The notes under the pieces are model-generated. The model was not told the origin of the DNA. It saw only the letters and a program-made list of their open reading frames with translations, and did not search any database. This document shows, piece after piece, positions 1 to 64,000 of a stretch of 64,000 nt of DNA. The stretch is from an uncultured virus (IMG/VR IMGVR_UViG_3300024259_000022) (Duplodnaviria; Heunggongvirae; Uroviricota; Caudoviricetes), in IMG/VR virus record IMGVR_UViG_3300024259_000022. One strand, 5' to 3'. A program made the translations under genes and the position numbers. Within the stretch, counting starts at the first letter, position 1. Every line of letters starts with the position of its first letter.

Positions 1-211
1 CTTTGCCAGAATCTTTATAAGCTTTAGCTAGTGCATTGGCCGCACCTTTAACACTACCATAATCACGAACAAGATCTTGAATGGTTCTTCCAGTTTTTTT
101 ATTATGTTTGGCGACCTCTTTAACGCCTCTTATAACATCTTCAACACCTTCGCTTGATAGCGATACTTTTAAATCTGTGTTAAATTGGATATCTAGATTA
201 TCTTCTGCCAT
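1..211 (-). CDS. Probable tape measure protein, N-terminus (runs off the window)
   Basis: ATG at 211; open frame MAEDNLDIQFNTDLKVSLSSEGVEDVIRGVKEVAK...; lies downstream of the tail tube and tail assembly chaperones. Confidence 0.6.
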   Translation of the reverse strand, partial: MAEDNLDIQFNTDLKVSLSSEGVEDVIRGVKEVAKHNKKTGRTIQDLVRDYGSVKGAANALAKAYKDSGK

Positions 212-378
212 AATTTGACTCTCTAAAAAATGTTTATTGTATAATTAAAAATACTAATTTTTATACAATATACCTCTATTTATATATTATCGATATATAT
301 TAAAAATAAAAGAGGATATTATTACTTAATTATTTAATATTAAGTAGTTAAGTAATTTTATAAGGATTAAGGACTAAA

Positions 379-555
379 ATGAATAATAAAATAAATGTAA
401 CGATAAGAATGGAAAAAGACAAAATAGAAGATTTAAAAGAAATAGCTAGAAAAAGAAGCTATAAAGAAAAAATCAACATTACATATAATGACCTTATTGT
501 ATCATCAACTCTAAAGGAATATTTTAATGAAAAACCAACTAAAAAATCACTATGA
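379..555 (+). CDS. Small ribbon-helix-helix DNA-binding protein (58 aa, not in ORF track)
   Basis: MNNKINVTIRMEKDKIEDLKEIARKRSYKEKINITYNDLIVSSTLKEY..; AAGGA RBS; overlaps the start of the HNH gene. Confidence 0.65.
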   Translation: MNNKINVTIRMEKDKIEDLKEIARKRSYKEKINITYNDLIVSSTLKEYFNEKPTKKSL

Positions 556-1525
556 AAATATAGTTAAATCTGAATGGAATTATAAAAAAAATAATGAGCT
601 AGGAATATATCCTCAAGATATAACCTACAGTAGCAATAAGAAAATTTGGTGGATTTGCCACAAATATCACGAGTGGCAACGCTCCCCTAATAGTAGAAAA
701 AATCCCAATTCTATTTGCCCTTATTGCTCTGGTCGAAAAGCATGTAAAGATAATTGTTTATCAACAACTCACCCAGATTTAGCTAAAGAGTGGCATCCAA
801 CTAAAAATAAAAACCTAACTCCAGAAAATACAACTTACCTCACTTCTAAAAAAATATGGTGGAAATGTGCAAAAGGGCACGAATATATGCAAACAACAAA
901 CAATAGAAGCGGAAATAGAACATATGGATGTCCGTATTGTTCTGGTAAAATATTTTGTAAAGATTGCTCCCTATCAGCAACTCATCCAGATTTAGCTAAA
1001 GAGTGGCATCTAACTAAAAATAAAAACCTAACACCAGACGATGTATCCCGCAGTCAGCAAATAAAAGTATGGTGGATGTGTTCAAAAGGACATGAATGGA
1101 AAACCTCAATTGCTTTAAGATCTTGTGGTAGAAAATGCATATGTCCAACATGCGCTACGGCTAATAGATCTGGAAAAAATCATCCCAATTACAATCCTAA
1201 TTTGACCAACCAAGACAGACTTTCGAGAAGAGATATAAAAGAGTGCGTTATTTGGAGAAAAGAAATTTTTGTGAGAGATGATTATACTTGCCGAATATGC
1301 GATGTTAGAGGAGGTCCTCTAGTATCTCACCATCTAATGGGTTGGAGAGATAATCCCGATCTTAGATTTGACAATAAAAATGGAGTTACTATATGCAAAA
1401 ATTGCCATCTTAATTTTCATAAAATTTATGGAAAAGGAAGCAATACACTTCAACAATTTATAGAATATAAAAGAGCATATAATATTTCACTATTAGCCGA
1501 AAATAGATCCTGTCTCAGCATCTAG
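527..1525 (+). CDS. HNH homing endonuclease with three zinc-ribbon repeats (DUF4379-like)
   Basis: Repeated WWxCxxGHEW..CPYC units; C-terminal RDDYTCRIC..HH..NGVTICKNCH HNH domain. Confidence 0.85.
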   Translation: MKNQLKNHYENIVKSEWNYKKNNELGIYPQDITYSSNKKIWWICHKYHEWQRSPNSRKNPNSICPYCSGRKACKDNCLSTTHPDLAKEWHPTKNKNLTPENTTYLTSKKIWWKCAKGHEYMQTTNNRSGNRTYGCPYCSGKIFCKDCSLSATHPDLAKEWHLTKNKNLTPDDVSRSQQIKVWWMCSKGHEWKTSIALRSCGRKCICPTCATANRSGKNHPNYNPNLTNQDRLSRRDIKECVIWRKEIFVRDDYTCRICDVRGGPLVSHHLMGWRDNPDLRFDNKNGVTICKNCHLNFHKIYGKGSNTLQQFIEYKRAYNISLLAENRSCLSI

Positions 1526-1900
1526 TTGTATTGTGATAGCTTGTGCGATTACAGGATGAAGCGATCTAATATCCTCTTCTGTAGGTTTTTCATCTTCACC
1601 TTTTAAATTCCAACTTTTAATAAGAGCTACAATCTTATTAAAAGATGCTAAAATAGGATTAAAACTAACTCCTCTTGTCTCATTAACACTAAAAATAGAA
1701 TCATAAAGCTCTAGGGAAGTACCAAATGACGGTCTTTTAAAAACTGCTTTATAATCCTGCACTTCCATATCTTCAGATCCCTGAATAGATTCATTTAATG
1801 ACTCTCTATTGAGATCGCAAAAAATAGTTCCCTTCTTATCTGTCGCAACTGTAAATCCTATAGTAAATTCTTCATTTTCCTGTATAAATAAATTTTGCAT
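1493..1900 (-). CDS. Tail assembly chaperone-like protein (paralog of 2127..2561)
   Basis: IKSWNL..PTEEDIRSLHP resembles LKAWNL..VSEDAIDKLPG; lies between the chaperones and tape measure gene. Confidence 0.55.
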   Translation of the reverse strand: MQNLFIQENEEFTIGFTVATDKKGTIFCDLNRESLNESIQGSEDMEVQDYKAVFKRPSFGTSLELYDSIFSVNETRGVSFNPILASFNKIVALIKSWNLKGEDEKPTEEDIRSLHPVIAQAITIQLDAETGSIFG

Positions 1901-1902
1901 TA

Positions 1903-2124
1903 TTATCTCCTTTTTGCTTTTCTATTAGCAGCTTCAATTTCTTTATTCTTAACATTATTATAAATCGACAAAACGTGTAAAACACCTTTTATCTTTTTGG
2001 GATTTTGTCTATCTATCTCATCAGGCAACCAATTAAACTCTTTTGCTAATGAAAAGTAAGTCATTGCCCTAGGGACTGGTCTAACCGTTATATTACGGCC
2101 ACGAGCATATTCTGCCGCAGCCAT
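1903..2124 (-). CDS. Tail assembly chaperone T segment (reached by -1 frameshift)
   Basis: LAKEFNWLPDEID motif; in the -1 frame relative to the upstream gene. Confidence 0.7.
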   Translation of the reverse strand: MAAAEYARGRNITVRPVPRAMTYFSLAKEFNWLPDEIDRQNPKKIKGVLHVLSIYNNVKNKEIEAANRKAKRR

Positions 2125-2126
2125 AG

Positions 2127-2561
2127 TTAGTTTCCCATTTCTTCCTCATTAAATTCTATATACTTCTCAAACTTCTGATAAATATCTACTACAACAGGCC
2201 CAGGCAATTTATCAATAGCATCTTCTGAAACAGGAACTGGTTTTTCATTTATGGTCAAATTCCAAGCTTTTAAGCATTTTTTTATAATAGCATCACGATA
2301 TACTAAAAAATTAAACTGCTTTTCACCTGTTATAGGATCAACTGCCTTAGAAGAAGCATTCATAACTTCATTCTGCTCCTTCCAATTTAACATAGCCCAT
2401 TGTGTCTCAAGAACTTCAACCTCTTTTGCTTTTTCTTCATCTGACAGCATTTCTTCTGCCTTTTTTTCACTTAAAATAACTAGTTTCCTACCATTACCTA
2501 CTTTGATATACTTGTAGTGCAACTTTATTTCCATTAAATCAATACTATCTAATAACGACAT
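2127..2561 (-). CDS. Tail assembly chaperone (gpG-like)
   Basis: Directly follows the tail tube gene; ends with slippery G GGA AAC TAA. Confidence 0.75.
   Translation of the reverse strand: MSLLDSIDLMEIKLHYKYIKVGNGRKLVILSEKKAEEMLSDEEKAKEVEVLETQWAMLNWKEQNEVMNASSKAVDPITGEKQFNFLVYRDAIIKKCLKAWNLTINEKPVPVSEDAIDKLPGPVVVDIYQKFEKYIEFNEEEMGN
2130..2136 (-). promoter_or_regulatory. -1 programmed ribosomal frameshift heptamer GGGAAAC
   Basis: ATG GGA AAC TAA; the -1 frame reads GGG AAA CTA ACT ATG GCT.. into ORF 1903..2124. Confidence 0.8.
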
Positions 2562-2706
2562 ATTATTCTCCTTAAAAAATAACGTCCAAAAATTATTATA
2601 TTAAAACGATTACTTCAATTCTTTAGTCCTTAAATATATCGGAAAAAGAATGAAAAAATCTTAAGATGTGTAAAAATGGGGAAAGAAAAGGGAGAGTATG
2701 AATGTA

Positions 2707-2745
2707 AAAAAGATGAAAGAGAGCATAACTCCCTTTCATCTTTTT
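2707..2745. terminator. Intrinsic terminator (possibly bidirectional) after the tail tube gene
   Basis: AAAAAGATGAAAG..CTTTCATCTTTTT inverted repeat with A/T tails. Confidence 0.7.
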
Positions 2746-2752
2746 ATTAATA

Positions 2753-3841
2753 TTATACTGTTGAAGGTGGATAAGTAAATACAGCGTCACCAACAGTAAG
2801 AAGAGGATCACAAACACCTGTTCCTGCTGATGGCAATGAATGCCAATTAATAGTAGACTCAAAAATGTCATTTGTAAGACTTAAAGTTTCAATCTCATAT
2901 AGCACATTTGGAAGAGTAACATTAAATGTTGAAGCTGAACATCCTTCGCCTCCATCTGTTGTATTATAACCAAACAAAATATTTGACGTTTCTGTACAGT
3001 TATCTTGATTCTTTAATGCTACATCAGAAAGATTTGGATGCCTACCAATAAGTGTCATACTTCCTGTAACATCTCTTTTACGAGGTGCGATATGCTGAGG
3101 AGCAAGCACAGTATTTAAAGAATAGAAACGCTCAGCATCATTAGCAATGTTACATTCAAACGTTCTTATATATTGACCACCAATAGCAGAGGTGATTCTT
3201 CCACCACTCAACTCAACACGAGCGTCATTCCATGTAACAATTCTTGATGTTCCAATTGATCCTGCTGCAGTAGAGTCTGCTTCTCCAGGCACGCAATTAG
3301 GCAACTGTTTTCTTGGTGGAGTGACTATTTCTGCTGGCTCACGATCGATGCCGATTACATCAATATCACATGTGACAACATCTGATTGAGCAACTGAAAA
3401 TTTCCAGTTATTAACAATACACCCTACATATTTAAAATCAGCATTACCTGAAGCGTCATATTTTACGTTCATAGCGAAAGGACTTAATTCCCCATTCGGA
3501 TCACGAGTTACAGCATACCTATACATTATTTCAAATAAAGTTTTATCTGATACAGTAGAAGCTGGAACCTCATACAAAACAGGAAAAGACATACTTCCAT
3601 CTACAAGTTTTGGTCCTAACTGATAAACAGACCTATCATAACGGCTATCAACTACATCAGGTTTTGTAATTTCCTGTGTTAGATTAATATCGGCTGATGT
3701 CGCTCTAATGAGATAAGGATCGTGAGTAATAGTAGAATTGGCATCTATTCCATTACCATTTATCGTCCCTCCTACGATTTTAACAAATCCTACATAACCC
3801 ATAAAAGCTCTAGGATTATTTAAAAAAGGTTGTGTTGCCAT
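2753..3841 (-). CDS. Major tail tube protein
   Basis: 362 aa beta-rich; tube-like motifs (GPKLVDGSMSF, RKRDVTGSMTL); synteny before chaperones; strong RBS and terminator. Confidence 0.75.
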   Translation of the reverse strand: MATQPFLNNPRAFMGYVGFVKIVGGTINGNGIDANSTITHDPYLIRATSADINLTQEITKPDVVDSRYDRSVYQLGPKLVDGSMSFPVLYEVPASTVSDKTLFEIMYRYAVTRDPNGELSPFAMNVKYDASGNADFKYVGCIVNNWKFSVAQSDVVTCDIDVIGIDREPAEIVTPPRKQLPNCVPGEADSTAAGSIGTSRIVTWNDARVELSGGRITSAIGGQYIRTFECNIANDAERFYSLNTVLAPQHIAPRKRDVTGSMTLIGRHPNLSDVALKNQDNCTETSNILFGYNTTDGGEGCSASTFNVTLPNVLYEIETLSLTNDIFESTINWHSLPSAGTGVCDPLLTVGDAVFTYPPSTV

Positions 3842-3873
3842 TTTTCTCTCCCTTTAATTATTTATTATTATTT

Positions 3874-4320
3874 TTAAACTGTTGTCCAGTTAGTAGTAAC
3901 ATAACCAGCATCGGTGCTAATATCAGCCCAACCAGAAGGACAAGCTCCGCCAGTCCAATGACCAGCCATATCTCCATTAATCCAATTGTCTAATTTTGTT
4001 TGAGTATCAGCACCAGGCCCATTTGCAACAACATGGTTATTAACTGCTCTTACAGCATCTAACAAATTAGCAATATTACTTGCTATACCTAAAGATGAAG
4101 TATAAGCAATATTAAAAGGTGTTAGAAGAGCTAGTTCTATTTCAAGAGCCGCATCTGCATCAGCAACAGATGGTGTAGCATCTGGATACGTAGTAGTATC
4201 TACATCAACAACTGCATCTAAAGCAACTCTTGCGTTAGCTGCGACTCCTGACAAACTAGTATCAATTGATGCATACGCGTCTGCTATACTTCTGTAAAGA
4301 TCTCTATCTATTTGAGCCAT
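3874..4320 (-). CDS. Probable virion structural protein (MAQID domain, paralog of the N-terminus of 32978..34168)
   Basis: Shares SGVAANAR.ALD..VDVDTTTYPD.TPSVADADAALEIE with the 34168 gene; own late-type promoter. Confidence 0.55.
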   Translation of the reverse strand: MAQIDRDLYRSIADAYASIDTSLSGVAANARVALDAVVDVDTTTYPDATPSVADADAALEIELALLTPFNIAYTSSLGIASNIANLLDAVRAVNNHVVANGPGADTQTKLDNWINGDMAGHWTGGACPSGWADISTDAGYVTTNWTTV

Positions 4321-4356
4321 TATGATTCTCCTATGAATTTGCTTTTATATATTAAT

Positions 4357-4383
4357 ATTCTTAAAATTATTATTATTACCTTT
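4357..4383 (-). promoter_or_regulatory. SigmaH-like promoter for the tail tube operon
   Basis: AAAGGTAAT-14 nt-GAAT. Confidence 0.6.
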
Positions 4384-4446
4384 TTATTTTTATTTTATAC
4401 TCTTATTATTTCACTTATTATTTAATTTTCCTCTTTTATTTTTAGA

Positions 4447-5367
4447 TTATCTTAATTTTGGCTCAGATCTTCTTAGGAATTGTATTTCTTCTTCTTCTGC
4501 AAACCAGCTAATTTTAGCTGCCTTGAGTAACTCTCCCTTATGTATACTGCCGTAATCAATATTATCAGGCCACGAATTAAAGACATGTCTTGTAGGCACT
4601 ATTATATTCGTATCAGAAGCATTAAAATCAAATTGAGCACAATCTGATAATCTAGCAGCTTGCTGAGATGGATCTTCTTCATTATCGTATATAGCAACAA
4701 CCCAATTTTCTTGGCTTTCATATGTATCTTCTATTATTATTCTTGAATAAGTTTCAAATAAACTTCTATTATTAACATAAATAGTTAAATCACCTGCTGT
4801 TATATCCTGAGCTAAAGAAGTTAAATTATACTCACTTACTAAAGGCATTATATTATACTTTAACCCCTTTTGAATCTCATCAGCCATAGCCATACAAAAT
4901 CTATAAGCTTCTTCATGAGTGCCTCCCTTAACATATATAGTCACTTCTATCTGATATCTCTCCTTAGTACTTTCTAATGTTAGCCATTCAGAACTCCTAC
5001 TCACACCATTTACGGTAATAGCAGGATAACGTGGGATTACATCTGGCTCACCTATATAAATTCCTTGAACAAATTGCTCATTAATAGTTTTTATTAAAAC
5101 CGTATTTTCAGATACTGCCCAATCATTTAGAACAGGAGTCGTTAAAGTTATTAACCCAGCTACCGAATCAACAGAATCTACGATAAGACCAGTTTCATAA
5201 ACTGTGCTATTTTTCAACATAACTTGATCACCAGCAGTAAATCTGCGAGAAGATTGAACACAGATTACCGTATCTCCTCTAGTCACATTTAACTGTATTC
5301 GAGTAGAAGTATTAACCCATTTATATATTATTCTTCTAACACTATCTAATATTTCTTCCATAGCCAT
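4447..5367 (-). CDS. Tail terminator/completion-like protein with inserted beta domains
   Basis: IYIGEPDVIPRYPAITV..YQIEVTIYVK..MADEIQKGL pattern typical of tail terminators; synteny. Confidence 0.55.
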   Translation of the reverse strand: MAMEEILDSVRRIIYKWVNTSTRIQLNVTRGDTVICVQSSRRFTAGDQVMLKNSTVYETGLIVDSVDSVAGLITLTTPVLNDWAVSENTVLIKTINEQFVQGIYIGEPDVIPRYPAITVNGVSRSSEWLTLESTKERYQIEVTIYVKGGTHEEAYRFCMAMADEIQKGLKYNIMPLVSEYNLTSLAQDITAGDLTIYVNNRSLFETYSRIIIEDTYESQENWVVAIYDNEEDPSQQAARLSDCAQFDFNASDTNIIVPTRHVFNSWPDNIDYGSIHKGELLKAAKISWFAEEEEIQFLRRSEPKLR

Positions 5368-5372
5368 ATTAG

Positions 5373-5627
5373 TTACCCTTTGCCAAACATTTTTGCTATT
5401 TCTCTTCTAGCAATTTCTTTAATAATATCTTTCTTTGTTATCGCATACTCTTCTGGAGGAACATCCATCTTCTCATGCTTTAAATGCTGCTCTACCATAT
5501 GGTTTACCCACGCCCCCTTATCAGTATTAGAAAGTCTTGTTTTAATAAACTCACTTTCTTCTCCCACAACTTTACCATCTATATTTTTAATATTTTCCAA
5601 TTTTTTTATAAAATCTTCAACTCCCAT
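5373..5627 (-). CDS. Hypothetical protein (neck region)
   Basis: ORF translationally coupled to neighbouring genes. Confidence 0.5.
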   Translation of the reverse strand: MGVEDFIKKLENIKNIDGKVVGEESEFIKTRLSNTDKGAWVNHMVEQHLKHEKMDVPPEEYAITKKDIIKEIARREIAKMFGKG

Positions 5628-6358
5628 TATTTCATCTGCTTCCTACCTTTTTCTATCGTTCCTCCACTAGGTAGAGCATACTGATCAACAAGATTTGGAT
5701 TATAAAATCTACGACCTATCCTCTGCTGACCGTGTAAAATAATAGTTCCACTCAAAATATCATTTATTCTATCATAAGCTAGCCCTCTTAAACTCTCTCC
5801 AAACTGAGAGGTATTAGGAGAACTCTCTGAAGAGAAATATTTATCATAGATATTAGCTGAAGCAATTCTAGCAGATATAAATCTGATAGGAGTAGGATAT
5901 GCTACTCTTAAAATCCTAGCTCCTGCTGTGAAGGAATACTGAATATCAGTCACTGTCTCAAAAGTATCTCCTCCAGAAATAACTTCACTTATCTCATGAC
6001 GCTCCTCATTAGTTCCATCAGTTATTAAAACTATATCTCCAGCAGCTAACGGGCAATACGTTTCTAAAACGATATAATTATTGTTAGATGGATCAAGATC
6101 TGAATATAGAGTAGTTTCGAAATCAACTTTTTCACAAAAAGGAGATGAATATAATTGGCTTAAAATACCATCTATTTCGCTATCAGCCAGTTGTATGTAA
6201 TAATTAATATTATCAGTAGTTACTAGATTTTTGTCCAAAGTATTTCCTATATTTATCAAATCTTGAAGAGTGCCCAATGAGTCCGTAGTTTGGGCGGTTG
6301 CACTGGTGAGAGCTTGAGCTATAGTCTTTGTTATATCTGCTTCTGTCGAGTACCCCAT
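5627..6358 (-). CDS. Head-tail adaptor, Mu gp36/DUF1320-like
   Basis: MGYSTEADI..IQLADSEIDGILSQLY..P..IRFISARIA..LNDILSGTIIL-type pattern. Confidence 0.65.
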   Translation of the reverse strand: MGYSTEADITKTIAQALTSATAQTTDSLGTLQDLINIGNTLDKNLVTTDNINYYIQLADSEIDGILSQLYSSPFCEKVDFETTLYSDLDPSNNNYIVLETYCPLAAGDIVLITDGTNEERHEISEVISGGDTFETVTDIQYSFTAGARILRVAYPTPIRFISARIASANIYDKYFSSESSPNTSQFGESLRGLAYDRINDILSGTIILHGQQRIGRRFYNPNLVDQYALPSGGTIEKGRKQMK

Positions 6359-6374
6359 TGTTTTACTCCTAAAA

Positions 6375-7292
6375 TTATATTTCTATAAATTCTCTTAATT
6401 GTTTTTTATTATTATTCTTATATCCATATTTCTTATGAAATTTTTTATGACAGCACTCACAAAAAGTCACTCCATTTTTCTCTTTTAATCTCAATTCTAT
6501 ATTTTCCGCGTAATTTTCTATATGGTGAGCATTTAAAGTAGTAGATCCTCTTTTGTCACATTTCTGGCATGTATAATTATTCTTCATAAATACCTTCTTT
6601 ACCCATGCCTTATATTCAGGATATTTTCTTTTTATTCTTCTCTCTTCCTCTGTTAGATTGTGATTATAATTAACATTATTTTTACCAGATATCTTTTCAA
6701 TACCACATTTTTTACATCTATGCCCACTCTTAAAATCATCAAATCTTATTTTTTCGATACTTTTACAACTGCACCTATAACTCATTAAGGTTACAGTATT
6801 GACATATTCTTTTTCTAATAATTCGCAATCATATTTTTTAAAATAATCATAAACATATTCATATGTATGCCTTAAATTTTCTGCCCTTGTTCTTATAGAG
6901 CATTCCATGCATCTACGCCCACTTTTAAAATCACTAAAGCATATCTCACTAACATTTCCACAATTACATCTATATTTCATTTTACTTGAATTATTTATAT
7001 ATTCATCATCCATCAATTCACAATTTCTATCTTCAAAATACTGCCTTACGTACTTATATGTCAATTTTTCCGAGCCGCCACATTTCACACATCTTCTATT
7101 CCTTTTAAAACTATCGAAACTGATTTTTGAACAGTTGCCACATTCGCACATATACCCCATTGGAGTTCTATTGTTTATATATCTTTCCTCTAATAGCTCA
7201 CAGCCATTATCTGAAAAATACCCCTCAACATATTCATATGTGTGTCTTATACCCACTTCATCTCCATAAAAAAAGAAGTTATACGCTTTCAC
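6375..7292 (-). CDS. HNH homing endonuclease with CxC/CxxC repeats
   Basis: Three YxCxC..RCxxC repeats; C-terminal YTCQKC..LNAHHI..NGVTFCECCH. Confidence 0.85.
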   Translation of the reverse strand: MKAYNFFFYGDEVGIRHTYEYVEGYFSDNGCELLEERYINNRTPMGYMCECGNCSKISFDSFKRNRRCVKCGGSEKLTYKYVRQYFEDRNCELMDDEYINNSSKMKYRCNCGNVSEICFSDFKSGRRCMECSIRTRAENLRHTYEYVYDYFKKYDCELLEKEYVNTVTLMSYRCSCKSIEKIRFDDFKSGHRCKKCGIEKISGKNNVNYNHNLTEEERRIKRKYPEYKAWVKKVFMKNNYTCQKCDKRGSTTLNAHHIENYAENIELRLKEKNGVTFCECCHKKFHKKYGYKNNNKKQLREFIEI

Positions 7293-7329
7293 ATATAACT
7301 TCTTAAAATACTGATAGAAACCTTGTTTT

Positions 7330-8397
7330 TTATTCTAACATTTCATCTATTTTCTTGCCCTTAAGCTTCTTCTGAGAAATAATAGCCTGAGTTAATAGGC
7401 CCTTAACCACTGAATTTCTTGGATCTTCTGAAATTTTTACATCTTTAATCTCAAACGGAAGATCTAATTTTCTCACAACAAATTCTACCTTATCTCTAAA
7501 TCCAGGAGGAGACGCTGTTCCTCCAGCCAAACAAATATCAATTGGTCCAGAAAAATCACTTTTTACTTTTTTGTATTCTTTTGCTAAATTACGAAAAGTA
7601 TATTCTATTAAGTTTTGATAATAAACGTTAAGAGCAAAAATAACATCGTCATCAATCATCTCATCAATTTTAGAAAAATCTAATTTAGTTTCTTTGACAC
7701 GAGTAATCTGAGGTAAGGATGAATCTGTATTTTCTGCAACCATTTTATCGATATAATCTCCAGATCTAGTAGACGACATAGAAATAATTGGAAGACCCTT
7801 ATACGCTAAAACAGCATTTACCTTTCCACTCCCAAAACTAATACCTATTCCAGTGTAAGGTATTTCCAATCCATCCGATTCAAGCATTGTGGGACGTTCC
7901 GCAAGAACTACCGCCAACCCTTCGTCTATCTTTTTAGTTTTTAATCCTAATCTCTCAAACATTCCACCCATACGGGCAGCATGGAATTTATCATCAACGT
8001 CATTATCTATAGATTTTCCTGAAGTGCAAAAACATACCAATGAATCATTATCTATATCTTCCTTACCAATTAACGACTCTATTATCTTAGCCATTACTAG
8101 CATCTTTTTTTCCTCTCCTTTGTTTAAAACCCCGTCACGCATGGGCCTACGCAATTCTATACCAGGAAAAATAAGACTACATTTTAGAGAATCCTCTCCA
8201 ATTACGTAATAATTATCACTATCAGAAACATATTGCCATTTATTTTGTCTTAAGACATCTTCTACATCTTGAGTTTCATAATTCTGCAATTCCACAAAAG
8301 AATTTCTCATAGATTTTAACTCTATTTCTCCACTATCATTTTTTTCTGCCACCTGAAAAAACATCGTCCCAGGGTCAAAGCCTATAATTCTAGACAT
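7330..8397 (-). CDS. Actin-fold ATPase (ParM/MamK/MreB-like)
   Basis: Phosphate-1 IGFDPGT, connect-1 IDEGLA, phosphate-2 ISFGSGKVN, adenosine LAGGTA, connect-2 DPRNSVVKG. Confidence 0.8.
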   Translation of the reverse strand: MSRIIGFDPGTMFFQVAEKNDSGEIELKSMRNSFVELQNYETQDVEDVLRQNKWQYVSDSDNYYVIGEDSLKCSLIFPGIELRRPMRDGVLNKGEEKKMLVMAKIIESLIGKEDIDNDSLVCFCTSGKSIDNDVDDKFHAARMGGMFERLGLKTKKIDEGLAVVLAERPTMLESDGLEIPYTGIGISFGSGKVNAVLAYKGLPIISMSSTRSGDYIDKMVAENTDSSLPQITRVKETKLDFSKIDEMIDDDVIFALNVYYQNLIEYTFRNLAKEYKKVKSDFSGPIDICLAGGTASPPGFRDKVEFVVRKLDLPFEIKDVKISEDPRNSVVKGLLTQAIISQKKLKGKKIDEMLE

Positions 8398-9295
8398 TTT
8401 TTACTCCTATTTTTATAAATTCATTATATTGTTCTTTAGTATTATTTTGTCTTCCATATATTTTATGAAAACCCTTGTGACAATCCTCACAAAATGTTAC
8501 TCCATTACTAATTTCTAATCTTAATTCTTTATTTGTGGAATAATTATTAATATGATGAGCATTTAAATATCTCCCTTTTATATTACATTTTTTACAAATA
8601 TAATCATCCCTATCATAAATATCTATTCTCCATTTTTTATATTCTGGATAATTTCTTTTTATTAACCTATCTTCTTTTGTTAAATCCTTATTCCAATTAT
8701 AAGAATTTTTTCCAGAGATCTTCTTAATACCACATCCTCTACACCTTTGACCTTTTATAAAACGATCTAAAGTGATAAAACCAACACTACCACAACTACA
8801 TTTATATTTTAAATTTTGCGAGCTGCCTTCATATTTTTTACCTAACAATTTACATCCTTCTTTTTGAAAAATCTTTTTCACATCATCTGTAGAATATTTT
8901 CTACTTATAGAAACTTTTTCATATCCACATTTTTTACATCGATGACCCTTAACAAAAGAACTTAAAGTAATTCTACTAACAGATCCGCACGAGCACCTAT
9001 AATCCATTAATAAATTTTGGTTCCCATATACATCACTTAGTAATTCACACCCTTCTTTATCAAAGATATCCCTCACCTTATCTATAGAATATTTTCTACT
9101 TTTTGAGATCTTTTCAACCCCGCATCTTTTACATCTACTACCTTTTTTAAAATGATTAAGGCTAATCTTTCCAACTGAAGAACAACTACATCTATATTTT
9201 AAAGGGACGGAGTTATTTATATATGTCTCTTCTATTAATTCACATCCTCCGTCTTCGAATACCTCCTTCACTTCTTCAAGGGTAAGCTTTTTCAT
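8390..9295 (-). CDS. HNH homing endonuclease (paralog of 6375..7292)
   Basis: Same repeat architecture; RDDYICKKC..LNAHHI..NGVTFCEDCH. Confidence 0.85.
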   Translation of the reverse strand: MKKLTLEEVKEVFEDGGCELIEETYINNSVPLKYRCSCSSVGKISLNHFKKGSRCKRCGVEKISKSRKYSIDKVRDIFDKEGCELLSDVYGNQNLLMDYRCSCGSVSRITLSSFVKGHRCKKCGYEKVSISRKYSTDDVKKIFQKEGCKLLGKKYEGSSQNLKYKCSCGSVGFITLDRFIKGQRCRGCGIKKISGKNSYNWNKDLTKEDRLIKRNYPEYKKWRIDIYDRDDYICKKCNIKGRYLNAHHINNYSTNKELRLEISNGVTFCEDCHKGFHKIYGRQNNTKEQYNEFIKIGVKNV

Positions 9296-9462
9296 TTTTG
9301 CGCCTCCGATATATTCCTCTCCTCATTCTCTCTAACATAATCAACGATGAGAGATCTTACTGTTGTAGTGACATTTGAATAATCTCTTTTCACACATTTT
9401 TTAAGCCTATTATATAATTCTTCAGGTATTTCTGCCCTAATCGCTTTCATTTTTTCCATCAT
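9292..9462 (-). CDS. Small ribbon-helix-helix protein (56 aa, not in ORF track)
   Basis: MMEKMKAIRAEIPEELYNRLKKCVKRDYSNVTTTVRSLIVDYV..; GGAG RBS; ATGA overlap with the HNH gene. Confidence 0.7.
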   Translation of the reverse strand: MMEKMKAIRAEIPEELYNRLKKCVKRDYSNVTTTVRSLIVDYVRENEERNISEAQK

Positions 9463-9535
9463 TTTTCTCCAAAATTACAATATCTATACATATATATTGC
9501 AACATACTTTCAATATTCCTTCTTTTATTTAAAAT

Positions 9536-10114
9536 TTATAAATCTAATAAACCTTCAAGCTCAATAATATTGTTATCTAAATCATTTTTTTGTATCTCTT
9601 CATTATATTTTATATCTACACTCTTAACATTTTCCACTATCTTATTAACTATTCTCTTATTCATCTCTCCCAACTCACCTACTTCAATTTCAACTTCTTC
9701 ATCTTCTCTAACTTCTGGCTGTTGACCTTGCACTACGACTGTTTCTGACTTAGGAATGTTATTAATAATATGTTCGGCAAAAGCAGCTAAATCTTCTTTA
9801 CCTAGCCCTTGCTGAGGGGTCTGTGCGGGCTGCTGTTGAGATAATAGTCCTTTCATCTCTTCCAACATTTCTTTTTTAAAATCATCAAGATCGACATCGA
9901 CCTTAGGAGCAGGAGATACTTTAGATGTCTTCCCATTATCTTTAATGCGAATATCTATATGTCCCTTCTTGCTAGCACCTTTTAACATCCTAGACGACTC
10001 GGACTTGCTCCTGCTCATCATCTTGTCTAAGTCTACAGCTTGTCTTGGACCAAGAGTAACTCCTATGTCAGATATAACGATTGATCCCTTAGTTTTATTA
10101 ACTATAAAAAACAC
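9536..10114 (-). CDS. Hypothetical protein with a small N-terminal beta domain
   Basis: GTG start with AGGAG RBS; FIVNKTKGSIVISDIGVTLGPRQAVDL. Confidence 0.6.
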   Translation of the reverse strand: MFFIVNKTKGSIVISDIGVTLGPRQAVDLDKMMSRSKSESSRMLKGASKKGHIDIRIKDNGKTSKVSPAPKVDVDLDDFKKEMLEEMKGLLSQQQPAQTPQQGLGKEDLAAFAEHIINNIPKSETVVVQGQQPEVREDEEVEIEVGELGEMNKRIVNKIVENVKSVDIKYNEEIQKNDLDNNIIELEGLLDL

Positions 10115-10290
10115 TATACTCTCCTGGTTCTTGTTTTGGGAAGTGGAGGAAGAGTTGCTTTTAAGCTAATAGCACTCTCTTTTTTACATTCAGGACAAAC
10201 GTAATATATCTTATTATCTCTAAAATTAATTTCTATATTAGGGTCTTTATCGTGATTTCTACAATGGGAGCAAACTGTTACTATAGTCAT
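10114..10290 (-). CDS. Small zinc-ribbon protein (58 aa, not in ORF track)
   Basis: MTIVTVCSHC..YYVCPECKKES; fills the gap between coupled genes. Confidence 0.6.
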   Translation of the reverse strand: MTIVTVCSHCRNHDKDPNIEINFRDNKIYYVCPECKKESAISLKATLPPLPKTRTRRV

Positions 10291-10298
10291 ACATATAC

Positions 10299-13200
10299 CT
10301 ATCCTATTAAACCGTCTAAAAGATTTTCAAAATCTTTCTCAATACCTAATATAGTATCGTCAATTGAGCCATAGTCTACGCTCGCAAACTTATAAGATGA
10401 CTTTCTAATCTTATGCAACTTATCTATTTTTAATAACGCCTTATTATATTCCGCAGTAACCATTCTTAAATAAGATTTGGCATAAACCTCTGCTTGTTGC
10501 CTCACCTTTTCATTCAACATTTCCAGATTTTGAATTTCAGATGTCGTTTCATCTACATTTGCTTGTAGGTCATTTATGTCTCTTTTAATAGTGTTCTTCC
10601 TTTTAACATTACCACCTCGTCTCAGCCAAATATTATATTTATCTCTCAACGGTTTTGAAGTTGATCTCCTATTTAAAATCCTTTTCAACAATCGGTCCAT
10701 ATTCTCTGGAGGAACCTCCAGCTTTGCCATCATCCTATATTGAGCATCTATGTTGGGCTGATCGAGTATCTCATCAATATCTTTCTGAGCCTTAAAATTC
10801 AAGGTATTTTTTATATGATTATCCAGAAGCGTTTTATTTTTAAGTAAAGAAAGTTCATACTCTCTTAATTTCTTTTTTCTTCCAAAAATAAAATTAAGAT
10901 TAGTAATATATTTCTGTTCATTTTCTGTCAATTCATCTTTTGATTCTTTTCTTGATCTTGAAAAATTAATTGCTTTTTGAATATCTTCTGGAACTTTTCC
11001 ATCCACAATTTCCCAATATAATTCAGTATTAGTTCTTCCCTCTGGATCAGAAGGATTAACTTTCTTCCCCTTTGCAGCGAACTGCTCATACTGTTTATCA
11101 TCTTTCGCAAATATATTAATAAATTCTTTTCTTGTAATATTAGAGAATATATCGTTACGATCAGTTCTAGGTTTTTTAAGACTCTCTAGAATAGAGGGGA
11201 AAAGTAAATTGGCTCTTCTTTTAATATTTTGTTTTATATTTTTTAAAACACACCCTGGGGCTCTGACTGGTATTTTTCTGCCTTTTTTATCGAGAGCGTA
11301 TTTACCTTCTACTATATCACCCTCAGCTTCCGCTCTATTAATAACACTTATCTTTTTCTTATAATCTGCGTCAGGCAAGTTTGGATCAACCTCATCTCTC
11401 TGATCAGAATATTTTTTTCTAGCATCATAGCAATTTTTAAATGTTTTTAAATCATTATCTGTTTGAGCAAGAGTCATTTCTATGAAGGCCTTCTGTTTTG
11501 CAACCTTTTCCGAAGGTTTATCTGCCTTAGAAACTCCAGAAAAATCTTCTAACATCTTATTTGTAAAACCATGAATTACAATATCTCCCAATATAGAATC
11601 AATAGCATCAACTCCAGAACGACTATCGGGTGATCTCGGATCTATTTTTTCATTATATTTCGATTTTATTTCAGATTTTAATATAAACAAATCAGCAAAA
11701 GAGTCATACTGAACGCTTCTATTTGCCAACTCGGAAAAATTATGAATATAAGGATCAGTTACAATACCTTCATTTATTTGTCTTATATATTCTTCAATAT
11801 AATCGTTATTATTAAGTTCCTTATCTTTAATATCCTTGCTGGCTGCAAATATCCTTTCAATATCCGCAGGAAGAACTTTTGCTCTACCGTATTTTCCAGT
11901 ATAGTTAAGTTGTGATCCTGTTTCTTCTGCCCCTTGTTCTTGAACCATCTTTCCAGATACGACAGCAGTTGCATCGTCAAAAAACTCTTCCATAGTGTCC
12001 AATGCATAATTACCAAAAGCTGTCAAATATTCAGAGTCTGTATATAATTTCATCTGTGCTTTCATCTGTGCTTTTATCTTTCTTTTTTCCCCACCTTGAG
12101 CTTGAGCATAACGTTGTTTCAACTTATTATATTTATTATATTCAAATGACATTAAACTAGACATTGTTTCATCCTTCATATGATCCATAATTTCTACCTG
12201 ACTTTTTAAATAAGTCTCAACAATAGCTGTATTTTTATCTATTGCTCTCTGTCTCTGATCGTCTGTGGCTTTTGGCATTACGGCTGGATCTTTGCCTTTT
12301 CTCACATCTGTTATCTCAGGATTATTAAAAATACTCGCACCATACATCTTATCAACATGTTTTATTTTTGTATTAATCCATTTAGGTATTAAATCATCTT
12401 CTTTTTCTATTAGTTGATATAAAATTTCATGCAATTCAGATTCCGCATTTTCTTTTAATAAATTAGACATTATACTTTTAGGACTACGGTTACTCCTAGC
12501 TTTTACTCGTGTCCAACCAATAGAAGCTTTTAAACCCGCTGTCACATCTGGAGTATTGATGCCAAGCTCCGCTAATTGTTCTGTTAAAATTCCTTCCAAA
12601 CCTGGAAGTTGTTGAAAGATATTTTTTTGAGGAAATTCTTTAGGAAAATATGGCTCTTTTAATAAATGAGAATTCACTAAGAAAAATTTCATTCTTTGAT
12701 CAAATTGACTTCCACTTTTCGGAGCGCCAAAGGCTAGATTAACGGCCATCTGGAATTTACTAACACGATCCCTATCGGCCTGACTTTTCACAGCAGGAGT
12801 AAATTTTTCTGAAACTGCTCCTGTTATTTTATCATATCCAACCTCTCCAAACTCTTCGGGATCTTCTTCGGGATCTTCTTCAGGATCTTCTTCAGTAACT
12901 TCAACAGGATCTTTAACAGGGACTGCAGTAGGAACTTCAACAGGAGCGTTATTAATATTATCTCGTTCTACTTTATATTTAGCCATAAGAGTATCAACAA
13001 AAATATCAGCTATATATGAACCAACTCCTATAGCAGACTCAATTTTAGCAGATAAATCACCCTTAAGTTGTTCGTTTCTCATTATCTCTTCTGTTATAAA
13101 TTTATCAGATTTTAATAATGATTTTTCAGGTTCTTGCTTATGCTCTTCAAATTTGCCAATCTGAATTTCTTTCTTCATATTGTCAGCTTGCTGAGTGACC

Positions 13201-13451
13201 CACATATCCATTTCATTTTGAATTTTTGTTTTCTGGATATTTTGCTCTTGTATCTGTTGCGGAGTAAGATTTAATGCTGATTGGGCTGCTGCAGCGGCAG
13301 CTTCTTGTTGTTTTCTAACTTTTTCTTCAGCGTCCATCTGGTCAATAATAGCATCAGCGTCCATCTCTACTGCTTTTTTTCTAATATTAAAAGGTTTAGA
13401 AGAAATCTTTCCATTTCTCACCATTTTAATAAATTTATCTAAATTAAACAT
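10299..13451 (-). CDS. Large helical protein, putative internal virion/ejection protein
   Basis: 1050 aa; N-terminal MFNL../PFNIRKKA tag, C-terminal YKFAS; EEDP repeats; late-type promoter. Confidence 0.45.
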   Translation of the reverse strand: MFNLDKFIKMVRNGKISSKPFNIRKKAVEMDADAIIDQMDAEEKVRKQQEAAAAAAQSALNLTPQQIQEQNIQKTKIQNEMDMWVTQQADNMKKEIQIGKFEEHKQEPEKSLLKSDKFITEEIMRNEQLKGDLSAKIESAIGVGSYIADIFVDTLMAKYKVERDNINNAPVEVPTAVPVKDPVEVTEEDPEEDPEEDPEEFGEVGYDKITGAVSEKFTPAVKSQADRDRVSKFQMAVNLAFGAPKSGSQFDQRMKFFLVNSHLLKEPYFPKEFPQKNIFQQLPGLEGILTEQLAELGINTPDVTAGLKASIGWTRVKARSNRSPKSIMSNLLKENAESELHEILYQLIEKEDDLIPKWINTKIKHVDKMYGASIFNNPEITDVRKGKDPAVMPKATDDQRQRAIDKNTAIVETYLKSQVEIMDHMKDETMSSLMSFEYNKYNKLKQRYAQAQGGEKRKIKAQMKAQMKLYTDSEYLTAFGNYALDTMEEFFDDATAVVSGKMVQEQGAEETGSQLNYTGKYGRAKVLPADIERIFAASKDIKDKELNNNDYIEEYIRQINEGIVTDPYIHNFSELANRSVQYDSFADLFILKSEIKSKYNEKIDPRSPDSRSGVDAIDSILGDIVIHGFTNKMLEDFSGVSKADKPSEKVAKQKAFIEMTLAQTDNDLKTFKNCYDARKKYSDQRDEVDPNLPDADYKKKISVINRAEAEGDIVEGKYALDKKGRKIPVRAPGCVLKNIKQNIKRRANLLFPSILESLKKPRTDRNDIFSNITRKEFINIFAKDDKQYEQFAAKGKKVNPSDPEGRTNTELYWEIVDGKVPEDIQKAINFSRSRKESKDELTENEQKYITNLNFIFGRKKKLREYELSLLKNKTLLDNHIKNTLNFKAQKDIDEILDQPNIDAQYRMMAKLEVPPENMDRLLKRILNRRSTSKPLRDKYNIWLRRGGNVKRKNTIKRDINDLQANVDETTSEIQNLEMLNEKVRQQAEVYAKSYLRMVTAEYNKALLKIDKLHKIRKSSYKFASVDYGSIDDTILGIEKDFENLLDGLIG

Positions 13452-13517
13452 TATCTCTCCAAGAGTACAGTGGTTCCTATATAATATAAATATTCGTCTT
13501 TTATCACTGCAAACCCT

Positions 13518-15314
13518 TTATTTTTCCTCGGAATATCTTCCCTCTATCTCAGCAACAATAGGATTTCTAACAATATCCTCTTTAGTAAGCTTAACGATAC
13601 TAAGATTTTTTACACCCTCTAATCTTTCGCAAGCATCTACCAATCCATTCTCCCCTTTAACATCTGTTTGGAGAGGATCTCCTGTAATAACAACTTTACA
13701 ACCCTCACCTATTCTAGTAAGAAACATTCTAATTTGTTCTGGACTTGTATTTTGAGCTTCATCGAGAATAACAAAAGAATTTCTGAATGTGCATCCTCTC
13801 ATAAATGCTAAAGGAAATGTCTTTATTTCCTCCTCTTTCATATATTCTTCAACTTGTTGAGTTGTTAAATAATCTGATAAAAAATCAAAAATAGGATACA
13901 TATATGGAGAGATCTTCTCATTTAAATCTCCTGGCAAAAATCCTAAATTTTCGTGATTTGCTTCAACACATGGTCTTGTAAATATCATCTTTTTATATTT
14001 ACCCATAATAAATTCTCTAAGACCACTAACTACTGCTAATTTGGTATTGTGAGTTGCAATAAAGTTATCTGTCAAATAAAGATGATCATCACTATCAATT
14101 AAAATACACTTACACTCTTTTACCCCAATTTTTTCAATTCTTCTGATAGTTCTTTTAGTAAGATATTTTGTTCTATTTTTTGCTATATCTTTTTTTCTTT
14201 TTAATCTAAAAATATCTTTATTTTTATTATATCTTATATGGCAAATATATGACCTATTCCCCATAATTTTTTTACCATTTTTATCTGTGTAAAAAGATTT
14301 TTTATCTTTTATAACACAAATCCCGCCCATCGACTGCACAAGTTCCTTCATATCTAACGCTAATTGATATGAAATTGTGCAAAATGAAGGCATACCAGAT
14401 TTTTTACAAACAGTTCCATCTGTGTCCATTAATCCCTGCAATAATGATAATCTATTTTCAAAAGAATTATATAAATAATCGTCTGGTATAAATTTATCTA
14501 TAGATTTCTTACCATGTAATCCGTATAACCTTAAAGATTCTAATATATGATTTTTTTGACCTCTTTTTAAAGCTGAAATACCATAGTCATACTGCCCATA
14601 ATGCTTTAATTTACACCCATCTTTCGATACTATTTCCCCCACTTCACATAATATCTCCTCATCTGAAGATGAAAAAATAACCGTTTTTGAGATACCTCCA
14701 TCACCTATTAAACACCCCATCAAATAAGGATTAATTAAAATATCTCTTTTATAAAAAAAACAATTTTCAGGAGTATCTATAGAAAAACGTCTAGTTTTTG
14801 TTTTGTTATTTAACTTATTAATTAAAAAACTAGTATCTTCTACTCGATATTTATTTTTGTATTTTTCTTTATATTTATACTTATCTTTGATTTTCCACAA
14901 ATGATCCTTACAACATTCCACATAGTCCCCATCTACAAAAAATATACGATAAACATCTTTTCTACCTTGAGGGAAAACTCCTACGACATTTGAAATACTA
15001 CCATCGGGAGTAGAAACCTTATCTCCAACATCAACATCTTTCATTAATTTATACCCATCAGGAGTATAAACCCTAGAATCTAACGGCTGGGCCTTTCCAG
15101 TTCCTGGAGGGCCTGCTACTATTGTGATTAAGTTATCTTTAATTGACTTTAAAAGTATTTTTTGATTTTCACTTTTTGCTGTTACTGATATTCTCGTCTT
15201 TGTGTATTTCTTCTTCGATTCATTTTTTATTTTACTTTTTTTATCAACGCTACTATCTTTTTCTTTTTCATTTCCGTTTCCATTTCCGTTCCCATTACGC
15301 TTTCTTTTAGACAT
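13518..15314 (-). CDS. phoH: PhoH-family ATPase containing an intein
   Basis: GPPGTGK|T Walker A; TRPCVE, LGFLPGDLNEK, LAFMRG, ILDEAQN, LTRIG, TGDPLQTD motifs. Confidence 0.95.
   Translation of the reverse strand: MSKRKRNGNGNGNGNEKEKDSSVDKKSKIKNESKKKYTKTRISVTAKSENQKILLKSIKDNLITIVAGPPGTGKAQPLDSRVYTPDGYKLMKDVDVGDKVSTPDGSISNVVGVFPQGRKDVYRIFFVDGDYVECCKDHLWKIKDKYKYKEKYKNKYRVEDTSFLINKLNNKTKTRRFSIDTPENCFFYKRDILINPYLMGCLIGDGGISKTVIFSSSDEEILCEVGEIVSKDGCKLKHYGQYDYGISALKRGQKNHILESLRLYGLHGKKSIDKFIPDDYLYNSFENRLSLLQGLMDTDGTVCKKSGMPSFCTISYQLALDMKELVQSMGGICVIKDKKSFYTDKNGKKIMGNRSYICHIRYNKNKDIFRLKRKKDIAKNRTKYLTKRTIRRIEKIGVKECKCILIDSDDHLYLTDNFIATHNTKLAVVSGLREFIMGKYKKMIFTRPCVEANHENLGFLPGDLNEKISPYMYPIFDFLSDYLTTQQVEEYMKEEEIKTFPLAFMRGCTFRNSFVILDEAQNTSPEQIRMFLTRIGEGCKVVITGDPLQTDVKGENGLVDACERLEGVKNLSIVKLTKEDIVRNPIVAEIEGRYSEEK
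14046..15092 (-). mobile_element. Intein (349 aa, class 3-type) with LAGLIDADG homing endonuclease
   Basis: Begins AQPLDS, ends IATHN|T; block B DHLW, block F CKCILID; LMGCLIGDG and LLQGLMDTDG helices. Confidence 0.9.
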
Positions 15315-15346
15315 AGGACTCCTTAGAACATAAAAGTTATAAAATT

Positions 15347-15829
15347 TTAATCTTCTGATGGATCGTAAACAATCAGAGACACCTGATCGTTTACCGCATC
15401 AGGAATAGCTTTTAGACCTCCCATAATAAATTTAATAGATTCTGGAACCATTTGATCAAATTGTTCTTCCGCTATCTTCCAAAATTTAGTAGGAACATAG
15501 ACACTCTTACCACCTATTACTTTTAATCGTATATTTATAACATCATATCCATATGATTCTCTTAACTCATCTATTTTTGTATTTACAGTATTGCGAGAAA
15601 ACAAATCACACCAACCCTCACTCAAATAAGAACTATCTAAAAATTTTCTTTGATCAGGTGGAAGGCTTTTAAATATGATTTTCCTATGCTCTGTAGATAA
15701 AAACCTAGCATAGTACCAGTATTCTGTAAAGTTTTTGAAGACAGGTTTTTTTAACATTGCTCGCTCCACTATTTTTCCTTTTCTATGATGTCCACCGATA
15801 CTGCATGATGGGTTACGAATGTTAAACAA
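15347..15829 (-). CDS. Hypothetical protein (true start probably further downstream)
   Basis: ORF in the operon; the given start overlaps the upstream gene. Confidence 0.55.
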   Translation of the reverse strand: MFNIRNPSCSIGGHHRKGKIVERAMLKKPVFKNFTEYWYYARFLSTEHRKIIFKSLPPDQRKFLDSSYLSEGWCDLFSRNTVNTKIDELRESYGYDVINIRLKVIGGKSVYVPTKFWKIAEEQFDQMVPESIKFIMGGLKAIPDAVNDQVSLIVYDPSED

Positions 15830-16053
15830 TCGACACTACTTCTTTCAAATAGGTCTACGAGTTGACTTTGAATTGAATTGATATCTTCCTCTGTAGCTGG
15901 ACGATTTTGATCTCCAACCTTAACATGTATGAATTTTCCTTCTAAATCTTTAAACTTAGTAACAGAGATAGGTTTCACCTTATCAGTTTTCTTAACCGCT
16001 GTTTTTTTAGATGCCGTTGTCATAGTTTTCTTACTATCCTTTTCACTATTCAT
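15769..16053 (-). CDS. Hypothetical protein resembling a portal-protein segment
   Basis: HVKVGDQNRPATEEDINSIQSQL...VTHHA matches portal VVKVGDKDRPATDSDLQDVQNQL...VTHHA. Confidence 0.65.
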   Translation of the reverse strand: MNSEKDSKKTMTTASKKTAVKKTDKVKPISVTKFKDLEGKFIHVKVGDQNRPATEEDINSIQSQLVDLFERSSVDCLTFVTHHAVSVDIIEKEK

Positions 16054-16528
16054 TGCTATTCTCCTCTTTTTTTGTTTCAGGCACTACTAATTTGCCATCT
16101 ACGTTTTTTATTTCTGGTGTATTCTTAAAAAATTCTTTATCTTCTTCTGTCCTAACTATTTCTGGCTGCTTTAATTGAGCAGGAACAACCCTAATATTTC
16201 CATTGTCAAATAGCCAAGTGTTTTTCCTATCCAACGTCCCTTTACAATACTTCTTAACCATCTCAGAATCCAATCTAATGGGCTTTCCTTCTAAAATGAT
16301 TGCTGTCATCACCTCATTAATTCCAATCGATCCTGGACAACCTAGAGCTATTCCGTTACGCAAGTTAGAAGTCGGCTCAAACATAAAATCTGCACCATTT
16401 AATGCATATTGGTAAGCAGTTCTCTTTTCTTCAGGTGTTAACCCATTCATATTTTTCTCCAAAAAATTAATAACTAATATTATATCGTCATTTTTTTGTA
16501 ATTTTATATGAGGGCGTAAAAAAACCAC
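16046..16528 (-). CDS. Hypothetical protein (likely start at MNGLTPEE, ~16450)
   Basis: GGAG RBS precedes the internal ATG; the given start overlaps a terminator. Confidence 0.55.
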   Translation of the reverse strand: MVFLRPHIKLQKNDDIILVINFLEKNMNGLTPEEKRTAYQYALNGADFMFEPTSNLRNGIALGCPGSIGINEVMTAIILEGKPIRLDSEMVKKYCKGTLDRKNTWLFDNGNIRVVPAQLKQPEIVRTEEDKEFFKNTPEIKNVDGKLVVPETKKEENSNE

Positions 16529-16551
16529 TCTATTTATAAGTTAGAGTGGTT
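16518..16551 (-). terminator. Intrinsic terminator
   Basis: AACCACTCTA..TAGAGTGGTT stem followed by a T-run on the minus strand. Confidence 0.65.
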
Positions 16552-16556
16552 ATGTT

Positions 16557-16967
16557 TTAAAAATCTAAAGAGTCAACAGGATCATACTCTGGCTGACCAA
16601 AATCTGGCTGACGCTCAAGCTTAGAACCTTCTTCCGAACGCTCTATATCATCTTTTATCTGCTCTTCATTATCATGAAGCATATTATTTAAAAGATCGTA
16701 ATCAGTTATAACCTCACCAGTATTATCTACAGTAGCTTTTGTAGGTTTAATATTTAATGCAATATTTTCATTATAATCATATTTATATGTGTAATAAATG
16801 TCATAACCAGCAAGTTCAGAATAACCTTCTTTGCTACTTATATCTTCTTGAGGACCACCTATTATATCTCCCTCATTCATTTGCCCAGGCAATCCTGGAT
16901 CTCCAATAGGCATGTTAGACAAAAGTGCTTGTCTTCTCATATATGACTTACTCTTTAAAATTTTCAT
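16557..16967 (-). CDS. Hypothetical protein with MKILK-type N-terminal tag
   Basis: MKILKSKSYMRRQA. Confidence 0.6.
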   Translation of the reverse strand: MKILKSKSYMRRQALLSNMPIGDPGLPGQMNEGDIIGGPQEDISSKEGYSELAGYDIYYTYKYDYNENIALNIKPTKATVDNTGEVITDYDLLNNMLHDNEEQIKDDIERSEEGSKLERQPDFGQPEYDPVDSLDF

Positions 16968-16970
16968 TAC

Positions 16971-17354
16971 TTATTTCCCCTCTTCGTATGCTTTTATCTT
17001 ATCTTCTTTTCTAACTTCTAATTTAGCTTTTCGTGTTTTTGCTTTTTCCAAAGTTTCTTCCTCAATAGGTGTTAAAACTGGCTGCTCTTTACGTTGAGCA
17101 TACCTCTGCCAATCCTCTATTCTTTGAATTGTCTGCTCTTGCTGAAATATCTGATCATCTAAAATACCTATTTCTATTCTTTGACTAAGAGTTCGATCAG
17201 TACACTCTAATTCAACCACAACTTTTTCAACGTCATCAGTTTTTGCGAAATGATCATAAGTTTTAAAAATAGTTGGAACTATAATAATAATACCTACAAT
17301 AGCAGAAATAATCATTCCTGTTTTTTTTAAAGTAGATGTTTCTTTCTTAGGCAA
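16971..17354 (-). CDS. Membrane protein with coiled-coil tail
   Basis: TTG start with GGGAG RBS; one hydrophobic helix MIISAIVGIIIIVPTIF. Confidence 0.6.
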   Translation of the reverse strand: MPKKETSTLKKTGMIISAIVGIIIIVPTIFKTYDHFAKTDDVEKVVVELECTDRTLSQRIEIGILDDQIFQQEQTIQRIEDWQRYAQRKEQPVLTPIEEETLEKAKTRKAKLEVRKEDKIKAYEEGK

Positions 17355-17417
17355 AGTATTCTCCCTACAAAAAATAATTCTCTACCTTATATTTATAAGA
17401 AATTTTTTAAATTCCTT

Positions 17418-17939
17418 TTATAAATCTAAAATATCAAATCTACACTCTATAGGCTCATGATCCTTGTCCAAAAGCTCCCACCTAACATCCTTTACAAAAA
17501 TATCTGAAAGAGAATGCACCTGAGAAGTAATTTCAACTCTGTCTAGAATATCCTGGCTCACCTCAGATTCTCCTAAACTTCTTACATCATACCTAGTGTC
17601 TAACCCCATGCCTTTTCGATGAATAGCAAAATCATGATTTGAACTATACTCTCCTACTGTGTTCCATATAGAAGAAGGGCACAAAAATGCCTTAACCTTA
17701 TCATCATCCTCTCTATCAACCACAAAAGAGACAACTCTAACAGCATATCCTTCTTTATGAGAGTCTGCGAAAGAAAAAGTCCTAGTATTTTTATCCCACC
17801 TTTGATAAATCTTTTGTTGAGTTCCAACAAAACGAATTCTTATCGACTTATCTTTTCTTGGGGGAAAAAGCTTTAGACCTATTTGCTTCTTAGTCTTTTT
17901 AGTAGTTACGTTGTCGCCAAATTCTACTTCTTCTGCCAT
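17418..17939 (-). CDS. ssDNA-binding-like (gp32-like) protein with C-terminal RFDILDL
   Basis: KSIRIRFVG..VVDREDDDKVK..DFAIHRKGMGLDTRYDV OB-fold-like pattern; likely start MAEEVEF. Confidence 0.45.
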   Translation of the reverse strand: MAEEVEFGDNVTTKKTKKQIGLKLFPPRKDKSIRIRFVGTQQKIYQRWDKNTRTFSFADSHKEGYAVRVVSFVVDREDDDKVKAFLCPSSIWNTVGEYSSNHDFAIHRKGMGLDTRYDVRSLGESEVSQDILDRVEITSQVHSLSDIFVKDVRWELLDKDHEPIECRFDILDL

Positions 17940-17940
17940 T

Positions 17941-18129
17941 TTATAAATCCAAAATATCAAACCTATTATCTATAGGTTTATCTTTTTTCGTCAACTTTTC
18001 CTTCTTTTTGCTTATTACTAAAGCACCAGTTTTTTCATCGATATGACAATTATATTGCTCTTTTAATAATCTACTATACTCTAAAGCTTCCGTAGCAGCT
18101 TTAATTTTTGCAGCTAAAAAAGCATCCAT
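17941..18129 (-). CDS. Small protein with C-terminal RFDILDL
   Basis: Ends PIDNRFDILDL. Confidence 0.6.
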   Translation of the reverse strand: MDAFLAAKIKAATEALEYSRLLKEQYNCHIDEKTGALVISKKKEKLTKKDKPIDNRFDILDL

Positions 18130-18287
18130 TATTCTGCTTCTTTGGCTTTTTCTACCATTCTTATAGCTTCAAGTTGTTGTTCTGCTTGCTTCTGTTGCAT
18201 CAATAAGCAACACTTTTTATATTTCTTCCCACTACCGCAGGAGCAAGGTGAATTTCTTGGTATCTTAGGTGCTTTACTCAATTGCAT
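18129..18287 (-). CDS. SEC-C (SecA metal-binding motif) protein (52 aa, not in ORF track)
   Basis: KIPRNSPCSCGSGKKYKKCC. Confidence 0.8.
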   Translation of the reverse strand: MQLSKAPKIPRNSPCSCGSGKKYKKCCLLMQQKQAEQQLEAIRMVEKAKEAE

Positions 18288-18301
18288 TAGTTACTATCTC
18301 C

Positions 18302-18892
18302 TTATTTTAATATTTTTTCATATTCCGCAAAACTTTGATCATCGAAACAGACAATATAAACTATGTCTAAATAACTACCTCCATGCTCACGGAAAAAATC
18401 TTTAATAGCTGAAACAGCAGATTGTGCTGCAATGTCTTTTGGAAAACAATATGCCCCTGTAGAAATACAAGGAAATGCTATTGACTTTAACCCCTGAAGA
18501 TCTGCTAATCTCAAACTGTTATAATAACAGTTTTTTAACATATCAATATTATCCTCATCAGAACGAGAAGGAATCCATACAGGGCCAACAGTATGAATAA
18601 CATATTTAGAAGGCATATTATAAGCACCTGTTATTCTTGCTTCTCCTTGAGGACATCCATACAAATTAAGACATTCGCCTAATAGCTTTTGACCTGCTGC
18701 CTTATGAATAGCTCCATCTACTCCACCTCCACCTGTTAGATTATCATGAGCAGCGTTAACAATAGCATCTGACTCAATCTGGGTTATATCCCCCATAGTA
18801 AGCTCTATATCAGCATACGGAGTTCTTTCGTTAGTCTCCCTGCTCATCATACTTACTTCTAAATCTTCGCTAAGTTTTTCCATTTCTTCCAC
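18302..18892 (-). CDS. Macrodomain protein (YmdB/MacroD-like ADP-ribose hydrolase)
   Basis: GDIT, DAIVNAA, GGGGVDGAIH, VIHTVGP, IAFPCISTGAY. Confidence 0.93.
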   Translation of the reverse strand: MEEMEKLSEDLEVSMMSRETNERTPYADIELTMGDITQIESDAIVNAAHDNLTGGGGVDGAIHKAAGQKLLGECLNLYGCPQGEARITGAYNMPSKYVIHTVGPVWIPSRSDEDNIDMLKNCYYNSLRLADLQGLKSIAFPCISTGAYCFPKDIAAQSAVSAIKDFFREHGGSYLDIVYIVCFDDQSFAEYEKILK

Positions 18893-18959
18893 TATATCGC
18901 CTTGTTTAACATATATTCCACTATTGTATCATTTTACTTTCACTTTTCAACAATAATAA

Positions 18960-19379
18960 CTACCAATCCAATAGGTCTATTATCTTTTTTTCTCCACTTT
19001 CTTTTCTTTTTTGATTACTCTTCCAAGAGCCACCTGCAAATAACCTGACAGAATTGTAAATTGTTTTACGATCAAATTTACTTACTTGTAAAACTTTCAT
19101 TCCCTCTAGAAATATATCATCAGTTTCTTTTCGACTATATATCTGCTCCCAATATAAATAATCATGGATTATTGTAGCCGATAAGTATATGCCAAAAGGA
19201 GGGAATATAGACCAAATGACTCTAGGAGTCGAAGCCAGATCAGTTATAAAACCCTCGGGAGTAATTATTTTATCTCCGCTTCCGATACTCCCTATTTCAT
19301 AAACAAATTCTTTTCTAACGACCCATTTTTTTCCACAATGTAAAGGAGTTAATATTGGTCTGTCTGTAAAACTAGACAT
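18960..19379 (-). CDS. DUF1353 family protein
   Basis: PEGFITDLASTPR..ATIIHDYLY..RKETDDIFLEGM..YNSVRLF. Confidence 0.85.
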   Translation of the reverse strand: MSSFTDRPILTPLHCGKKWVVRKEFVYEIGSIGSGDKIITPEGFITDLASTPRVIWSIFPPFGIYLSATIIHDYLYWEQIYSRKETDDIFLEGMKVLQVSKFDRKTIYNSVRLFAGGSWKSNQKRKESGEKKIIDLLDW

Positions 19380-19992
19380 TTTCTTCTCCCTTATGCTTTT
19401 CTAAATAAAATATTGCTGAATATAAAACTTCGACATCATCACAGAACATGCCAAGAGCCTTATTGCAAAAATGGCATAACAATCCACGTATCTTTTCTGT
19501 TTTATGACAATGATCTACAGATAGTTTAAATTTAAATTCGCTCTGATGACGGCCGCATATAGAGCAACGACCTTGCTGCTCTTTATACATATTGTTAAAT
19601 TTATCTACAGTCATTCCCCTTATGCCCTTTTTCTCCCATAAATATTTCTTCCTTTCGGGACTCTGGTTGTATAATCTATTTTTTTCTTTTATATCTGGCC
19701 TTTGATTATATTCTTTTCCCCATTTTTGATGATACTCTGCTATCTTTTCCTTATTATTATCATAATATTTTTTCTGTATCTCTCTTTTTTTCTCCTTAAC
19801 TTCTGGTTTTTTATTTCTTTCTATAGATTTTTTAATTATCTCCTCTCTATTTTCTTGATAATATTTTCTTTTTCTTTCCGCTATTTTTTCCCTGTTAGCT
19901 TCTCTATACTTTCTGCTTCCTTCTTTTCTTTTTTCTTTTACGTCTTCTCTTTGTTCATATTCTTTTCTTTTTTCGGGGTCTTTAAACGGCAT
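19372..19992 (-). CDS. Endonuclease VII-like homing endonuclease with basic repeat N-terminus
   Basis: QQGRCSIC..LSVDHCHKTEKIRGLLCHFCNKALG. Confidence 0.9.
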   Translation of the reverse strand: MPFKDPEKRKEYEQREDVKEKRKEGSRKYREANREKIAERKRKYYQENREEIIKKSIERNKKPEVKEKKREIQKKYYDNNKEKIAEYHQKWGKEYNQRPDIKEKNRLYNQSPERKKYLWEKKGIRGMTVDKFNNMYKEQQGRCSICGRHQSEFKFKLSVDHCHKTEKIRGLLCHFCNKALGMFCDDVEVLYSAIFYLEKHKGEENV

Positions 19993-20139
19993 AAAATTTT
20001 CTCCATTAAAAAAGGCAAAACCTAATTCCTGAACACTACTAAAGAAAAAAGAGATTGCCCTTATATTTTTATATATAGATATTTTAAGGTAGTGTTCGAA
20101 TATCTATATACTATATTATATAAAAAACTTAAAAATCCC

Positions 20140-20220
20140 TTAAGAGAACTCTTCTCTAAGAACCCACCTCTTCCCATCAGGCAAAGGAGACACTATCAGG
20201 GGCCTTGTAAATTTGCTCAC
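20140..20220 (-). pseudogene. 5' remnant of a DUF1353 gene (26 codons)
   Basis: GTG-SKFTRPLIVSPLPDGKRWVLREEFS-TAA resembles MSSFTDRPILTPLHCGKKWVVRKEF of 18960..19379. Confidence 0.7.
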
Positions 20221-20303
20221 GTTTTAATCTTTTTCTTCTTAGCTCTTGCTATTTTCTTCTTGTATGCATCTCTTAACTTTTTGCTCTTTTTTTCAAAATT
20301 CAT
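20217..20303 (-). CDS. Very small basic peptide (28 aa)
   Basis: AAGGAG RBS; MNFEKKSKKLRDAYKKKIARAKKKKIKT; GTGA overlap with the next frame. Confidence 0.5.
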   Translation of the reverse strand: MNFEKKSKKLRDAYKKKIARAKKKKIKT

Positions 20304-20312
20304 AACTACTCC

Positions 20313-20657
20313 TTATAAGTCTAAAATGTCTGAACGATAATGTATTGTTTCAACTTCTGCTTTTAATATTGCGTTCTCTTCTGTTAGATCATTTATCTGA
20401 TTTTGGAAGGCAATTCTCTCTAACTCTATTTTTTTATTTACAACAAAAACCTTACCTGTCGTGTTGAATAGGTTGCTTTCATCTCCTGCTTTCTTTCCCC
20501 AATTTTGAGATCTATGAGTTCCTAAAAATTTAACTCTTATACTATGATCTCTAATGCAAATAACTTTTGCATCTTCATGAATCATACCACCAGGGCCAGA
20601 ACGAAAATGTAACAGATGCATTCCTAACGCTAACTCTATTCCCATCATATCTTTCAT
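20313..20657 (-). CDS. Hypothetical protein with C-terminal RSDILDL
   Basis: Likely start MKDMMG; ends IHYRSDILDL. Confidence 0.6.
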   Translation of the reverse strand: MKDMMGIELALGMHLLHFRSGPGGMIHEDAKVICIRDHSIRVKFLGTHRSQNWGKKAGDESNLFNTTGKVFVVNKKIELERIAFQNQINDLTEENAILKAEVETIHYRSDILDL

Positions 20658-20658
20658 A

Positions 20659-20865
20659 TTACCACCTATGAAAATGCTTATTAAATGATTCTTCATCTAT
20701 AGTTATTTCTTCAACTGGCCAATCTGTGCAAAAAGTCACCTTACCATCTCTTCTCTCTATAAGCTCTACCTTCAAAACAGGCCTACCACGATAACTATTA
20801 ACTTTATTATCGTAAATATATTTAACCCTACCAGCATGATATAATCTACCCATAAAATTTTTCAT
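20659..20865 (-). CDS. Hypothetical protein
   Basis: Tightly packed ORF. Confidence 0.5.
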   Translation of the reverse strand: MKNFMGRLYHAGRVKYIYDNKVNSYRGRPVLKVELIERRDGKVTFCTDWPVEEITIDEESFNKHFHRW

Positions 20866-21270
20866 CTATTCTTCCTTGCTATTTCTACAAGCATACGTTA
20901 AGCAGACATATGATCTAAGCTCTCTAGGCAATATACAACCATCTTTCCTCTGAAATCCAGTTCCATTATTCCATGAAGATAGTATCTCACTTCTTTCTTT
21001 ATCGGAGAAAAAAGAGATCTCATCCCATTCAAAAAAACCATGATGCTTTTTGCAGTCAAACTCTTTACAACAAAAGAACTCTCTACCTGAAGGACAATTG
21101 AAATTACAATTAGGTTTGTTAAAATATTCTTGCCTAAGATTGAAAAGATGCTCGCTATAAGGTGTTCCCCATATTATCTCTTTATATGGAATATCACTTT
21201 TTACAAACTCTCTTGTTCCATCAGGTATGGTTTCTATTTCTGCTAAATATATAGGGAATTTGTTATTCAT
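20866..21270 (-). CDS. Cys-rich hypothetical protein
   Basis: CNFNC, CCKEFDC, GCILPRELRSYVCLTYAC. Confidence 0.6.
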   Translation of the reverse strand: MNNKFPIYLAEIETIPDGTREFVKSDIPYKEIIWGTPYSEHLFNLRQEYFNKPNCNFNCPSGREFFCCKEFDCKKHHGFFEWDEISFFSDKERSEILSSWNNGTGFQRKDGCILPRELRSYVCLTYACRNSKEE

Positions 21271-21437
21271 AAATCTAAAATATCGAATCTATTGCTAACT
21301 TCTTCTTTTTTCATTACTTTTTTCTTTTCTAAATATCTTTTATGACAAGTCTCTGTACAAAAATAACCATAAATAGTTCTAACTCCGAACACATATATTT
21401 CATTTCTATTGCAAAATTTACAAATCTCAAGTCTCAT
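21267..21437 (-). CDS. Small Cys protein with C-terminal RFDILDL (56 aa, not in ORF track)
   Basis: MRLEICKFC..FCTETC..EEVSNRFDILDL; ATGA overlap with the next gene. Confidence 0.65.
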   Translation of the reverse strand: MRLEICKFCNRNEIYVFGVRTIYGYFCTETCHKRYLEKKKVMKKEEVSNRFDILDL

Positions 21438-21468
21438 TTTAATCCTATCTTATATTTCATCGACTCGA

Positions 21469-23571
21469 TTATATTACAAAAATTGGTTCATATCTATAAT
21501 CGCCTCCATACTGAGGCATTCTAATCTTATCCACCTTATATGTTATATTTTCGCTTTTCAAGTATCTTTCTAAATCATCTGCTATCATATATCCTCCGAC
21601 ATTAGCTATATTTATACCTACCTTCTCACTTATCCTCATTGCCTCTTGAACGGCTTTAATTAAAAACCCCTCAAACCATCCACTATAACTTTTATATCTA
21701 TTACAGCTTTGACTGGAGTCATCTGAGTATATCTCAGCATTAAAATAAGGAGGAGATGTAAAACAAAAATCAAAACTCTTATCTGCAAATTGTTTCATTG
21801 CTAAAATGCTATCTTGGTTAAAAATACTAACTTCCTTCTCTACTTCCCTATGTAACCTTAAAGTCCTATAAAGATCATGTAAATTAGAATAAGTCTCAAA
21901 ATTTACCTCTGAACAGGTATACGACTTAACCTTGTCACATGCCATCGCTCCGAATAACCTTCCTCCATACCCTGCACAAAAATCAAAGACCCTACTATCT
22001 TCCTCGCAATACTTATGATAAATAGATTTGGCGACACAAGGCATAAAACCACTTACCTGCTTATTCCCCCTATATCTCTGCAATGCTTTTAATATTTTTT
22101 CTTTTGAAGGGAAATAACCTTGAACAATAATCTTTCTTATAATATCAGATAAATATTCTTTATTATCAAAAACCTCTTTGGGGGATTGTCCACCCTTTGC
22201 CTTGGCCTCCCAGAAATTAGAAAAATGAGACATTAAAAATTTATTTCCCAAATTAGAAAAAGAAATATGATCATCATTTATAAGATTATTAGGATTGATA
22301 TCAAAAACAGAATTCATATGACTTTCCCATTTATTCTGTCTTTCAATCAAAAAATTAACACCTCTCGACTGATAGAAATAAACTATATCATTTATTTTTT
22401 CATCCTGCTCTTTAATAGATAAAACAGAGAAATCTGCCCCTAATGGACATTCTAAAACATTATGACCGACCACCCTTATTTCTTTATCTTTTCTTTCCTT
22501 AACATATTCATTATAGTTTATTTTATAATTAAACATAGGAAGGATATATGGCTCTACTAATTGAATAAATTTATTTACCGACACTATACTCACCTTAATT
22601 CTATACCCTATTCTATTAGATAAAACTCTTTCTTTTAGCTCAACACTTATATCATATCTTTCTTTAAACCATTTTTTTATATTCTCACAACTTTCTTTAG
22701 AATACGAGTCTGTACAAAACTTAAAAATCGGAAGATTATTATGATTATATCTAACCTTATTCCTATAACTCCAATCTGTTTGTCCATCATCCATTAGCCA
22801 TACCGCTATAGATAAGGGGCTTAAACAGTTTAATATCTCTTCAGTAATCTGCTTGTCATCTTGAGTATAAAATAAAGAAATGCACTTTTCGACATCACTA
22901 TTTGCATGAGTATAAAACTTCCATGTTGATATGGTGGTTTCAGAACGTTTATCTATTTTTTCCACTTTCTTTAAGGAATTTTTAGAAGCTATACTTTTAA
23001 ATTCCTTATATTTCCACAATAAATAATCTTTTTGAGTTTCGCAATGCTTAAATGCTGCTGATGAAGAAGACATCCTATAGCCATCTCCCATCATAGATCC
23101 ATATAATATTTCTTTTTGTCTTTGAGTCAATGGGACTTCTGTCTTTTTCCTATGTATATATTTTGCACCTTTATTCTTTTGCCCATATAACTGTCTTAGA
23201 TATGTTAGATCGTCTCTAGCTATTTTATATTTTTTAGAAATATCATCTAAGGACAAACCATTATCATATTCTCTTTTAAAATCTTCTTCTAAAATGGTTA
23301 TTTTACCTTGCGCAAAATTGCTATAAAATTGGACTAGATGTTTGGATGTGGTTTTACTTATTTCTTTAATGCTATTTCCATCACCAACTAATTCTTTGAA
23401 TTTTCTAAAAGAAATAAACGTCTTACTTCTATTGCGAGATCCTATATCTAAATTCTTATCTAAATAGGGAGTAATCAATTCCCATTTATATTTAGACTGC
23501 ATTCTCTTAATCTTAGATTGCTTCATTTTCTCAATAGTTTGAGTGGATAGCGTTTCACCTTGTTGGGCCAT
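21469..23571 (-). CDS. LAGLIDADG endonuclease fused to an amino-DNA methyltransferase
   Basis: ILYGSMMGDG and IAVWLMDDG helices; MTase motif I FDFCAGYGGRL, motif IV TSPPYF. Confidence 0.85.
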   Translation of the reverse strand: MAQQGETLSTQTIEKMKQSKIKRMQSKYKWELITPYLDKNLDIGSRNRSKTFISFRKFKELVGDGNSIKEISKTTSKHLVQFYSNFAQGKITILEEDFKREYDNGLSLDDISKKYKIARDDLTYLRQLYGQKNKGAKYIHRKKTEVPLTQRQKEILYGSMMGDGYRMSSSSAAFKHCETQKDYLLWKYKEFKSIASKNSLKKVEKIDKRSETTISTWKFYTHANSDVEKCISLFYTQDDKQITEEILNCLSPLSIAVWLMDDGQTDWSYRNKVRYNHNNLPIFKFCTDSYSKESCENIKKWFKERYDISVELKERVLSNRIGYRIKVSIVSVNKFIQLVEPYILPMFNYKINYNEYVKERKDKEIRVVGHNVLECPLGADFSVLSIKEQDEKINDIVYFYQSRGVNFLIERQNKWESHMNSVFDINPNNLINDDHISFSNLGNKFLMSHFSNFWEAKAKGGQSPKEVFDNKEYLSDIIRKIIVQGYFPSKEKILKALQRYRGNKQVSGFMPCVAKSIYHKYCEEDSRVFDFCAGYGGRLFGAMACDKVKSYTCSEVNFETYSNLHDLYRTLRLHREVEKEVSIFNQDSILAMKQFADKSFDFCFTSPPYFNAEIYSDDSSQSCNRYKSYSGWFEGFLIKAVQEAMRISEKVGINIANVGGYMIADDLERYLKSENITYKVDKIRMPQYGGDYRYEPIFVI

Positions 23572-23613
23572 GACTATCTCCTTAATAATATAATATTAAT
23601 TACTATATTATAC

Positions 23614-23640
23614 ATTCGACAATCACTTTTCAAATCCTTT
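23614..23640 (-). promoter_or_regulatory. SigmaH-like promoter (best example)
   Basis: AAAGGATTT-14 nt-GAAT upstream of the LAGLIDADG-MTase gene. Confidence 0.65.
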
Positions 23641-23737
23641 ATTATTCCTGAATATAAATTATTATGGAATAACTATATTTTTTGCTATCATTTATTGTGA
23701 TAAAAATGACATAAGTGCTTATGAATAAAGGACTTAA

Positions 23738-24748
23738 TTATTTGAATAGATACCTAAACCAACGGCTCCTTCCACCAGGAAGGGTAAATTCGGGAGTTAC
23801 GACCATTCTACTACGAGGATATGGACCAAGTTTCTTTTGCTCTAGGAGTTTTTCAGCATCTTTCTCATAATTTTGTTTTATAGTTTCAAAATTAGCAAAA
23901 GCCTTTGCTGCTTGATCTGGGCCTCCAAACACTTGAGCAGGCTGTTGGAAGTTGATACAAAGCATTAATTGCCTTAGAGCATCTTTAGCTGCTCCATACA
24001 AGACAGCAGGAGTGAATCTATCAGGTATATTCTCCACAGTGTAACCTGAGTGAGGAGGATAAGTATTCATCGATTGTATAGAATTTAGAATAAATCTATT
24101 CAACTCATCATCAGAGAACCATTTAAAATTATAATCTACGTTAATAGTTTCCTGAGACATAAGAGCAGTAGAGAACGTAACTTTCCCATTAAAATAATCT
24201 ATATTTATTCCTGAACTAACTAATTCTCCATTCCTATATACTCTTGCCCCTGCCGTATTATTCCATTCTCCAAAAGAAAATTGATAAGTTTTTAGATCAT
24301 AAGAAGGTTTTGCTTGTTCATAATAAACAGGTATAGATTGAGCACAGTTAATATGATGCTCTAAAGCTGCTCTAAAAGCTACCCATCTTTCTGTATAAAA
24401 GAATGTAGCATTAGGAGTAGAATCTGTAATAACTACAGTTTGAACTTCAGTAGTTTCAACACTATCCACTATATATACCCATTCTGCTGTATATGTTCCA
24501 ACGCTTGCATCAGCTTCTATCAGCCACGTATAAATATAAAAACCTGTATCACCTTTATAAGGGATGCCAGTACTAACTTCTTCTCCTGCGCTTTGATCTT
24601 CAGCAGGGCCAGACACAGTGCAAGTTATAGAATAAGGATCAATTGGAGTTCCTCCTATATCTATTACCTTTAGAAATAGATTAACAATCTCTCCCTGTCT
24701 AAATGTTCCTCTCGAACTTGCATTAGCGTTAATATCTGTTAGTGCCAT
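23738..24748 (-). CDS. Virion structural protein, probably head-tail adaptor with Ig-like N-terminus
   Basis: DPYSITCTV..FYIYTW..GTYTAEW beta-sandwich; KWFSDDELNRFI..PAVLYGA adaptor-like helices. Confidence 0.5.
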   Translation of the reverse strand: MALTDINANASSRGTFRQGEIVNLFLKVIDIGGTPIDPYSITCTVSGPAEDQSAGEEVSTGIPYKGDTGFYIYTWLIEADASVGTYTAEWVYIVDSVETTEVQTVVITDSTPNATFFYTERWVAFRAALEHHINCAQSIPVYYEQAKPSYDLKTYQFSFGEWNNTAGARVYRNGELVSSGINIDYFNGKVTFSTALMSQETINVDYNFKWFSDDELNRFILNSIQSMNTYPPHSGYTVENIPDRFTPAVLYGAAKDALRQLMLCINFQQPAQVFGGPDQAAKAFANFETIKQNYEKDAEKLLEQKKLGPYPRSRMVVTPEFTLPGGRSRWFRYLFK

Positions 24749-24770
24749 TATCTCTCCTGTTTATCATTAC

Positions 24771-25301
24771 TTATATATTATTATTTTCGCGATAAAAACC
24801 TTTATTTTTTAGAAGAGGCAAAAGGCGTGTGGTTTTAGAAGCAGGCTCTACCTGTTTAGTTTTTTGACCTTCTTCTTTGTTACCAATCCCATTCCACGAT
24901 CCACCTAAAGTAATAATTGCAAGAACGACTGTAACAGCAATAAATGCTCCTATAAACCAATATCCTATTTTTCTTGTCACGCTTATTGCTTCTTTGTTTG
25001 CTCTAACAGACTCCCATACCCCAGGGTCTCCATTACCCCTTAGTTTGTCGTCAAAAGTCTTAAGTTCATCTATCTTATCCCCCACAGACCTATTAACTAA
25101 AACAATTTTATTTTTAAGATTTGTATGACTTACTATAATATCTCTAGACAATTTTGCCATTATCTCTTTTATCTCTTCGTGTTGATCTCTTTCCTCTTGA
25201 CTTATTTCTCTAATATCTTTTTTAATAATAGCTAAATCTTTATCAAGTACATCGTGCTTAATTTTGCAAACTTCAGGTAAAAAATCATCTCCAGGGGCCA
25301 T
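24771..25301 (-). CDS. Coiled-coil membrane protein
   Basis: LRGNGDPG motif and TM helix YWFIGAFIAVTVVLAIITLG. Confidence 0.55.
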   Translation of the reverse strand: MAPGDDFLPEVCKIKHDVLDKDLAIIKKDIREISQEERDQHEEIKEIMAKLSRDIIVSHTNLKNKIVLVNRSVGDKIDELKTFDDKLRGNGDPGVWESVRANKEAISVTRKIGYWFIGAFIAVTVVLAIITLGGSWNGIGNKEEGQKTKQVEPASKTTRLLPLLKNKGFYRENNNI

Positions 25302-25302
25302 G

Positions 25303-26118
25303 TTATCTCCTATCGTTAAAAATCCTATCTAACTCAGAGTATACTAATTTAGATATATTTTTTTTGTTCTCTTTCTTATATTGTTCTACTAAAACTGCCG
25401 CAAGTCCTGCAAAAAATACTGTAGAAACTGAAGATCCTGAAATTTTGGCATACTTGTTTTCTAAGTAAGTTGTGTATAACCCCTTGTTAGGCAAATAAAA
25501 GTCAACTTTTTCCTTAATTAAATCATTTTTTTTCTTTGATCTTGTTAAAAAACCAGCTGAAAATACTTCATCGTATCTTGCTGGAAAATCTATTTTTTCA
25601 CTATCTCCTGCTGCAGCAAAAACACAAATGTCATGTTCTTTTGCTTTTTTAATAGCATCATTAAGAACCCTATAATCATATTGAGATCCCATAGCAATAA
25701 CAATAATATCTACATCTTTAACAATAGCCCATAAAACTCCTGCTACTAAAGAGTTAAAACTACACTCCCCTTTATAATTTACAACTTTGGCAAATAACAA
25801 CTTTGAATGAGGAGCTAGTCCTATAATTGATTTTCTACTATTAGATTTAATAATTCCTGCCATCATCGTTGAATGACCATTTTTATCATTTGAAATGATA
25901 TTCTCATCACAAAAACTTATTTTATCACCTTCAAATTTTATATCTTTATGATTAGTGCAACCAGAATCTAAAATGGCTATTTTCACACCTCTACCTGTAC
26001 ATTTATTATCTACCCCATAAACAGATGGAGAATAGATAATTGTTGAAGGTACCTCATCAACGACTGCCCTTTTCTTTTTATCGATCAAAAATCGATCACT
26101 TAACGCATCTACTTTCAT
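25303..26118 (-). CDS. Subtilisin-like S8 serine protease
   Basis: IAILDSG (Asp), NGHSTMMAG (His), SGSSVST (Ser). Confidence 0.88.
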   Translation of the reverse strand: MKVDALSDRFLIDKKKRAVVDEVPSTIIYSPSVYGVDNKCTGRGVKIAILDSGCTNHKDIKFEGDKISFCDENIISNDKNGHSTMMAGIIKSNSRKSIIGLAPHSKLLFAKVVNYKGECSFNSLVAGVLWAIVKDVDIIVIAMGSQYDYRVLNDAIKKAKEHDICVFAAAGDSEKIDFPARYDEVFSAGFLTRSKKKNDLIKEKVDFYLPNKGLYTTYLENKYAKISGSSVSTVFFAGLAAVLVEQYKKENKKNISKLVYSELDRIFNDRR

Positions 26119-26130
26119 GTAGTATCCTTA

Positions 26131-26859
26131 CTAAATAATATTCATAGGGACTTTACAAATTTCCCCACTATTAAATAACTCTAATTTTGTTGATAACGGA
26201 AATGTCTCTAAGTAGTAAACATATTTCTTCATAGACATTGCTAAATGGAAAGTAATCAAATCATCAGTAATAATCTTCTTACACCTATTGATCTCATCCA
26301 TTCTTTTGAAAATATTTTTCTTGTATGGCACATACCATATTTTCTTCTTGTCTATATCTAAGTTATCTAACACGTAATTTCTTATGTTAGCATTTGCTAC
26401 AGATACACCTATCTTATTAGATTTAACTTTAGTTTTAGGATAATATCTAATATCATATCCCTCACCACTCCACGTTAATCCGCTTAATATAAAATATAAT
26501 TGAAAAATGTTCATATTAAAGCATTCTTTATTTTCCGAAAAAACCTTTTTAAACTTGTCAAAATAAGGATGAAAATAAAATCCTGTCGCCCTATCAGCAT
26601 AGGGCTTCATAGCAATATTCTCTGGAAAATTAAGATATAAGTTAATAAGTAAATCATAGTCTCTTTTTTCGGACATAAACTCATCAAATGGCATAGTCTT
26701 TGAAACATCTTTATTATACTTATTGATATAACAAAGCTCTTCCTTATCAACTACCCAAGTGATATTAGTATCTACGTCCTTCTTCTTAATTCCCCTTATA
26801 ATACTTGTTGCAGGGATTAATTGAGAAACATTTCCCAAATGAATAATAGCTATTTCCAT
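26131..26859 (-). CDS. GT9 (heptosyltransferase)-like protein, divergent
   Basis: IIHLGNVSQLIPATSIIRGIKKK..ITWVV; IITDDLITFHLAMSMKK. Confidence 0.65.
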   Translation of the reverse strand: MEIAIIHLGNVSQLIPATSIIRGIKKKDVDTNITWVVDKEELCYINKYNKDVSKTMPFDEFMSEKRDYDLLINLYLNFPENIAMKPYADRATGFYFHPYFDKFKKVFSENKECFNMNIFQLYFILSGLTWSGEGYDIRYYPKTKVKSNKIGVSVANANIRNYVLDNLDIDKKKIWYVPYKKNIFKRMDEINRCKKIITDDLITFHLAMSMKKYVYYLETFPLSTKLELFNSGEICKVPMNII

Positions 26860-26862
26860 GTT

Positions 26863-27498
26863 TTATCCGTCCAATAGTTCTGATAATTCTGACATTGTAG
26901 CAGCTCCGCTCTCGCCTGTTCCTACTCTTGGTCTTGCTCCTGATACTTCTGAAGAGAAGTCTATGACTTCAGCATCTCCATGTTCAGACTGGTTTTCTAA
27001 CTCTTCTCTATCAACCAATATGCTCCCTATTCTTTCATCTTCCTTCCTAACCCTTTCCTCTTCTAACTCTTTTCTTTTAGAAGAAGTGATCAGTTCTAAC
27101 TTCTTATTTTTAATCAATGCCTGCAAAAGAGGTGTCTGTTTTATTTTTTGGATCAAAGCAGGAGTCAAAGGATGAGCATCATAATGCCCTCTAAACCTTA
27201 ATAAATCATCTATAGGAATAATCTCTTCTCCTGCCACATGTATATATGTCTTTTTTTCTTGAACAGGAATAGGAGCGTCTTCTATTACAACTCCCATATT
27301 TTTAATCATATTAATAACTTCTACAGGCACAGTTTGAACTGCATTAGTTATATAAAGAACACTACTGTTATTCCCTATGTGAGCATGTAATTGTCCAGCA
27401 TATTTAAAAGGAATTCTAATAACTCCCTTTTCTCCGTACAACTCAATCATGCTAGTGTTAACATTTAAAAATAGTATCATCATTTTACTTTTCTCCAA
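26863..27498 (-). CDS. Hypothetical protein
   Basis: Long ORF in the operon. Confidence 0.6.
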   Translation of the reverse strand: MEKSKMMILFLNVNTSMIELYGEKGVIRIPFKYAGQLHAHIGNNSSVLYITNAVQTVPVEVINMIKNMGVVIEDAPIPVQEKKTYIHVAGEEIIPIDDLLRFRGHYDAHPLTPALIQKIKQTPLLQALIKNKKLELITSSKRKELEEERVRKEDERIGSILVDREELENQSEHGDAEVIDFSSEVSGARPRVGTGESGAATMSELSELLDG

Positions 27499-27531
27499 TA
27501 ACTAGATATCTACTATTATATCGGAATAATT

Positions 27532-27566
27532 AAAAAAAAATCCACATTCCGAAGAACATGGATTTT
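27532..27566 (-). terminator. Intrinsic terminator with cUUCGg loop
   Basis: ATCCATGTTC-TTCG-GAATGTGGAT followed by a T-run. Confidence 0.8.
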
Positions 27567-27594
27567 CATATGAGTGTAAAATATAAAAATATAA

Positions 27595-27717
27595 TTATTT
27601 TTTAAATTTTGCCACAATTCCTAAAACTAATTCTTTAAGAGCACCATATAGCTTAATCCAAAAGGGAGAAAAAGCAGCACCTAGAGCTATTCCGATTGCT
27701 AAACTAATCAAGTCCAT
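27595..27717 (-). CDS. Small membrane peptide (40 aa, not in ORF track)
   Basis: AAGGAG RBS; MDLISLAIGIALGAAFSPFWIKLYGALKELVLGIVAKFKK. Confidence 0.7.
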   Translation of the reverse strand: MDLISLAIGIALGAAFSPFWIKLYGALKELVLGIVAKFKK

Positions 27718-27736
27718 AATACTATCTCCTTAAAAA

Positions 27737-28336
27737 TTAGGTTGCACTTGCGTCAATAGTCAACTTATTAACTTGCTTATTGCCACTCTTAAGATCAACA
27801 ATTCTAAAATCTACTCTTCTAACAGGACTAGCTATACCGTTAATATAACTTCTTGTCTTCAGAACATAATTGTCTCCACCAGACTTATTTTGTCTTACAG
27901 TAAAAGGCCCTGTATATAACTGAGCTTTTGTTCTGCTTGGATCTTTACCATTAAGAGTGTAATAAGTATACATAGTCTCATTTTGAACTATGCCAGTATC
28001 CTGCTCCCCGTAGAATATATTATTATCATTTGATTCTCTATCCTCAACAGCTTTTCTCCAAACAGGTTGATTATTATGAAAACCCTTATTAGTAGCAGCA
28101 TCTGGATTAATAGTAACCGTTACAGACCTTGAGAAAGCATCAGAAGCCCTATTATCGACATCTTTAGCTGTTATCTGAGTCTCATTACCAATTACACGTT
28201 GATGATCTCTACTATAAATCCTAGTTATAGAATCAAGAGTCCCATCTGTTGTATTTACTTCTTTTCCTGCGATACGAACTTCAGGAGCATCTACTCTTCC
28301 ATTAGGATCGTTAGGATGATTAATATTTATAGCCAT
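27737..28336 (-). CDS. Structural protein with a chitobiase/Fn3-associated Ig-like domain
   Basis: YYTLNGKDP..LYTGPFTV..LKTRSY motif. Confidence 0.65.
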   Translation of the reverse strand: MAININHPNDPNGRVDAPEVRIAGKEVNTTDGTLDSITRIYSRDHQRVIGNETQITAKDVDNRASDAFSRSVTVTINPDAATNKGFHNNQPVWRKAVEDRESNDNNIFYGEQDTGIVQNETMYTYYTLNGKDPSRTKAQLYTGPFTVRQNKSGGDNYVLKTRSYINGIASPVRRVDFRIVDLKSGNKQVNKLTIDASAT

Positions 28337-28393
28337 TATTTTCTCTCCTTTTTTAAGATATTTTTAAATTAACTCTTTACCTTTATTTTAATA

Positions 28394-28421
28394 ATTTCCA
28401 CATAAAAGTAAAAAATCCTTT
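28394..28421 (-). promoter_or_regulatory. SigmaH-like promoter
   Basis: AAAGGATTT-14 nt-GAAAT. Confidence 0.6.
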
Positions 28422-28447
28422 TTATTATTTTATTTTTATTATTTTAA

Positions 28448-28678
28448 CTAGGCATCTATGTCAGAATAATCATTAATCACTATATTGCCCTCTTTTATCT
28501 TCCTCTCTCCTTTTTTTGATATCTTAACTAAAAACTCTTTAACAACATGGTCTAACCACTCACTGTCTGTGTAGACAAGGTTATCATCATCATCAAATCT
28601 TGTATTAGGTTTAGCAGCAAGAAACTCTGCCTTGTAACCTACTAAATATTGCTTAACTGCTGTTGTTAGTATTGCCAT
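28448..28678 (-). CDS. Hypothetical protein (possible fibre-associated)
   Basis: AGGAG RBS; follows the fibre-like gene. Confidence 0.6.
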   Translation of the reverse strand: MAILTTAVKQYLVGYKAEFLAAKPNTRFDDDDNLVYTDSEWLDHVVKEFLVKISKKGERKIKEGNIVINDYSDIDA

Positions 28679-28692
28679 TATATACTCCTATT

Positions 28693-28972
28693 AATAACCA
28701 CCTGTCAAGGCAGCTCGTTTCCATGTGTTAGTCGCTGTGCATACATAAATATAAGAACTATCATATGCAATCTCACCAAGTATTCCTGTTCCACTACTTG
28801 TAGGTGACTGACTCTGTGCAACTATTATACTAAATAACCACCTGTCAAGGCAGCTCGTTTCCATGTGTTAGTCGCTGTGCATACATAAATATAAGAACTA
28901 TCATATGCAATCTCACCAAGTATTCCTGTTCCACTACTTGTAGGTGACTGACTCTGTGCAACTATTATACTA
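28693..28972. repeat. Exact 140-bp tandem duplication of the 3' end of the fibre-like gene
   Basis: 28693-28832 is identical to 28833-28972. Confidence 0.95.
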
Positions 28973-31593
28973 TCTGCTCCAAAGGTCATACGACCTGTTA
29001 CCATATTCATAATCATTGGTGTTCCACTATCACCTGCTGGTATTGATGCAGGTGCTGATGTTGACTTTACTCCCAAGGCATCAGTTAATAACTGCCATTG
29101 ACATAGGTTAGTATTCATCTGTTGCATTAAGATTTTACTATGCACAGAGTTTCCTCCATCAACCATAGCAAATCTTGCTCTTAATCCTTGGATAAGTAAA
29201 ACAGATTGTAAAGTAGATGCTTGGTTAAATATTTGCCAACCTGTATTGATTGCTGGGTTGCTTGCTCCAAGTCCTAGTTCATAGTCTCCAGTATAAGCCA
29301 AATTACCTACACCTACATGACTGTCTATTTGTGCTACACCATCTACATTTAGGTCTACATCAATATCAACTGAACCTGTGAAGTTAACATCTGTTGAAGT
29401 TACTCCATTAATACTGTCACAATGTAAAACATATCCTTCGTTAATATATATATCATCCTCAAAAGCAACAGAGGAAGTTGTAGCACTTGCCATAGTATCA
29501 GTTAATATTGTTCCATTGACAGCCAAACTCTGAGCGATAGTCATACCATCATCTTTTATAATCACACTATCAATAGGTGAACCAGATGTGTAGGTCTTTA
29601 TAACCGCCTTAGTATTACTTGTAGTATTTTCTTGGGCAAACTCTAATGCTCCAAGGTGATGAACAGTAGTATTATTGTAGTTTCTAAATCTAAATGCTGA
29701 ACCATCACCATTAGCAGGTGCTCCATCATATTGCCTATCAATCATAGTGTGAAAAACTGCTGAACCAGTTGATGCTTGGCTCTTAACAAACTGGTTAAAG
29801 CCAGTAGTGTCAATATTTAATTGACCTGTCACATTAACTATACCAGCATCTGTGACAAGTTCTATGTTAGTTCCATTATCTGCTGTCAGAGTCATTGTGT
29901 CACCACTGGTGAGAGTTAACTTACTTGACCCAGCATTTATACTCATATCTCCTGTAGTGCTTTGATAGTCAGCACAATCAATATGACCATCTATATTAAC
30001 TGTGTCTGTCAGTTTTATAACTCCTGTTTGAGAAGGATCATTAAGAGTTATGTTTAAGTCTGTTCCATCATAATAAATACTAGAACTTTGTGTTGTTCCA
30101 AAATATAATTTATTAGAGTTAGAATCGAGGTTTATATCACCACCTACGGTTAAAGTCCCAAACATATCCACAGCATCTGTGGTAGAATTAACTACTAGGC
30201 TATTTGTGCCTACAGTAAGGTCGCTACTCATAGACACATTACCAGTTAGCCCATCAATACCAATAGCAATGCCAGAATCCCAAAGTATATTAAAGTCAAG
30301 ATCAACCGCACCAGCGTTAATTACGATTCCAAGAGTTTCGTCCATACTAATAAAGTTTATGCCACCTACAAGCATGTCTATTTGGTTGTTTGTAAACTCG
30401 ATATAAGTATCAGCATCTCCGTTATGAGATAGACGAGCATCGACATTAATATTAGCACAAGTAATATCGCCTGTAGTTATTAAATTTTCATCCGCAAAAC
30501 TAATAGTTCCACTTGTAGAACTAATGATAGAATTATCTCCATCTATTTGCAAATTACTTCCTACTGTTAATAGCCCTTCAACCAATAGGTCATCGTTAAT
30601 TCTAACTTTCTGAGTAAGTGGTCCAATACTTGGATTAGAAAAACCTATTCTTAAATCTTGACTATCATAGTAAATAAAACTTTCTTGATTTTCACCAAAA
30701 TAAACTCTATAGCCATCTGGTAAAATTATATCATCTGTGACAGTTTGACCACCCCTACCTGCTAACAATAGATATTGAGTATGATCATCAGCAGCAAGGC
30801 CAGTTAAAGCAGAGTGAGCAGTAACCCCCCCACCTCCTCCACCACCAATAGATTCCCCATCAAAAGTAAGTCCTGCACTATCTTCATCTAACCTAGAAAC
30901 TATATTTGCCTGATCTGAAGTTAAATGGTAATACTCGTCAACAACACCTCCTTGAATACCTGTAAGGTCGTTATGAACACTAATCCCATCTTCTCCATCA
31001 AAACTATGAGTATGACAACAATCAGCATTACTTCCATCCATCAATGTTGTTAGTTTGGTAGTCGTTACAAGACCATCATCCAAATGTTCTAGAAGAGTAT
31101 GAGACTCATCGTGAGCTTTAGTGACAGCATTTTCTATAGCTGCTCCTGAAGACGAAATATCTGAAAGCTGATTAATATATCCTGCTTTTGTAACATAACC
31201 ACTAAGGTCTATACCACCTACTAAAGCAGCAGCAATTAAATCATTAACATCAGCAACAGTTGTTAAGCTATCATGAGTATGAAGGCTATCAGCATCAGAC
31301 CCAACTCCGCCCATTAGAATATCGAATCCTGTATGTGTGTGACTTGTTTCTGAATAATCATCATGACCGTGAGTATAGTCGCTAACTAATGCTCCAGAAA
31401 GAGTGGCGCTCCTTATAATAATAGAACTAGCTAAACTTTCTGCTGTATTGTAAGGAGGACCACTAGGCAAATTCATCAAATCAATATTAGTACCATTAAC
31501 ACCTGTTTGCAATATATAAGGAACCACAATATCTGTGATAGATATAGGAAGACCACTATTATTTGTAAACAACCATTTTTCTGTTATTGCCAT
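28825..31593 (-). CDS. Fibre/spike-like structural protein
   Basis: 922 aa G/T/D/S-rich; HxH motifs (HTH, DDHTQY); beta-repeat shaft; C-terminal GEIAYDSSYIYVCTATNTWKRAAL. Confidence 0.65.
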   Translation of the reverse strand: MAITEKWLFTNNSGLPISITDIVVPYILQTGVNGTNIDLMNLPSGPPYNTAESLASSIIIRSATLSGALVSDYTHGHDDYSETSHTHTGFDILMGGVGSDADSLHTHDSLTTVADVNDLIAAALVGGIDLSGYVTKAGYINQLSDISSSGAAIENAVTKAHDESHTLLEHLDDGLVTTTKLTTLMDGSNADCCHTHSFDGEDGISVHNDLTGIQGGVVDEYYHLTSDQANIVSRLDEDSAGLTFDGESIGGGGGGGVTAHSALTGLAADDHTQYLLLAGRGGQTVTDDIILPDGYRVYFGENQESFIYYDSQDLRIGFSNPSIGPLTQKVRINDDLLVEGLLTVGSNLQIDGDNSIISSTSGTISFADENLITTGDITCANINVDARLSHNGDADTYIEFTNNQIDMLVGGINFISMDETLGIVINAGAVDLDFNILWDSGIAIGIDGLTGNVSMSSDLTVGTNSLVVNSTTDAVDMFGTLTVGGDINLDSNSNKLYFGTTQSSSIYYDGTDLNITLNDPSQTGVIKLTDTVNIDGHIDCADYQSTTGDMSINAGSSKLTLTSGDTMTLTADNGTNIELVTDAGIVNVTGQLNIDTTGFNQFVKSQASTGSAVFHTMIDRQYDGAPANGDGSAFRFRNYNNTTVHHLGALEFAQENTTSNTKAVIKTYTSGSPIDSVIIKDDGMTIAQSLAVNGTILTDTMASATTSSVAFEDDIYINEGYVLHCDSINGVTSTDVNFTGSVDIDVDLNVDGVAQIDSHVGVGNLAYTGDYELGLGASNPAINTGWQIFNQASTLQSVLLIQGLRARFAMVDGGNSVHSKILMQQMNTNLCQWQLLTDALGVKSTSAPASIPAGDSGTPMIMNMVTGRMTFGADSIIVAQSQSPTSSGTGILGEIAYDSSYIYVCTATNTWKRAALTGGYLV

Positions 31594-31688
31594 AGAATTC
31601 TCTAAGAACGTATAAATTTATAATTACATACTTAATATTTCTGCTTTATAAGAATAAAACCTTGTTTTTTATACCGTGATTTGGAAAT

Positions 31689-31716
31689 AAAAAAACCGTG
31701 ACTGTGAATCACGGTT
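31689..31716 (-). terminator. Intrinsic terminator
   Basis: AACCGTGA-TTCACAG-TCACGGTT followed by a T-run. Confidence 0.7.
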
Positions 31717-31858
31717 AGTTAAATTGTGGCTTAACTACACCATTGACAAAGACTCTTTATTCGCTTTTGAACATATAACCTCGTTCGTACAAAATACACT
31801 TTAGTCTTTAGTATCTCTTTAATATATTATAACTTTCTTCGAAAATTCCTTCTTTTTT

Positions 31859-32044
31859 CTAAAAAGGTATATCATCATAATTAGTTTCAGGATCTGAGAA
31901 ATCCATAGTAGTAGGTGAATCTTCATACATCCTTTGTCTTATCTCCTCCATTGTGGGCTTTCTCCCTAGTTCCTTAAGAAGCTCTTGATACGCTGTGTTC
32001 CAATCTAAACCCATTGTAATAGTCGCTTTTTTAAACCAGTTCAT
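31859..32044 (-). CDS. Small protein with MNW-type tag
   Basis: MNWFKKAT..LLKELGRKPTMEEI (resembles a sigma region 3-like helix). Confidence 0.6.
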   Translation of the reverse strand: MNWFKKATITMGLDWNTAYQELLKELGRKPTMEEIRQRMYEDSPTTMDFSDPETNYDDIPF

Positions 32045-32080
32045 AATAAATATCTATTCAAAACTACAAATAAAATACCT

Positions 32081-32602
32081 CTATAAATTTATCTCAAATT
32101 CTTTATCTTTATCATTTATAAAAACTAACTTATCAAAAGAAATCTCTGTGCCTTCTACAAAGCTATCCCCTCCAAATTGAGCAGCTTCACCCTTCTCAAC
32201 ATAAGCAATAGTACAATGTGGCTGATACTTGTTAAATGATTCTGTTACATCTAACTTTCTTTTTATATCCTCATGTAATCTTCTAAGATCTTCACTAATA
32301 ATCTCAATCTTAACTACATCAAAATCAGGACTCTTCTTAAAATAAGAAACTTTTCCTAATTTTATTTTTATAGATTTGTAACTCTTAGCTATTTCTTTAA
32401 CAGATTCTACACTATTGTCACAAACTCCATAGATTACCGTTATATGGGTGTCTGTCTCTCTCCCCTTGCCTTCCTCCTTGCATAAGATACTATCTGAGAT
32501 ATTATCCTTGCCCCACTTCTTAATCTTACTAGCGGGCTTCTGAGGAAGTCTTACGGCTATCCATCCACTACACTCTTTTTTTGCTCTTTTATACCAATTC
32601 AT
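32081..32602 (-). CDS. 2H phosphoesterase, Acb1/T4 57B-like anti-CBASS nuclease candidate
   Basis: Two HxT motifs THITVIYG and YQPHCTIAY; SEDLRRLH segment; MNWYKRA tag. Confidence 0.75.
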   Translation of the reverse strand: MNWYKRAKKECSGWIAVRLPQKPASKIKKWGKDNISDSILCKEEGKGRETDTHITVIYGVCDNSVESVKEIAKSYKSIKIKLGKVSYFKKSPDFDVVKIEIISEDLRRLHEDIKRKLDVTESFNKYQPHCTIAYVEKGEAAQFGGDSFVEGTEISFDKLVFINDKDKEFEINL

Positions 32603-32974
32603 CTATTTCTCAACATATTGTTGCTGATTCTGAAACCAATCATTATTTTGCCATAATGGAATAGGTTTCTCTTCTTTTTTAGGAGCTTGTGGCTCAACAG
32701 TTTTCTTATTACGATACCTACGACTCTTACGACTATTATTTAAAAGAATATCCTTATCTAAACCAAGACCTTTAAGCATTGATTCCATTGTGCCAGTAAG
32801 CAATTCCTCTCCTCGATGCTGATCATGGATAATCGTAACAAAACCATTATCTAAATTAATAAGCTTCTTACCCTTCTGAGTAACATTGATGTCAGGATGC
32901 TTTCTTAACCTCCTAACAAACTCAACAGCATTCATAGATAATTTATTTAATTGCGCTCTTTTATACCAATTCAT
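32603..32974 (-). CDS. HicA-like protein with MNWYKRA tag
   Basis: MNAVEFVRRL..VTQKG..VTIIHDQHRGEELLTGTMESMLKGLGL fits the HicA fold; lacks the GSH histidine. Confidence 0.6.
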   Translation of the reverse strand: MNWYKRAQLNKLSMNAVEFVRRLRKHPDINVTQKGKKLINLDNGFVTIIHDQHRGEELLTGTMESMLKGLGLDKDILLNNSRKSRRYRNKKTVEPQAPKKEEKPIPLWQNNDWFQNQQQYVEK

Positions 32975-32977
32975 TAT

Positions 32978-34168
32978 TTAATTACTCATTCCCTCTGTTC
33001 CTGACCCCTCATTATATAAAAACTCAATATCATCTTGAGATAGTGTCTTAGTAAATATGCAGAAGTTATCTAAATCACCATCATAATAATTAGCAGGAGT
33101 TCCTGAAACATTATTTGCTCCGACATATAATAAGTGAGGAGAAGTAGTGAAAGAATCCATATCATTTGCCACATTACCACTTGTTTTTACAAATACACCA
33201 TCAACATATAGTTTTATATTCATAGTGTTAGTATCAACTTCTTGAGCTGTTATAGTAATCATTCTCCAGTCGTTACCAACATTATCTGTAAACACTTCAG
33301 ATGGAGTAGTAATAGTAGTTAATGCTGTTGCCTTATACTCAAAAGAAATTTTACCATTTGAATCTAAAATAATGTTATAATAGTTAGTAGCGGCAGTCCC
33401 CTCAACACCTGCAAAAGACTGTAGTGAAGATGCAGATGGATGACCATCAAGAGGTTTTGCCCAAAAATTAAAACTAAAACCATCAACAAAAATAGGAGGT
33501 GGGCCTAAGGCTGCAGTAGCAATAAAATCAGAAAAACCGTTAAATGATAATGACGTATTTATCTTACCTGATACTGTTAATCCTGAAGTATTTGCCTGAG
33601 CAGTTCCATCATTTCCATACTCATTAATAATATTAGTATTAGATAAATTATCATTCATCTTATACTGGAGTATTGTATCACTAGTTAAATCTATTGAGAT
33701 ACTCTCAGTTAATACCCAATCAGTAATATCGTAACCAGCGTCTAAACTTAAATTACTCCAACCAACAGGACACGAGTTAGTATATAAAAATGCTGAAGAC
33801 CAATAAGAGTCCATCTCTACATTAATCCAGTTATCAAGTTTCTCTTTATCAGTGCCATCAAAACTGCTATTACTAACAACATGATTATTAACCGTTCTGA
33901 CAGCATCTAACAAACTAGCAATATTAGTTGCTATATTTAAAGACTGAATATAAGCCGCATTGTAAGGTGATAGAAGTGCTGACTCTATTTCTAATGCTGC
34001 ATCTGCATCAGCAACAGACGGTGTAGAGTCTGGATATGTAGTTGTATCAACATCTACGATCCCGTCAAGAGCAGATCTAGCATTAGCAGCCACGCCCGAC
34101 AACGCAACTTCGACTGCCGCATATGCTTGTGATATCGTATTATATAAGACTGGATCTATTTGGGCCAT
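32978..34168 (-). CDS. MAQID-domain protein fused to a LamG/concanavalin-like domain
   Basis: Likely start MAQIDP at 34168; GKINTSLSFNG, FSFNFWAKP, IKLYVDG, YDGDLDNFCIFTKTLSQDDIEFLYNEG. Confidence 0.8.
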   Translation of the reverse strand: MAQIDPVLYNTISQAYAAVEVALSGVAANARSALDGIVDVDTTTYPDSTPSVADADAALEIESALLSPYNAAYIQSLNIATNIASLLDAVRTVNNHVVSNSSFDGTDKEKLDNWINVEMDSYWSSAFLYTNSCPVGWSNLSLDAGYDITDWVLTESISIDLTSDTILQYKMNDNLSNTNIINEYGNDGTAQANTSGLTVSGKINTSLSFNGFSDFIATAALGPPPIFVDGFSFNFWAKPLDGHPSASSLQSFAGVEGTAATNYYNIILDSNGKISFEYKATALTTITTPSEVFTDNVGNDWRMITITAQEVDTNTMNIKLYVDGVFVKTSGNVANDMDSFTTSPHLLYVGANNVSGTPANYYDGDLDNFCIFTKTLSQDDIEFLYNEGSGTEGMSN

Positions 34169-34240
34169 AAGGATTTTATCCAATATATCATTACTTAATA
34201 ATATATTATCGTTTCTTAGACAAAATCCTTGAATATTTTT

Positions 34241-34273
34241 AAAAAAAAGAGCCATCCTGTAAGACGACTCTTT
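34241..34273 (-). terminator. Intrinsic terminator
   Basis: AGAGTCGTCT..GGATGGCTCT followed by T8. Confidence 0.7.
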
Positions 34274-34453
34274 AGGGGCGGTACTGAATGGTATTCAATA
34301 ACGCACTTCCACCAAATTACTTAAGGTAATCAATCTAGGGCGCATAGTTAAATGAATTGGCATCTAACCACCTGCGGTCCACCAAGTTGCTTGAGGCAAC
34401 TAATCTAACTAATCTGACCTATATAACTGATAAGGCAATATAGGTTCTACAGT
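34241..34453 (-). ncRNA. Candidate ~210-nt structured RNA with two covarying repeat units
   Basis: Lies between a TTGACA-N16-TATACT promoter and a terminator; no plausible ORF; compensatory stem changes between the repeats. Confidence 0.55.
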
Positions 34454-34458
34454 CAGAT

Positions 34459-34486
34459 AGTATATCACATTAATATCACTTGTCAA
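34459..34486 (-). promoter_or_regulatory. Sigma70-type promoter
   Basis: TTGACA-16 nt-TATACT with extended TG. Confidence 0.7.
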
Positions 34487-34602
34487 TAGTTATTTTAAAA
34501 ATTGTTTCATCATTAAGAATAACTGCCTGAGGAGGTAATAAAACCCAACCTACCTTATATTCCTTTGATATAATCCTATACCAAATCCTTTTAAAATAAT
34601 AT

Positions 34603-34830
34603 TTAAATTTTTTCATCATGCTCTTCTAATATATTCTCAATACATTGAAGGAACTCTTCCCCTGTCCAATTCCTATGAAAACCACCTCCCTGAGCTTCAT
34701 CAAATCCCCAAGTAAGGTTAATATTCATCTTACTAGCATCTCTCAAGGTTCTTCCAACATATCTCGTAGATTCATCTAAAGTCTTCTCTTTCGTAAAACC
34801 AACTTTTGTATTCACTTCTTTTATATTCAT
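34603..34830 (-). CDS. Hypothetical protein
   Basis: GGAG RBS. Confidence 0.55.
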   Translation of the reverse strand: MNIKEVNTKVGFTKEKTLDESTRYVGRTLRDASKMNINLTWGFDEAQGGGFHRNWTGEEFLQCIENILEEHDEKI

Positions 34831-34844
34831 TTATTTCTCCGAAA

Positions 34845-35090
34845 TTAACACCATCTCTCATAATATTCTTTACCATGCTTATCATCAATAGGATAAACTC
34901 TAAACTCTAATTTTACAAAATTCTCACTACCACACTTAGAACAAAACCAAGCAGCATTGTAATTACCTGGAAAATTGTAATGAAAATTAAATACTTCCTT
35001 GTTCCTATGCTCACAGTGAGCACATTGCCATACGTAAAACGTTTTCTTCGGTTGCATACTTTCTCCTTTGAATAAAATTAATCTATTCAA
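34845..35090 (-). CDS. Small zinc-ribbon protein (likely start MQPKK at 35057)
   Basis: WQCAHC..WFCSKC; AAGGAG RBS before the internal ATG. Confidence 0.6.
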   Translation of the reverse strand: MNRLILFKGESMQPKKTFYVWQCAHCEHRNKEVFNFHYNFPGNYNAAWFCSKCGSENFVKLEFRVYPIDDKHGKEYYERWC

Positions 35091-35229
35091 AAGAATCTAA
35101 ATATAATAAACATTAGTACAATCTCCTGCCAGTAATTCCTAGCTTTTTCATAATTTTAAGCACAGCATTAATCTTTTTTCTTGACTTCTTTTTCATATTT
35201 ATATATCGACAGATTCGATAAGTGGACAT

Positions 35230-35292
35230 AAAAAGTCGCCCTTGCGAGCGACTCTTCTTAGTTGGTTAAGCCAACAAGTCATTGACGTAGTA
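35230..35292 (-). ncRNA. Candidate ~60-nt small RNA or attenuator leader
   Basis: Promoter TTGAAA-N16-TATAAT (35298-35325); GTTGG-CTTAA-CCAAC hairpin; AGTCGC..GCGACT-T5 terminator. Confidence 0.45.
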
Positions 35293-35327
35293 ATATTATT
35301 ATATCAAATAACTTTCGCTTTTCAATG

Positions 35328-36176
35328 TTAAACTGTTTGAGGTTGCTGAACTTCGTCAGGATATGTGTGATCGTTGATGATTTGTAAGTATTTATGTTTA
35401 ATAGCCATTGCTATATCAGAGTCAGTTTGATACTTACTGCCTACAAAACCATTTAATAAATTTATGGCCTTCTGCCTTGAGTCAAAATATAAAAGACGAT
35501 TTTCTAACTTCTTTCCATGTTCATCTTCAAATTGCTTCCACCATTCTTTCATTTGCCTAGATTTATTTTCTCTTAATTGTGGGTTCTCTTCATATGTTTT
35601 TTTAATTCTATCGCTCTGTCTCTTTTTAAGATCTGGATCGTTGTCCCATCTTTGTTTTATTTTCTTTCCGTGATCTTCTCTCATCTCAGGATTATCTATA
35701 TATCTTTGTTTCATCATTTCACCGTGTTCTTTCCCAACTTCTGGATGTTCTTCATAAAATTTCTTTTTTCTCAAACTTTGTTCTTCCTTTTGTTTGGGAT
35801 CTTGCCATCTTTTCTTACTGGCATAAGATGCATCTCTAATTTCTTCTTCTAGCCCCAATCTCCTTAAAACATTATAAATTGTTCTAGCATTAATACCATT
35901 CGTATTTAGTATTTCTATAACTCCCATTCCCTCACCATATGGAGGAAGACGATACATCTTCGCTACCCTTCTATCATAGTCTAATCTTTCTTGTTTTATA
36001 TCTCTCCACTTATGCTTATCATTCAAAATAGATATACTTTTTGGATGAACACCGAACATACGACCAATCTCTCTAAAACTTTTACCTTCATTAACTAAGT
36101 TTTTTATAGTTTCAATCTGGTCATCTGTCCAACTTATCCATTTTGCTATCTTTAATTGTCTCTTATACCAATTCAT
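35328..36176 (-). CDS. HTH plus NUMOD3-like repeat protein with MNWYKR tag
   Basis: WTDDQIETIKNLVNEGKSFREIGRMFG HTH; repeats of the type KKRWQDP/KKFYEEHP/KQRWDNDP. Confidence 0.6.
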   Translation of the reverse strand: MNWYKRQLKIAKWISWTDDQIETIKNLVNEGKSFREIGRMFGVHPKSISILNDKHKWRDIKQERLDYDRRVAKMYRLPPYGEGMGVIEILNTNGINARTIYNVLRRLGLEEEIRDASYASKKRWQDPKQKEEQSLRKKKFYEEHPEVGKEHGEMMKQRYIDNPEMREDHGKKIKQRWDNDPDLKKRQSDRIKKTYEENPQLRENKSRQMKEWWKQFEDEHGKKLENRLLYFDSRQKAINLLNGFVGSKYQTDSDIAMAIKHKYLQIINDHTYPDEVQQPQTV

Positions 36177-36598
36177 GCTCTACCCATAATTGTAGAGATT
36201 TTCTTATCTGTCCTTCTAATTAGCCTTTCAATATTCATTATCTCTTTTTTAACAATATTACTGGCAGGCATTCCTTGATACCATGGGTAATCAGGAGGAG
36301 CATTATCATGATATTTACCAGGATAATATTTCTCATAATAACCAGGAGCAAATTCTTTAATCTGTTTAAGTTTTTGATTCAAAACCTTAATCTCTTCCTC
36401 TAATGGCATAATGTCTTGCATCTTCTTGTGATGTCTTGCATTACGCTTAACTTGCTGGTTCCAATCATATTGGCCAGGTCTTTCTTTATCAACTTCACTA
36501 TCTTCAAAAAGATAAGGATTTATTCTACTATCATCTTCTAGAACTTCTTTATGTTGTTCAGGAAATGCTATCTTTAATTGTCTCTTATACCAATTCAT
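36173..36598 (-). CDS. Hypothetical protein with MNWYKR tag
   Basis: First 33 nt identical to those of 35328..36176. Confidence 0.6.
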   Translation of the reverse strand: MNWYKRQLKIAFPEQHKEVLEDDSRINPYLFEDSEVDKERPGQYDWNQQVKRNARHHKKMQDIMPLEEEIKVLNQKLKQIKEFAPGYYEKYYPGKYHDNAPPDYPWYQGMPASNIVKKEIMNIERLIRRTDKKISTIMGRA

Positions 36599-36657
36599 AT
36601 CTATCTATTACAAAAATTAATATAATTCTCCTGCTTTAATTAACTCCTCTGCCATCT

Positions 36658-38505
36658 TTATATGTTTGATTTTTTAAAAATAAATATTGGCTCAGTATGA
36701 AATGTGTCTCCCACTTTCCTATGATAAGAACTATTTGCTAATCTCATATGATAAGTCTTTTCCAACTCCCATTTCTCTCTCTTACAATAAGCACATATAT
36801 CATCTGCTATTTTATATTTCTCTGTGTTCTTAATATTTATTGCCAAAAACCCATATTCTTTTAATAATCTTTTACTATAATCGACTATATTATATAAAAA
36901 ATTCTGTAACCAATTCTCATAATTTTCATATTTGTTACAACTTTGAGACATCTCTTCGGAATATATTTCTACATTCCAATAGGGAGGACTAGTAAATATT
37001 AAATCATATTCTTCTCTTATTTCTGACATAACTTCTTCTGCCATTCCCATATCAAATCTAAATCTATATTTATAAATCCTCTCTCCTAGAACATTGTATT
37101 GGGAAGAAAAGAAATTGGCCATCTCCATATTCCCAACAGCGGTTTTACCATTAGGATCTATTCCATGATAAAATATATTTCTATTAGAAGCTATACACCC
37201 TGCTAATCTACCACTATATCCAGAACAAGGATCTAACACCTTTCCTCCCTCAGGACAATAATTATCATAAATAAGCTTAGCAATAGTAGGCTTAAAATTA
37301 ACAACAGATCTAACTCCTTTTCTTGTTTTTAAAATTTTCCTCACCCCAGCATGATTAGGAGTTTTTCCCAATTCTAACCATCTATTTATACAATCCTTAA
37401 ACTTATCATCGTTATTATAAGCTTGACATGGACTCACTTCTCCACCTCTTTTATAATATGCATCCATCATATGGGGGTGAAAACTATTGACTAGATCTAA
37501 TCCATTAAAATTCATTTGTAAATTATCATCTTCTAACAAAATGTCTTTACTTTTTATAATCCTATCCATTCTATTTTCTTTTTGCTCATCTGTGAGAGAT
37601 ATATAAGGAAAACCATTTCTTCTATAATATTGAAAAAACATTTCAACAACTTGTCTTTTTATATCTTCTCCGCTTTCCTGATAAATTTTTAACATTTTTT
37701 TGAAATGTTTAGTATTATCTATATTCTCCCAGTGAGACAAAGAGCAATGGCGAATGTAATCACTTTTTTTTCTATCGAATAAGGAAGATTTTATTTTAAT
37801 AATATTATGATCGGTACTAGAAACCCTTAAAATAATATTATCTTTCTTATTGTTTTTATTTCCGTCATTTTTATAAAAATCCATAAACGATTCTACTATC
37901 CTTTTCTTCCTATCTATCCTAAACCCAACATTACTACAATAATCAAACGTATTAATTGTAAAAGTATAAGCTTTTTTAGATGAACGATCATTTGATACCA
38001 TCCTCATCTCGCCTGTCTTTACTTTCAACCCATCTAATATACTTTTAAAGCTGCTTGTCCATTTGGATATATTTTTAAAACCAACCCTATACCTAATATA
38101 TCCATCTGAAGCATTAACTTTTGTAATCCATCCATCTGAGTCCATTATCCCCTGTGAAAAAGATATTTTAAAATCATTATTTTTATATACAAAAGAAGGT
38201 ATTATTGTTTTATCTTTTGTCAATTCTTTTAAAAAGAAAACAATTTGCTTAGAACACACAACAAGTTGATAATATGAGATTTTTCCATCTTTTCTAACAG
38301 TTTTTATTCTTCCTTTCTTATCAAACAGGCTGTCAACTATATTATAACACTTTTCGCAAAAATCATAGTCCTCTGATGTTATGGAAAATTGATAAGTGTC
38401 CTTACCAACATACAAACATCCATCTCCAAGAAGAGACCCTATTAAATAAGCGAAATCTTTTGTATATACATCTTTTGAAATTTCAATATGTTTGCCCACA
38501 AGCAC
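36658..38505 (-). CDS. LAGLIDADG endonuclease - RHH - amino-DNA methyltransferase fusion
   Basis: AYLIGSLLGDG and FSQGIMDSDG; IILRVS..KSDYIR RHH-like linker; LDPCSGYSGRL and TSPPYW. Confidence 0.85.
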   Translation of the reverse strand: MLVGKHIEISKDVYTKDFAYLIGSLLGDGCLYVGKDTYQFSITSEDYDFCEKCYNIVDSLFDKKGRIKTVRKDGKISYYQLVVCSKQIVFFLKELTKDKTIIPSFVYKNNDFKISFSQGIMDSDGWITKVNASDGYIRYRVGFKNISKWTSSFKSILDGLKVKTGEMRMVSNDRSSKKAYTFTINTFDYCSNVGFRIDRKKRIVESFMDFYKNDGNKNNKKDNIILRVSSTDHNIIKIKSSLFDRKKSDYIRHCSLSHWENIDNTKHFKKMLKIYQESGEDIKRQVVEMFFQYYRRNGFPYISLTDEQKENRMDRIIKSKDILLEDDNLQMNFNGLDLVNSFHPHMMDAYYKRGGEVSPCQAYNNDDKFKDCINRWLELGKTPNHAGVRKILKTRKGVRSVVNFKPTIAKLIYDNYCPEGGKVLDPCSGYSGRLAGCIASNRNIFYHGIDPNGKTAVGNMEMANFFSSQYNVLGERIYKYRFRFDMGMAEEVMSEIREEYDLIFTSPPYWNVEIYSEEMSQSCNKYENYENWLQNFLYNIVDYSKRLLKEYGFLAINIKNTEKYKIADDICAYCKREKWELEKTYHMRLANSSYHRKVGDTFHTEPIFIFKKSNI

Positions 38506-38561
38506 ATTCCTTTTAAATTTAAAAATATTATAACCTACATACTATCGCTTTACATATATAA

Positions 38562-38588
38562 ATTCAAACATCCTTTTAGAATTCCTTT
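38562..38588 (-). promoter_or_regulatory. SigmaH-like promoter
   Basis: AAAGGAATT-14 nt-GAAT. Confidence 0.65.
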
Positions 38589-38633
38589 AATAAATCCAAA
38601 AAAGTATATACTTTTTTTAAAAAGTCTGAGCAC

Positions 38634-38665
38634 AAAAAAAGAGCAGGGCATAAGCCCCACTCTTT
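38634..38665 (-). terminator. Intrinsic terminator after the major capsid gene
   Basis: AAAGAGTGGGGC-TTAT-GCCCTGCTCTTTTTTT. Confidence 0.8.
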
Positions 38666-38695
38666 AGTTTTTCTAAAACGTTCTTAAACTACTGT

Positions 38696-39568
38696 TTAAG
38701 AAGCATTTGCATCGGTCATAGTAATTTTAGAAATTGCATAGTCGTTAATTACAACGATACCAATTTCTTCATATATAACCCAGCCGAGTCTCAATTTTTT
38801 AGGATCATCAGCAGGTAGAACTGTGATGTCTTGACGAATTGGGAAAGCTCCAACTGTTTCAGGACTTGCTACTACAAGAACTGTATTACTATCCATACGT
38901 GAAGAAACATGGATATCAGCAGTCCACAAATGACCGTACAAGCCAGTTGTGATAATTTCTCTCTGAGTTGCCTCATCGTAGAAGTCCTTACCGAAAGTTC
39001 TAATGCTAGCATACTGGAAAGCATGTGTAACAATTTTAGCTGCTACTAGGTCATGCTGTTCGATCTGCTTAAATGCTTCGTTCAACGCAGGAATCGTTAG
39101 AGTTCCATAGTTGGTAATACTTTGTGCTCCAGGACACGCTGTCAAAAGAGCATTAAAGATATTACTATCTTCTTCCTTTTGAATCGCTTCTTTAGCCTTG
39201 ATCTGTGCTCTGTCTACGATGTAGAATCTACGAGCTTTGATCTCAGACAGTCTAACTGTTGGGTTAGCTGCGATTTCAAAAGTTGGGACTAACACTTCTT
39301 CAGCTTCTTGAATCTGATCAGGTACAGCACCTCTACGAGATACAACCCAAGCAATAGCTGCAACGTCACGCTCATATCTTGCAAGAGCGCCTTGTGGCAA
39401 TTCATCGACCATAAGAAGTTTTCTTCCTACAGCTTGATACTCAAGAGCCCTACGGATAGGTTCTACCATTGCCTGAGCAAGAGCAGTTCTACCTTCGTCA
39501 GTCTCAAGAGCCTGAGCAATTACCATTTCTTTTTCTTGGTCACTAAGACCGTTTTTATCAAATGCCAT
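38696..39568 (-). CDS. Major capsid protein (HK97 fold, short encapsulin-like type)
   Basis: ALAQAMVEPIRRALEYQAVGRKLLMVDELPQG..VPTFEIAANP..LGWVIYEEIG; strong RBS and terminator; follows protease and decoration genes. Confidence 0.88.
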   Translation of the reverse strand: MAFDKNGLSDQEKEMVIAQALETDEGRTALAQAMVEPIRRALEYQAVGRKLLMVDELPQGALARYERDVAAIAWVVSRRGAVPDQIQEAEEVLVPTFEIAANPTVRLSEIKARRFYIVDRAQIKAKEAIQKEEDSNIFNALLTACPGAQSITNYGTLTIPALNEAFKQIEQHDLVAAKIVTHAFQYASIRTFGKDFYDEATQREIITTGLYGHLWTADIHVSSRMDSNTVLVVASPETVGAFPIRQDITVLPADDPKKLRLGWVIYEEIGIVVINDYAISKITMTDANAS

Positions 39569-39655
39569 TTTATTCTCCTTTTATTTTTTATTCTTAGGTA
39601 TTAATCAAAATCCTAAGATATAAATTAATATTAACACTGTTTTTTTTATTACTAA

Positions 39656-40216
39656 TTATATACGTAATACAACTGGGAAGTAATCGCCCAGAGTCATACT
39701 TCCACCAGAACCATTAGTAGTATCTGTTCCAGGAACACCACTGTCGTAACCCTGAACTCCACCAACAGACATAGCAATATTTTGACCTACTACTGCTCCT
39801 TGAACCAACCAGCTTCCATTTCCTCCTGTTGTTCCAGACCCAAACAAGTTACCTGCTACAGGTGTCGCTGAACCTGTATCAAGAAGATCTGAACTAATCC
39901 AGAATTTTCCACCACCGTTATAAACAGTGATCTTCTGTGAAGCTGTTGTTTCGTCATAGAAATCACTTACGCGATTTTCTGTCCAACGGGTTCCTGCACC
40001 ATTCGCACCAATTGTTACTTGATCAGAATAAGCAGTTGTTTGTCCTTCTGCATTGAGTGCTGAATCACCTGCAACACCAAGACAATTAGTAGCTGCGATT
40101 GCATCAACTGCAATAACAAGATCATTTGTAAGTTCTACTAAATTTCCTGCACTAATAGCAGCTGCGCCTACTGGATACATATCTGCAACTACGTGATACT
40201 CGACTATAAGAGCCAT
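39656..40216 (-). CDS. Capsid decoration/cement protein
   Basis: G/A/T-rich 186 aa between protease and MCP; AISAGNLV..LGVAGD..KITVYNGGGKFW. Confidence 0.65.
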   Translation of the reverse strand: MALIVEYHVVADMYPVGAAAISAGNLVELTNDLVIAVDAIAATNCLGVAGDSALNAEGQTTAYSDQVTIGANGAGTRWTENRVSDFYDETTASQKITVYNGGGKFWISSDLLDTGSATPVAGNLFGSGTTGGNGSWLVQGAVVGQNIAMSVGGVQGYDSGVPGTDTTNGSGGSMTLGDYFPVVLRI

Positions 40217-40247
40217 AATTACTCTCCTTATTTTAAAATTCTATTTC

Positions 40248-43200
40248 TTATTTATTGTAAGTTTTTCTCAATTGAGCCAAATCATCGTGGTCAGCATCTT
40301 TATTCTGTTTATCAAGAGTAAAGAGTGTTGACAGCTTTGAAGTAATATCATCTTGAGAGCCTCTTACGCTGCTCGCCTCATTTATCTGTATGGTCTGAGA
40401 CATACCATCTGAAACAGTGTTAAGTCCTTTTTGAGCAAAGATAGCTTTTTCAATATCTCTGATCTGCGAAGGCTTATAAGCTTTTAACTCATTTATCTTT
40501 GTAGGAAGGTCAGTCGCTTCAATTTGACTTGCTTGAAGCATTCTACCTGCTACTCTAATAGCCTCGGACTCCGAATCGTTATTAGCGATTACTGTGCCTT
40601 TATCTTTAGTAGTTTTTTCACTACCTATTTCTGAACTTTCTTCTTTTCCCTGTAGAGCATTTCCTGTAAACACATCAGGATGGTCTTTAGGAGAATCAGG
40701 TTTTGTTCCTATTGTTTCACTTTCGTGACCCATCATTCCTGAGTCACTTTTAACATCTGACAAATTAATTTCTTCAGCAGTAAACTTTTCTTCTTTACCG
40801 ATAGTTCCCCCATCAGAGATAGGTTTAATATCAGCATCTTCAGCTACAGGTTCTGGAGGAGCAAGTTTCTTAGCAATTCTATCAGCAAGACTTGAGATGG
40901 CCTCTTTCGAGTTCCCAAAGCCCTTCATATGCATAAGATCGTTATCAACAGAAGCTAGTTCTGTTTTGCCTTGACCTTGATCTCCACCTGTAAATCTAAC
41001 ATCTCCACCACTCAAGCCAGCTTCATCTTCGTGACCCATCGTAGCATTATCTGATGGAATAACTGGAAGAGGTTTATCTTGAGGGTTAAGATCGCTATCT
41101 TCTTGTCCCATTAAAGCGCCATCTCTTGGAACAGAAGGTTTTCCTGGAGTTCTAATAGTATCTGACTCATGACCCATTAAGCTTCCACCCTCACCTGCTG
41201 AGTAAGAACCTATATCTTTTGAGTCTTGAGCTTTTTCTTGAGAGATTTCTTTTTCTCCCGCAGTTTTATTTAAAGCATCTATTACGCCTGATAAATCCAT
41301 TTGTGTTTTTCCTACTTTACCAACATTATTTTCCATTACACTTGCTGTCATTGGATTTCCTGTTGGTTGTCCGTTGACAGTAACATTAACTTTCGAAGGT
41401 TGTCCTGAGAATCCTCTATTATTATCAGAATTTTGCATTTCTTGTTCGAAAGGAGCATTACCATCTATTCCTGTTGCAGGTTTTTCATCTCCCATACCTT
41501 GATCTAGAGTAGCACCATCAGCAGCCCCCATGTCTCCACCCGTCTCAGCACCCATTCCTGGATCTTCCACAGATTTCATTGGTCCGCCTCTAGCGTCGCT
41601 CAAATCATCAGGACCGATAGCTTCTTCTATAGGAGCGCCATCACCTGCATCATCAAGAAGAGGATCTCCACCAAGGTCTTCTCCACCTAAATCATCAATA
41701 GGAGGTTCTCCACCAAGGTCTTCTCCAAGTTCTCCTTCAATATCTCCACCAAGTTCTCCTTCAATATCTCCACCACCTGTAGCAACATCTACTGCTTCTC
41801 CAATTTGGTCTACAACATCAGAAGGAAGTTCAAGAGTAACAGTTCCACCAATATCTTCTCCACCAAGTTCTCCTTCAATATCTCCACCAAGTTCATCATC
41901 GATAGAGTCTCCACCGAATGGATCTTCTTCAACTACAGGAACATCAGGATCGGTATCAGGAGTATCATCAAATGACTCTTCTCCTGCCAACTCATCTGTT
42001 AGGAAGTCTTCTCCCTCTGCTACTACTACCTTAAGAGCAGAGCAAACTGTTGCTGCCTGTCTTAGTGAGTATCCTGAACGGACTTGATGAGTAATACATT
42101 CTTCATCTCCATCGCAGTCAGACCACACATCAGCAAGCTTTATAGCAATTTTATTTGTATAAACATCTGCTTTTTTAAGTCTATTACATACTGACTCTGC
42201 AAGAGGTTTTCCTTCATCAGGACCACTCAAGCAAAGAGCATTTTCACCAAAACGTCTTGCAAGTTTTTCTATGCAAGATTCGACTGGGAATTTATCTCCA
42301 TAGCCACCATATGCCACTTTATAATCTTTAAGAACTGATCCTTCTTTACTTGCTGTTTTAATAGTTTTCAAAGCACCAGATTCTTTAAGTTTGATAATTG
42401 TTCCAACTTGATCTTTAAGATCCATCTTATTGAAACCTGCTTCTGTAAGTTTTACGCTTGAGAGAGCTTTTACGAATTTTTGTTTTGCTCTGTCGCAAGA
42501 TGGGCAAATTGTATTTGCTGTTCTTGGAGACCATTCCCATTGACCGAAAACTTGTTTTCCATCTGTAGAAGTCATAAATGCCACTTTATATTTTGTTCCT
42601 GTATCGAGACAGATATAAGAGCCATCTTCCATTCTAACAGTATTAGTTGAACCAGTAGCAGGGCTAACAGATCCAATTTTCTCAACCTTATTTGAGGTTG
42701 CAACTTTAACTGCTTCAGGAAGAATCCTGATAGTTGTTGCAAACTTAATTTCTCTATCATTTGTTACTGAAGCTGCCGCAGGCATTTCACCCATTTCCAT
42801 CTCCATTGCTCCTGGGCCTTCTCCAAGACCTTCTTCAGTAGGCATTTCAAAACCTTCTCCTTCAAAACCTTCTTCTACCTCTTCTTCTCCTTCTCCACCT
42901 TCATCAGGAGTAACGCCTTGCCACTTAGTGACATTAACTTCTACTTTATATGTCATTTCGGAACTACAATTTCCGCATTTACCTTTACCATCAAGAACAT
43001 CAACATCATCACTACCACAAACAGGGCAAATAGATCCTGGAGGTAGAGGTTCAAGGTTATCTTCAAGACCGCCTTCTTCTCCCATTCCTGGCTCATCTGT
43101 AAAGCTTTCCATTGGAGGAGCCCCCATCTCTGGAGCGCCAGGCATTGAAGCACCAGCACCTGGAGCTTGAGCTGCACCACCCATGCCACCCATTTCGCCA

Positions 43201-45923
43201 CCCATCATCTGAGCAGTTTTAATTTCTTTCTTAGCTGATGATAAAATATCTACCTCAGGAGGTGGTGGCGGTAATTTAACTCCATCGCCTTGACCTCTTG
43301 CATCTTTGTCCTCTTCGCAACACTCTTCTTCTTCAAATGGGCATTCATCTCCATTAATATCAGCATCAATATCTTCAACAGGGCCTTCAATAATATCACC
43401 GATATCATCAGGAACTATCTCTTCTTCTGCTCCATCTTGAATATCTATGATTAATTCACCACTGTCTCCAACTTCAATTTTAATAACTGCTGCTGCAACT
43501 GAATCATCCTCAATCATTTCTTGTGCAAATTTCTTTACACCTGCAACGAAAGCGACTTTATCAGTAATAGGAACTCCAATATCTTCCATTGTAGCTCTAA
43601 CTTGATATCTGCCATCTTTTGGCTTATCAAGTTCTTTAATAGCTGATTCAAGAGAAGATGTCTTACTGACTATAGTAGTGTCAGCAACCTTATTCATTTT
43701 ATACTTAACGATAGAATTAACTTTTACCATTTGTGTCTCATTATTAATAACATGAGAGATAGTGTCAAAAACATCTTCTGCCTTCATACCGAATTGAGCA
43801 TTAGAAGCTGCTGTTACGATTAAGGCATCGATTGTTGACAAACCATTTTGAGATGCTGTCTTTGCAAAATAAGAAGCATTAGAGGCAATTGCTTGTCTGC
43901 TCTCTTTTTTATAAGGAAGAGAATTAAGAACTGCCAAGAAAGCTACTTTTGATTTCATATCAGCATCATCATTAAGAACAGAAGCCGTTCTCTTAATCTC
44001 TAATGGAGACTTGCGATAAGTAGCAATAAGATCTGCTATAATATTAGTAGCTGTTTTAACAAGAGAAACTGAATAATTTTTATTAGCCCATCTCTTCAAT
44101 CCATCAGTCATATTAATATTCTTTAACTGATCTTCAGTAATAGTCTCTACATCGCCAATAAACTTATGGTTACTAAGGAGATCTCTGATTTGTGCCTGTG
44201 TAATAGACTCTGTATAATCGTCAGGAATATTACCTGCGATATCTCTACTAAAGTCATCCCACTGTTTTTCAGTAATAACATCTGGATATTCATTAAAATG
44301 AATTACAGCCTCACCTAAAGCACTCTGAGTCTTCATTTGGTCTTCAGTAATAGTTTCATATGTTCCTATACGAACTTGAGGGCTATCAGAAGTAGTATCA
44401 TTACTTTTTTCAGAGCCACCGATTTGCTCTTTACTCTCAGTAATACCTTCATAAACTTCTTCTGTTCTTGGATGAAGTGGCTCAGCTTCTTTGCTAAGTT
44501 GCTTTTCCGTGATTACTTCAAGGTTTTCTGTATTTGCCGCCACTTTTGTGGTTTTCTTATCAGTAGCCATATCTGCTCCTATTTCTAATTTAGAATTAAT
44601 ATTTTTATTTAAATTACGTAGACTCTCATCCAGAGAGTTGACTTTACTCATTAACTTTTGACTTATTCGCAAAAAATCCTCTATTTTTCTTGAAGAATTT
44701 TTTGGCATTGTGACATTCCCAAGGCCTGCCATTTCAGAAGTTTGACTTCCTGCTGGCTGAGGAGGTGCTTGTTGAGCTGCCATTTGCTCAGGAGGAAGAG
44801 GTGCTGGGAACTGTTCTGCAACGATTGGATTGTCATCATCTGCCCCTGTTACTGGAGGAGAAGGCAATGCTCCATATCCCATTTCTGTAAGTTCATCATA
44901 AAAATCTTGAATATCTGCCATAGCCTTAACTATTTGACTAACATACTCCATTGAAACATTTTCTTTCTGTTTCAACATACTCTTAGTCACTTTTTCAAGC
45001 TCATCCATACTATTTTTAAGTGATTGTAACTCTTTGACTCCACCAAACTTAGTAATAATATCGCTATCTTCTTCACTAAGATGTGCTTCTTTAATAAGAC
45101 CGCCTACCATCCTATTGAACGATGCTACCTTACTCTCAATAACAGGAGAGTTAAGAACACACTTTACTCCACAGTCATGGCATGCAGGATTCACAACAAA
45201 ACTATTTTCAATAAACTTTAAACCATAGTTATGCTCAAAAATAGGCTGTTCTGAGTGCTTTAGTGTATTAGTGTCATCTGCTGTGCTTTTGCAGATAGGG
45301 CATTTATCTAGTTTATCTGTAGGACTATTATGATAGGAGCATTTTAAGTCTCCTGTATACTTCCTGTTTTTTCTATTTGCTACATGTGAGCAATAGTCTT
45401 CAGAAGTATGAGCATTGTTGTGACATACAGAACAAATAGAATTCTCTACAGAGCAACCCATTGATGTTCCTGTAATATACCCCTCTTCAATTCCCCTCGC
45501 TAAGCGTGGGTAAGCAAGTTTATCTACTCTTCCTATAATATAGATTCCACCTTCTTCTTGATCGTACCAAGAGTGAACACATTCTCCTCTTGCCTTTTCT
45601 ACATCATCATTTTGGTGATTAGTAAAAAGTGGAACTCCAACGAAGCTCTCTGTTGCTGTCTTAAGCTCTGCTTCACAGAAAGCATCTCCATTATCGTTAG
45701 GTTCATCTTTTTTAATCGCAAAAACTTTAATATAAAGATGATCGGGATGATCTGAGGTAGCTTCTTTAAGATCAAAACCTCCAAGGTCTTCTCCTTCTAC
45801 ATCTATAGAAGCAGTTTTAATTTGGTTAGGAAGTTCAAATATATCCCAACCTTTTCCTTTAGGTTTATTTAAAGCAGTTACCTTACACTTATGTGAAAAA
45901 GTTGCTTTTTTATACATTGCCAT
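40248..45923 (-). CDS. Prohead protease-scaffold polyprotein
   Basis: N-terminal protease motifs NDNGDAF, LFTNH, GTSMGC, FIENSFVVNPA; long acidic low-complexity scaffold with many K-x-A motifs. Confidence 0.75.
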   Translation of the reverse strand: MAMYKKATFSHKCKVTALNKPKGKGWDIFELPNQIKTASIDVEGEDLGGFDLKEATSDHPDHLYIKVFAIKKDEPNDNGDAFCEAELKTATESFVGVPLFTNHQNDDVEKARGECVHSWYDQEEGGIYIIGRVDKLAYPRLARGIEEGYITGTSMGCSVENSICSVCHNNAHTSEDYCSHVANRKNRKYTGDLKCSYHNSPTDKLDKCPICKSTADDTNTLKHSEQPIFEHNYGLKFIENSFVVNPACHDCGVKCVLNSPVIESKVASFNRMVGGLIKEAHLSEEDSDIITKFGGVKELQSLKNSMDELEKVTKSMLKQKENVSMEYVSQIVKAMADIQDFYDELTEMGYGALPSPPVTGADDDNPIVAEQFPAPLPPEQMAAQQAPPQPAGSQTSEMAGLGNVTMPKNSSRKIEDFLRISQKLMSKVNSLDESLRNLNKNINSKLEIGADMATDKKTTKVAANTENLEVITEKQLSKEAEPLHPRTEEVYEGITESKEQIGGSEKSNDTTSDSPQVRIGTYETITEDQMKTQSALGEAVIHFNEYPDVITEKQWDDFSRDIAGNIPDDYTESITQAQIRDLLSNHKFIGDVETITEDQLKNINMTDGLKRWANKNYSVSLVKTATNIIADLIATYRKSPLEIKRTASVLNDDADMKSKVAFLAVLNSLPYKKESRQAIASNASYFAKTASQNGLSTIDALIVTAASNAQFGMKAEDVFDTISHVINNETQMVKVNSIVKYKMNKVADTTIVSKTSSLESAIKELDKPKDGRYQVRATMEDIGVPITDKVAFVAGVKKFAQEMIEDDSVAAAVIKIEVGDSGELIIDIQDGAEEEIVPDDIGDIIEGPVEDIDADINGDECPFEEEECCEEDKDARGQGDGVKLPPPPPEVDILSSAKKEIKTAQMMGGEMGGMGGAAQAPGAGASMPGAPEMGAPPMESFTDEPGMGEEGGLEDNLEPLPPGSICPVCGSDDVDVLDGKGKCGNCSSEMTYKVEVNVTKWQGVTPDEGGEGEEEVEEGFEGEGFEMPTEEGLGEGPGAMEMEMGEMPAAASVTNDREIKFATTIRILPEAVKVATSNKVEKIGSVSPATGSTNTVRMEDGSYICLDTGTKYKVAFMTSTDGKQVFGQWEWSPRTANTICPSCDRAKQKFVKALSSVKLTEAGFNKMDLKDQVGTIIKLKESGALKTIKTASKEGSVLKDYKVAYGGYGDKFPVESCIEKLARRFGENALCLSGPDEGKPLAESVCNRLKKADVYTNKIAIKLADVWSDCDGDEECITHQVRSGYSLRQAATVCSALKVVVAEGEDFLTDELAGEESFDDTPDTDPDVPVVEEDPFGGDSIDDELGGDIEGELGGEDIGGTVTLELPSDVVDQIGEAVDVATGGGDIEGELGGDIEGELGEDLGGEPPIDDLGGEDLGGDPLLDDAGDGAPIEEAIGPDDLSDARGGPMKSVEDPGMGAETGGDMGAADGATLDQGMGDEKPATGIDGNAPFEQEMQNSDNNRGFSGQPSKVNVTVNGQPTGNPMTASVMENNVGKVGKTQMDLSGVIDALNKTAGEKEISQEKAQDSKDIGSYSAGEGGSLMGHESDTIRTPGKPSVPRDGALMGQEDSDLNPQDKPLPVIPSDNATMGHEDEAGLSGGDVRFTGGDQGQGKTELASVDNDLMHMKGFGNSKEAISSLADRIAKKLAPPEPVAEDADIKPISDGGTIGKEEKFTAEEINLSDVKSDSGMMGHESETIGTKPDSPKDHPDVFTGNALQGKEESSEIGSEKTTKDKGTVIANNDSESEAIRVAGRMLQASQIEATDLPTKINELKAYKPSQIRDIEKAIFAQKGLNTVSDGMSQTIQINEASSVRGSQDDITSKLSTLFTLDKQNKDADHDDLAQLRKTYNK

Positions 45924-45944
45924 TATTATTTTCCTTATTTATTA

Positions 45945-46148
45945 TTACTCTCTCATCCAATTCTCTTGTTCAAGCTGTAACAACCTTCCTCCGCATTGAC
46001 ATCTTTGGGAGGCATCTTGAGCTGTTCCTGTAAACATGGCTTTTTGAGGTTGTTTACATTTCTCGCATTTGACATCTACCATTTGCTGAGCTTTCTTCAT
46101 TCTTCTTTTATGATCGCCCGCTTTAATAACTATTTTTCTCTTTGCCAT
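45945..46148 (-). CDS. Small zinc-ribbon protein
   Basis: KCEKC..RCQCGG; MKKAQ. Confidence 0.6.
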   Translation of the reverse strand: MAKRKIVIKAGDHKRRMKKAQQMVDVKCEKCKQPQKAMFTGTAQDASQRCQCGGRLLQLEQENWMRE

Positions 46149-46175
46149 TTTTATAATTCCTTATTAATATTTTTA

Positions 46176-46646
46176 TTAATATAAACTTCTATCTTCTCTT
46201 CTGTCTTTAAGACCTCTAGGAGTATGAGTTTCAGGTGGTGTACTATTATTTATATGATTATCATTTTGTGGTCCTTCTGCATCTAATCTTAATTGAATTT
46301 GCTTTACTAAATTATTCTCGTAATTTAATGGCAATTCTTTATTTCCAAGAACCTCAAAGATGCCATCGCTTGGATCTGTTAGCCCTCTTTCCAACATAGC
46401 ATCAACTATTTTTTCTACCAATATTTTCAATGGTCGGTCTGAATGTATTCCATAAAATCCTAGACACATATTCCCAACTTGCTTAGTTTCTCCAGATGCC
46501 ATATTCTTAATAATATTCATATATGCTCCCCCTCTAACATTCCCGCAATGATCGCAAGGTTGACCTACTCCATCCACTTGTTCAATTACTTCCCAAATTT
46601 CTTGTTGAGCTAATTTCTCATAACTTGCTGTTTTAAGAATTTTCAT
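46176..46646 (-). CDS. Zinc-finger protein with MKILKTASY tag
   Basis: Likely start at MKILKTASYEKLAQ; CDHCG..VGNMC. Confidence 0.6.
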   Translation of the reverse strand: MKILKTASYEKLAQQEIWEVIEQVDGVGQPCDHCGNVRGGAYMNIIKNMASGETKQVGNMCLGFYGIHSDRPLKILVEKIVDAMLERGLTDPSDGIFEVLGNKELPLNYENNLVKQIQLRLDAEGPQNDNHINNSTPPETHTPRGLKDRREDRSLY

Positions 46647-47295
46647 AGTCTTCCCTATCCTTACAATCGTGACATACATCACTATTTGCCATTTGGTCTC
46701 TACCTTTAGATTTTCCGCAAATCATACATTCAACAATATCTATTTGTAAATTTTCATAATTTGCTGTTCTTATAACTTTTACCGAAGAATGTTCTTTATG
46801 CTTTTTCCACAATGTGTCAAACTTATCATCTAATTTCTGTTCTCTTCTTTCGCCTGCTCTTCCTGAATATTCATCTTTCCACTTGTCGTTCTGATATTCT
46901 TCAGTATCTTCATCAGTCCATTCTGACCTCTGATCGGTTCTTCTTGAATCTTTAAACTCTTCTGGTTTATCATGAGGGCCAAGAACACTACGATTTTCCA
47001 ATGCCTCTTCGTTATATCTTTCAGCATCAATATTCGCTTGGTCTTCTGCTACTTGTTCTTCAAAAGGTTGTTCTTCTGTAGCCTGACTTCCAAACTGATC
47101 TAATATTTTTGAAATACCATTATCTATTTTTTCTTGGTCCCATACTGCCCATGTTCCACTTGTGGCAAGATCAAGAATAAACTCTGCTGCTTTTCTCTCA
47201 TCTCCATCATTCTTTCTCAAAGAATTATCAAACAACTCTTGATAAGATATTTCTTCCATAGCTTTTTTATAATTTGCTGTTTTTAAAATTTTCAT
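46633..47295 (-). CDS. Acidic protein with MKILKTANY tag
   Basis: Also carries internal VKVIRTANYENL followed by CMIC..CHDC. Confidence 0.6.
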   Translation of the reverse strand: MKILKTANYKKAMEEISYQELFDNSLRKNDGDERKAAEFILDLATSGTWAVWDQEKIDNGISKILDQFGSQATEEQPFEEQVAEDQANIDAERYNEEALENRSVLGPHDKPEEFKDSRRTDQRSEWTDEDTEEYQNDKWKDEYSGRAGERREQKLDDKFDTLWKKHKEHSSVKVIRTANYENLQIDIVECMICGKSKGRDQMANSDVCHDCKDREDYENS

Positions 47296-47307
47296 TAATA
47301 TTCCTTA

Positions 47308-47691
47308 TTACATAGAAGCAGGTTCATACCAAGGACTTGTCGATGGAGCTGCTTTTGGATTTTGTTTAGATGGAAGAGGGTCAATAGACGTTCCTTGTGA
47401 TTGATATTTGTTCCATAAATCAGAAGTTAATGAGTCAATTCTCGCAGCTCCGTCTTGACCAGCAGCAGGAGGAGTTACTTGTTCTATAGCTTGTTCAATA
47501 CTCATCTTACCCGCTGAACTCTGAAAAAGCTGTAATGCCTTAACAGCAAATGGAACATAAACAGAATCTCCGTCTTGATAGCTTGGATAGTCATTTTTAA
47601 GATTCTCTGCATTACTTCCAGGATACATCTCAGCTAAACCACTTTGCCTTGCCTCTATTTTCTTATAACTTGCTGTTTTGAAAATTTTCAT
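47308..47691 (-). CDS. Protein with MKIFKTASY tag
   Basis: Likely start at 47691 (ATGA overlap with the upstream ORF). Confidence 0.6.
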   Translation of the reverse strand: MKIFKTASYKKIEARQSGLAEMYPGSNAENLKNDYPSYQDGDSVYVPFAVKALQLFQSSAGKMSIEQAIEQVTPPAAGQDGAARIDSLTSDLWNKYQSQGTSIDPLPSKQNPKAAPSTSPWYEPASM

Positions 47692-47852
47692 ATCTTTTCC
47701 CCGCAAGATGGACAAAATTTCATTTTCTTAGTCAAACAAACTCCACAAGAGGCACAACAAACTTTTTCTACTTCTTGCGCTTCTTTTATCTGTTTATCTG
47801 TAACACCGAATGTATAATTCTTATTATCTTTTTGACCACATTTAAGCATCAT
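47688..47852 (-). CDS. Small zinc-ribbon protein (54 aa, not in ORF track)
   Basis: MMLKCGQK..CASCG..KFCPSCGEKI; downstream of a late-type promoter. Confidence 0.6.
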   Translation of the reverse strand: MMLKCGQKDNKNYTFGVTDKQIKEAQEVEKVCCASCGVCLTKKMKFCPSCGEKI

Positions 47853-47918
47853 CTCTATCCTTTCGCTTAAAAAACTTTCTACTCAGTCTTATATTTAAAG
47901 ACTAATTGAAAAAATCCT

Positions 47919-48695
47919 TTAATTTTTATTGTTACGAGGATCTACTAAAGGAGTTTTAGCCTGCTGGACTGCTTGAGTATTAGTGACAACATTCTGCCTT
48001 CCACCTTTTTGCACAGACCCAATCAACTTCTGAACAACTGTTTGTATCTCTTCTAGTGCCATTAACGACTCATCTGTAGATTGAAAGCTATTTATATTTC
48101 CAGCAAAAGCGTTAGAAAGTTTTCTCAGTTGAGAAGAAAATTGTCTTATATAGTTAAAATTTACATCTTCTACTGGCTGCTGTCCTGGTACTGGCTGCTG
48201 TCCTGGCATTGGTGCGATTGCTTGTTTTCTTGTCGTGCTTTTTGCTCTAATCGTTTTAATAACTTTCATATTTTCTCCTTTAACATGGCGAGGAATCTCT
48301 ATTCCCATTAATTGGGCTTCTGTATAATTAGGTGCTCCCTTAGGAAATGGTATAGCCCATTTATCTGAGGCGTGACTAAGAGCTGCTATAGAGCTGGTGA
48401 AATACTCACCAGCAGGAGCATATATCTTAGCTTTAGGATCGTCAGGAAGTTTCTTAATCCCCGCGAAAAATCTCTTCTTACCATCCTTAGTTAAAGATGG
48501 CCCCATAATAATAAAATAATCAGAGTCAGTCGTATAGTCGTGACCTTCCCATCTTATATAAGAGGACGGGCCAAGCTGTTTCTCAAATCTCTTTTTTAAC
48601 TTCTGAGATCTTTCGTGATAAAACTCTTTCCACTCTATTCCTCTATCTTTAATCCTCTGGCGTCCAGAAAACTTATGTATTCTCTCCATTTTCAA
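47919..48695 (-). CDS. Hypothetical head-associated protein, probably two fused units
   Basis: Internal AAGGAG RBS plus in-frame ATG at 48269 (MKVIKTIRAKS). Confidence 0.6.
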   Translation of the reverse strand: MKMERIHKFSGRQRIKDRGIEWKEFYHERSQKLKKRFEKQLGPSSYIRWEGHDYTTDSDYFIIMGPSLTKDGKKRFFAGIKKLPDDPKAKIYAPAGEYFTSSIAALSHASDKWAIPFPKGAPNYTEAQLMGIEIPRHVKGENMKVIKTIRAKSTTRKQAIAPMPGQQPVPGQQPVEDVNFNYIRQFSSQLRKLSNAFAGNINSFQSTDESLMALEEIQTVVQKLIGSVQKGGRQNVVTNTQAVQQAKTPLVDPRNNKN

Positions 48696-50991
48696 TGTTC
48701 CCTATATAAAGAATTTGTCCGTGTGGGACAGATGCTCTATTACATCCTATCTTTCCCTGAGAAAGACAGTATTCGTACAAAGGGTTCATCCATTCTTCTT
48801 CTGCTGAGGCTGTTTTAACCAGACCCTCAGATTCTGCTGCTTTTTTACGGCTACTCGCATCTGTTATGTGCTGTGTGATTGTATCTCTAACTGAGTCGAT
48901 ATTCTCATTTACAGCGTCTTCAGTAAATCTTAACACTCTCCAACCTACATTGGCTAGTTTTTGATCTCTTTGTAAATCTCTTTGTTTAAAATCTTCTCTT
49001 TCATGCCATATCGCTCCATCGACTTCTATTCCTACTCCAATTTGAGGATAAGCAAAATCTATAGCATAAGGTCTTTGTTCACCTGGAACTTTAACCTGAT
49101 ATTGAGCAAATAAATTTTGAGGATTATCCATTGCAGAAAGAGTTCTAAACATTTTTTGTTCTAACTTTGTTAACTTAATTGGCTGCATAATAGGAGCTTC
49201 CGCTTCTTCTTGCTCTTTTTGTTTATTTTTAGATCCTCTTTTTCCTATCATAGGCATTTCTCCAGAAGCTGCTGCTCCCATTGGAGCTGCTCCACCACCC
49301 ATGCCGCCCATATCACCACCCATGCCACCACCCATGCCTGGAGCACCACCCATGCCTCCACCCATGTCACCGCCTGGCATTCCTCCACCCATATCACCAC
49401 CTGGTGGCATACCTCCACCACCCATGTCTCCTCCGCCCATTGGAGCTCCAGCCATAGCGTCTCCACCACCCATACCTGCAACCATACCATTAGCTTGAGC
49501 CATAATCTGTTCTTCTCTAATCTTTTCTACTTCTGAATCATAATCAAGATCCATCTCTTCAAGAACAGTCTGTGCTGAAACCATACCCTTATCATACATC
49601 TGCATTAATGTCTGTATTCTATTAGTCTTATCTCTAAGCTGTAAATCATTCCATGTAAGTTTAGGGAATAAGTAAATTGTCTCTCCTGCTTCTTCAGACT
49701 CTGCCTCATCAACAAAACCTTGCATCATAGCAACGGGTTTAAAGATATTAGTCTCTACCCAAGCTTGTAACTTATTTCTCCAGTTATCTAATCTACGAAT
49801 AAGAACCTCAATACCAACCTGTGCAGAACTATATCCTGCCATCTCTCCATTAAGGATAGCTTGGTTAAGCATAAGACCATCTAAAATTTCCTTGCCAATT
49901 TGCTCAATCTCTTGAGTAATATTATGTATCTTACCTGTCGCTCCATACCACTCATAATCAAAAGCGTGGTGAGTAACGATCGTAAGGTTAGGATCATTAG
50001 CAACTGCTGACAATTGGTTCTGAACATCTTGAAGATCTGAGTCTGTTGCTGGTCTATCTTTATCTCCTACCTTAACCACTCTAACAGGAAGGATTAATCT
50101 CTCTGCAACAATCCAGTTGGCTGTCATTATTTTTGTCTTATATGCCAAAACCGTAAATAATCTTTGGAGCATAGATGTTCCATATGTTCCATAATCACTA
50201 GCATTATGTTTTAAATGGCTAATACATCTGTCAGATAATCTGATAGGTTGACCTGCTGAAACTGCTTGAATTAGTCCTGCTGGCAAGCTGTCATAAATAC
50301 TTTTTGGCTCTTGTCTCTGAACAATTAGTTTTAGTTCTTCATCAGGAATTAAGTAGTATTCAGGGTTACTAGCAAGAGGATTATCCTTAACATCTAGATA
50401 GTCAGGATTCATTAACTTTATGCTTTTGAAAGTTCCATCGGCATGATTACATAATTCTCCATCAGCTTTTCTACCTGCTCCATGACAATTGGGGCACTCT
50501 ATTTCAGTAAATGGAAAAACATCTCCAAGAAGAAAATACTCATGACTAACAGCATTTAACTTTTCTGCCAGATCTATTTTCTCAACTAATCTTTCGTAGA
50601 ATTTTAAAATCTTTTTAGATTTACATTCGAGTTTAAAACCATTCATTGAGAAGTTAGAATAAAAATCAACTCCTGCTGCGACTTTCGGTTCGTTCATATA
50701 GTAAAAACGAGACCATTGCATAATCTCCCTACGCCTACTGGCAATCTGCCAGTTTTGTGGGGTATGTAACGGACTGAAGAACATTGGCTGAGTCATTGCT
50801 ACATTAGCACCAGACCCTGCAAATTGAGCGTTTCTTGTAATAGGCATACTAACACTTTTAGCACCTGCAAGACCACTCTTATGTATTCGTGGATTATTGT
50901 TTGTTGGTTCTGGAGCTGCATAACCTCCAGAAGCTGCAACCATTCTTCTTTTATTCTCTGGTGAATTATCTGGTAAAATAAACTTTGCCAT
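48673..50991 (-). CDS. Portal protein with C-terminal DUF559-like endonuclease domain
   Basis: Portal-like motifs (EYFLLGDVF, IKLMNPDY, ISHLKH..YGTSMLQR, PKLTWNDL, LEEMDLDYDSE); then AIDFAYP..IEVDGAIWH..RDLQRDQKLANVGWRVLRF. Confidence 0.8.
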   Translation of the reverse strand: MAKFILPDNSPENKRRMVAASGGYAAPEPTNNNPRIHKSGLAGAKSVSMPITRNAQFAGSGANVAMTQPMFFSPLHTPQNWQIASRRREIMQWSRFYYMNEPKVAAGVDFYSNFSMNGFKLECKSKKILKFYERLVEKIDLAEKLNAVSHEYFLLGDVFPFTEIECPNCHGAGRKADGELCNHADGTFKSIKLMNPDYLDVKDNPLASNPEYYLIPDEELKLIVQRQEPKSIYDSLPAGLIQAVSAGQPIRLSDRCISHLKHNASDYGTYGTSMLQRLFTVLAYKTKIMTANWIVAERLILPVRVVKVGDKDRPATDSDLQDVQNQLSAVANDPNLTIVTHHAFDYEWYGATGKIHNITQEIEQIGKEILDGLMLNQAILNGEMAGYSSAQVGIEVLIRRLDNWRNKLQAWVETNIFKPVAMMQGFVDEAESEEAGETIYLFPKLTWNDLQLRDKTNRIQTLMQMYDKGMVSAQTVLEEMDLDYDSEVEKIREEQIMAQANGMVAGMGGGDAMAGAPMGGGDMGGGGMPPGGDMGGGMPGGDMGGGMGGAPGMGGGMGGDMGGMGGGAAPMGAAASGEMPMIGKRGSKNKQKEQEEAEAPIMQPIKLTKLEQKMFRTLSAMDNPQNLFAQYQVKVPGEQRPYAIDFAYPQIGVGIEVDGAIWHEREDFKQRDLQRDQKLANVGWRVLRFTEDAVNENIDSVRDTITQHITDASSRKKAAESEGLVKTASAEEEWMNPLYEYCLSQGKIGCNRASVPHGQILYIGNIENGENT

Positions 50992-51008
50992 CTTTTATCC
51001 CTTATCTT

Positions 51009-51401
51009 TTAGCCATTTATCGCTAAACCTTCGCATGAGTTCCATATTTCTTCCTTAGTTACATCGACATTTCTTATATTATTTCTTTTTGGATGTCTAC
51101 ACATTTTAACTTCTGTCGAGAATTCATCCTTAACTGTATCCTCATCATCTTCTGCTAAATCATCATCTTTCTTGCCTCTTCTCCCACCATCTTTACTAGC
51201 GAGTTGAGTTATATAATCCAGTTTTGGACCATAATCTTCATATCTTTCTCCCTTTTGAGGAACTTTGCGAGGATGTGGTTGACCCATATTAGGAATTATA
51301 ACTTGATGACAATTTTGACATTCATGTGCTTTTTGACCAACACAAGAATTACAATGTGGACATGTGCAAATTGCCTGAGTAGGATCTTTCTCCCCAGGCA
51401 A
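51009..51401 (-). CDS. Zinc-ribbon hypothetical protein
   Basis: CTCPHC..HECQNC. Confidence 0.55.
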   Translation of the reverse strand: MPGEKDPTQAICTCPHCNSCVGQKAHECQNCHQVIIPNMGQPHPRKVPQKGERYEDYGPKLDYITQLASKDGGRRGKKDDDLAEDDEDTVKDEFSTEVKMCRHPKRNNIRNVDVTKEEIWNSCEGLAING

Positions 51402-51448
51402 TTTTAATGGTTTTAATTCTTTAAGCTCAGGTAAATCTCTAAGCTGTG

Positions 51449-52675
51449 CTAACTTTTTTTTTTGCTTGAAGCTTCTTTCCAGTTAAATGGTTTTGAAGTA
51501 TCAGTAGCACCTGCTATGTCGCCTTTAGCTCTAGCCGCTTGTAGCCTTGATTCTGTATTCCCATATTCAGGAAGAATAGGCTTTCTTGTCTGACCTGGCT
51601 TTAGCTGCATATTATTTGTTTCAGGGATATTTCTATCAACTTCAAAACGCTTATTGATATAACCACCTACCCAGTCGCCTTCTTTATTCTTATAAGGTCT
51701 TGAGTATTTATCCATGACATTTTCACGCCATATAGTTTCATAGTCGATATTCCAAACATCATCAACAACAAGACCAAAGCCTTTGTTTCTCTCAACGATA
51801 TGCCAATCAGAAACTGGCTGATGAAGGAATGGATCTATTCTTGTTTGGCCTGGACCCCACATAATAGCATTATCCATAGTTTTATGTTGTGCTGTCTTTG
51901 TGACGTTAAAGGCCTTCTTTTCATGTCTGCCAACATGTTTTTGTGCTAACTTTTTAATCATATCTGAAACTTCATTAACTGAAGCCCCTACTTCTTTATA
52001 TGGAGCTTGAATAGGCATAGTATCCTCTTTCCCGTAAATTAATTCATGAATAATCTCTGCATCTTTCAATTTTTGCTCTTCACCCTTTATTTCAAAACCT
52101 TGAAAATAACTTTTTAAAGCTGCTTGTGCCGAATCTGCTTCTTTAGGATTTTCTTGCATAATATCATTCCATGCTTCTTGAAAAGCATTTTTAGAATTAG
52201 AAACTTCTATCAACATATTATTTAAATCACTATGTGTCTCATATTTTTTAAAAGACTGTGGATCTTCTGGCATAGGATCTTCTGGCATAGGCATTTCTGG
52301 CATAGGAGCTTCTGGCATAGGCATTTGTGCTTTCTTTAAATTAAATGGTTTAGCACTCGCTAAAGAGTTTAAATTCCCACCCGCCAAACCTGATGCCGCA
52401 TCAGCTCGTTCTTGAGTTGTATCGACATTAACAGAATTTGCTAATTCTTCCATTATTTGTGCTTCTTCCATACCATTAATCATATCTTGAGGAGAGTCAT
52501 AAAGACTACCACCATCATAATTACTATTATATAAGAAATGAGCATCTGCCTCTGTGAAACCGTTAAGTGCCAACCCTGGAGGAATAACCAAAGGTGCTTG
52601 AGGAGGCATTACTGCATCCATCACATTTTGAGGATTTGGATTTCCATATGCTCTTTTTCTTAAATTAAAGGTCAT
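51449..52675 (-). CDS. Putative internal head protein with FNLRKxA tags
   Basis: MTFNLRKRA, PFNLKKAQ, AFNVTKTAQ, PFNWKEAS. Confidence 0.55.
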   Translation of the reverse strand: MTFNLRKRAYGNPNPQNVMDAVMPPQAPLVIPPGLALNGFTEADAHFLYNSNYDGGSLYDSPQDMINGMEEAQIMEELANSVNVDTTQERADAASGLAGGNLNSLASAKPFNLKKAQMPMPEAPMPEMPMPEDPMPEDPQSFKKYETHSDLNNMLIEVSNSKNAFQEAWNDIMQENPKEADSAQAALKSYFQGFEIKGEEQKLKDAEIIHELIYGKEDTMPIQAPYKEVGASVNEVSDMIKKLAQKHVGRHEKKAFNVTKTAQHKTMDNAIMWGPGQTRIDPFLHQPVSDWHIVERNKGFGLVVDDVWNIDYETIWRENVMDKYSRPYKNKEGDWVGGYINKRFEVDRNIPETNNMQLKPGQTRKPILPEYGNTESRLQAARAKGDIAGATDTSKPFNWKEASSKKKS

Positions 52676-52678
52676 TAA

Positions 52679-53350
52679 TTACTCCGATTGTTTGAATAAA
52701 CTTTCCATAAGCTTTTGAGTTACACCTTTAGAAGAAACCACCTTACCACCATTTCTCCAAGAGTCATCTACTTGACCCTTTCTCGTCTTAATATCATCAG
52801 AGATTTTCTCACCACCTGTTTTATCGCTTAGTCTCATAAAATCTTTATTATCAAAAATACTCATACCATTTTCTGAAACTTTATAGTTTGTTCCACTTAA
52901 AGTTCCAGCAGGAGAAACTGATGAAGCTTTTTCTTGAATAGTAGATTTTATAGACTCTGTTAACTCATTCATTCTCTTACTCTCTGCTTCTCTCTTATTA
53001 GATGCTATTTCAGCTTTATCTCTAAGAGTCTTTGTCTTACTGTCTAATTCTTTAGATGCTTCTGCTGTTTTGTCAGAATTCCATATAGTATTAGAACTAT
53101 TGCTCTTAATATGTGTAGAAGGACCTCCTTCATTAGTTATCCCACCAGTACTAGCTGAAGATATATGTTGAGTAGTCATAACTTGCTGAGCGCTATCGTT
53201 AAACTTGCTAGACAGTTTCTTTGACTTCTGTTCTTCAGATAATTGAGCTATAGTCTTCTTAGCAGTAGTCTTTACCTTCGAAGCTTCTTTAGTAGTTTCT
53301 TCTTTATCTAAAAATTTTATTTTATGTTCATCCGACATTCTTTGGATCAT
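52679..53350 (-). CDS. Putative internal head protein
   Basis: S/T/K-rich; KEAS, KTAE, EKAS motifs. Confidence 0.5.
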   Translation of the reverse strand: MIQRMSDEHKIKFLDKEETTKEASKVKTTAKKTIAQLSEEQKSKKLSSKFNDSAQQVMTTQHISSASTGGITNEGGPSTHIKSNSSNTIWNSDKTAEASKELDSKTKTLRDKAEIASNKREAESKRMNELTESIKSTIQEKASSVSPAGTLSGTNYKVSENGMSIFDNKDFMRLSDKTGGEKISDDIKTRKGQVDDSWRNGGKVVSSKGVTQKLMESLFKQSE

Positions 53351-54093
53351 TATTTGTCTCCAATCATTTTCTTTAAATTGCTCGCAAAACCATTCTTCTG
53401 TTCTTTTATCATCTCATGAATAGTGGAAGCTGCTTTAAATGGCTTCTGTTCTGCTGGTTTATTATCATTTTGACCCTTATCTGGCTTACCATAGACCTGA
53501 TCGAGGCTATCATGTGTAATATCTTCTTCGGGATCACCCAAATCAGCAGAAGTGAACTTTATTGTCCACTTCCCATCTGAACGTTCTGCACCATTGAAAT
53601 TCAAACCAAACATTTGGTTAACTTCATGAGATATTTGTTTAAGCTCTTCATTTTCTACTGTATCTGTATAACCCTTTTCGTCAGGATATTTTTTATCAGG
53701 TATCACTACCTGAATATCCTTAACTCCTTCAGGAGAAATAGATTCTTTTACGAATTCTGCTTTAAAATCTTGCAATCTTCTACCAGGATATCCGTAATTC
53801 TGAAGCTTTTCATATACATATGTAGTTAGAGTTTTTCTACCATTATCTTCTGGAGCTACCTCTTGGGCATCCTCTCCTGGCTGAATGCTAACATCATCAT
53901 TCACGCCCTGAGATTCTATATCGTCTTCCATAGCTCCCCCTGTCTCTAGCCCATTCTCTGCCCCACCTACTTCAGGTGGACTTTCCAGAGGATTCTCTTC
54001 TGCTATAGACTGTTCTCCAAACCCTTCGGACAAAGGGTTAGAGAATTGCTGAGCAACCATTACACGAGTTTTACCTGTAGGTACAAGATCCAT
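53350..54093 (-). CDS. Putative internal head protein (acidic)
   Basis: RVMVAQQ and FKAAS flank an acidic core. Confidence 0.5.
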   Translation of the reverse strand: MDLVPTGKTRVMVAQQFSNPLSEGFGEQSIAEENPLESPPEVGGAENGLETGGAMEDDIESQGVNDDVSIQPGEDAQEVAPEDNGRKTLTTYVYEKLQNYGYPGRRLQDFKAEFVKESISPEGVKDIQVVIPDKKYPDEKGYTDTVENEELKQISHEVNQMFGLNFNGAERSDGKWTIKFTSADLGDPEEDITHDSLDQVYGKPDKGQNDNKPAEQKPFKAASTIHEMIKEQKNGFASNLKKMIGDK

Positions 54094-54124
54094 ATCACTA
54101 ACTCCATAAATTAAAAATTATCGA

Positions 54125-54862
54125 TTACTTATCAGCAATAATAGCACTTACATAATCATCGCCAAAAAGCTGCTTCCAATAATCTTTCAAGAAACTCTTA
54201 TTCTTTTCATCAAGGTTAGCGATTTTTACGAACTTAACTGCTGATGCTTCTTTTTCTTCTTTATCTTTATCATCAGCCTTAGACTCTTTATCTTCTTTTT
54301 CGCAATCTTCTTTAGTCGAACCATCATCATCACCATCACAGTCGCCACCCTTACATTTACCCTTGCAGATAAAATTAGGTTTGCCACAAGAACACATGCC
54401 TTTTTCACCAGCAGTTTTTATTGCTGCTGCCATAGTTGCTGTGCATTTTTTGCAATCATCTTCTCCGCAACCGCATTCGTCTTCATCTTTTTCTGCTACC
54501 TTAGCAACTTCTGCTGATCCTGCTTTTTCTTCTTTTTCTACCTTTGGATCATTATTAAGTTTTGCTTCGCCTGTTCCAGCACCTGAATCTGGAGCTTCAT
54601 CGTCTTCACTTGTCTTAACTTTAGCTGACGATTTATTACCATCATCCTTATTCTTTGCAGATGGACCAGCCCCTGGCATAGTTGTTGACTCACCAGTTTG
54701 GTGCAGTGGCTCAACAGCAAGTTGTCCACTTGAATCTGCTTCTTCTTGCTCTGCTGTTTTAACAGAGGCCATTTTGATATTTCTCTTGCTTTTAAATTCA
54801 GCAATAAAATCATCAAATTTTGGCGATGCTGCTGTGCTTATCTTATTAGTATAAAGCTTCAT
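54125..54862 (-). CDS. Putative internal head/scaffold-like protein
   Basis: Acidic; IKMAS, VKTAE, AKVAE, IKTAG, KEAS, VKIAN; strong RBS; own promoter. Confidence 0.55.
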   Translation of the reverse strand: MKLYTNKISTAASPKFDDFIAEFKSKRNIKMASVKTAEQEEADSSGQLAVEPLHQTGESTTMPGAGPSAKNKDDGNKSSAKVKTSEDDEAPDSGAGTGEAKLNNDPKVEKEEKAGSAEVAKVAEKDEDECGCGEDDCKKCTATMAAAIKTAGEKGMCSCGKPNFICKGKCKGGDCDGDDDGSTKEDCEKEDKESKADDKDKEEKEASAVKFVKIANLDEKNKSFLKDYWKQLFGDDYVSAIIADK

Positions 54863-54977
54863 AGTTTTATTCTCCTTTAATTTATAAAATCTACGCTATA
54901 TTCATATTATTTAAATTATTTTTCAGAAAACCCTTTTTTTATTTCATAATTTTTAATTATTTAACTTACTCCACTAT

Positions 54978-57299
54978 TTAATTCATAAGAGGAGATTGTT
55001 TCTGTTTTATTGCAAGCTGAGCATCTACCAGAGGTTTAATAATATTCAACTGATCCAGAGTTAGTTGCCCTATACTCTCTTGAGAGTAGGGATCAGGTTT
55101 AGGTGTGGGTGTGGTCTGTTGATCAGCTGGAGTTTGAGGTAATTTACCTCCAGGTGCTACTGCTCCTGATGGATCTCCACCTACTGCACCTGCTGGGTCT
55201 CCACCTACCGCACCCGCTGGGTTGGAACTTACTGCACCTGATGGGTTTCCACCCGCTTGATCTCCACCAGATGCTTGGTCAACTCTTTGTTGAGCCTGCA
55301 TAGTAGCTTGACCTAATGACTGTAAATTACCAATCATCTGAGCTATATCAAATTGACCAGTATTGGCCATTTGATTATGTTTTTGAATTATATTAGTAAT
55401 ATTACTAATAGCTGGTTGTAGAAGCTGTTGAGCATTTGGATTATTTTTACCAGCAAAACTTCCAAATACACTTAAAGCATCATTTGCCTGTTCAAATACT
55501 CCCATATATTCTTGCATATGTTCTGGACTAACTTGAGGTGCTGATGGCTGTTGAGGTTGACCCGCTTTGTTGCCCATATTATACATTGCATTATCTTGCT
55601 CGGCAGCATTCTGTTGATCCCATCCTTTGTTGTATTGCTCAGCAGCATTCTGTTGATCCCATCCTTTGTTGTATTGCTTAGCTTCGTCTTGATCATAACC
55701 TTTTTGTTGTAATTGATCAAATTCATAACCAGCTTGATCAGGAGTAATTTGTGGTTTTTTATTGATAGGAAATGGGTTTTTTGATGGAGTTTTAGCTATT
55801 ACCATTTCTTTTCCAGCTTCTATAATAATAGACTTATTAGAAGCTGCCGTAGCTTGTTGCCCCATAAAACCCTGTAATTTTTGAACTAGTGCATTACACT
55901 GATCTCTTATAGTTTCCAACCAATCATTAACTTCTCTATTTTGTTCTTTTCCTTGCCCCTTTTCCCCCCATGACCATGGATTCCACCACGTTGCTTCTTT
56001 TTTTTGGTTCCCCGTAAAATCCGCTTCCTTTAACACCTCCGCAGAAATACCTGCTAATTTCTCTCCAAGATCCTTCTCACCGCTATTGGCTAAGGTATAA
56101 GCAATATCCATTAATTGTGAAGAACTTTCTAATATCTTATTTTTTTGAGCATCTACTTCTTTTTCAATGATAGTATAAACAGCTTCAGGTGTTGACATTC
56201 CTGATTTAACTTTTTTAAATACCTGATTAGCAAATTTTTTATGTAACTGTGCTGTTTTCTTCAGACCTATCTTGGGACTTTTCTCTTGTTTCGCGTATTT
56301 TTCCCAACCGCTTTTATTATCGTTTATAGATTCTTTATATTCGTCCCAGCATTGCATCCATACTTCTTGAGCAGGAGACTCTGGCTGTGTTGTTCTTTTC
56401 TGCCTATAGCAGTTATCCCAGCACCTTCTATTTCTCAGCCAGTAACCTTGGACACCAACATACTGTGCTGTCTTAGTGCTTTTTAAAACTTTCTCTGCAC
56501 TTTTAATTACTGATGCAGACTTTACAAGTCCCTTAGCTTTAAGAGCTGCCCCAACTTCTATTAAACTATCATTTATGTTTTCCATTTTATCTATCCCTTT
56601 ATCTACCGTTTTATTGGAATTTAGATTAACCTTAAATTTCGGATCAAAATATTGAGGCTTCTTGGTTTTTCTATTCTTTACAAACTCATACTTAGAAATA
56701 TTCTCAATTATGAATGCCCTTATATTATCAGATGGATTTCTCTTTCCTATAAATCCTCTACCAACAGACCTATCATAAGTAACTAATATTGTATTCCCGT
56801 TACCAGCCTTAAATATATAATAAGGTTCAACAGTTCTAAATATATTGACTCCTCCTAATGGAGTCCTTGTTAAACCTTTTTCCCTTTTAAGATACTTCTT
56901 TTCATTCCTACTTCCTTTTCCCTTTGTTGTATAATCTATTTTAACAACTCTGTTATTATCTCTTGCCCACTCCAAAGCCTGAATAGTGCTTGTAAATTCA
57001 GGGATATTATCCTCATCAGGGATTAAGTTCTGCTCTTCAGGAGAAACTCCTATGTCTACAGGAGCTTCCTCTGTAAGAACATCTTCTTCACCATCTTCAT
57101 TTATTAAATTATCAACTAAAACATTTTCATAATCATCCTTAGTAACAGGAAGGTCCTTAGTAATAGGAGTCTCTCCTGCCACTGGTGGATTAACCTTGTC
57201 TTGCTCAATCTGATTCATCTTCGCGACTGTATCATCATCAAATTGATCCAGCCTTGGGTCAAAATCTTCTGCAAATTTTAAACTTTTAATAATTCTCAT
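54978..57299 (-). CDS. WYL-like domain protein fused to a KxA-rich, Q-rich region
   Basis: VVKIDYTT..RTVEPY..LVTYDR..IRAFIIENISKY WYL pattern; MRIIKSLKFA tag; possible internal start near 56585. Confidence 0.6.
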   Translation of the reverse strand: MRIIKSLKFAEDFDPRLDQFDDDTVAKMNQIEQDKVNPPVAGETPITKDLPVTKDDYENVLVDNLINEDGEEDVLTEEAPVDIGVSPEEQNLIPDEDNIPEFTSTIQALEWARDNNRVVKIDYTTKGKGSRNEKKYLKREKGLTRTPLGGVNIFRTVEPYYIFKAGNGNTILVTYDRSVGRGFIGKRNPSDNIRAFIIENISKYEFVKNRKTKKPQYFDPKFKVNLNSNKTVDKGIDKMENINDSLIEVGAALKAKGLVKSASVIKSAEKVLKSTKTAQYVGVQGYWLRNRRCWDNCYRQKRTTQPESPAQEVWMQCWDEYKESINDNKSGWEKYAKQEKSPKIGLKKTAQLHKKFANQVFKKVKSGMSTPEAVYTIIEKEVDAQKNKILESSSQLMDIAYTLANSGEKDLGEKLAGISAEVLKEADFTGNQKKEATWWNPWSWGEKGQGKEQNREVNDWLETIRDQCNALVQKLQGFMGQQATAASNKSIIIEAGKEMVIAKTPSKNPFPINKKPQITPDQAGYEFDQLQQKGYDQDEAKQYNKGWDQQNAAEQYNKGWDQQNAAEQDNAMYNMGNKAGQPQQPSAPQVSPEHMQEYMGVFEQANDALSVFGSFAGKNNPNAQQLLQPAISNITNIIQKHNQMANTGQFDIAQMIGNLQSLGQATMQAQQRVDQASGGDQAGGNPSGAVSSNPAGAVGGDPAGAVGGDPSGAVAPGGKLPQTPADQQTTPTPKPDPYSQESIGQLTLDQLNIIKPLVDAQLAIKQKQSPLMN
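55596..55682. repeat. 39-bp coding tandem repeat (AEQYNKGWDQQNA)
   Basis: Two near-identical copies plus a partial third. Confidence 0.85.
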
Positions 57300-57337
57300 T
57301 CTTTTAATTTAAAGAAAAAATCAAAAAATCCTTTGAT

Positions 57338-57700
57338 TTAATTTTCTTTAAATATTTTTTGCATAGGAATAAGGTCATTAGTTGACATAGCAATATCACC
57401 AAGATCTTCAATTGAAATAGGATCAAAGGCAATTTCAACCTCTTCACCCAATAATCCAGAAAATTCTTCTTGGAATTTATCTCTATTCTCATCAGCGACC
57501 TTCATTTCTTTGCCTTCTTCTTTTGGCTCTGCATACTTCTCGACCAGTTTTACTCTAGCCTTCTCAAGAGTCTCCATCTCAGCAGAGCTATCTTTCAAAA
57601 ACTTGTAAAGACGAAAAGAAACCTTAATAGGCAATTCTTTATCTGTCAATTTCTGTAAGCTGCGAGTGAGTCCGTAAATTTCACCTAAATTAAACTTCAT
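57338..57700 (-). CDS. DUF1617-like phage protein
   Basis: LQKLTDKELPIKVSFRL..RVKLVEKYA..FQEEFSGLLGEEVEI. Confidence 0.55.
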   Translation of the reverse strand: MKFNLGEIYGLTRSLQKLTDKELPIKVSFRLYKFLKDSSAEMETLEKARVKLVEKYAEPKEEGKEMKVADENRDKFQEEFSGLLGEEVEIAFDPISIEDLGDIAMSTNDLIPMQKIFKEN

Positions 57701-57707
57701 AATGCTT

Positions 57708-58082
57708 TTACTCCTTATCTAAGAATTTTACAAGAGTTGAGTGATCATCGTTAATTACTTCAATCTTGCTTCCAATGTTAATATTGTTATTTTTAAAAAA
57801 ATCATAATTAGCTTCTATTGCCATTTTACAATCTATCTCACTATCGACACATCTAGTCGAACAAGGACTGATATGAGATATTTTCACTATCTCATTCTCT
57901 GACGATACAAAAGCTATCGCTAGAGGAATATATGTGTTTAATCCCCAGAACTTTAAATTCTGAGGGCTTTTGAACTTAAATAGCATACCATCATCCGCTT
58001 CTAGCTTTTTTCTATACATTAGCCCTTGAGACAGTTGGTAAGGTGTCTCTGCTATATCTACATTTAAATAATGTTTAATCAT
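57708..58082 (-). CDS. DUF192 family protein
   Basis: IAETP..QGLMYRKKL..GMLFKF..FWGLNTYIPLAIAF..AIEAN. Confidence 0.9.
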   Translation of the reverse strand: MIKHYLNVDIAETPYQLSQGLMYRKKLEADDGMLFKFKSPQNLKFWGLNTYIPLAIAFVSSENEIVKISHISPCSTRCVDSEIDCKMAIEANYDFFKNNNINIGSKIEVINDDHSTLVKFLDKE

Positions 58083-58503
58083 TTAGAATAAACCCCTGTT
58101 CCTCGATCTCTTCACGAAAATCTTTTTCTTTATTATCTGGGACTTCAAAAACCATTGAGTCATCTGATATGCTATCCAGAGATACATCATTGATGTAATC
58201 TGAACTATAAAACCAATTCTCAATTTCTTTCTGATTAGTCGTTTTATTCATTTTAAAATGGTTGCTAACCTCAAGATCCTCTACCACAGGCAACATCCTA
58301 TAAGTGCTTTTAATTCCCTTACGTTGCCTTTCAGAGGCCCCCATCTTTATTAAAAAATCGTCTTCCATATATTTGAATGATAATTTCCCACCGTGAAAAA
58401 CTAACATCTTCTGTCTAATGGTGTCGTACCAGTTTAGCTCTTCATCAACTTTCTCTTTACTAGGCTCTTCCTTGATTTTAAATAAAACTGTAACTTCTGA
58501 CAT
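58075..58503 (-). CDS. Hypothetical protein
   Basis: Coupled ORF. Confidence 0.6.
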   Translation of the reverse strand: MSEVTVLFKIKEEPSKEKVDEELNWYDTIRQKMLVFHGGKLSFKYMEDDFLIKMGASERQRKGIKSTYRMLPVVEDLEVSNHFKMNKTTNQKEIENWFYSSDYINDVSLDSISDDSMVFEVPDNKEKDFREEIEEQGFILND

Positions 58504-58515
58504 CTTTCTATCTTT

Positions 58516-58938
58516 CTATTTATTAAATCTCCCCCACCAACTAGAAGCAACTTTCATGCTCTTAGCAGTCTTGATTCCCTTAGTGTTATCAAGAGCCTTA
58601 TTATAATCGACAGTTTTCCCATCGTCCTCAAATATAGATCTCTCATCCCCAAGAATCATAACATTAATAACCTTTGATCCTTTTTCTGTAATTTCTATAT
58701 TATCACCTATAACCTTAATCAAACCAGCCTCAGTCATTCTACTTGTTTCTTCATGACCTAAAGTGACAGGTTTCTTAAAACTCTTCTCTGCTTTCTTCTC
58801 TCCTGATCTCCATACGTTATATAAGGATTTAGCAGTTGTAGGATCTACATAGTTAGGACTCTTTCTAATCTTGTCTGCAAACTCTGGCATAATATTAATT
58901 AGATTATCCCATATTGATGATTGTCCAAATTTTTTCAT
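58516..58938 (-). CDS. Hypothetical protein, possible winged helix
   Basis: MTEAGLIKVIGDNIEITEKG; C-terminal IKTAKSMKVASSWW. Confidence 0.55.
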   Translation of the reverse strand: MKKFGQSSIWDNLINIMPEFADKIRKSPNYVDPTTAKSLYNVWRSGEKKAEKSFKKPVTLGHEETSRMTEAGLIKVIGDNIEITEKGSKVINVMILGDERSIFEDDGKTVDYNKALDNTKGIKTAKSMKVASSWWGRFNK

Positions 58939-58949
58939 TTCATTTTCCC

Positions 58950-59723
58950 TTATTGAGATGGTATCTGTTGTTGAGACTGTTGTTTGATTTGCTCTTGAAC
59001 TGGAGGTCCGAGCTGAGATAATCTAGGAATAGCTTGTAGAAGATTGCTCCAGGCATTTGACACATTATCCCCCAAATTATTTTCCCTCATAGTATTAATT
59101 ACTTGTTGTGTCATGTCTTTTACTACTGTTGTATCTGGTGAAAACATATTATTAAGTGTTGGTTCTAAATCTCTTAAAGAAGTTCCTTCAGGAATAGCGT
59201 GAGTATCTATTTGTGATTCTTCTTTCATTTTTTGAAATTCTCTTTCACTTTTGGGAGATTTGTTCTTAATTAATTCTCCTAGAAATTCAACTTCCTGCCA
59301 CGCCTCTTTTAGTTCTTTCAATTTCAATTTTACTTCATCAGTTTTTGACCATCTATTCTCCTCTTGTATATAATAAAACCATTTTTTTAAAGCTTCTGCT
59401 GCATATCTTATGTCTCGGCAAGCTTCATTTCGATAATATTTATAATTATAACCAGGTTCATATTTCTTATATTTTGATAATGGAAGTAAGAAATTTTCAG
59501 GCTTTTCAATTAAGTCTCTTAAAAGAAATTCCGTCCACTTTTGATTCCAACCTCCTTTATATTTAGATAGTATGGGAATTAATTGTTTAATTTCTTGTGA
59601 AATATCATGAGTATCTAAAAATTTATTACGTCTGTTTGTAAAATAATCCTCTCTTCTTCTCTCATTATCTTCCAAGTCAAATTCTGCTAACTTTTTATAT
59701 TTTGCTGTTTTTAATATTTTCAT
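58950..59723 (-). CDS. Protein with MKILKTAKY tag
   Basis: GGAGAG RBS before MKILKTAKYKKLAE. Confidence 0.6.
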   Translation of the reverse strand: MKILKTAKYKKLAEFDLEDNERRREDYFTNRRNKFLDTHDISQEIKQLIPILSKYKGGWNQKWTEFLLRDLIEKPENFLLPLSKYKKYEPGYNYKYYRNEACRDIRYAAEALKKWFYYIQEENRWSKTDEVKLKLKELKEAWQEVEFLGELIKNKSPKSEREFQKMKEESQIDTHAIPEGTSLRDLEPTLNNMFSPDTTVVKDMTQQVINTMRENNLGDNVSNAWSNLLQAIPRLSQLGPPVQEQIKQQSQQQIPSQ

Positions 59724-59991
59724 TTCTCTCTCCAAAATCGATATTTACATGATCTCCAATTTTAAAACCGAACCATTCCTCAAAAGATGACCTATCTTCA
59801 AAATTAATTTTAATAAACAAATCATCTTCAAAACAAATAATAATCCCTGTCTTGTCGGATGTCTCAAATAGTTCCATCTCATACTTTTGACAAGGCAAAT
59901 TTTCAATCATCTCTAATAAACCACTTTTATTTTCTTCATTAAAGTCATATGTGCTGCATGTATCACCTGAATGGTTTTCATTTCTTTTCAT
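59695..59991 (-). CDS. Hypothetical protein
   Basis: Coupled ORF. Confidence 0.5.
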   Translation of the reverse strand: MKRNENHSGDTCSTYDFNEENKSGLLEMIENLPCQKYEMELFETSDKTGIIICFEDDLFIKINFEDRSSFEEWFGFKIGDHVNIDFGERNENIKNSKI

Positions 59992-60767
59992 TACATTGTC
60001 CCTGTATACATCTTTCTACTTGGATAAGGGTCTTCCTCATCCCTATCTATCCAATCATAAGGTTCGTTCCTCAATTCTCTCCAATAGTGCCCTTCACCTA
60101 CCCTACCGTCATTGTTATAATTAGATAAGCCTTTTGTATATCTATTTTGTTGCTGCTTCCCTTTCTCTCTAGCGTCTAGTCCAAAACCAAATGGAAATAC
60201 TCTTTCTTCCATAGGTAGATTAAGACGAGACCAAGGCCCAGCAATACCTTTGGCTGTTCTTATATCCATTTGTGAAACTCTTTTTTTACCCATAGAGGCA
60301 AGAGACAACAAATTGCAAACATATAACAACCTACTTATATTCCTACTAACCCAATCAATAGAAATCTTATAATCTGGAATATCATAAATCTGATCCTTAC
60401 TAAACATTTTTATATCTTTTGAAAGAGCTTGAGAAACTATCATATAATATTTAGATTTTTCAGCTCCATCAAAACATAGGAGATATTTAGTTAGGTCTTT
60501 TAAGGAAAAAACAAAAAGGTTAACCATATCATCATCAATTATTTCTGTAGAATGTAATTGATCTTGAAGAGTAGAAGTGATGTCTCCCCATAACTCTAAT
60601 AGCAACTTCTTTTGTTTTTTAACACAGTTGTTTAATATGCGAATAGTTTTTATAACTCCATATGTGGACACATCTCCATTATCATTATGTATTTGACACT
60701 TCTTATTATTAATAAGATCGATGCCATAATATTTTAACTCTTTGACCAGTAATGACCATGTATCCAT
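59991..60767 (-). CDS. Hypothetical protein
   Basis: Long ORF; internal IRTAK motif. Confidence 0.6.
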   Translation of the reverse strand: MDTWSLLVKELKYYGIDLINNKKCQIHNDNGDVSTYGVIKTIRILNNCVKKQKKLLLELWGDITSTLQDQLHSTEIIDDDMVNLFVFSLKDLTKYLLCFDGAEKSKYYMIVSQALSKDIKMFSKDQIYDIPDYKISIDWVSRNISRLLYVCNLLSLASMGKKRVSQMDIRTAKGIAGPWSRLNLPMEERVFPFGFGLDAREKGKQQQNRYTKGLSNYNNDGRVGEGHYWRELRNEPYDWIDRDEEDPYPSRKMYTGTM

Positions 60768-60772
60768 TTATT

Positions 60773-61765
60773 CTATTCCATATCGGTTCTTTTTCTATAC
60801 CTGTCTAAAGCTTGTTCGTCATCGGCAAAACTTACATCTTCTCCAGAGTTTATATCATCTATCATATGCTTCAATATATCTCCTGGCTTTTCTGTAAGAG
60901 GATTACCCCTACTATCTAGTTCTAACATAGCGTCCATTTCTGTCTTGGGGAGTCTCTTCTCACCAACAGGTTTTAATGTTGTTACTTTCTTTTTTTTAGC
61001 CTTCGATACCTTTTTTTTTGTTTTTTTAGCAACAGTTTTCTTTTTTGCTACTTTTTTCTTAATAGTCTTCTTTTTTGTAGTTTTTTTCTTTTTCGCTACT
61101 TTTTTAGCTTTAACTTCAATTTCTTCCTCTATTTCATCTTCACCGTCAATGAAGTCCATATCTTCTCTCTCATCTTCTCCGACCTTAATAAAATCTTCTG
61201 ACTTAGGAATTTTTATAGCCTCTTCTGTCGTTTGTGTCTGAGGATTCCACGTAACAGCCACAGGGTTTTTATCTTCTCCGCTCTCAGGAGTCACAAAATC
61301 TGATGCTTCAATAACTTTAACATCTTTCTTTTTATCCTTTTTGGTAGTTTTCTTCTTTTCAGCTTTTTTCTTAGTAGTCTTCTTCTTTGCAGTTTTCTTC
61401 TCTACATATGTCTCTTCATCAGATATAATTGTGATAATACCATCTTCTTCTGCTGATATAATCTCAGGAATTTCAGCTTCGTCCTTACTTATAGGTAAAG
61501 ATCCATTAGGTCTTAATGCTGTTTTTCCTAAAACAAGCACCCTATCAGTATTATTGATAATAATAACATCATGATCTTTTTCTATTGCATCATGATCATA
61601 ATCCTTATCTACAGGAATTAAAATTCCTTTTCTCACAACATCTTTAACATCGCTTGCTCTTAATTTATTACCAGTAATAGATATGGTCATACCTGCCCAT
61701 ATAGCCTTTTTAAGTGTTGGCAGAACACAACTGCCCTTAAATTTTTCAGATACTTTAAATATCAT
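60773..61765 (-). CDS. Protein with histone H1-like lysine-rich tracts
   Basis: KKTAKKKTTKKKAEKK.., KKVAKKKKTTKKK..; AAGGAG RBS. Confidence 0.65.
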   Translation of the reverse strand: MIFKVSEKFKGSCVLPTLKKAIWAGMTISITGNKLRASDVKDVVRKGILIPVDKDYDHDAIEKDHDVIIINNTDRVLVLGKTALRPNGSLPISKDEAEIPEIISAEEDGIITIISDEETYVEKKTAKKKTTKKKAEKKKTTKKDKKKDVKVIEASDFVTPESGEDKNPVAVTWNPQTQTTEEAIKIPKSEDFIKVGEDEREDMDFIDGEDEIEEEIEVKAKKVAKKKKTTKKKTIKKKVAKKKTVAKKTKKKVSKAKKKKVTTLKPVGEKRLPKTEMDAMLELDSRGNPLTEKPGDILKHMIDDINSGEDVSFADDEQALDRYRKRTDME

Positions 61766-61825
61766 CTGTTTCTCCTTATTTGATAGTAAAACAACATTTT
61801 CATTTAATCATCGACAATTTTAGTA

Positions 61826-61863
61826 AAAAAAAATAGCTACCAACTATTTTGTCAGTAGCTATG
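61826..61863 (-). terminator. Intrinsic terminator
   Basis: ATAGCTAC..GTAGCTAT stem followed by a T-run. Confidence 0.6.
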
Positions 61864-61886
61864 AGTTAAAAGTTTTTCTGGATTAT

Positions 61887-62378
61887 TTATAATCTCAGAC
61901 CTTTAATTTTTGTATCTTGTTTGATCCTTCTAAACACATTCCCTCTATTTCTATGCATGCTCTGAGGGCTTGGTGGCCCTTTATCCAATCTTTCTGATTC
62001 CCCTCCTATTGGCATAGTATCATCATCTTCAATACCTTCGCCTCTAGAAGTAAACCTATCTCCTAATCCATCATGACTATCTCCAGCCTCTCCCATATCA
62101 TTTTCTTCATCATCCATCAATACTGCCTCTCCTGGCAACCCCTTTAGGTAAACAGTATCATCATCCTCATTATTATCAGGATTTTGGCTATAATGTTTTG
62201 GGCCACCAGGATTCCTTGCGTTTCCGCCTGCTTCAAACGCACCAGCAGGGTCAGTTAAGAAGGAAAAATCGTCATCTATCTTCTTCTTCTTCTCATCACG
62301 ATTACCCCTACTATAATCATCCATAATAGGAATAGTCCCACCTCTCATCCTTGCTATTTTTTTATACCAATTATTCAT
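61887..62378 (-). CDS. Acidic disordered protein with NWYKKIA tag
   Basis: MNNWYKKIAR. Confidence 0.6.
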   Translation of the reverse strand: MNNWYKKIARMRGGTIPIMDDYSRGNRDEKKKKIDDDFSFLTDPAGAFEAGGNARNPGGPKHYSQNPDNNEDDDTVYLKGLPGEAVLMDDEENDMGEAGDSHDGLGDRFTSRGEGIEDDDTMPIGGESERLDKGPPSPQSMHRNRGNVFRRIKQDTKIKGLRL

Positions 62379-62380
62379 AA

Positions 62381-62572
62381 CTATATAGAACGATAAGGTT
62401 CAACCTCATAACTATTTATTCTAGTTTCTTTTACAGATGAAAACTCTTTTATTTTTCTTTCTGCTTCTTTTTGTTCTAATGCTTTATCTTCCTGCTCGGC
62501 AACAAAAATATCTCCTTCCATCGAGAAAGTATATCTAGATTTTGGTAATTGTCTATTATACCAATTAGGCAT
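62381..62572 (-). CDS. Small protein with NWY tag
   Basis: MPNWYNRQL; AAGGAG RBS. Confidence 0.6.
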   Translation of the reverse strand: MPNWYNRQLPKSRYTFSMEGDIFVAEQEDKALEQKEAERKIKEFSSVKETRINSYEVEPYRSI

Positions 62573-63392
62573 TAGCTATTTCTCCTTCTGGATAATTTTG
62601 CTGTGCCTCTGAACAACTTTTAAATTCATCGATAGGTTCTCCATTCTCATAAACTCTTACACTTGTTCCCTCTTGTTTAATAATAGGATCTTTTATTTTT
62701 ACACCATGTTCTAAAGATCTTTTAACGGGAGGAACCATTTGGAGACCATCTGCTAAAATTCTCATTTTGCCAGCATTAATATCTACTACCTGTTGCTCTT
62801 CATCAGCAAAAAGTTCTCTTCCCAACTTTGCCGCCTTTGCATAAATGTGAAATAACATAGCATCTGCATCTTTAACTGATGCCATAACCATCTTATCAAC
62901 ATTTTTACCTTTAAATCTCTCTGGTCGATTTTGCAATTGACTTGAAGAAGCTGGAATATTATCTTTAACTTTTGTTGGCTGTCCTTCGCCTTCTAATTGA
63001 ACTCCAACATATTTATCCCAAAATGCGGTATCTTTCTCACCTTCAGCATTTTTAAATGCTTCAGTCTTCTTATTATCATAATCTTGAGACTCAACATTAA
63101 TATCCATCACCTGCTTCTTGTCTTTAGACTTAAAATCTACTTCTTTCTGATCCATTTCAGCTTCCGTAATAGAAGGTTCTGTTTCACTATTTTTCCTTGC
63201 GGCGCGAAGCTGGACATTGAAAGGAACTGTATTATCCTTGTTCTTAACAGGCAAACTAAGGTTGATATTCTTCTCAGCTACACCTTGCTGATCTACAGAA
63301 TGACCCATCTTCTCTCTATTTTCCTGTATAGCTTTATCGCTAATAACAGCACTCTTTGCACTAGCTTGTTTTCTTAAATTAAATTTTTTCAT
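62565..63392 (-). CDS. Putative internal head protein with FNLRKQA tag
   Basis: Likely start MKKFNLRKQAS; GAGG RBS; late-type promoter upstream. Confidence 0.55.
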   Translation of the reverse strand: MKKFNLRKQASAKSAVISDKAIQENREKMGHSVDQQGVAEKNINLSLPVKNKDNTVPFNVQLRAARKNSETEPSITEAEMDQKEVDFKSKDKKQVMDINVESQDYDNKKTEAFKNAEGEKDTAFWDKYVGVQLEGEGQPTKVKDNIPASSSQLQNRPERFKGKNVDKMVMASVKDADAMLFHIYAKAAKLGRELFADEEQQVVDINAGKMRILADGLQMVPPVKRSLEHGVKIKDPIIKQEGTSVRVYENGEPIDEFKSCSEAQQNYPEGEIANA

Positions 63393-63428
63393 TATTGAGT
63401 CCTCATAAATATTCATGGTTATTTTAAC

Positions 63429-63456
63429 ATTTCAAGAAATAACAGATAATTCCTTT
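63429..63456 (-). promoter_or_regulatory. SigmaH-like promoter
   Basis: AAAGGAATT-14 nt-GAAAT. Confidence 0.6.
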
Positions 63457-63458
63457 AT

Positions 63459-64000
63459 TTATCTTCCTGAAGTTCTTCCTGTATTTCCTCCTCCATGCAA
63501 ATCTTTCCACAACGCAGACCTGTTCTCTAACGATCTTGCTACCTGACCTCCAGATCCTACTCCATATACGCCTCCCTGCATATTTCTCCATACAACCTGA
63601 TTACCTCCAGGATTTCCTAAATTAGCTAATTTAGCATGTGGTAACTTACTCATTTGCCTTTCTACCGCCATATAACATGCACCTGCTATACAATCGACAA
63701 CATCATCACTTTTTGCTCCATCTCCCTCTTGTTTAGGCATAACTTTAAATCCTGTTGGAGTAAATTTTCTTTGAAGCTCTATCATTTCATTATACAAAAG
63801 GTTATCATAAGGAATATGCAGCCTTCCTGTATTAATAAGATTTTCTAATTCTTTGTAAATAGTGAATTTATAAGCAGGCAAGAATTTTGTCTCCTTGTTA
63901 GGTATTCCTGCTTTCCTCATTTTTAAAATACTTTCTTGAGAAGTAAATGCATCATAAGTTACTAGCCCTATATGAAATCTTCTTCTTAAACTAAGAACAT
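63459..64000 (-). CDS. terL: Terminase large subunit, C-terminal nuclease domain (partial)
   Basis: Frame open to the window edge: LVTYDAFTSQES..IYKELENLINTGRLHIP..LYNEMIEL..SDDVVDCIAG. Confidence 0.8.
   Translation of the reverse strand, partial: VLSLRRRFHIGLVTYDAFTSQESILKMRKAGIPNKETKFLPAYKFTIYKELENLINTGRLHIPYDNLLYNEMIELQRKFTPTGFKVMPKQEGDGAKSDDVVDCIAGACYMAVERQMSKLPHAKLANLGNPGGNQVVWRNMQGGVYGVGSGGQVARSLENRSALWKDLHGGGNTGRTSGR

What the first reader, a model, noticed from the sequence alone, without database searches (positions are those of the whole stretch)
31859..62572. Portable N-terminal 'MNWYK[RK]..A' tag on unrelated proteins: candidate capsid-targeting signal
Seen: seven otherwise unrelated ORFs start with the same peptide: MNWFKKA (32044), MNWYKRA (32602, 2H phosphoesterase), MNWYKRA (32974, HicA-like), MNWYKRQLKIA (36176, HTH/NUMOD3-like), MNWYKRQLKIA (36598), MNNWYKKIA (62378) and MPNWYNRQL (62572). 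The protease/scaffold itself starts MAMYKKA. Codons vary (AAC TGG TTT AAA AAA GCG vs AAT TGG TAT AAA AGA GCA), so conservation is at least partly at the peptide level. Most tags end in K-x-A, the motif that fills the scaffold. Known: T4 internal proteins carry a ~10-aa N-terminal capsid-targeting sequence that the prohead protease removes. Inference: this phage uses a modular tag to package diverse effector cargo into the head and inject it with the DNA.
Basis: partly seen in the sequence, partly recalled or inferred. Interest (0 to 1): 0.9.

Follow-up and report, generated by a model that had tools for sequence, protein, structure and literature searches.

The report
Portable N-terminal tag in megaphages
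A family of giant phages related to Bacillus phage G puts the same seven-residue label (M-N-W-Y-K-x-A) on the front of dozens of unrelated small enzymes and toxins, most likely as an address tag that loads them into the virus head, though this has not been shown by experiment.

Summary
All 7 window ORFs start with M(N/P)NW[YF]. The DNA pattern occurs 5 times against 0.01 expected.

- **What the window is:** a fragment of a phage-G-like megaphage.
- **How widespread the tag is:** in the window, 80 related loci, one complete genome and 39 loci found by the DNA pattern, 69 distinct tagged proteins fall into 55 sequence families.
- **What is conserved:** the peptide, not the DNA. In one enzyme family, 69 of 80 homologues carry the tag. 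W3 and K5 are invariant, A7 is 91% conserved and position 6 is free.
- **Lineage variants:** MNWYKQS in genome G005 and MKRLIKKA in phage G.
- **Cargo:** ADP-ribosyltransferase, GNAT, 2H phosphoesterase, HicA, ParB, a transglycosylase and a ferritin-like protein. These are the domain types known from virion-packaged polyvalent proteins.
- **Link to the head:** the tag matches the conserved N-terminus of the prohead protease-scaffold (MxFxKxA). It shares K-x-A with a KTA motif concentrated in head proteins.

Best reading, confidence 0.45: a capsid-targeting propeptide like that of phage T4. Packaging and cleavage are untested. I found no published description.

The parts
31859..32044 (-). Tagged ORF, 61 aa, MNWFKKA; tag codons 32024-32044
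   Evidence: weak HNH_repeat hit, E 0.005
32081..32602 (-). Tagged ORF, 173 aa, MNWYKRA; 2H phosphoesterase / Acb1-like
   Evidence: Pfam 2_5_RNA_ligase2 1.9e-9 and Acb1 3.3e-7; 69 of 80 homologues carry the tag
32603..32974 (-). Tagged ORF, 123 aa, MNWYKRA; no family assigned
35328..36176 (-). Tagged ORF, 282 aa, MNWYKRQLKIA; HTH DNA-binding protein
   Evidence: Pfam HTH_38 1.7e-8; belongs to a 7-member tagged HTH family
36173..36598 (-). Tagged ORF, 141 aa, MNWYKRQLKIA; first 33 nt identical to the next gene; no family assigned
61887..62378 (-). Tagged ORF, 163 aa, MNNWYKKIA; acidic, low complexity; has an ortholog in G001
62381..62572 (-). Tagged ORF, 63 aa, MPNWYNRQL; its G001 counterpart carries a tandem tag, ANWFKKAQNWFNKQ
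40248..45923 (-). Prohead protease fused to a scaffold, 1891 aa. It starts MAMYKKAT, has IKTAS at residues 34-38 and contains 7 KTA motifs
   Evidence: PHROG head maturation protease, residues 59-199
38696..39568 (-). Major capsid protein, followed by a terminator at 38665-38638
   Evidence: phrog_2522 1.4e-63; 55% identity to phage G gp27
48673..50991 (-). Portal protein with a C-terminal DUF559 endonuclease insert and VKTAS at residue 726
46633..47295 (-). Head-module ORF with the long tag form MKILKTANYKKA (two phi-phi-K-x-A units)
46176..46646 (-). Head-module ORF that probably starts at an internal Met: MKILKTASYEK
47308..47691 (-). Head-module ORF that probably starts at an internal Met: MKIFKTASYKK
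58950..59723 (-). Head-module ORF that probably starts at an internal Met: MKILKTAKYKK
51449..52675 (-). 408-aa head-module ORF, MTFNLRKRAY, with internal repeats FNLKKAQ, FNVTKTAQ and FNWKEAS

Best explanation
M-N-W-[YF]-K-x-A (and the longer MKILKTA-xYKK form) is a portable N-terminal propeptide. It directs otherwise unrelated small effector proteins into the assembling procapsid of phage-G-like megaphages. The hydrophobic front (N-W-Y) would dock on a head-interior component. The K-x-A end would be the prohead protease's cleavage motif, so the tag would be cut off after Ala7. The free enzyme would stay in the head and be injected with the DNA. Shown: the tag exists, is portable, is selected at the peptide level, varies by lineage, and shares its pattern with the protease-scaffold N-terminus and with head-module KTA motifs. 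Inferred: docking, cleavage, packaging and injection.
For: (1) Portability. 69 distinct tagged proteins form 55 BLAST families. The Pfam-assigned domains start only after the tag.
(2) Peptide-level selection. Synonymous codons in 46 tags track genome usage: AAT 29/AAC 17, TAT 37/TAC 5, AAA 26/AAG 10. In the 2H phosphoesterase family, 69 of 80 homologues down to about 36% identity are tagged. Among 67 full-length tagged members, N2 is 97%, W3 100%, K5 100% and A7 91% conserved, while position 6 is free (K30 I13 R10 T7 Q6 E1). The distant full-length homologues (about 35-42% identity) that lack the tag begin directly at the first strand.
(3) Link to the head. Across 45 protease-scaffold orthologs the N-terminus has the consensus MxFxKxA, with K5 at least 90% conserved. 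Position 6 uses a similar spectrum (K, R, T, I). A second conserved IKTAS lies at residues 34-38. KTA occurs 7 times in the window scaffold, 0-8 times (most often 3-7) in 66 orthologs, and 16 of G001's 44 KTA sites fall in the 27-kb head module. Phage G head proteins show the same motif.
(4) Cargo type. ART-PolyVal, GNAT, 2H phosphoesterase, ParB_N, SLT, AAA_33 kinase, HicA, PcfJ and a ferritin-like protein. ARTs, GNATs, kinases, ParB, lysozyme/transglycosylase and 2H domains are listed as components of polyvalent proteins predicted to be virion-packaged (PMC5512222, passages read).
(5) T4 precedent (PMC9026906, passages read). A 10-residue CTS is sufficient for targeting. Alt, an ADP-ribosyltransferase, loses a 7-residue propeptide. 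The protease gp21 has a cleavage-type motif near its own N-terminus.
(6) Lineage variants. An unbiased N-terminal k-mer scan puts NWY on top in G001, NWYKQ in G005 and KRLI/RLIKK in phage G. GNAT and ART-type cargo carry the local variant in each lineage.
(7) Position. Tagged genes are enriched within 30 kb of the capsid gene: 17 of 62 against 207 of 2059, odds ratio 3.4, P 1.3e-4.
(8) One tagged phage G protein (gp346, ferritin-like, MKRLFKKA) is stated to be in the particle proteome (PMC12484599, main text).
Against: There is no direct evidence of packaging or cleavage. 45 of 62 tagged genes lie more than 30 kb from the capsid gene. The window's tagged cluster at 31859-32974 lies downstream of a strong sigma-70-like promoter match at 34486-34459. 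Another such match sits at 35325-35298. This could mean early rather than late expression, although such matches were no more frequent than in shuffles (46 against 44). In scaffolds the middle residue of K-x-A is nearly always T, whereas in tags it is mostly K, R, I or Q. K and A are also common residues, so the shared motif could be coincidence. Some tags lack K-x-A altogether (MPNWYNRQL, MNWYKKTVE, MNWYKQGDN). The phage G particle proteome lists 104 of 668 ORFs, including many replication enzymes, so finding one tagged protein there carries little weight.
Confidence: 0.45

Rival explanations
1. The tag is a recognition signal for something other than the capsid. Candidates are an N-terminal degron read by host ClpXP or another protease or adaptor that limits the lifetime of toxic effectors, or a docking peptide for a phage chaperone, a compartment or a secretion/transfer machine.
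For: The cargo includes toxins (HicA, ADP-ribosyltransferases) whose dosage might need control. The pattern polar-hydrophobic-hydrophobic-basic resembles the N-terminal ClpX recognition motifs, which I recall from the literature and did not test. Most tagged genes lie away from head genes. Peptide-level selection and lineage variants fit any co-evolving receptor equally well.
Against: G001, G005, G006 and G007 encode no ClpP or ClpX zinc-finger domain; only phage G does. A phage-encoded ClpXP therefore cannot be the common receptor, although host ClpXP remains possible. This reading does not explain why the tag matches the protease-scaffold N-terminus, or why K-T-A piles up in head proteins. 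Read directly from the sequences, no hydrophobic signal-peptide core follows the tag in the 7 window proteins.
Confidence: 0.25
2. The shared start is mainly a by-product of gene turnover. New genes are inserted or swapped at existing tagged starts by recombination, so the tag spreads as a cassette boundary without a protein-level role.
For: Orphan and tandem tags exist. There is a 12-codon ORF MNWFKRAQNELV* directly before an MNWYKRIKYAQ gene in L007. There is a tandem ANWFKKAQNWFNKQ, and NWY motifs sit in upstream-gene tails 30-47 nt before two tagged starts in G001. 33 nt are identical in two adjacent window genes. Tagged genes sit in tandem arrays and next to homing-endonuclease genes.
Against: Synonymous sites vary as freely as in the genome at large, and flanking DNA is not conserved. 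Within one family that has diverged to about 36% identity, W3 and K5 are invariant while position 6 drifts. That pattern shows selection on the peptide.
Confidence: 0.1
3. The tag is a translation-initiation feature: an AU-rich, unstructured start region that replaces or boosts a ribosome-binding site.
For: The coding sequence ATGAAYTGGTAYAAR is AU-rich. Several window tagged genes lack an obvious Shine-Dalgarno sequence.
Against: Shine-Dalgarno-like sequences are as common before tagged genes (6 of 11) as before untagged genes (331 of 633) in G001. Trp (UGG) is invariant and Ala7 is conserved, which AU-richness does not need. Phage G uses a quite different sequence, MKRLIKKA, in the same role.
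Confidence: 0.05

Closest known systems
Phage T4 capsid targeting sequence (CTS) of internal proteins IPI-III and Alt
   Same: It is a short N-terminal peptide (10 residues; Alt loses 7) on unrelated proteins, and it ends in the prohead-protease motif. The cargo includes an ADP-ribosyltransferase. The protease itself carries a similar motif near its N-terminus. IP sets vary between relatives (PMC9026906, passages read).
   Different: There is no sequence similarity: the T4 motif is L/I-x-E and here it is K-x-A. Here there are about 15-25 tagged genes per genome and at least 55 cargo families, against a handful in T4. The genes are scattered in islands. The function here is untested.
Polyvalent proteins of phages and conjugative elements (Iyer et al. 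2017, PMC5512222)
   Same: The effector domain repertoire is the same: ART, GNAT, kinase, ParB, transglycosylase and 2H phosphoesterase. Early action after injection is predicted.
   Different: Polyvalent proteins fuse 2-15 domains in one chain, often with MuF or portal domains. Here each domain is a separate small protein with a 7-residue label.
Encapsulin cargo-loading peptides
   Same: A short terminal peptide loads diverse enzymes into an HK97-fold shell. Ferritin-like proteins are classic cargo, and a ferritin-like protein is tagged in phage G.
   Different: The peptides are usually C-terminal, bind the shell protein directly and are not cleaved. Encapsulins have no portal, protease or DNA.
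Propeptides of phiKZ/SPN3US head and ejection proteins
   Same: These are giant phages that package many ejection proteins after N-terminal processing by the prohead protease (abstracts in the listings).
   Different: Their propeptides are long and protein-specific, and they end in an x-E type motif (recalled). They are not a shared short tag.

Membership tests
T4-type capsid targeting sequence (functional class) | Short N-terminal peptide shared by otherwise unrelated proteins | tested here: met
   69 proteins in 55 families; Pfam domains begin after the tag
T4-type capsid targeting sequence (functional class) | The tag ends in the prohead-protease cleavage motif, which also occurs in core/scaffold proteins | tested here: inconclusive
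   K5-x-A7 is conserved. KTA is enriched in scaffold and head proteins. The protease N-terminus is MxFxKxA. The cleavage specificity of this protease is unknown.
T4-type capsid targeting sequence (functional class) | Tagged proteins are present in virions with the tag removed | not testable with these tools
   The only data point is phage G gp346, reported in the particle proteome. Per-ORF proteomics is not in the held supplements.
T4-type capsid targeting sequence (functional class) | The tag is sufficient to target a foreign protein into the head | not testable with these tools
   This needs a fusion experiment.
T4 CTS (homology) | Sequence similarity to the T4 IP propeptide, with an L/I-x-E ending | tested here: not met
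   The tag is M-N-W-Y-K-x-A. The T4 motif is taken from PMC9026906.
Polyvalent proteins | Several effector domains fused in one polypeptide | tested here: not met
   The window's tagged proteins are 61-282 aa with at most one assigned domain.
Polyvalent proteins | Domain repertoire of ART, GNAT, ParB, 2H, lysozyme/SLT and kinases | tested here: met
   compared with the passages read
Encapsulin cargo-loading peptide | The terminal peptide binds the luminal face of the HK97-fold shell protein | not testable with these tools
Sec/lipoprotein signal peptide | A hydrophobic core of about 10 or more residues follows a basic N-region | tested here: not met
   Read directly from the 7 window sequences. 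Only the SLT proteins of G001 and G005 have a membrane helix after the tag.
Sel1-like repeat | Internal repeated WYxKAAEQG...G.GV helix pairs | tested here: not met
   Most cellular MNWYKKA matches are internal Sel1-type repeats. The phage tags are single, N-terminal, and followed by unrelated sequence.

The most novel reading that the evidence does not exclude
Phage-G-like megaphages use a co-evolving seven-residue address label: M-N-W-Y-K-x-A in this clade and MKRLIKKA in phage G. The label loads 15-25 separate anti-defence and host-takeover enzymes per genome into the capsid. These include ADP-ribosyltransferases, GNATs, an Acb1-like phosphoesterase, HicA, ParB, a transglycosylase and a ferritin-like protein. 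The prohead protease then removes the label at K-x-A. If so, the injected effector arsenal of uncultivated giant phages can be read straight from sequence, and the tag is a ready-made packaging handle.
Probability: 0.4. Interest if true: 0.85.

Novelty: new variant of a known kind. Interest (0 to 1): 0.72.

Why it matters
More than 65% of phage G's ORFs are called hypothetical (PMC12484599 abstract). A sequence label that marks proteins delivered with the DNA would single out the first-strike effectors among those unknowns. At least 55 cargo families are already visible, many with no known domain. It would also show that T4's capsid-targeting principle arose again, or persisted, in a distant lineage and on a much larger scale, as an unfused alternative to polyvalent proteins. 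Phage G can be grown in the laboratory, so the idea is directly testable. If it holds, the tag gives a simple way to load foreign proteins into a very large capsid.

Tried and rejected
- **Complex prediction.** I submitted capsid protein + protease domain (residues 40-270) + the 61-aa tagged protein. The verdict was 'no answer', and it counts neither for nor against binding.
- **Phage G proteomics.** I looked for per-ORF particle proteomics to test whether tagged proteins are enriched in virions. The held supplements of PMC12484599 contain annotation and promoter tables only. A search for 'proteom', 'DIA', 'DDA' and 'peptide' found nothing. Gonzalez et al. 2020 is not in the library. Supplements or raw data I could not see may decide this point.
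- **Tools and data not available.** No whole genome is held for the window.
- **Megablast of 8 kb against the phage collection:** no match.
- **Translation-signal idea:** no difference in Shine-Dalgarno frequency between tagged and untagged genes.
- **Phage-encoded ClpXP as receptor:** absent from the four large metagenomic relatives checked.
- **Cellular use of the tag.** A scan of one genome per prokaryotic species gave 83 matches in 78 stretches. Only 11 look like gene starts, which is about the chance level I estimated by hand. Most are internal Sel1-type repeats.
- **Literature.** Searches for MNWYK, MNWFK, NWYKKA and NWYKRA gave only irrelevant hits. Searches on phage G, capsid targeting, megaphage and propeptide found no description of this tag. 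PMC12484599 has no occurrence of 'N-terminal'.
- **BLAST between phage G tagged proteins and NWY-tagged proteins:** one pair only, ParB-like, E 1.7e-4. Cross-lineage equivalence therefore rests mainly on Pfam domain types.
- **Promoter scan.** Matches were no more frequent than in shuffles, so I drew no conclusion on expression timing.


Full report
**The observation**

All genes in this part of the window lie on the minus strand. Seven ORFs start M(N/P)NW[YF], at 32044, 32602, 32974, 36176, 36598, 62378 and 62572. The peptide pattern NW[YF][KNR][KRQ] occurs 7 times in the six-frame translation of the 64-kb window. Every occurrence directly follows a start Met. The DNA pattern ATGAAYTGGTWYAAR occurs 5 times against 0.01 expected. 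DNA upstream of the start codons is not conserved. The seven proteins fall into seven different BLAST families once the first 14 residues are removed.

**What the window is**

- The capsid protein (38696-39568) is 55% identical to gp27 of Bacillus phage G, a 497-kb phage.
- PHROG and Pfam scans place a portal at 48673-50991, a tail tube at 2753-3841, and a head maturation protease domain at residues 59-199 of the 1891-aa ORF 40248-45923.
- IMG/VR holds more than 80 relatives with 71-97% capsid-protein identity. Several are records of 460-548 kb rated 98-100% complete.
- No whole genome is held for the window itself.

**Spread of the tag**

- In 1.4 Mb (the window plus 80 capsid-centred loci), NW[YF][KNR][KRQ] occurs 35 times. 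32 of these directly follow Met. One more follows a GTG start. One is a hybrid, MNILKTNWYKKA.
- The hybrid links the MNWYK tag to a second N-terminal form that I noticed on head-module ORFs of the window: MKILKTA(S/N/K)YKK at 46646, 47295, 47691 and 59723.
- The closest complete genome, G001 (547,943 bp), has about 19 tagged ORFs in islands. G005 has 14 matches to the DNA pattern and G006 has 7. G007 has 1, the same as its control pattern.
- Pooling all sources gives 82 tagged instances, 69 distinct proteins and 55 BLAST families. This pool includes loci found by a DNA pattern. A few of those, such as L008/L014/L039 and L016, are probably internal to longer ORFs.
- In one genome per prokaryotic species, MNWYKKA gave 83 matches, but only 11 look like gene starts. 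Most lie inside Sel1-type repeats. Cellular organisms therefore do not use it as an N-terminal tag.

**The peptide is what is conserved**

- In 46 tags from the unbiased scan, synonymous codons vary as in the genome at large: AAT 29/AAC 17, TAT 37/TAC 5, AAA 26/AAG 10.
- The window's 2H phosphoesterase has 80 database homologues, and 69 of them carry the tag.
- Among 67 full-length tagged members, N2 is 97%, W3 100%, Y4 90%, K5 100% and A7 91% conserved. Position 6 is free (K30 I13 R10 T7 Q6 E1). Only 24 of 162 other columns reach 95%.
- The distant full-length homologues (about 35-42% identity) that lack the tag begin directly at the first strand of the domain.
- The tag is therefore an add-on of about 9 residues under strong selection, with the pattern M-N-W-[YF]-K-x-A.

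**Lineage variants**

An unbiased scan for k-mers enriched in the first 13 residues gives these top results:

| Genome | Top enriched N-terminal k-mers |
|---|---|
| G001 | NWY |
| G005 | NWY, plus NWYK/WYKQ/YKQS (tag MNWYKQS) |
| Phage G | KRLI, RLIK, LIKK |

About 25 phage G proteins begin MKRLIKKA or a close variant. The general pattern of two hydrophobic residues, K, x, then A or S within the first 12 residues is enriched over its internal rate in all four data sets: 8 against 0.8 in the window, 14 against 6.5, 22 against 5.6, and 19 against 6.5.

**Cargo**

| Source | Pfam assignments of tagged proteins |
|---|---|
| Window | 2H phosphoesterase/Acb1-like, HTH |
| G001 | HicA toxin, ART-PolyVal, AAA_33 kinase, DUF5661, SLT with a membrane helix, HTH |
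| G005 | PcfJ (two), DUF5661, SLT, GNAT, ART-PolyVal, HTH (two) |
| Phage G | ParB_N, ferritin-like, nucleoside deoxyribosyltransferase-like, GNAT, weak PARP |

No tagged protein that got a family assignment is a core replication, tail, capsid or packaging protein. ARTs, GNATs, kinases, ParB, lysozyme/transglycosylase and 2H phosphoesterase are the domain types described in polyvalent proteins, which are predicted to be packaged and injected (PMC5512222, passages read).

**Link to the head**

- The protease-scaffold starts MAMYKKAT. Across 45 orthologs the N-terminus has the consensus MxFxKxA, with K5 at least 90% conserved. A second conserved IKTAS lies at residues 34-38, before the protease core.
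- Position 6 in these orthologs uses K, R, T or I, much like the tags.
- KTA occurs 7 times in the window scaffold. It occurs 0-8 times, most often 3-7, in 66 orthologs.
- In G001 as a whole, KTA is not enriched (44 against 34.5 expected). However, 16 of the 44 sites lie in the 27-kb head module.
- Phage G head proteins carry KTA too, including tagged gp13 and gp20.
- Tagged genes are enriched within 30 kb of the capsid gene: 17 of 62 against 207 of 2059, odds ratio 3.4, P 1.3e-4.

**Most likely mechanism**

By analogy with T4, I propose that the tag docks the protein in the assembling procapsid and that the prohead protease removes it after Ala7. In T4 a 10-residue CTS targets proteins into the head. 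The ADP-ribosyltransferase Alt loses 7 residues. The protease gp21 has a cleavage-type motif near its own N-terminus (PMC9026906, passages read). A conserved K-x-A with a free middle residue has the same form as T4's L/I-x-E.

This is inference. Neither packaging nor cleavage is shown. One tagged phage G protein, gp346, is reported in particle proteomics, but that data set also lists many replication enzymes.

**Points against this reading**

- Most tagged genes (45 of 62) lie more than 30 kb from the capsid gene.
- The window's tagged cluster 31859-32974 lies between a strong sigma-70-like promoter match (34486-34459) and a terminator (31716-31694). That could mean early expression.
- In scaffold motifs the middle residue of K-x-A is nearly always T, while in tags it is mostly K, R, I or Q.
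- Some tags lack K-x-A.

**Rival readings**

- **A different receptor,** such as a degron, chaperone or transfer machine. This fits the selection and the lineage variants equally well, but it does not explain the resemblance to the scaffold. Phage-encoded ClpXP is absent from four large relatives.
- **A cassette-boundary by-product.** Orphan and tandem tags show that genes turn over at tagged starts. The codon data argue for selection on the peptide.
- **A translation signal.** This is not supported.

**Novelty**

Literature searches found no description of this tag, and the recent phage G multi-omics paper does not mention N-termini. The principle is known from T4. This would be a sequence-unrelated, much larger-scale variant in megaphages.

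Noticed in passing
window 46176-47715 and 58950-59735: A second N-terminal tag form, MKI[LF]KTA(S/N/K)YKK, sits on four head-module ORFs. Three of them probably start at an internal Met. A hybrid, MNILKTNWYKKA, in relative L118 links this form to the MNWYK tag.
   Followed up: partly
window 51449-52675: A 408-aa head-module ORF has four copies of an FN[LVW]xKxA-like motif, at residues 3, 111 and 256 and near the C-terminus. ORF 62565-63416 has MKKFNLRKQAS at an internal Met. These are possible protease sites or capsid-binding repeats.
   Followed up: partly
window 13518-15314, 21469-23571, 36658-38505, 48673-50991: Homing-endonuclease or intein-type inserts lie in PhoH (LAGLIDADG_3), a 700-aa ORF (LAGLIDADG_2), a DNA methylase ORF (LAGLIDADG_3) and the portal gene (DUF559/Vsr-like domain at residues 590-731).
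   Followed up: no
window 7330-8397: A phage-encoded actin-like protein matches Pfam Volactin (E 1.1e-51).
   Followed up: no
L007 1465-1518; G001 32744, 114925 and 117592: Orphan or duplicated tags. There is a 12-codon ORF MNWFKRAQNELV* directly before a tagged gene. There is a tandem ANWFKKAQNWFNKQ. NWY motifs also sit in the C-terminal tails of upstream genes, 30-47 nt before the next tagged start.
   Followed up: partly
window, upstream of 39568, 57299, 47852, 28336, 23571 and others: An AAAGGATTTT-like motif recurs in intergenic regions before the capsid gene and other head genes. It may be a phage-specific promoter element.
   Followed up: no
G001 113944-122138: A run of six tagged genes (809, 714, 205, 157, 162 and about 103 aa) is interrupted by an untagged PcfJ-like gene. 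It looks like an operon of candidate ejection proteins. In G005 the PcfJ-like proteins are themselves tagged (MNWYLKNIF).
   Followed up: partly
phage G NC_023719: 35181, 81739, 163172, 178671, 245985, 446697: Six phage G tagged proteins have [FY]H(G/T/H)T(S/D) directly after the tag, which suggests a family of tagged ADP-ribosyltransferase-like paralogs. Only one of them gave a Pfam hit, a weak PARP match.
   Followed up: partly
window 25303-26118: A subtilase (Peptidase_S8, E 1.8e-26) is encoded in the window. A C39-like peptidase lies next to a tagged gene in G001 (286948-287670). Either could be an alternative processing enzyme.
   Followed up: no

What the first reader, a model, noticed from the sequence alone, without database searches (positions are those of the whole stretch)
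34241..34486. Candidate novel structured ncRNA with two covarying 30-nt repeats spaced 70 nt apart
Seen (minus strand): a sigma70-type promoter, then TAGATTA-GTTGC-CTCAA-GCAAC-TTGGTGGA (34378-34407) and TAGATTG-ATTAC-CTTAA-GTAAT-TTGGTGGA (34308-34337). Each is followed by a different hairpin closed by CGC/GCG and CCCTA, then a terminator. Four of the six differences between the repeats are compensatory stem changes. There is no ORF. Inference: a functional RNA. The 30-nt repeat plus 40-nt spacer geometry recalls crRNA mimics (RNA anti-CRISPRs) or type III antitoxin repeats; a protein sponge is also possible.
Basis: partly seen in the sequence, partly recalled or inferred. Interest (0 to 1): 0.75.

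Follow-up and report, generated by a model that had tools for sequence, protein, structure and literature searches.

The report
New structured small RNA of huge phages
A short non-coding RNA gene with its own promoter and terminator, built from one to four copies of a conserved two-hairpin module, recurs in a group of very large bacteriophages beside genes that disarm bacterial immunity, and it matches no described RNA family.

Summary
On the minus strand a near-consensus sigma70 promoter (34486-34459) and a strong intrinsic terminator (34273-34238) bracket about 215 nt. This stretch holds two 66-73-nt modules. Each module is a 6-bp hairpin with a CUYAA pentaloop (HP1) abutting a long irregular hairpin (HP2) closed by UGG-U-GG / CCCUR.

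The window comes from a huge phage related to Bacillus phage G. I found 32 distinct homologous RNA genes in relatives and metagenomes, with 1-4 modules each. Across 42-44 distinct modules HP1 is 99% paired, with double-sided changes in 5 of 6 pairs. The distal HP2 stem covaries in 6 of 6 pairs. Loop and flanks stay constant.

There is no Rfam match and no tRNA. No CRISPR-like or ToxI-like arrays turned up in bacterial genomes, and no ToxN, Cas or RT neighbours. Recurrent neighbours are an Acb1-like 2H phosphoesterase, once a Tad5-family gene, HTH proteins and a capsid-gene tail.

Best reading (about 0.4): an abundant, host-polymerase-transcribed, trans-acting decoy or scaffold RNA whose hairpin modules bind a protein, probably in counter-defence. 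Rivals are a nut/put-like antitermination signal, a crRNA or antitoxin mimic, an aptamer or a ribozyme. Expression could not be checked. It is a real, new RNA family whose function is only inferred.

The parts
34459..34486 (-). Sigma70-type promoter: -35 TTGACA (34486-34481), 16-nt spacer with TG, -10 TATACT (34464-34459). The -35 lies in the last codons (..ITIDK*) of a 47-aa capsid-tail-like ORF.
   Evidence: 11 of 12; same promoter type in 19 of 28 homologous genes that have enough upstream sequence.
34408..34452 (-). 5' leader from the predicted start (about 34452) with a non-conserved 8-bp hairpin (34445-34417) and UAG-rich single strand.
   Evidence: z = -1.1, not significant on its own; the leader differs in homologs.
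34335..34407 (-). Module 1: UAGAUU, HP1 (34401-34385, 6 bp, loop CUCAA), UGGUGGA, HP2 with a 10-bp distal stem, CCCUAG.
   Evidence: -21.4 kcal/mol; 46.5 bits; 32.4 bits.
34272..34337 (-). Module 2: UAGAUU, HP1 (34331-34315, loop CUUAA), UGGUGGA, HP2, CCCCUAA. This is the terminator-proximal 'full' module, closest to the family consensus.
   Evidence: -13.4 kcal/mol; 45.3 bits; 66.8 bits, E = 3e-17.
34238..34273 (-). Intrinsic terminator: 12-pair stem, 4-nt loop, U8. Its 5' arm begins AAGAGU, like the 5' flank of each module.
   Evidence: a T-run follows the last module in 30 of 31 homologous genes.
35230..35325 (-). Second, minimal RNA gene of the same kind: promoter TTGAAA-16-TATAAT (35325-35298), HP1-type hairpin GUUGG-CUUAA-CCAAC (35275-35261), terminator (35252-35230). 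It has no UGGUGGA and no HP2.
   Evidence: (16.4 bits, hairpin only).
32081..32602 (-). Acb1-like / LigT-like 2H phosphoesterase (starts MNWYKRAKKEC..). In many relatives it is the gene right after the RNA's terminator. Here it is separated from the RNA by a LamG-domain ORF (32978-34167/34255) and a 123-aa ORF.
   Evidence: 2_5_RNA_ligase2 1.9e-9, Acb1 3.3e-7; phrog_755.

Best explanation
This is a gene for a small, highly structured, non-coding RNA of a huge phage. Host sigma70-type RNA polymerase starts at a near-consensus promoter and stops about 215 nt later at a strong intrinsic terminator, so the product should be abundant. That architecture is shown; expression is inferred. The RNA is modular. 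Each module presents a 6-bp hairpin with an invariant CUYAA pentaloop, an invariant U-A third pair, a 5' AGAGU/AGAUU flank and a 3' UGG(UGGA) flank. This hairpin stacks directly on a second hairpin whose base (GG/CC) and 3' shoulder (..CAACUAC-GGCCC) are also conserved. Stems covary freely while loop, flanks and bulges do not. Module number varies from 1 to 4, and upstream modules keep little more than HP1 and its flanks. The most likely mechanism, which is inferred, is that each HP1 module is a binding site for one protein partner of host or phage. The RNA would act in trans as a decoy or scaffold that titrates or assembles that partner early in infection. Its position in a cluster of accessory genes that includes an Acb1-like phosphoesterase, and in one relative a Tad5-family gene, makes a counter-defence role the most likely purpose.
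For: Gene architecture. In homologs, 19 of 28 genes with at least 100 nt of upstream sequence have a promoter scoring at least 10 of 12 that ends 8-66 nt before the first module, and 30 of 31 have a T-run after the last module.

Structure: all 48 cells paired in the first 8 modules. HP1 is 99.2% paired over 42 distinct modules, with 73 double-changed cells, 0 of 500 shuffles as high, and slid controls at 24-50% paired. For the full module over 44 distinct rows, the HP2 distal stem is 94.9% paired with 6 of 6 pairs changed on both sides, and the base helix is 94.9% paired.

Selection independent of pairing: a metagenome pattern scan fixed only one of the six HP1 pairs. It returned 48 loci, of which 27 had all 6 pairs formed. 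A 28th, L118, had 4 of 6 but is a clear model match. The other 20 had 5 or fewer pairs and looked coding.

Modularity: 20 genes have 1 module, 9 have 2, 2 have 3 and 1 has 4.

Four of 25 genes are followed by a separate strong promoter for the next gene, so in those cases the RNA unit ends a transcript rather than leading one.

Context: Acb1/2H phosphoesterase genes lie in L120, L121, L126, L141 and L150 and downstream in the window, L003 and L004. A Tad5-family gene (E = 1.9e-31) lies upstream in L120.

No known RNA family or tRNA matches.
Against: No partner protein is identified. A complete 548-kb relative that carries the RNA has no Cas6_C or CsrA match, and the ToxN search was uninformative because its control was silent.

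Nine of 28 genes lack their own strong promoter and sit directly after an ORF stop. This also fits a cis-acting 3'-end element.

In 11 of 25 genes the next ORF starts 36-50 nt after the T-run with no promoter scoring at least 10 of 12 between them. This fits a leader or attenuator.

The number of invariant single-stranded and bulged nucleotides around the HP1/HP2 junction is as typical of an aptamer or ribozyme core as of a protein site.

The invariance of the loop and of UGGUGGA in pattern-derived members is partly forced by the search pattern. The base helix shows only one-sided changes.
Confidence: 0.4

Rival explanations
1. Cis-acting processive antitermination signal (lambda nut-like, protein-dependent; or HK022 put-like, RNA-only). 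The hairpin modules load a factor on, or themselves modify, the transcribing polymerase so that it reads through the adjacent terminator into the accessory genes at the right time. Without the factor, only the short RNA is made.
For: The position matches that of nut sites, either between a strong promoter and a terminator or at the end of an ORF just before a terminator. HP1 is a short hairpin with a 5-nt loop, covarying stem and constant loop, next to a constant single-stranded motif. This resembles boxA/boxB geometry, which I recall and see only in the listing abstracts of PMC2724277 and PMC3177189. A two-hairpin module of about 70 nt resembles put as I recall it. There are 1-3 copies per record. 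Eleven of 25 downstream genes have no strong sigma70 promoter of their own.
Against: Four of 25 genes are followed by a strong promoter for the next gene. Downstream genes are heterogeneous. A conserved AT-rich ..CGAAA.. motif between terminator and ATG could be a promoter of another class. Tandem multiplication to 4 modules and degenerate upstream modules are not features of nut or put. No N- or Q-like protein was looked for or seen.
Confidence: 0.15
2. RNA anti-CRISPR (Racr) or crRNA mimic. HP1 plus its 8-nt 3' tail imitates a host CRISPR repeat and traps Cas6- or Cas7-type proteins.
For: A strong promoter lies directly upstream, no cas genes are nearby, and other anti-defence genes are. These are the features listed for Racrs in PMC10651486 (abstract and passages read). 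The hairpin of 15-17 nt followed by 8 nt recalls Cas6-processed repeats (recalled).
Against: No similar repeats occur in arrays in one genome each of 185,579 species. The only true match is a 2.2-kb copy of the phage locus binned into an archaeal MAG. In 401 genomes of one phylum there were only single hits, at the level of the reversed control. Spacing between hairpins runs from about 35 to 116 nt. The 'spacer' is a conserved, covarying hairpin. HP1 stems differ within one RNA, whereas a mimic should track one repeat.
Confidence: 0.07
3. Type III antitoxin or antitoxin mimic (ToxI-like). Tandem RNA repeats neutralise an endoribonuclease toxin, either the downstream gene product or a host ToxN-type abortive-infection toxin (pseudo-ToxI style).
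For: Promoter, repeats, Rho-independent terminator and downstream gene form exactly the arrangement described for type III loci (PMC5086642, passages). Module number varies as in phage pseudo-ToxI expansion (PMC3475682, listing abstract only). Some modules are only 35-37 nt apart.
Against: None of 98 neighbouring ORFs in 24 loci, and none of the window's ORFs, match ToxN, AbiQ or any nuclease toxin family. Twenty of 32 genes have a single module. No bacterial locus with such repeats was found. The predicted fold is two hairpins, not the H-type pseudoknot described for these antitoxins.
Confidence: 0.05
4. A ligand-binding or catalytic RNA. It would be an aptamer (a riboswitch for the downstream gene, or a trans-acting sponge for an immune signalling nucleotide) or a new self-cleaving ribozyme that cuts multi-module transcripts at the conserved AGAGU linkers.
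For: Many invariant nucleotides cluster at the junction, bulges and shoulder of two covarying helices. The neighbours act on cyclic or ADP-ribose-derived nucleotides or on 2',3'-cyclic phosphate ends (Acb1/LigT-like 2H enzyme, Tad5 family). The conserved AGAGU precedes every module and the terminator.
Against: There is no alternative antiterminator pairing, and module and terminator abut without overlap. Upstream modules lose the HP2 core yet keep HP1. Nothing resembles any riboswitch or ribozyme family in Rfam 15. The downstream genes are diverse.
Confidence: 0.1
5. A purely cis-acting 3'-end or insulator cassette. It would be a structured 3' UTR plus terminator that stabilises the upstream message (ancestrally the capsid mRNA) and insulates accessory genes, possibly also serving as a recombination module like T4 PeSLs.
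For: Nine of 28 copies have no own promoter and follow an ORF stop directly. Upstream ORFs often end like the major capsid protein. The cassette sits among shuffled accessory genes.
Against: Nineteen of 28 copies have a near-consensus promoter that would make only the RNA. PeSLs are described as composite terminator/promoter motifs (PMC4122927, passages), which is a different order of parts from the promoter, RNA, terminator seen here. A simple stabiliser needs no invariant loop and flanks.
Confidence: 0.1

Closest known systems
RNA anti-CRISPRs (Racrs / solitary repeat units), PMC10651486
   Same: A phage-encoded small RNA behind a strong promoter. It is built around a short hairpin with fixed flanks, lies among counter-defence genes, and is proposed to work by trapping a protein.
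   Different: No CRISPR repeat resembling HP1 was found. The second hairpin is conserved. The hairpin is repeated 1-4 times at irregular spacing, and stems differ between copies.
Type III antitoxin RNAs (ToxI, CptI, TenpI, antiQ) and phage pseudo-ToxI, PMC5086642 and PMC3475682
   Same: Promoter, tandem RNA units, intrinsic terminator and next gene, with variable unit number.
   Different: There is no ToxN-type toxin. Most genes have one unit. The fold is two hairpins rather than a pseudoknot, and units are 35-75 nt and unequal.
Lambda-type nut sites (boxA/boxB) and HK022 put RNAs
   Same: A small hairpin with a 5-nt loop and constant loop sequence beside a constant single strand. A two-hairpin module of about 70 nt. 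Placement between promoter and terminator or at the end of an ORF before a terminator.
   Different: The loop and flank sequences are unrelated. The modules are multiplied in tandem. Some are followed by an independent promoter. No N-like protein is known here. The definitions of nut and put are partly recalled.
Multi-site protein-sponge sRNAs (CsrB/RsmZ type)
   Same: Repeated short hairpin modules with a constant motif, variable copy number, and a strong promoter and terminator.
   Different: The constant motif is not a GGA loop. No CsrA homolog is found in the complete relative. The RNA is phage-encoded and the partner is unknown.
T4-type PeSL cassettes, PMC4122927
   Same: Short conserved promoter and stem-loop elements between accessory genes in a plastic region.
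   Different: PeSLs are described as composite terminator/promoter motifs. Here the order is promoter, then RNA, then terminator, giving a separate 70-215-nt transcript with a conserved, covarying internal structure.

Membership tests
Any Rfam 15 family | Covariance-model match at the gathering score, or any consistent sub-threshold match | tested here: not met
   There were 0 gathering hits in the whole window. In 34100-34650 at E up to 10 there were only unrelated snoRNA and RatA hits with E at least 0.24. Across 8 homologous loci nothing relevant appeared at E up to 1.
tRNA / tmRNA | Cloverleaf or tRNA-like domain detectable by ARAGORN | tested here: not met
   0 genes in the window.
RNA anti-CRISPR (Racr) | Sequence and structure similarity to a CRISPR repeat | tested here: not met
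   A pattern scan of one genome each of 185,579 species gave 5 stretches. One is a copy of the phage locus and 4 are coding look-alikes with 3-5 of 6 pairs. In 401 genomes of one phylum there were 19 single hits, at the level of the reversed control, and no arrays. The host is unknown and the patterns were strict, so a diverged repeat is not excluded.
RNA anti-CRISPR (Racr) | Promoter within 250 bp upstream, no cas genes nearby, often beside other anti-defence genes | tested here: met
   (promoters). (no Cas families among 98 ORFs; Acb1-like and Tad5-family neighbours, which are not anti-CRISPRs).
RNA anti-CRISPR (Racr) | Binds Cas6/Cas7 and inhibits interference | not testable with these tools
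   Needs biochemistry or a phage assay.
Type III toxin-antitoxin (antitoxin RNA) | Tandem array of nucleotide repeats followed by a Rho-independent terminator | tested here: inconclusive
   The terminator is present in 30 of 31 genes. Only 12 of 32 genes have 2 or more modules, and the modules are unequal.
Type III toxin-antitoxin (antitoxin RNA) | Downstream ToxN/AbiQ/CptN/TenpN-type endoribonuclease | tested here: not met
   No such Pfam family was found in 10 window ORFs or in 98 ORFs of 24 loci. The ToxN search of three records found nothing, but its control was silent.
Type III toxin-antitoxin (antitoxin RNA) | Pseudoknotted monomer released by toxin cleavage | not tested
   Minimum-energy folds give two hairpins. 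Pseudoknots were not modelled.
Lambda-type nut site | boxB-like short hairpin with 5-nt loop plus conserved single-stranded box, between promoter and terminator | tested here: met
   The geometry is met. The sequences are unrelated as far as I recall, and no nut model exists to test against.
Lambda-type nut site | Cognate N-type protein and dependence of downstream genes on read-through | tested here: inconclusive
   Eleven of 25 downstream genes lack a strong sigma70 promoter and 4 of 25 have one. No search for N- or Q-like proteins was made.
CRISPR mini-array | Near-identical repeats separated by unstructured, variable spacers of about 30-40 nt | tested here: not met
   The repeats are 80% identical. 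The interval is a conserved covarying hairpin. Spacing in homologs is about 35-116 nt.
PeSL regulatory cassette | Composite terminator/promoter motif between genes | tested here: not met
   The parts are ordered promoter, then RNA, then terminator, not as the composite terminator/promoter motif described. Definition from PMC4122927, passages.

The most novel reading that the evidence does not exclude
The RNA is an RNA-only counter-defence factor of a kind not yet described. It would be neither a CRISPR-repeat mimic nor a ToxI mimic. Instead it would be an abundant early decoy whose HP1/HP2 modules trap a host immune sensor, or sequester an immune signalling nucleotide as an RNA 'sponge'. It would work alongside the Acb1-like and Tad5-family proteins encoded beside it.
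Probability: 0.15. Interest if true: 0.85.

Novelty: new variant of a known kind. Interest (0 to 1): 0.62.

Why it matters
Huge phages carry large sets of accessory and counter-defence genes, but few of their non-coding RNAs have been described. Here is an RNA family with unusually clean evidence: dozens of distinct members, near-perfect pairing with abundant compensatory change, and invariant loop and junction nucleotides. It has a simple, portable gene architecture and sits next to Acb1-like and Tad5-family genes. If it proves to be a decoy for an immune protein or signal, it would add a second class of RNA-based counter-defence beside RNA anti-CRISPRs. If it is an antitermination signal, it would be the first of its type in phage G-like viruses. 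Either way it gives a short, well-defined RNA with clear mutational predictions to test.

Tried and rejected
1. Exact and stem-degenerate patterns of the window's own repeats found nothing in viral contigs or metagenome contigs. The window's record itself is not in those collections.

2. Relatives of the two flanking proteins (425 aa and 75 aa) were not found in viral contigs. Homologs came only through the capsid protein followed by blastn.

3. blastn against GenBank phages gave one chance hit of 36 nt.

4. Model R1 found the RNA in only 3 of 81 capsid-centred loci (80 from viral contigs plus the phage G locus). It found nothing in phage G or in four other large relatives. The two weak hits there are coding sequence.

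5. T-box-like, anticodon-mimic, K-turn and Shine-Dalgarno readings of UGGUGGA and CUUAA were considered from the sequence and dropped, because none fits all members. The box C/D-like Rfam hits at 34446-34518 (E = 0.24) fall on the coding tail ..ILNDE.. and the promoter.

6. I considered whether HP1 is a docking site for the shared N-terminal MNWYK(R/K) peptide of neighbouring proteins. MNWY starts are as common in complete relatives without the RNA (14 and 7) as in one with it (12), so the link is not supported.

7. A 22-codon ORF inside module 1 is not conserved in L003 or L004.

8. The catalogue of 10,006 viral candidate structured RNAs (PMC10690425) could not be checked. Its alignment archives were too large to be searched, and the files that were searched had no match. 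The family may be listed there.

10. Earlier notes of this scan held nothing on this genome or sequence.

Full report
**What is in the window**

On the minus strand the sequence reads as follows:
- a -35 TTGACA at 34486-34481
- a 16-nt spacer holding TG
- a -10 TATACT at 34464-34459
- about 45 nt of leader
- two similar modules, at 34407-34335 and 34337-34272
- a 12-pair terminator stem at 34273-34246 followed by eight U

The promoter matches 11 of 12 consensus positions. It is the only site in 33800-35200 that exceeds 10 of 12. The terminator is the only terminator-like site in that stretch.

The two 30-nt repeats are 80% identical and 70 nt apart. A pattern built from them finds only these two sites in 64 kb with up to 3 mismatches, against 0.00 expected from 100 shuffles.

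Five of the six differences lie in a 6-bp stem and all keep it paired: two G-C to A-U exchanges and one A-U to G-U. The sixth is in the loop.

Folded separately, both modules adopt the same architecture:
- HP1, with 6 bp and a CUCAA or CUUAA pentaloop.
- Directly abutting it, a long hairpin HP2. The base of HP2 is formed by UGG-(bulged U)-GG with CC-C-U-A. Next comes a CGC/GCG or GCG/CGC step, then a distal stem of different sequence.

The whole 218-nt RNA folds at -62.4 kcal/mol, z = -3.36, with 0 of 200 shuffles as stable.

There is no ORF on this strand. The 425-aa ORF listed from 34255 begins at an ATG inside the terminator's 3' arm, and more likely starts at 34167.

**What the window is**

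The ORF at 38696-39568 (minus) is 55% identical to the major head protein of Bacillus phage G. The window therefore comes from a huge phage of that lineage. No whole genome is held for it.

The ORFs around the RNA are accessory genes:
- a LamG-domain protein
- an Acb1-like / LigT-like 2H phosphoesterase (32081-32602)
- HTH_38 proteins
- a LAGLIDADG-methylase fusion

**Homologs**

Direct pattern scans for the window's own repeats found nothing, and neither did the flanking proteins.

The capsid protein recovered 121 related stretches in viral contigs, of which 80 were kept with 10 kb on each side. blastn of the RNA region against these found L003 (E = 2e-17, 68% identity over 199 nt) and L004. 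Both show the same gene: the same promoter type, two modules and a terminator.

A structural descriptor then found a second, single-module gene in L004 and one in L006.

I ran a pattern that fixed only the constant positions, namely AGAKT, T9, CTTAA, A21 and TGGTGGA. This leaves five of the six HP1 pairs free. In metagenome contigs it returned 48 loci. In 27 of them all six pairs form. One more (L118) has four pairs but is a clear model match. The other 20 have five or fewer pairs and look like coding sequence.

A looser version in viral contigs returned 28 loci. Four were true, and all four came from the contigs already known.

In one genome each of 185,579 prokaryote species, the pattern gave 5 stretches. 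Only one was true. It is a 2.2-kb contig whose shown sequence is identical to L006, binned into an archaeal MAG, and it is most simply a phage fragment.

**Structure is conserved by selection**

- First 8 modules: 48 of 48 cells pair, and 5 of 6 pairs change on both sides.
- All matches of the 30-nt model (55 matches, 42 distinct): 99.2% of cells pair. There are 73 double-changed cells against 22 ± 6 in shuffles, with 0 of 500 shuffles as high. Slid controls are 24-50% paired.
- Full-module model (R2, 65 positions), 48 matches, 44 distinct: HP1 is 99.2% paired. The HP2 distal stem is 94.9% paired with all six pairs changed on both sides. The base helix is 94.9% paired but shows only one-sided changes (U-A/U-G, G-U/G-C).

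Two caveats apply. The model-made alignments lean towards the model's structure. Also, the constancy of the loop, of T9/A21 and of UGGUGGA in pattern-derived members was imposed by the pattern.

Members found independently of the pattern are L003 and L004 by blastn and the upstream modules by the model. They show the same loop (CUUAA, with CUCAA and CUUUA as variants), the same U-A third pair and the same 5' AGAGU/AGAUU flank. The 3' flank relaxes to NUGG in upstream modules.

**Gene architecture across the family**

There are 32 distinct genes. Twenty have 1 module, nine have 2, two have 3 and one has 4.

Of 28 genes with at least 100 nt of upstream sequence, 19 have a promoter scoring at least 10 of 12. 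It ends 8-66 nt before the first module and is often TTGACAAGTGAAAG..TATAAT. This promoter type elsewhere in these phages leads straight into Shine-Dalgarno-led genes.

The other nine genes lie directly after an ORF stop. Examples are a group behind a 70-aa membrane-protein ORF, and L125, L147 and L160.

Thirty of 31 genes have a T-run after the last module.

The terminator-proximal module is always the complete one: UGGUGGA, then a distal stem GUUGAR/YUCAAC, then UAC, then GGCCC. Upstream modules keep HP1 and its flanks but carry short, variable second hairpins.

Every module, and the terminator's 5' arm, is preceded by AGAGU or begins with it.

The window also holds a minimal second gene of this kind at 35325-35230. 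It has a promoter, an HP1-type hairpin and a terminator.

**Distribution**

Whole-record searches gave 2, 3 and 1 modules in the records of L003, L004 and L006. The L006 record is 548 kb and rated complete. No credible match appeared in the records of L001 and L007. There was also none in phage G, or in four further large relatives with 74-88% capsid identity. The two weak hits there are coding sequence.

The RNA is therefore confined to a sub-lineage, at 1-3 modules per record. It is not a dispersed repeat.

**Context**

Upstream there is often an ORF ending ..ILNDE..ITIDK*, like the C-terminus of the capsid protein. Its last codons supply the -35 (window, L117, L126, L131, L141, L153).

Downstream, 11 of 25 genes are followed after 36-50 nt by an ORF starting MNWY(K/N).. 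In most of these the ORF is the Acb1-like 2H phosphoesterase, and no promoter scoring at least 10 of 12 lies between. Four of 25 are followed by a strong promoter.

Among 98 neighbouring ORFs of at least 70 aa in 24 loci, Pfam finds:
- Acb1/2_5_RNA_ligase2, in five loci
- a Tad5-family Thoeris inhibitor (E = 1.9e-31, L120)
- HTH_38/HTH_23, LamG, a DNA methylase, HNH and a glycosyltransferase
- no ToxN-type toxin, Cas protein or reverse transcriptase

**What it is not**

No Rfam family matches at gathering score in the window, or at E up to 10 around the locus, or at E up to 1 in eight homologous loci. There is no tRNA or tmRNA.

It is not a CRISPR mini-array. The repeats are unequal, and the interval between them is a conserved covarying hairpin. 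Spacing varies from about 35 to 116 nt.

A CRISPR-repeat mimic predicts similar repeats in host arrays. None was seen in the species-wide scan or in 401 genomes of one phylum, where 19 single hits equalled the reversed-pattern control. The host is unknown and the patterns were strict, so this lowers the idea but does not exclude it.

A type III toxin-antitoxin locus has the same layout of promoter, repeats, terminator and gene (PMC5086642, passages read). But the defining toxin is missing, most genes have a single module, and the fold is not a pseudoknot.

PeSL cassettes of T4-type phages are described as composite terminator/promoter motifs (PMC4122927, passages), which is a different order of parts from the promoter, RNA, terminator seen here.

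**How it most likely works**

*Shown:* a conserved, independently bracketed transcription unit; two covarying helices per module; constant loop, flanks and bulges; variable module number; accessory and counter-defence neighbours.

*Inferred:* the RNA is made abundantly by host polymerase. Each HP1 module, with its AGAGU and UGG flanks, is a binding site. The RNA acts in trans as a decoy or scaffold for a protein, probably in counter-defence. I put this at about 0.4.

The main rival, at 0.15, is a nut/put-like antitermination signal. It explains the placement before terminators and the 11 downstream genes without a sigma70 promoter. It does not explain the four cases with an independent promoter or the tandem multiplication.

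The other readings are:
- an aptamer or ribozyme (0.1)
- a cis-acting 3'-end cassette (0.1)
- a Racr (0.07)
- a ToxI-like RNA (0.05)

**Limits**

No host is known and no partner has been found. Part of the apparent sequence invariance is search-imposed. The catalogue of viral candidate structured RNAs (PMC10690425) could not be searched at the level of its alignments, so an earlier unnamed listing of this motif cannot be excluded. My literature searches turned up no description of it.

Noticed in passing
window 36598, 36176, 32974, 32602 (minus-strand start codons): Four ORFs with unrelated bodies (an HTH_38 protein, a 2H phosphoesterase and two unknowns) all begin MNWYKR. They have no Shine-Dalgarno sequence and start at or overlapping the previous stop codon. 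The same start occurs in 15 of 82 sequences examined (the window plus 81 capsid-centred loci). It occurs 12, 14 and 7 times in three complete relatives and 0 times in phage G. It is independent of the RNA. It could be a shared targeting or translation-start tag.
   Followed up: partly
window 35230-35325 (-): A second, minimal RNA gene: promoter TTGAAA-16-TATAAT, one HP1-type hairpin (GUUGG-CUUAA-CCAAC) and a terminator, with no second hairpin.
   Followed up: partly
window 34476-34619 (-): A 47-aa ORF ending ..VILNDETIFKITIDK* resembles the C-terminus of the major capsid protein (38696-39568). It also resembles ORFs just upstream of the RNA in six other loci. This suggests the RNA gene ancestrally followed the capsid gene directly, and that mobile genes were later inserted with a duplicated capsid tail.
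   Followed up: partly
window 36658-38505 (-): A 615-aa ORF combining a LAGLIDADG_3 domain (N-terminal) and an N6_N4 DNA methylase domain (C-terminal), immediately downstream of the capsid gene.
   Followed up: no
L120:2389-2985 (-), L120:21-578 (-): A Tad5-family (type I Thoeris inhibitor) gene lies upstream of the RNA gene and an Acb1-like gene lies downstream, on the same strand. This makes a compact counter-defence island.
   Followed up: no
after the terminators in L003, L004, L120, L121, L123, L126, L141, L150; window about 24760 (-): A recurrent AT-rich motif (..AAAAATAAAGGTTTTT.. then ..YCGAAAAT..) sits 10-14 nt before the MNWY start codons. In the window it occurs once before a Shine-Dalgarno-led gene. 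It may be a promoter of a non-sigma70 class or a leaderless-start signal.
   Followed up: partly
L167 (contig of 2,212 bases in genome contigs): A copy of the L006 RNA locus sits on a short contig binned into an Asgard archaeon MAG. This is most likely a mis-binned phage fragment.
   Followed up: no
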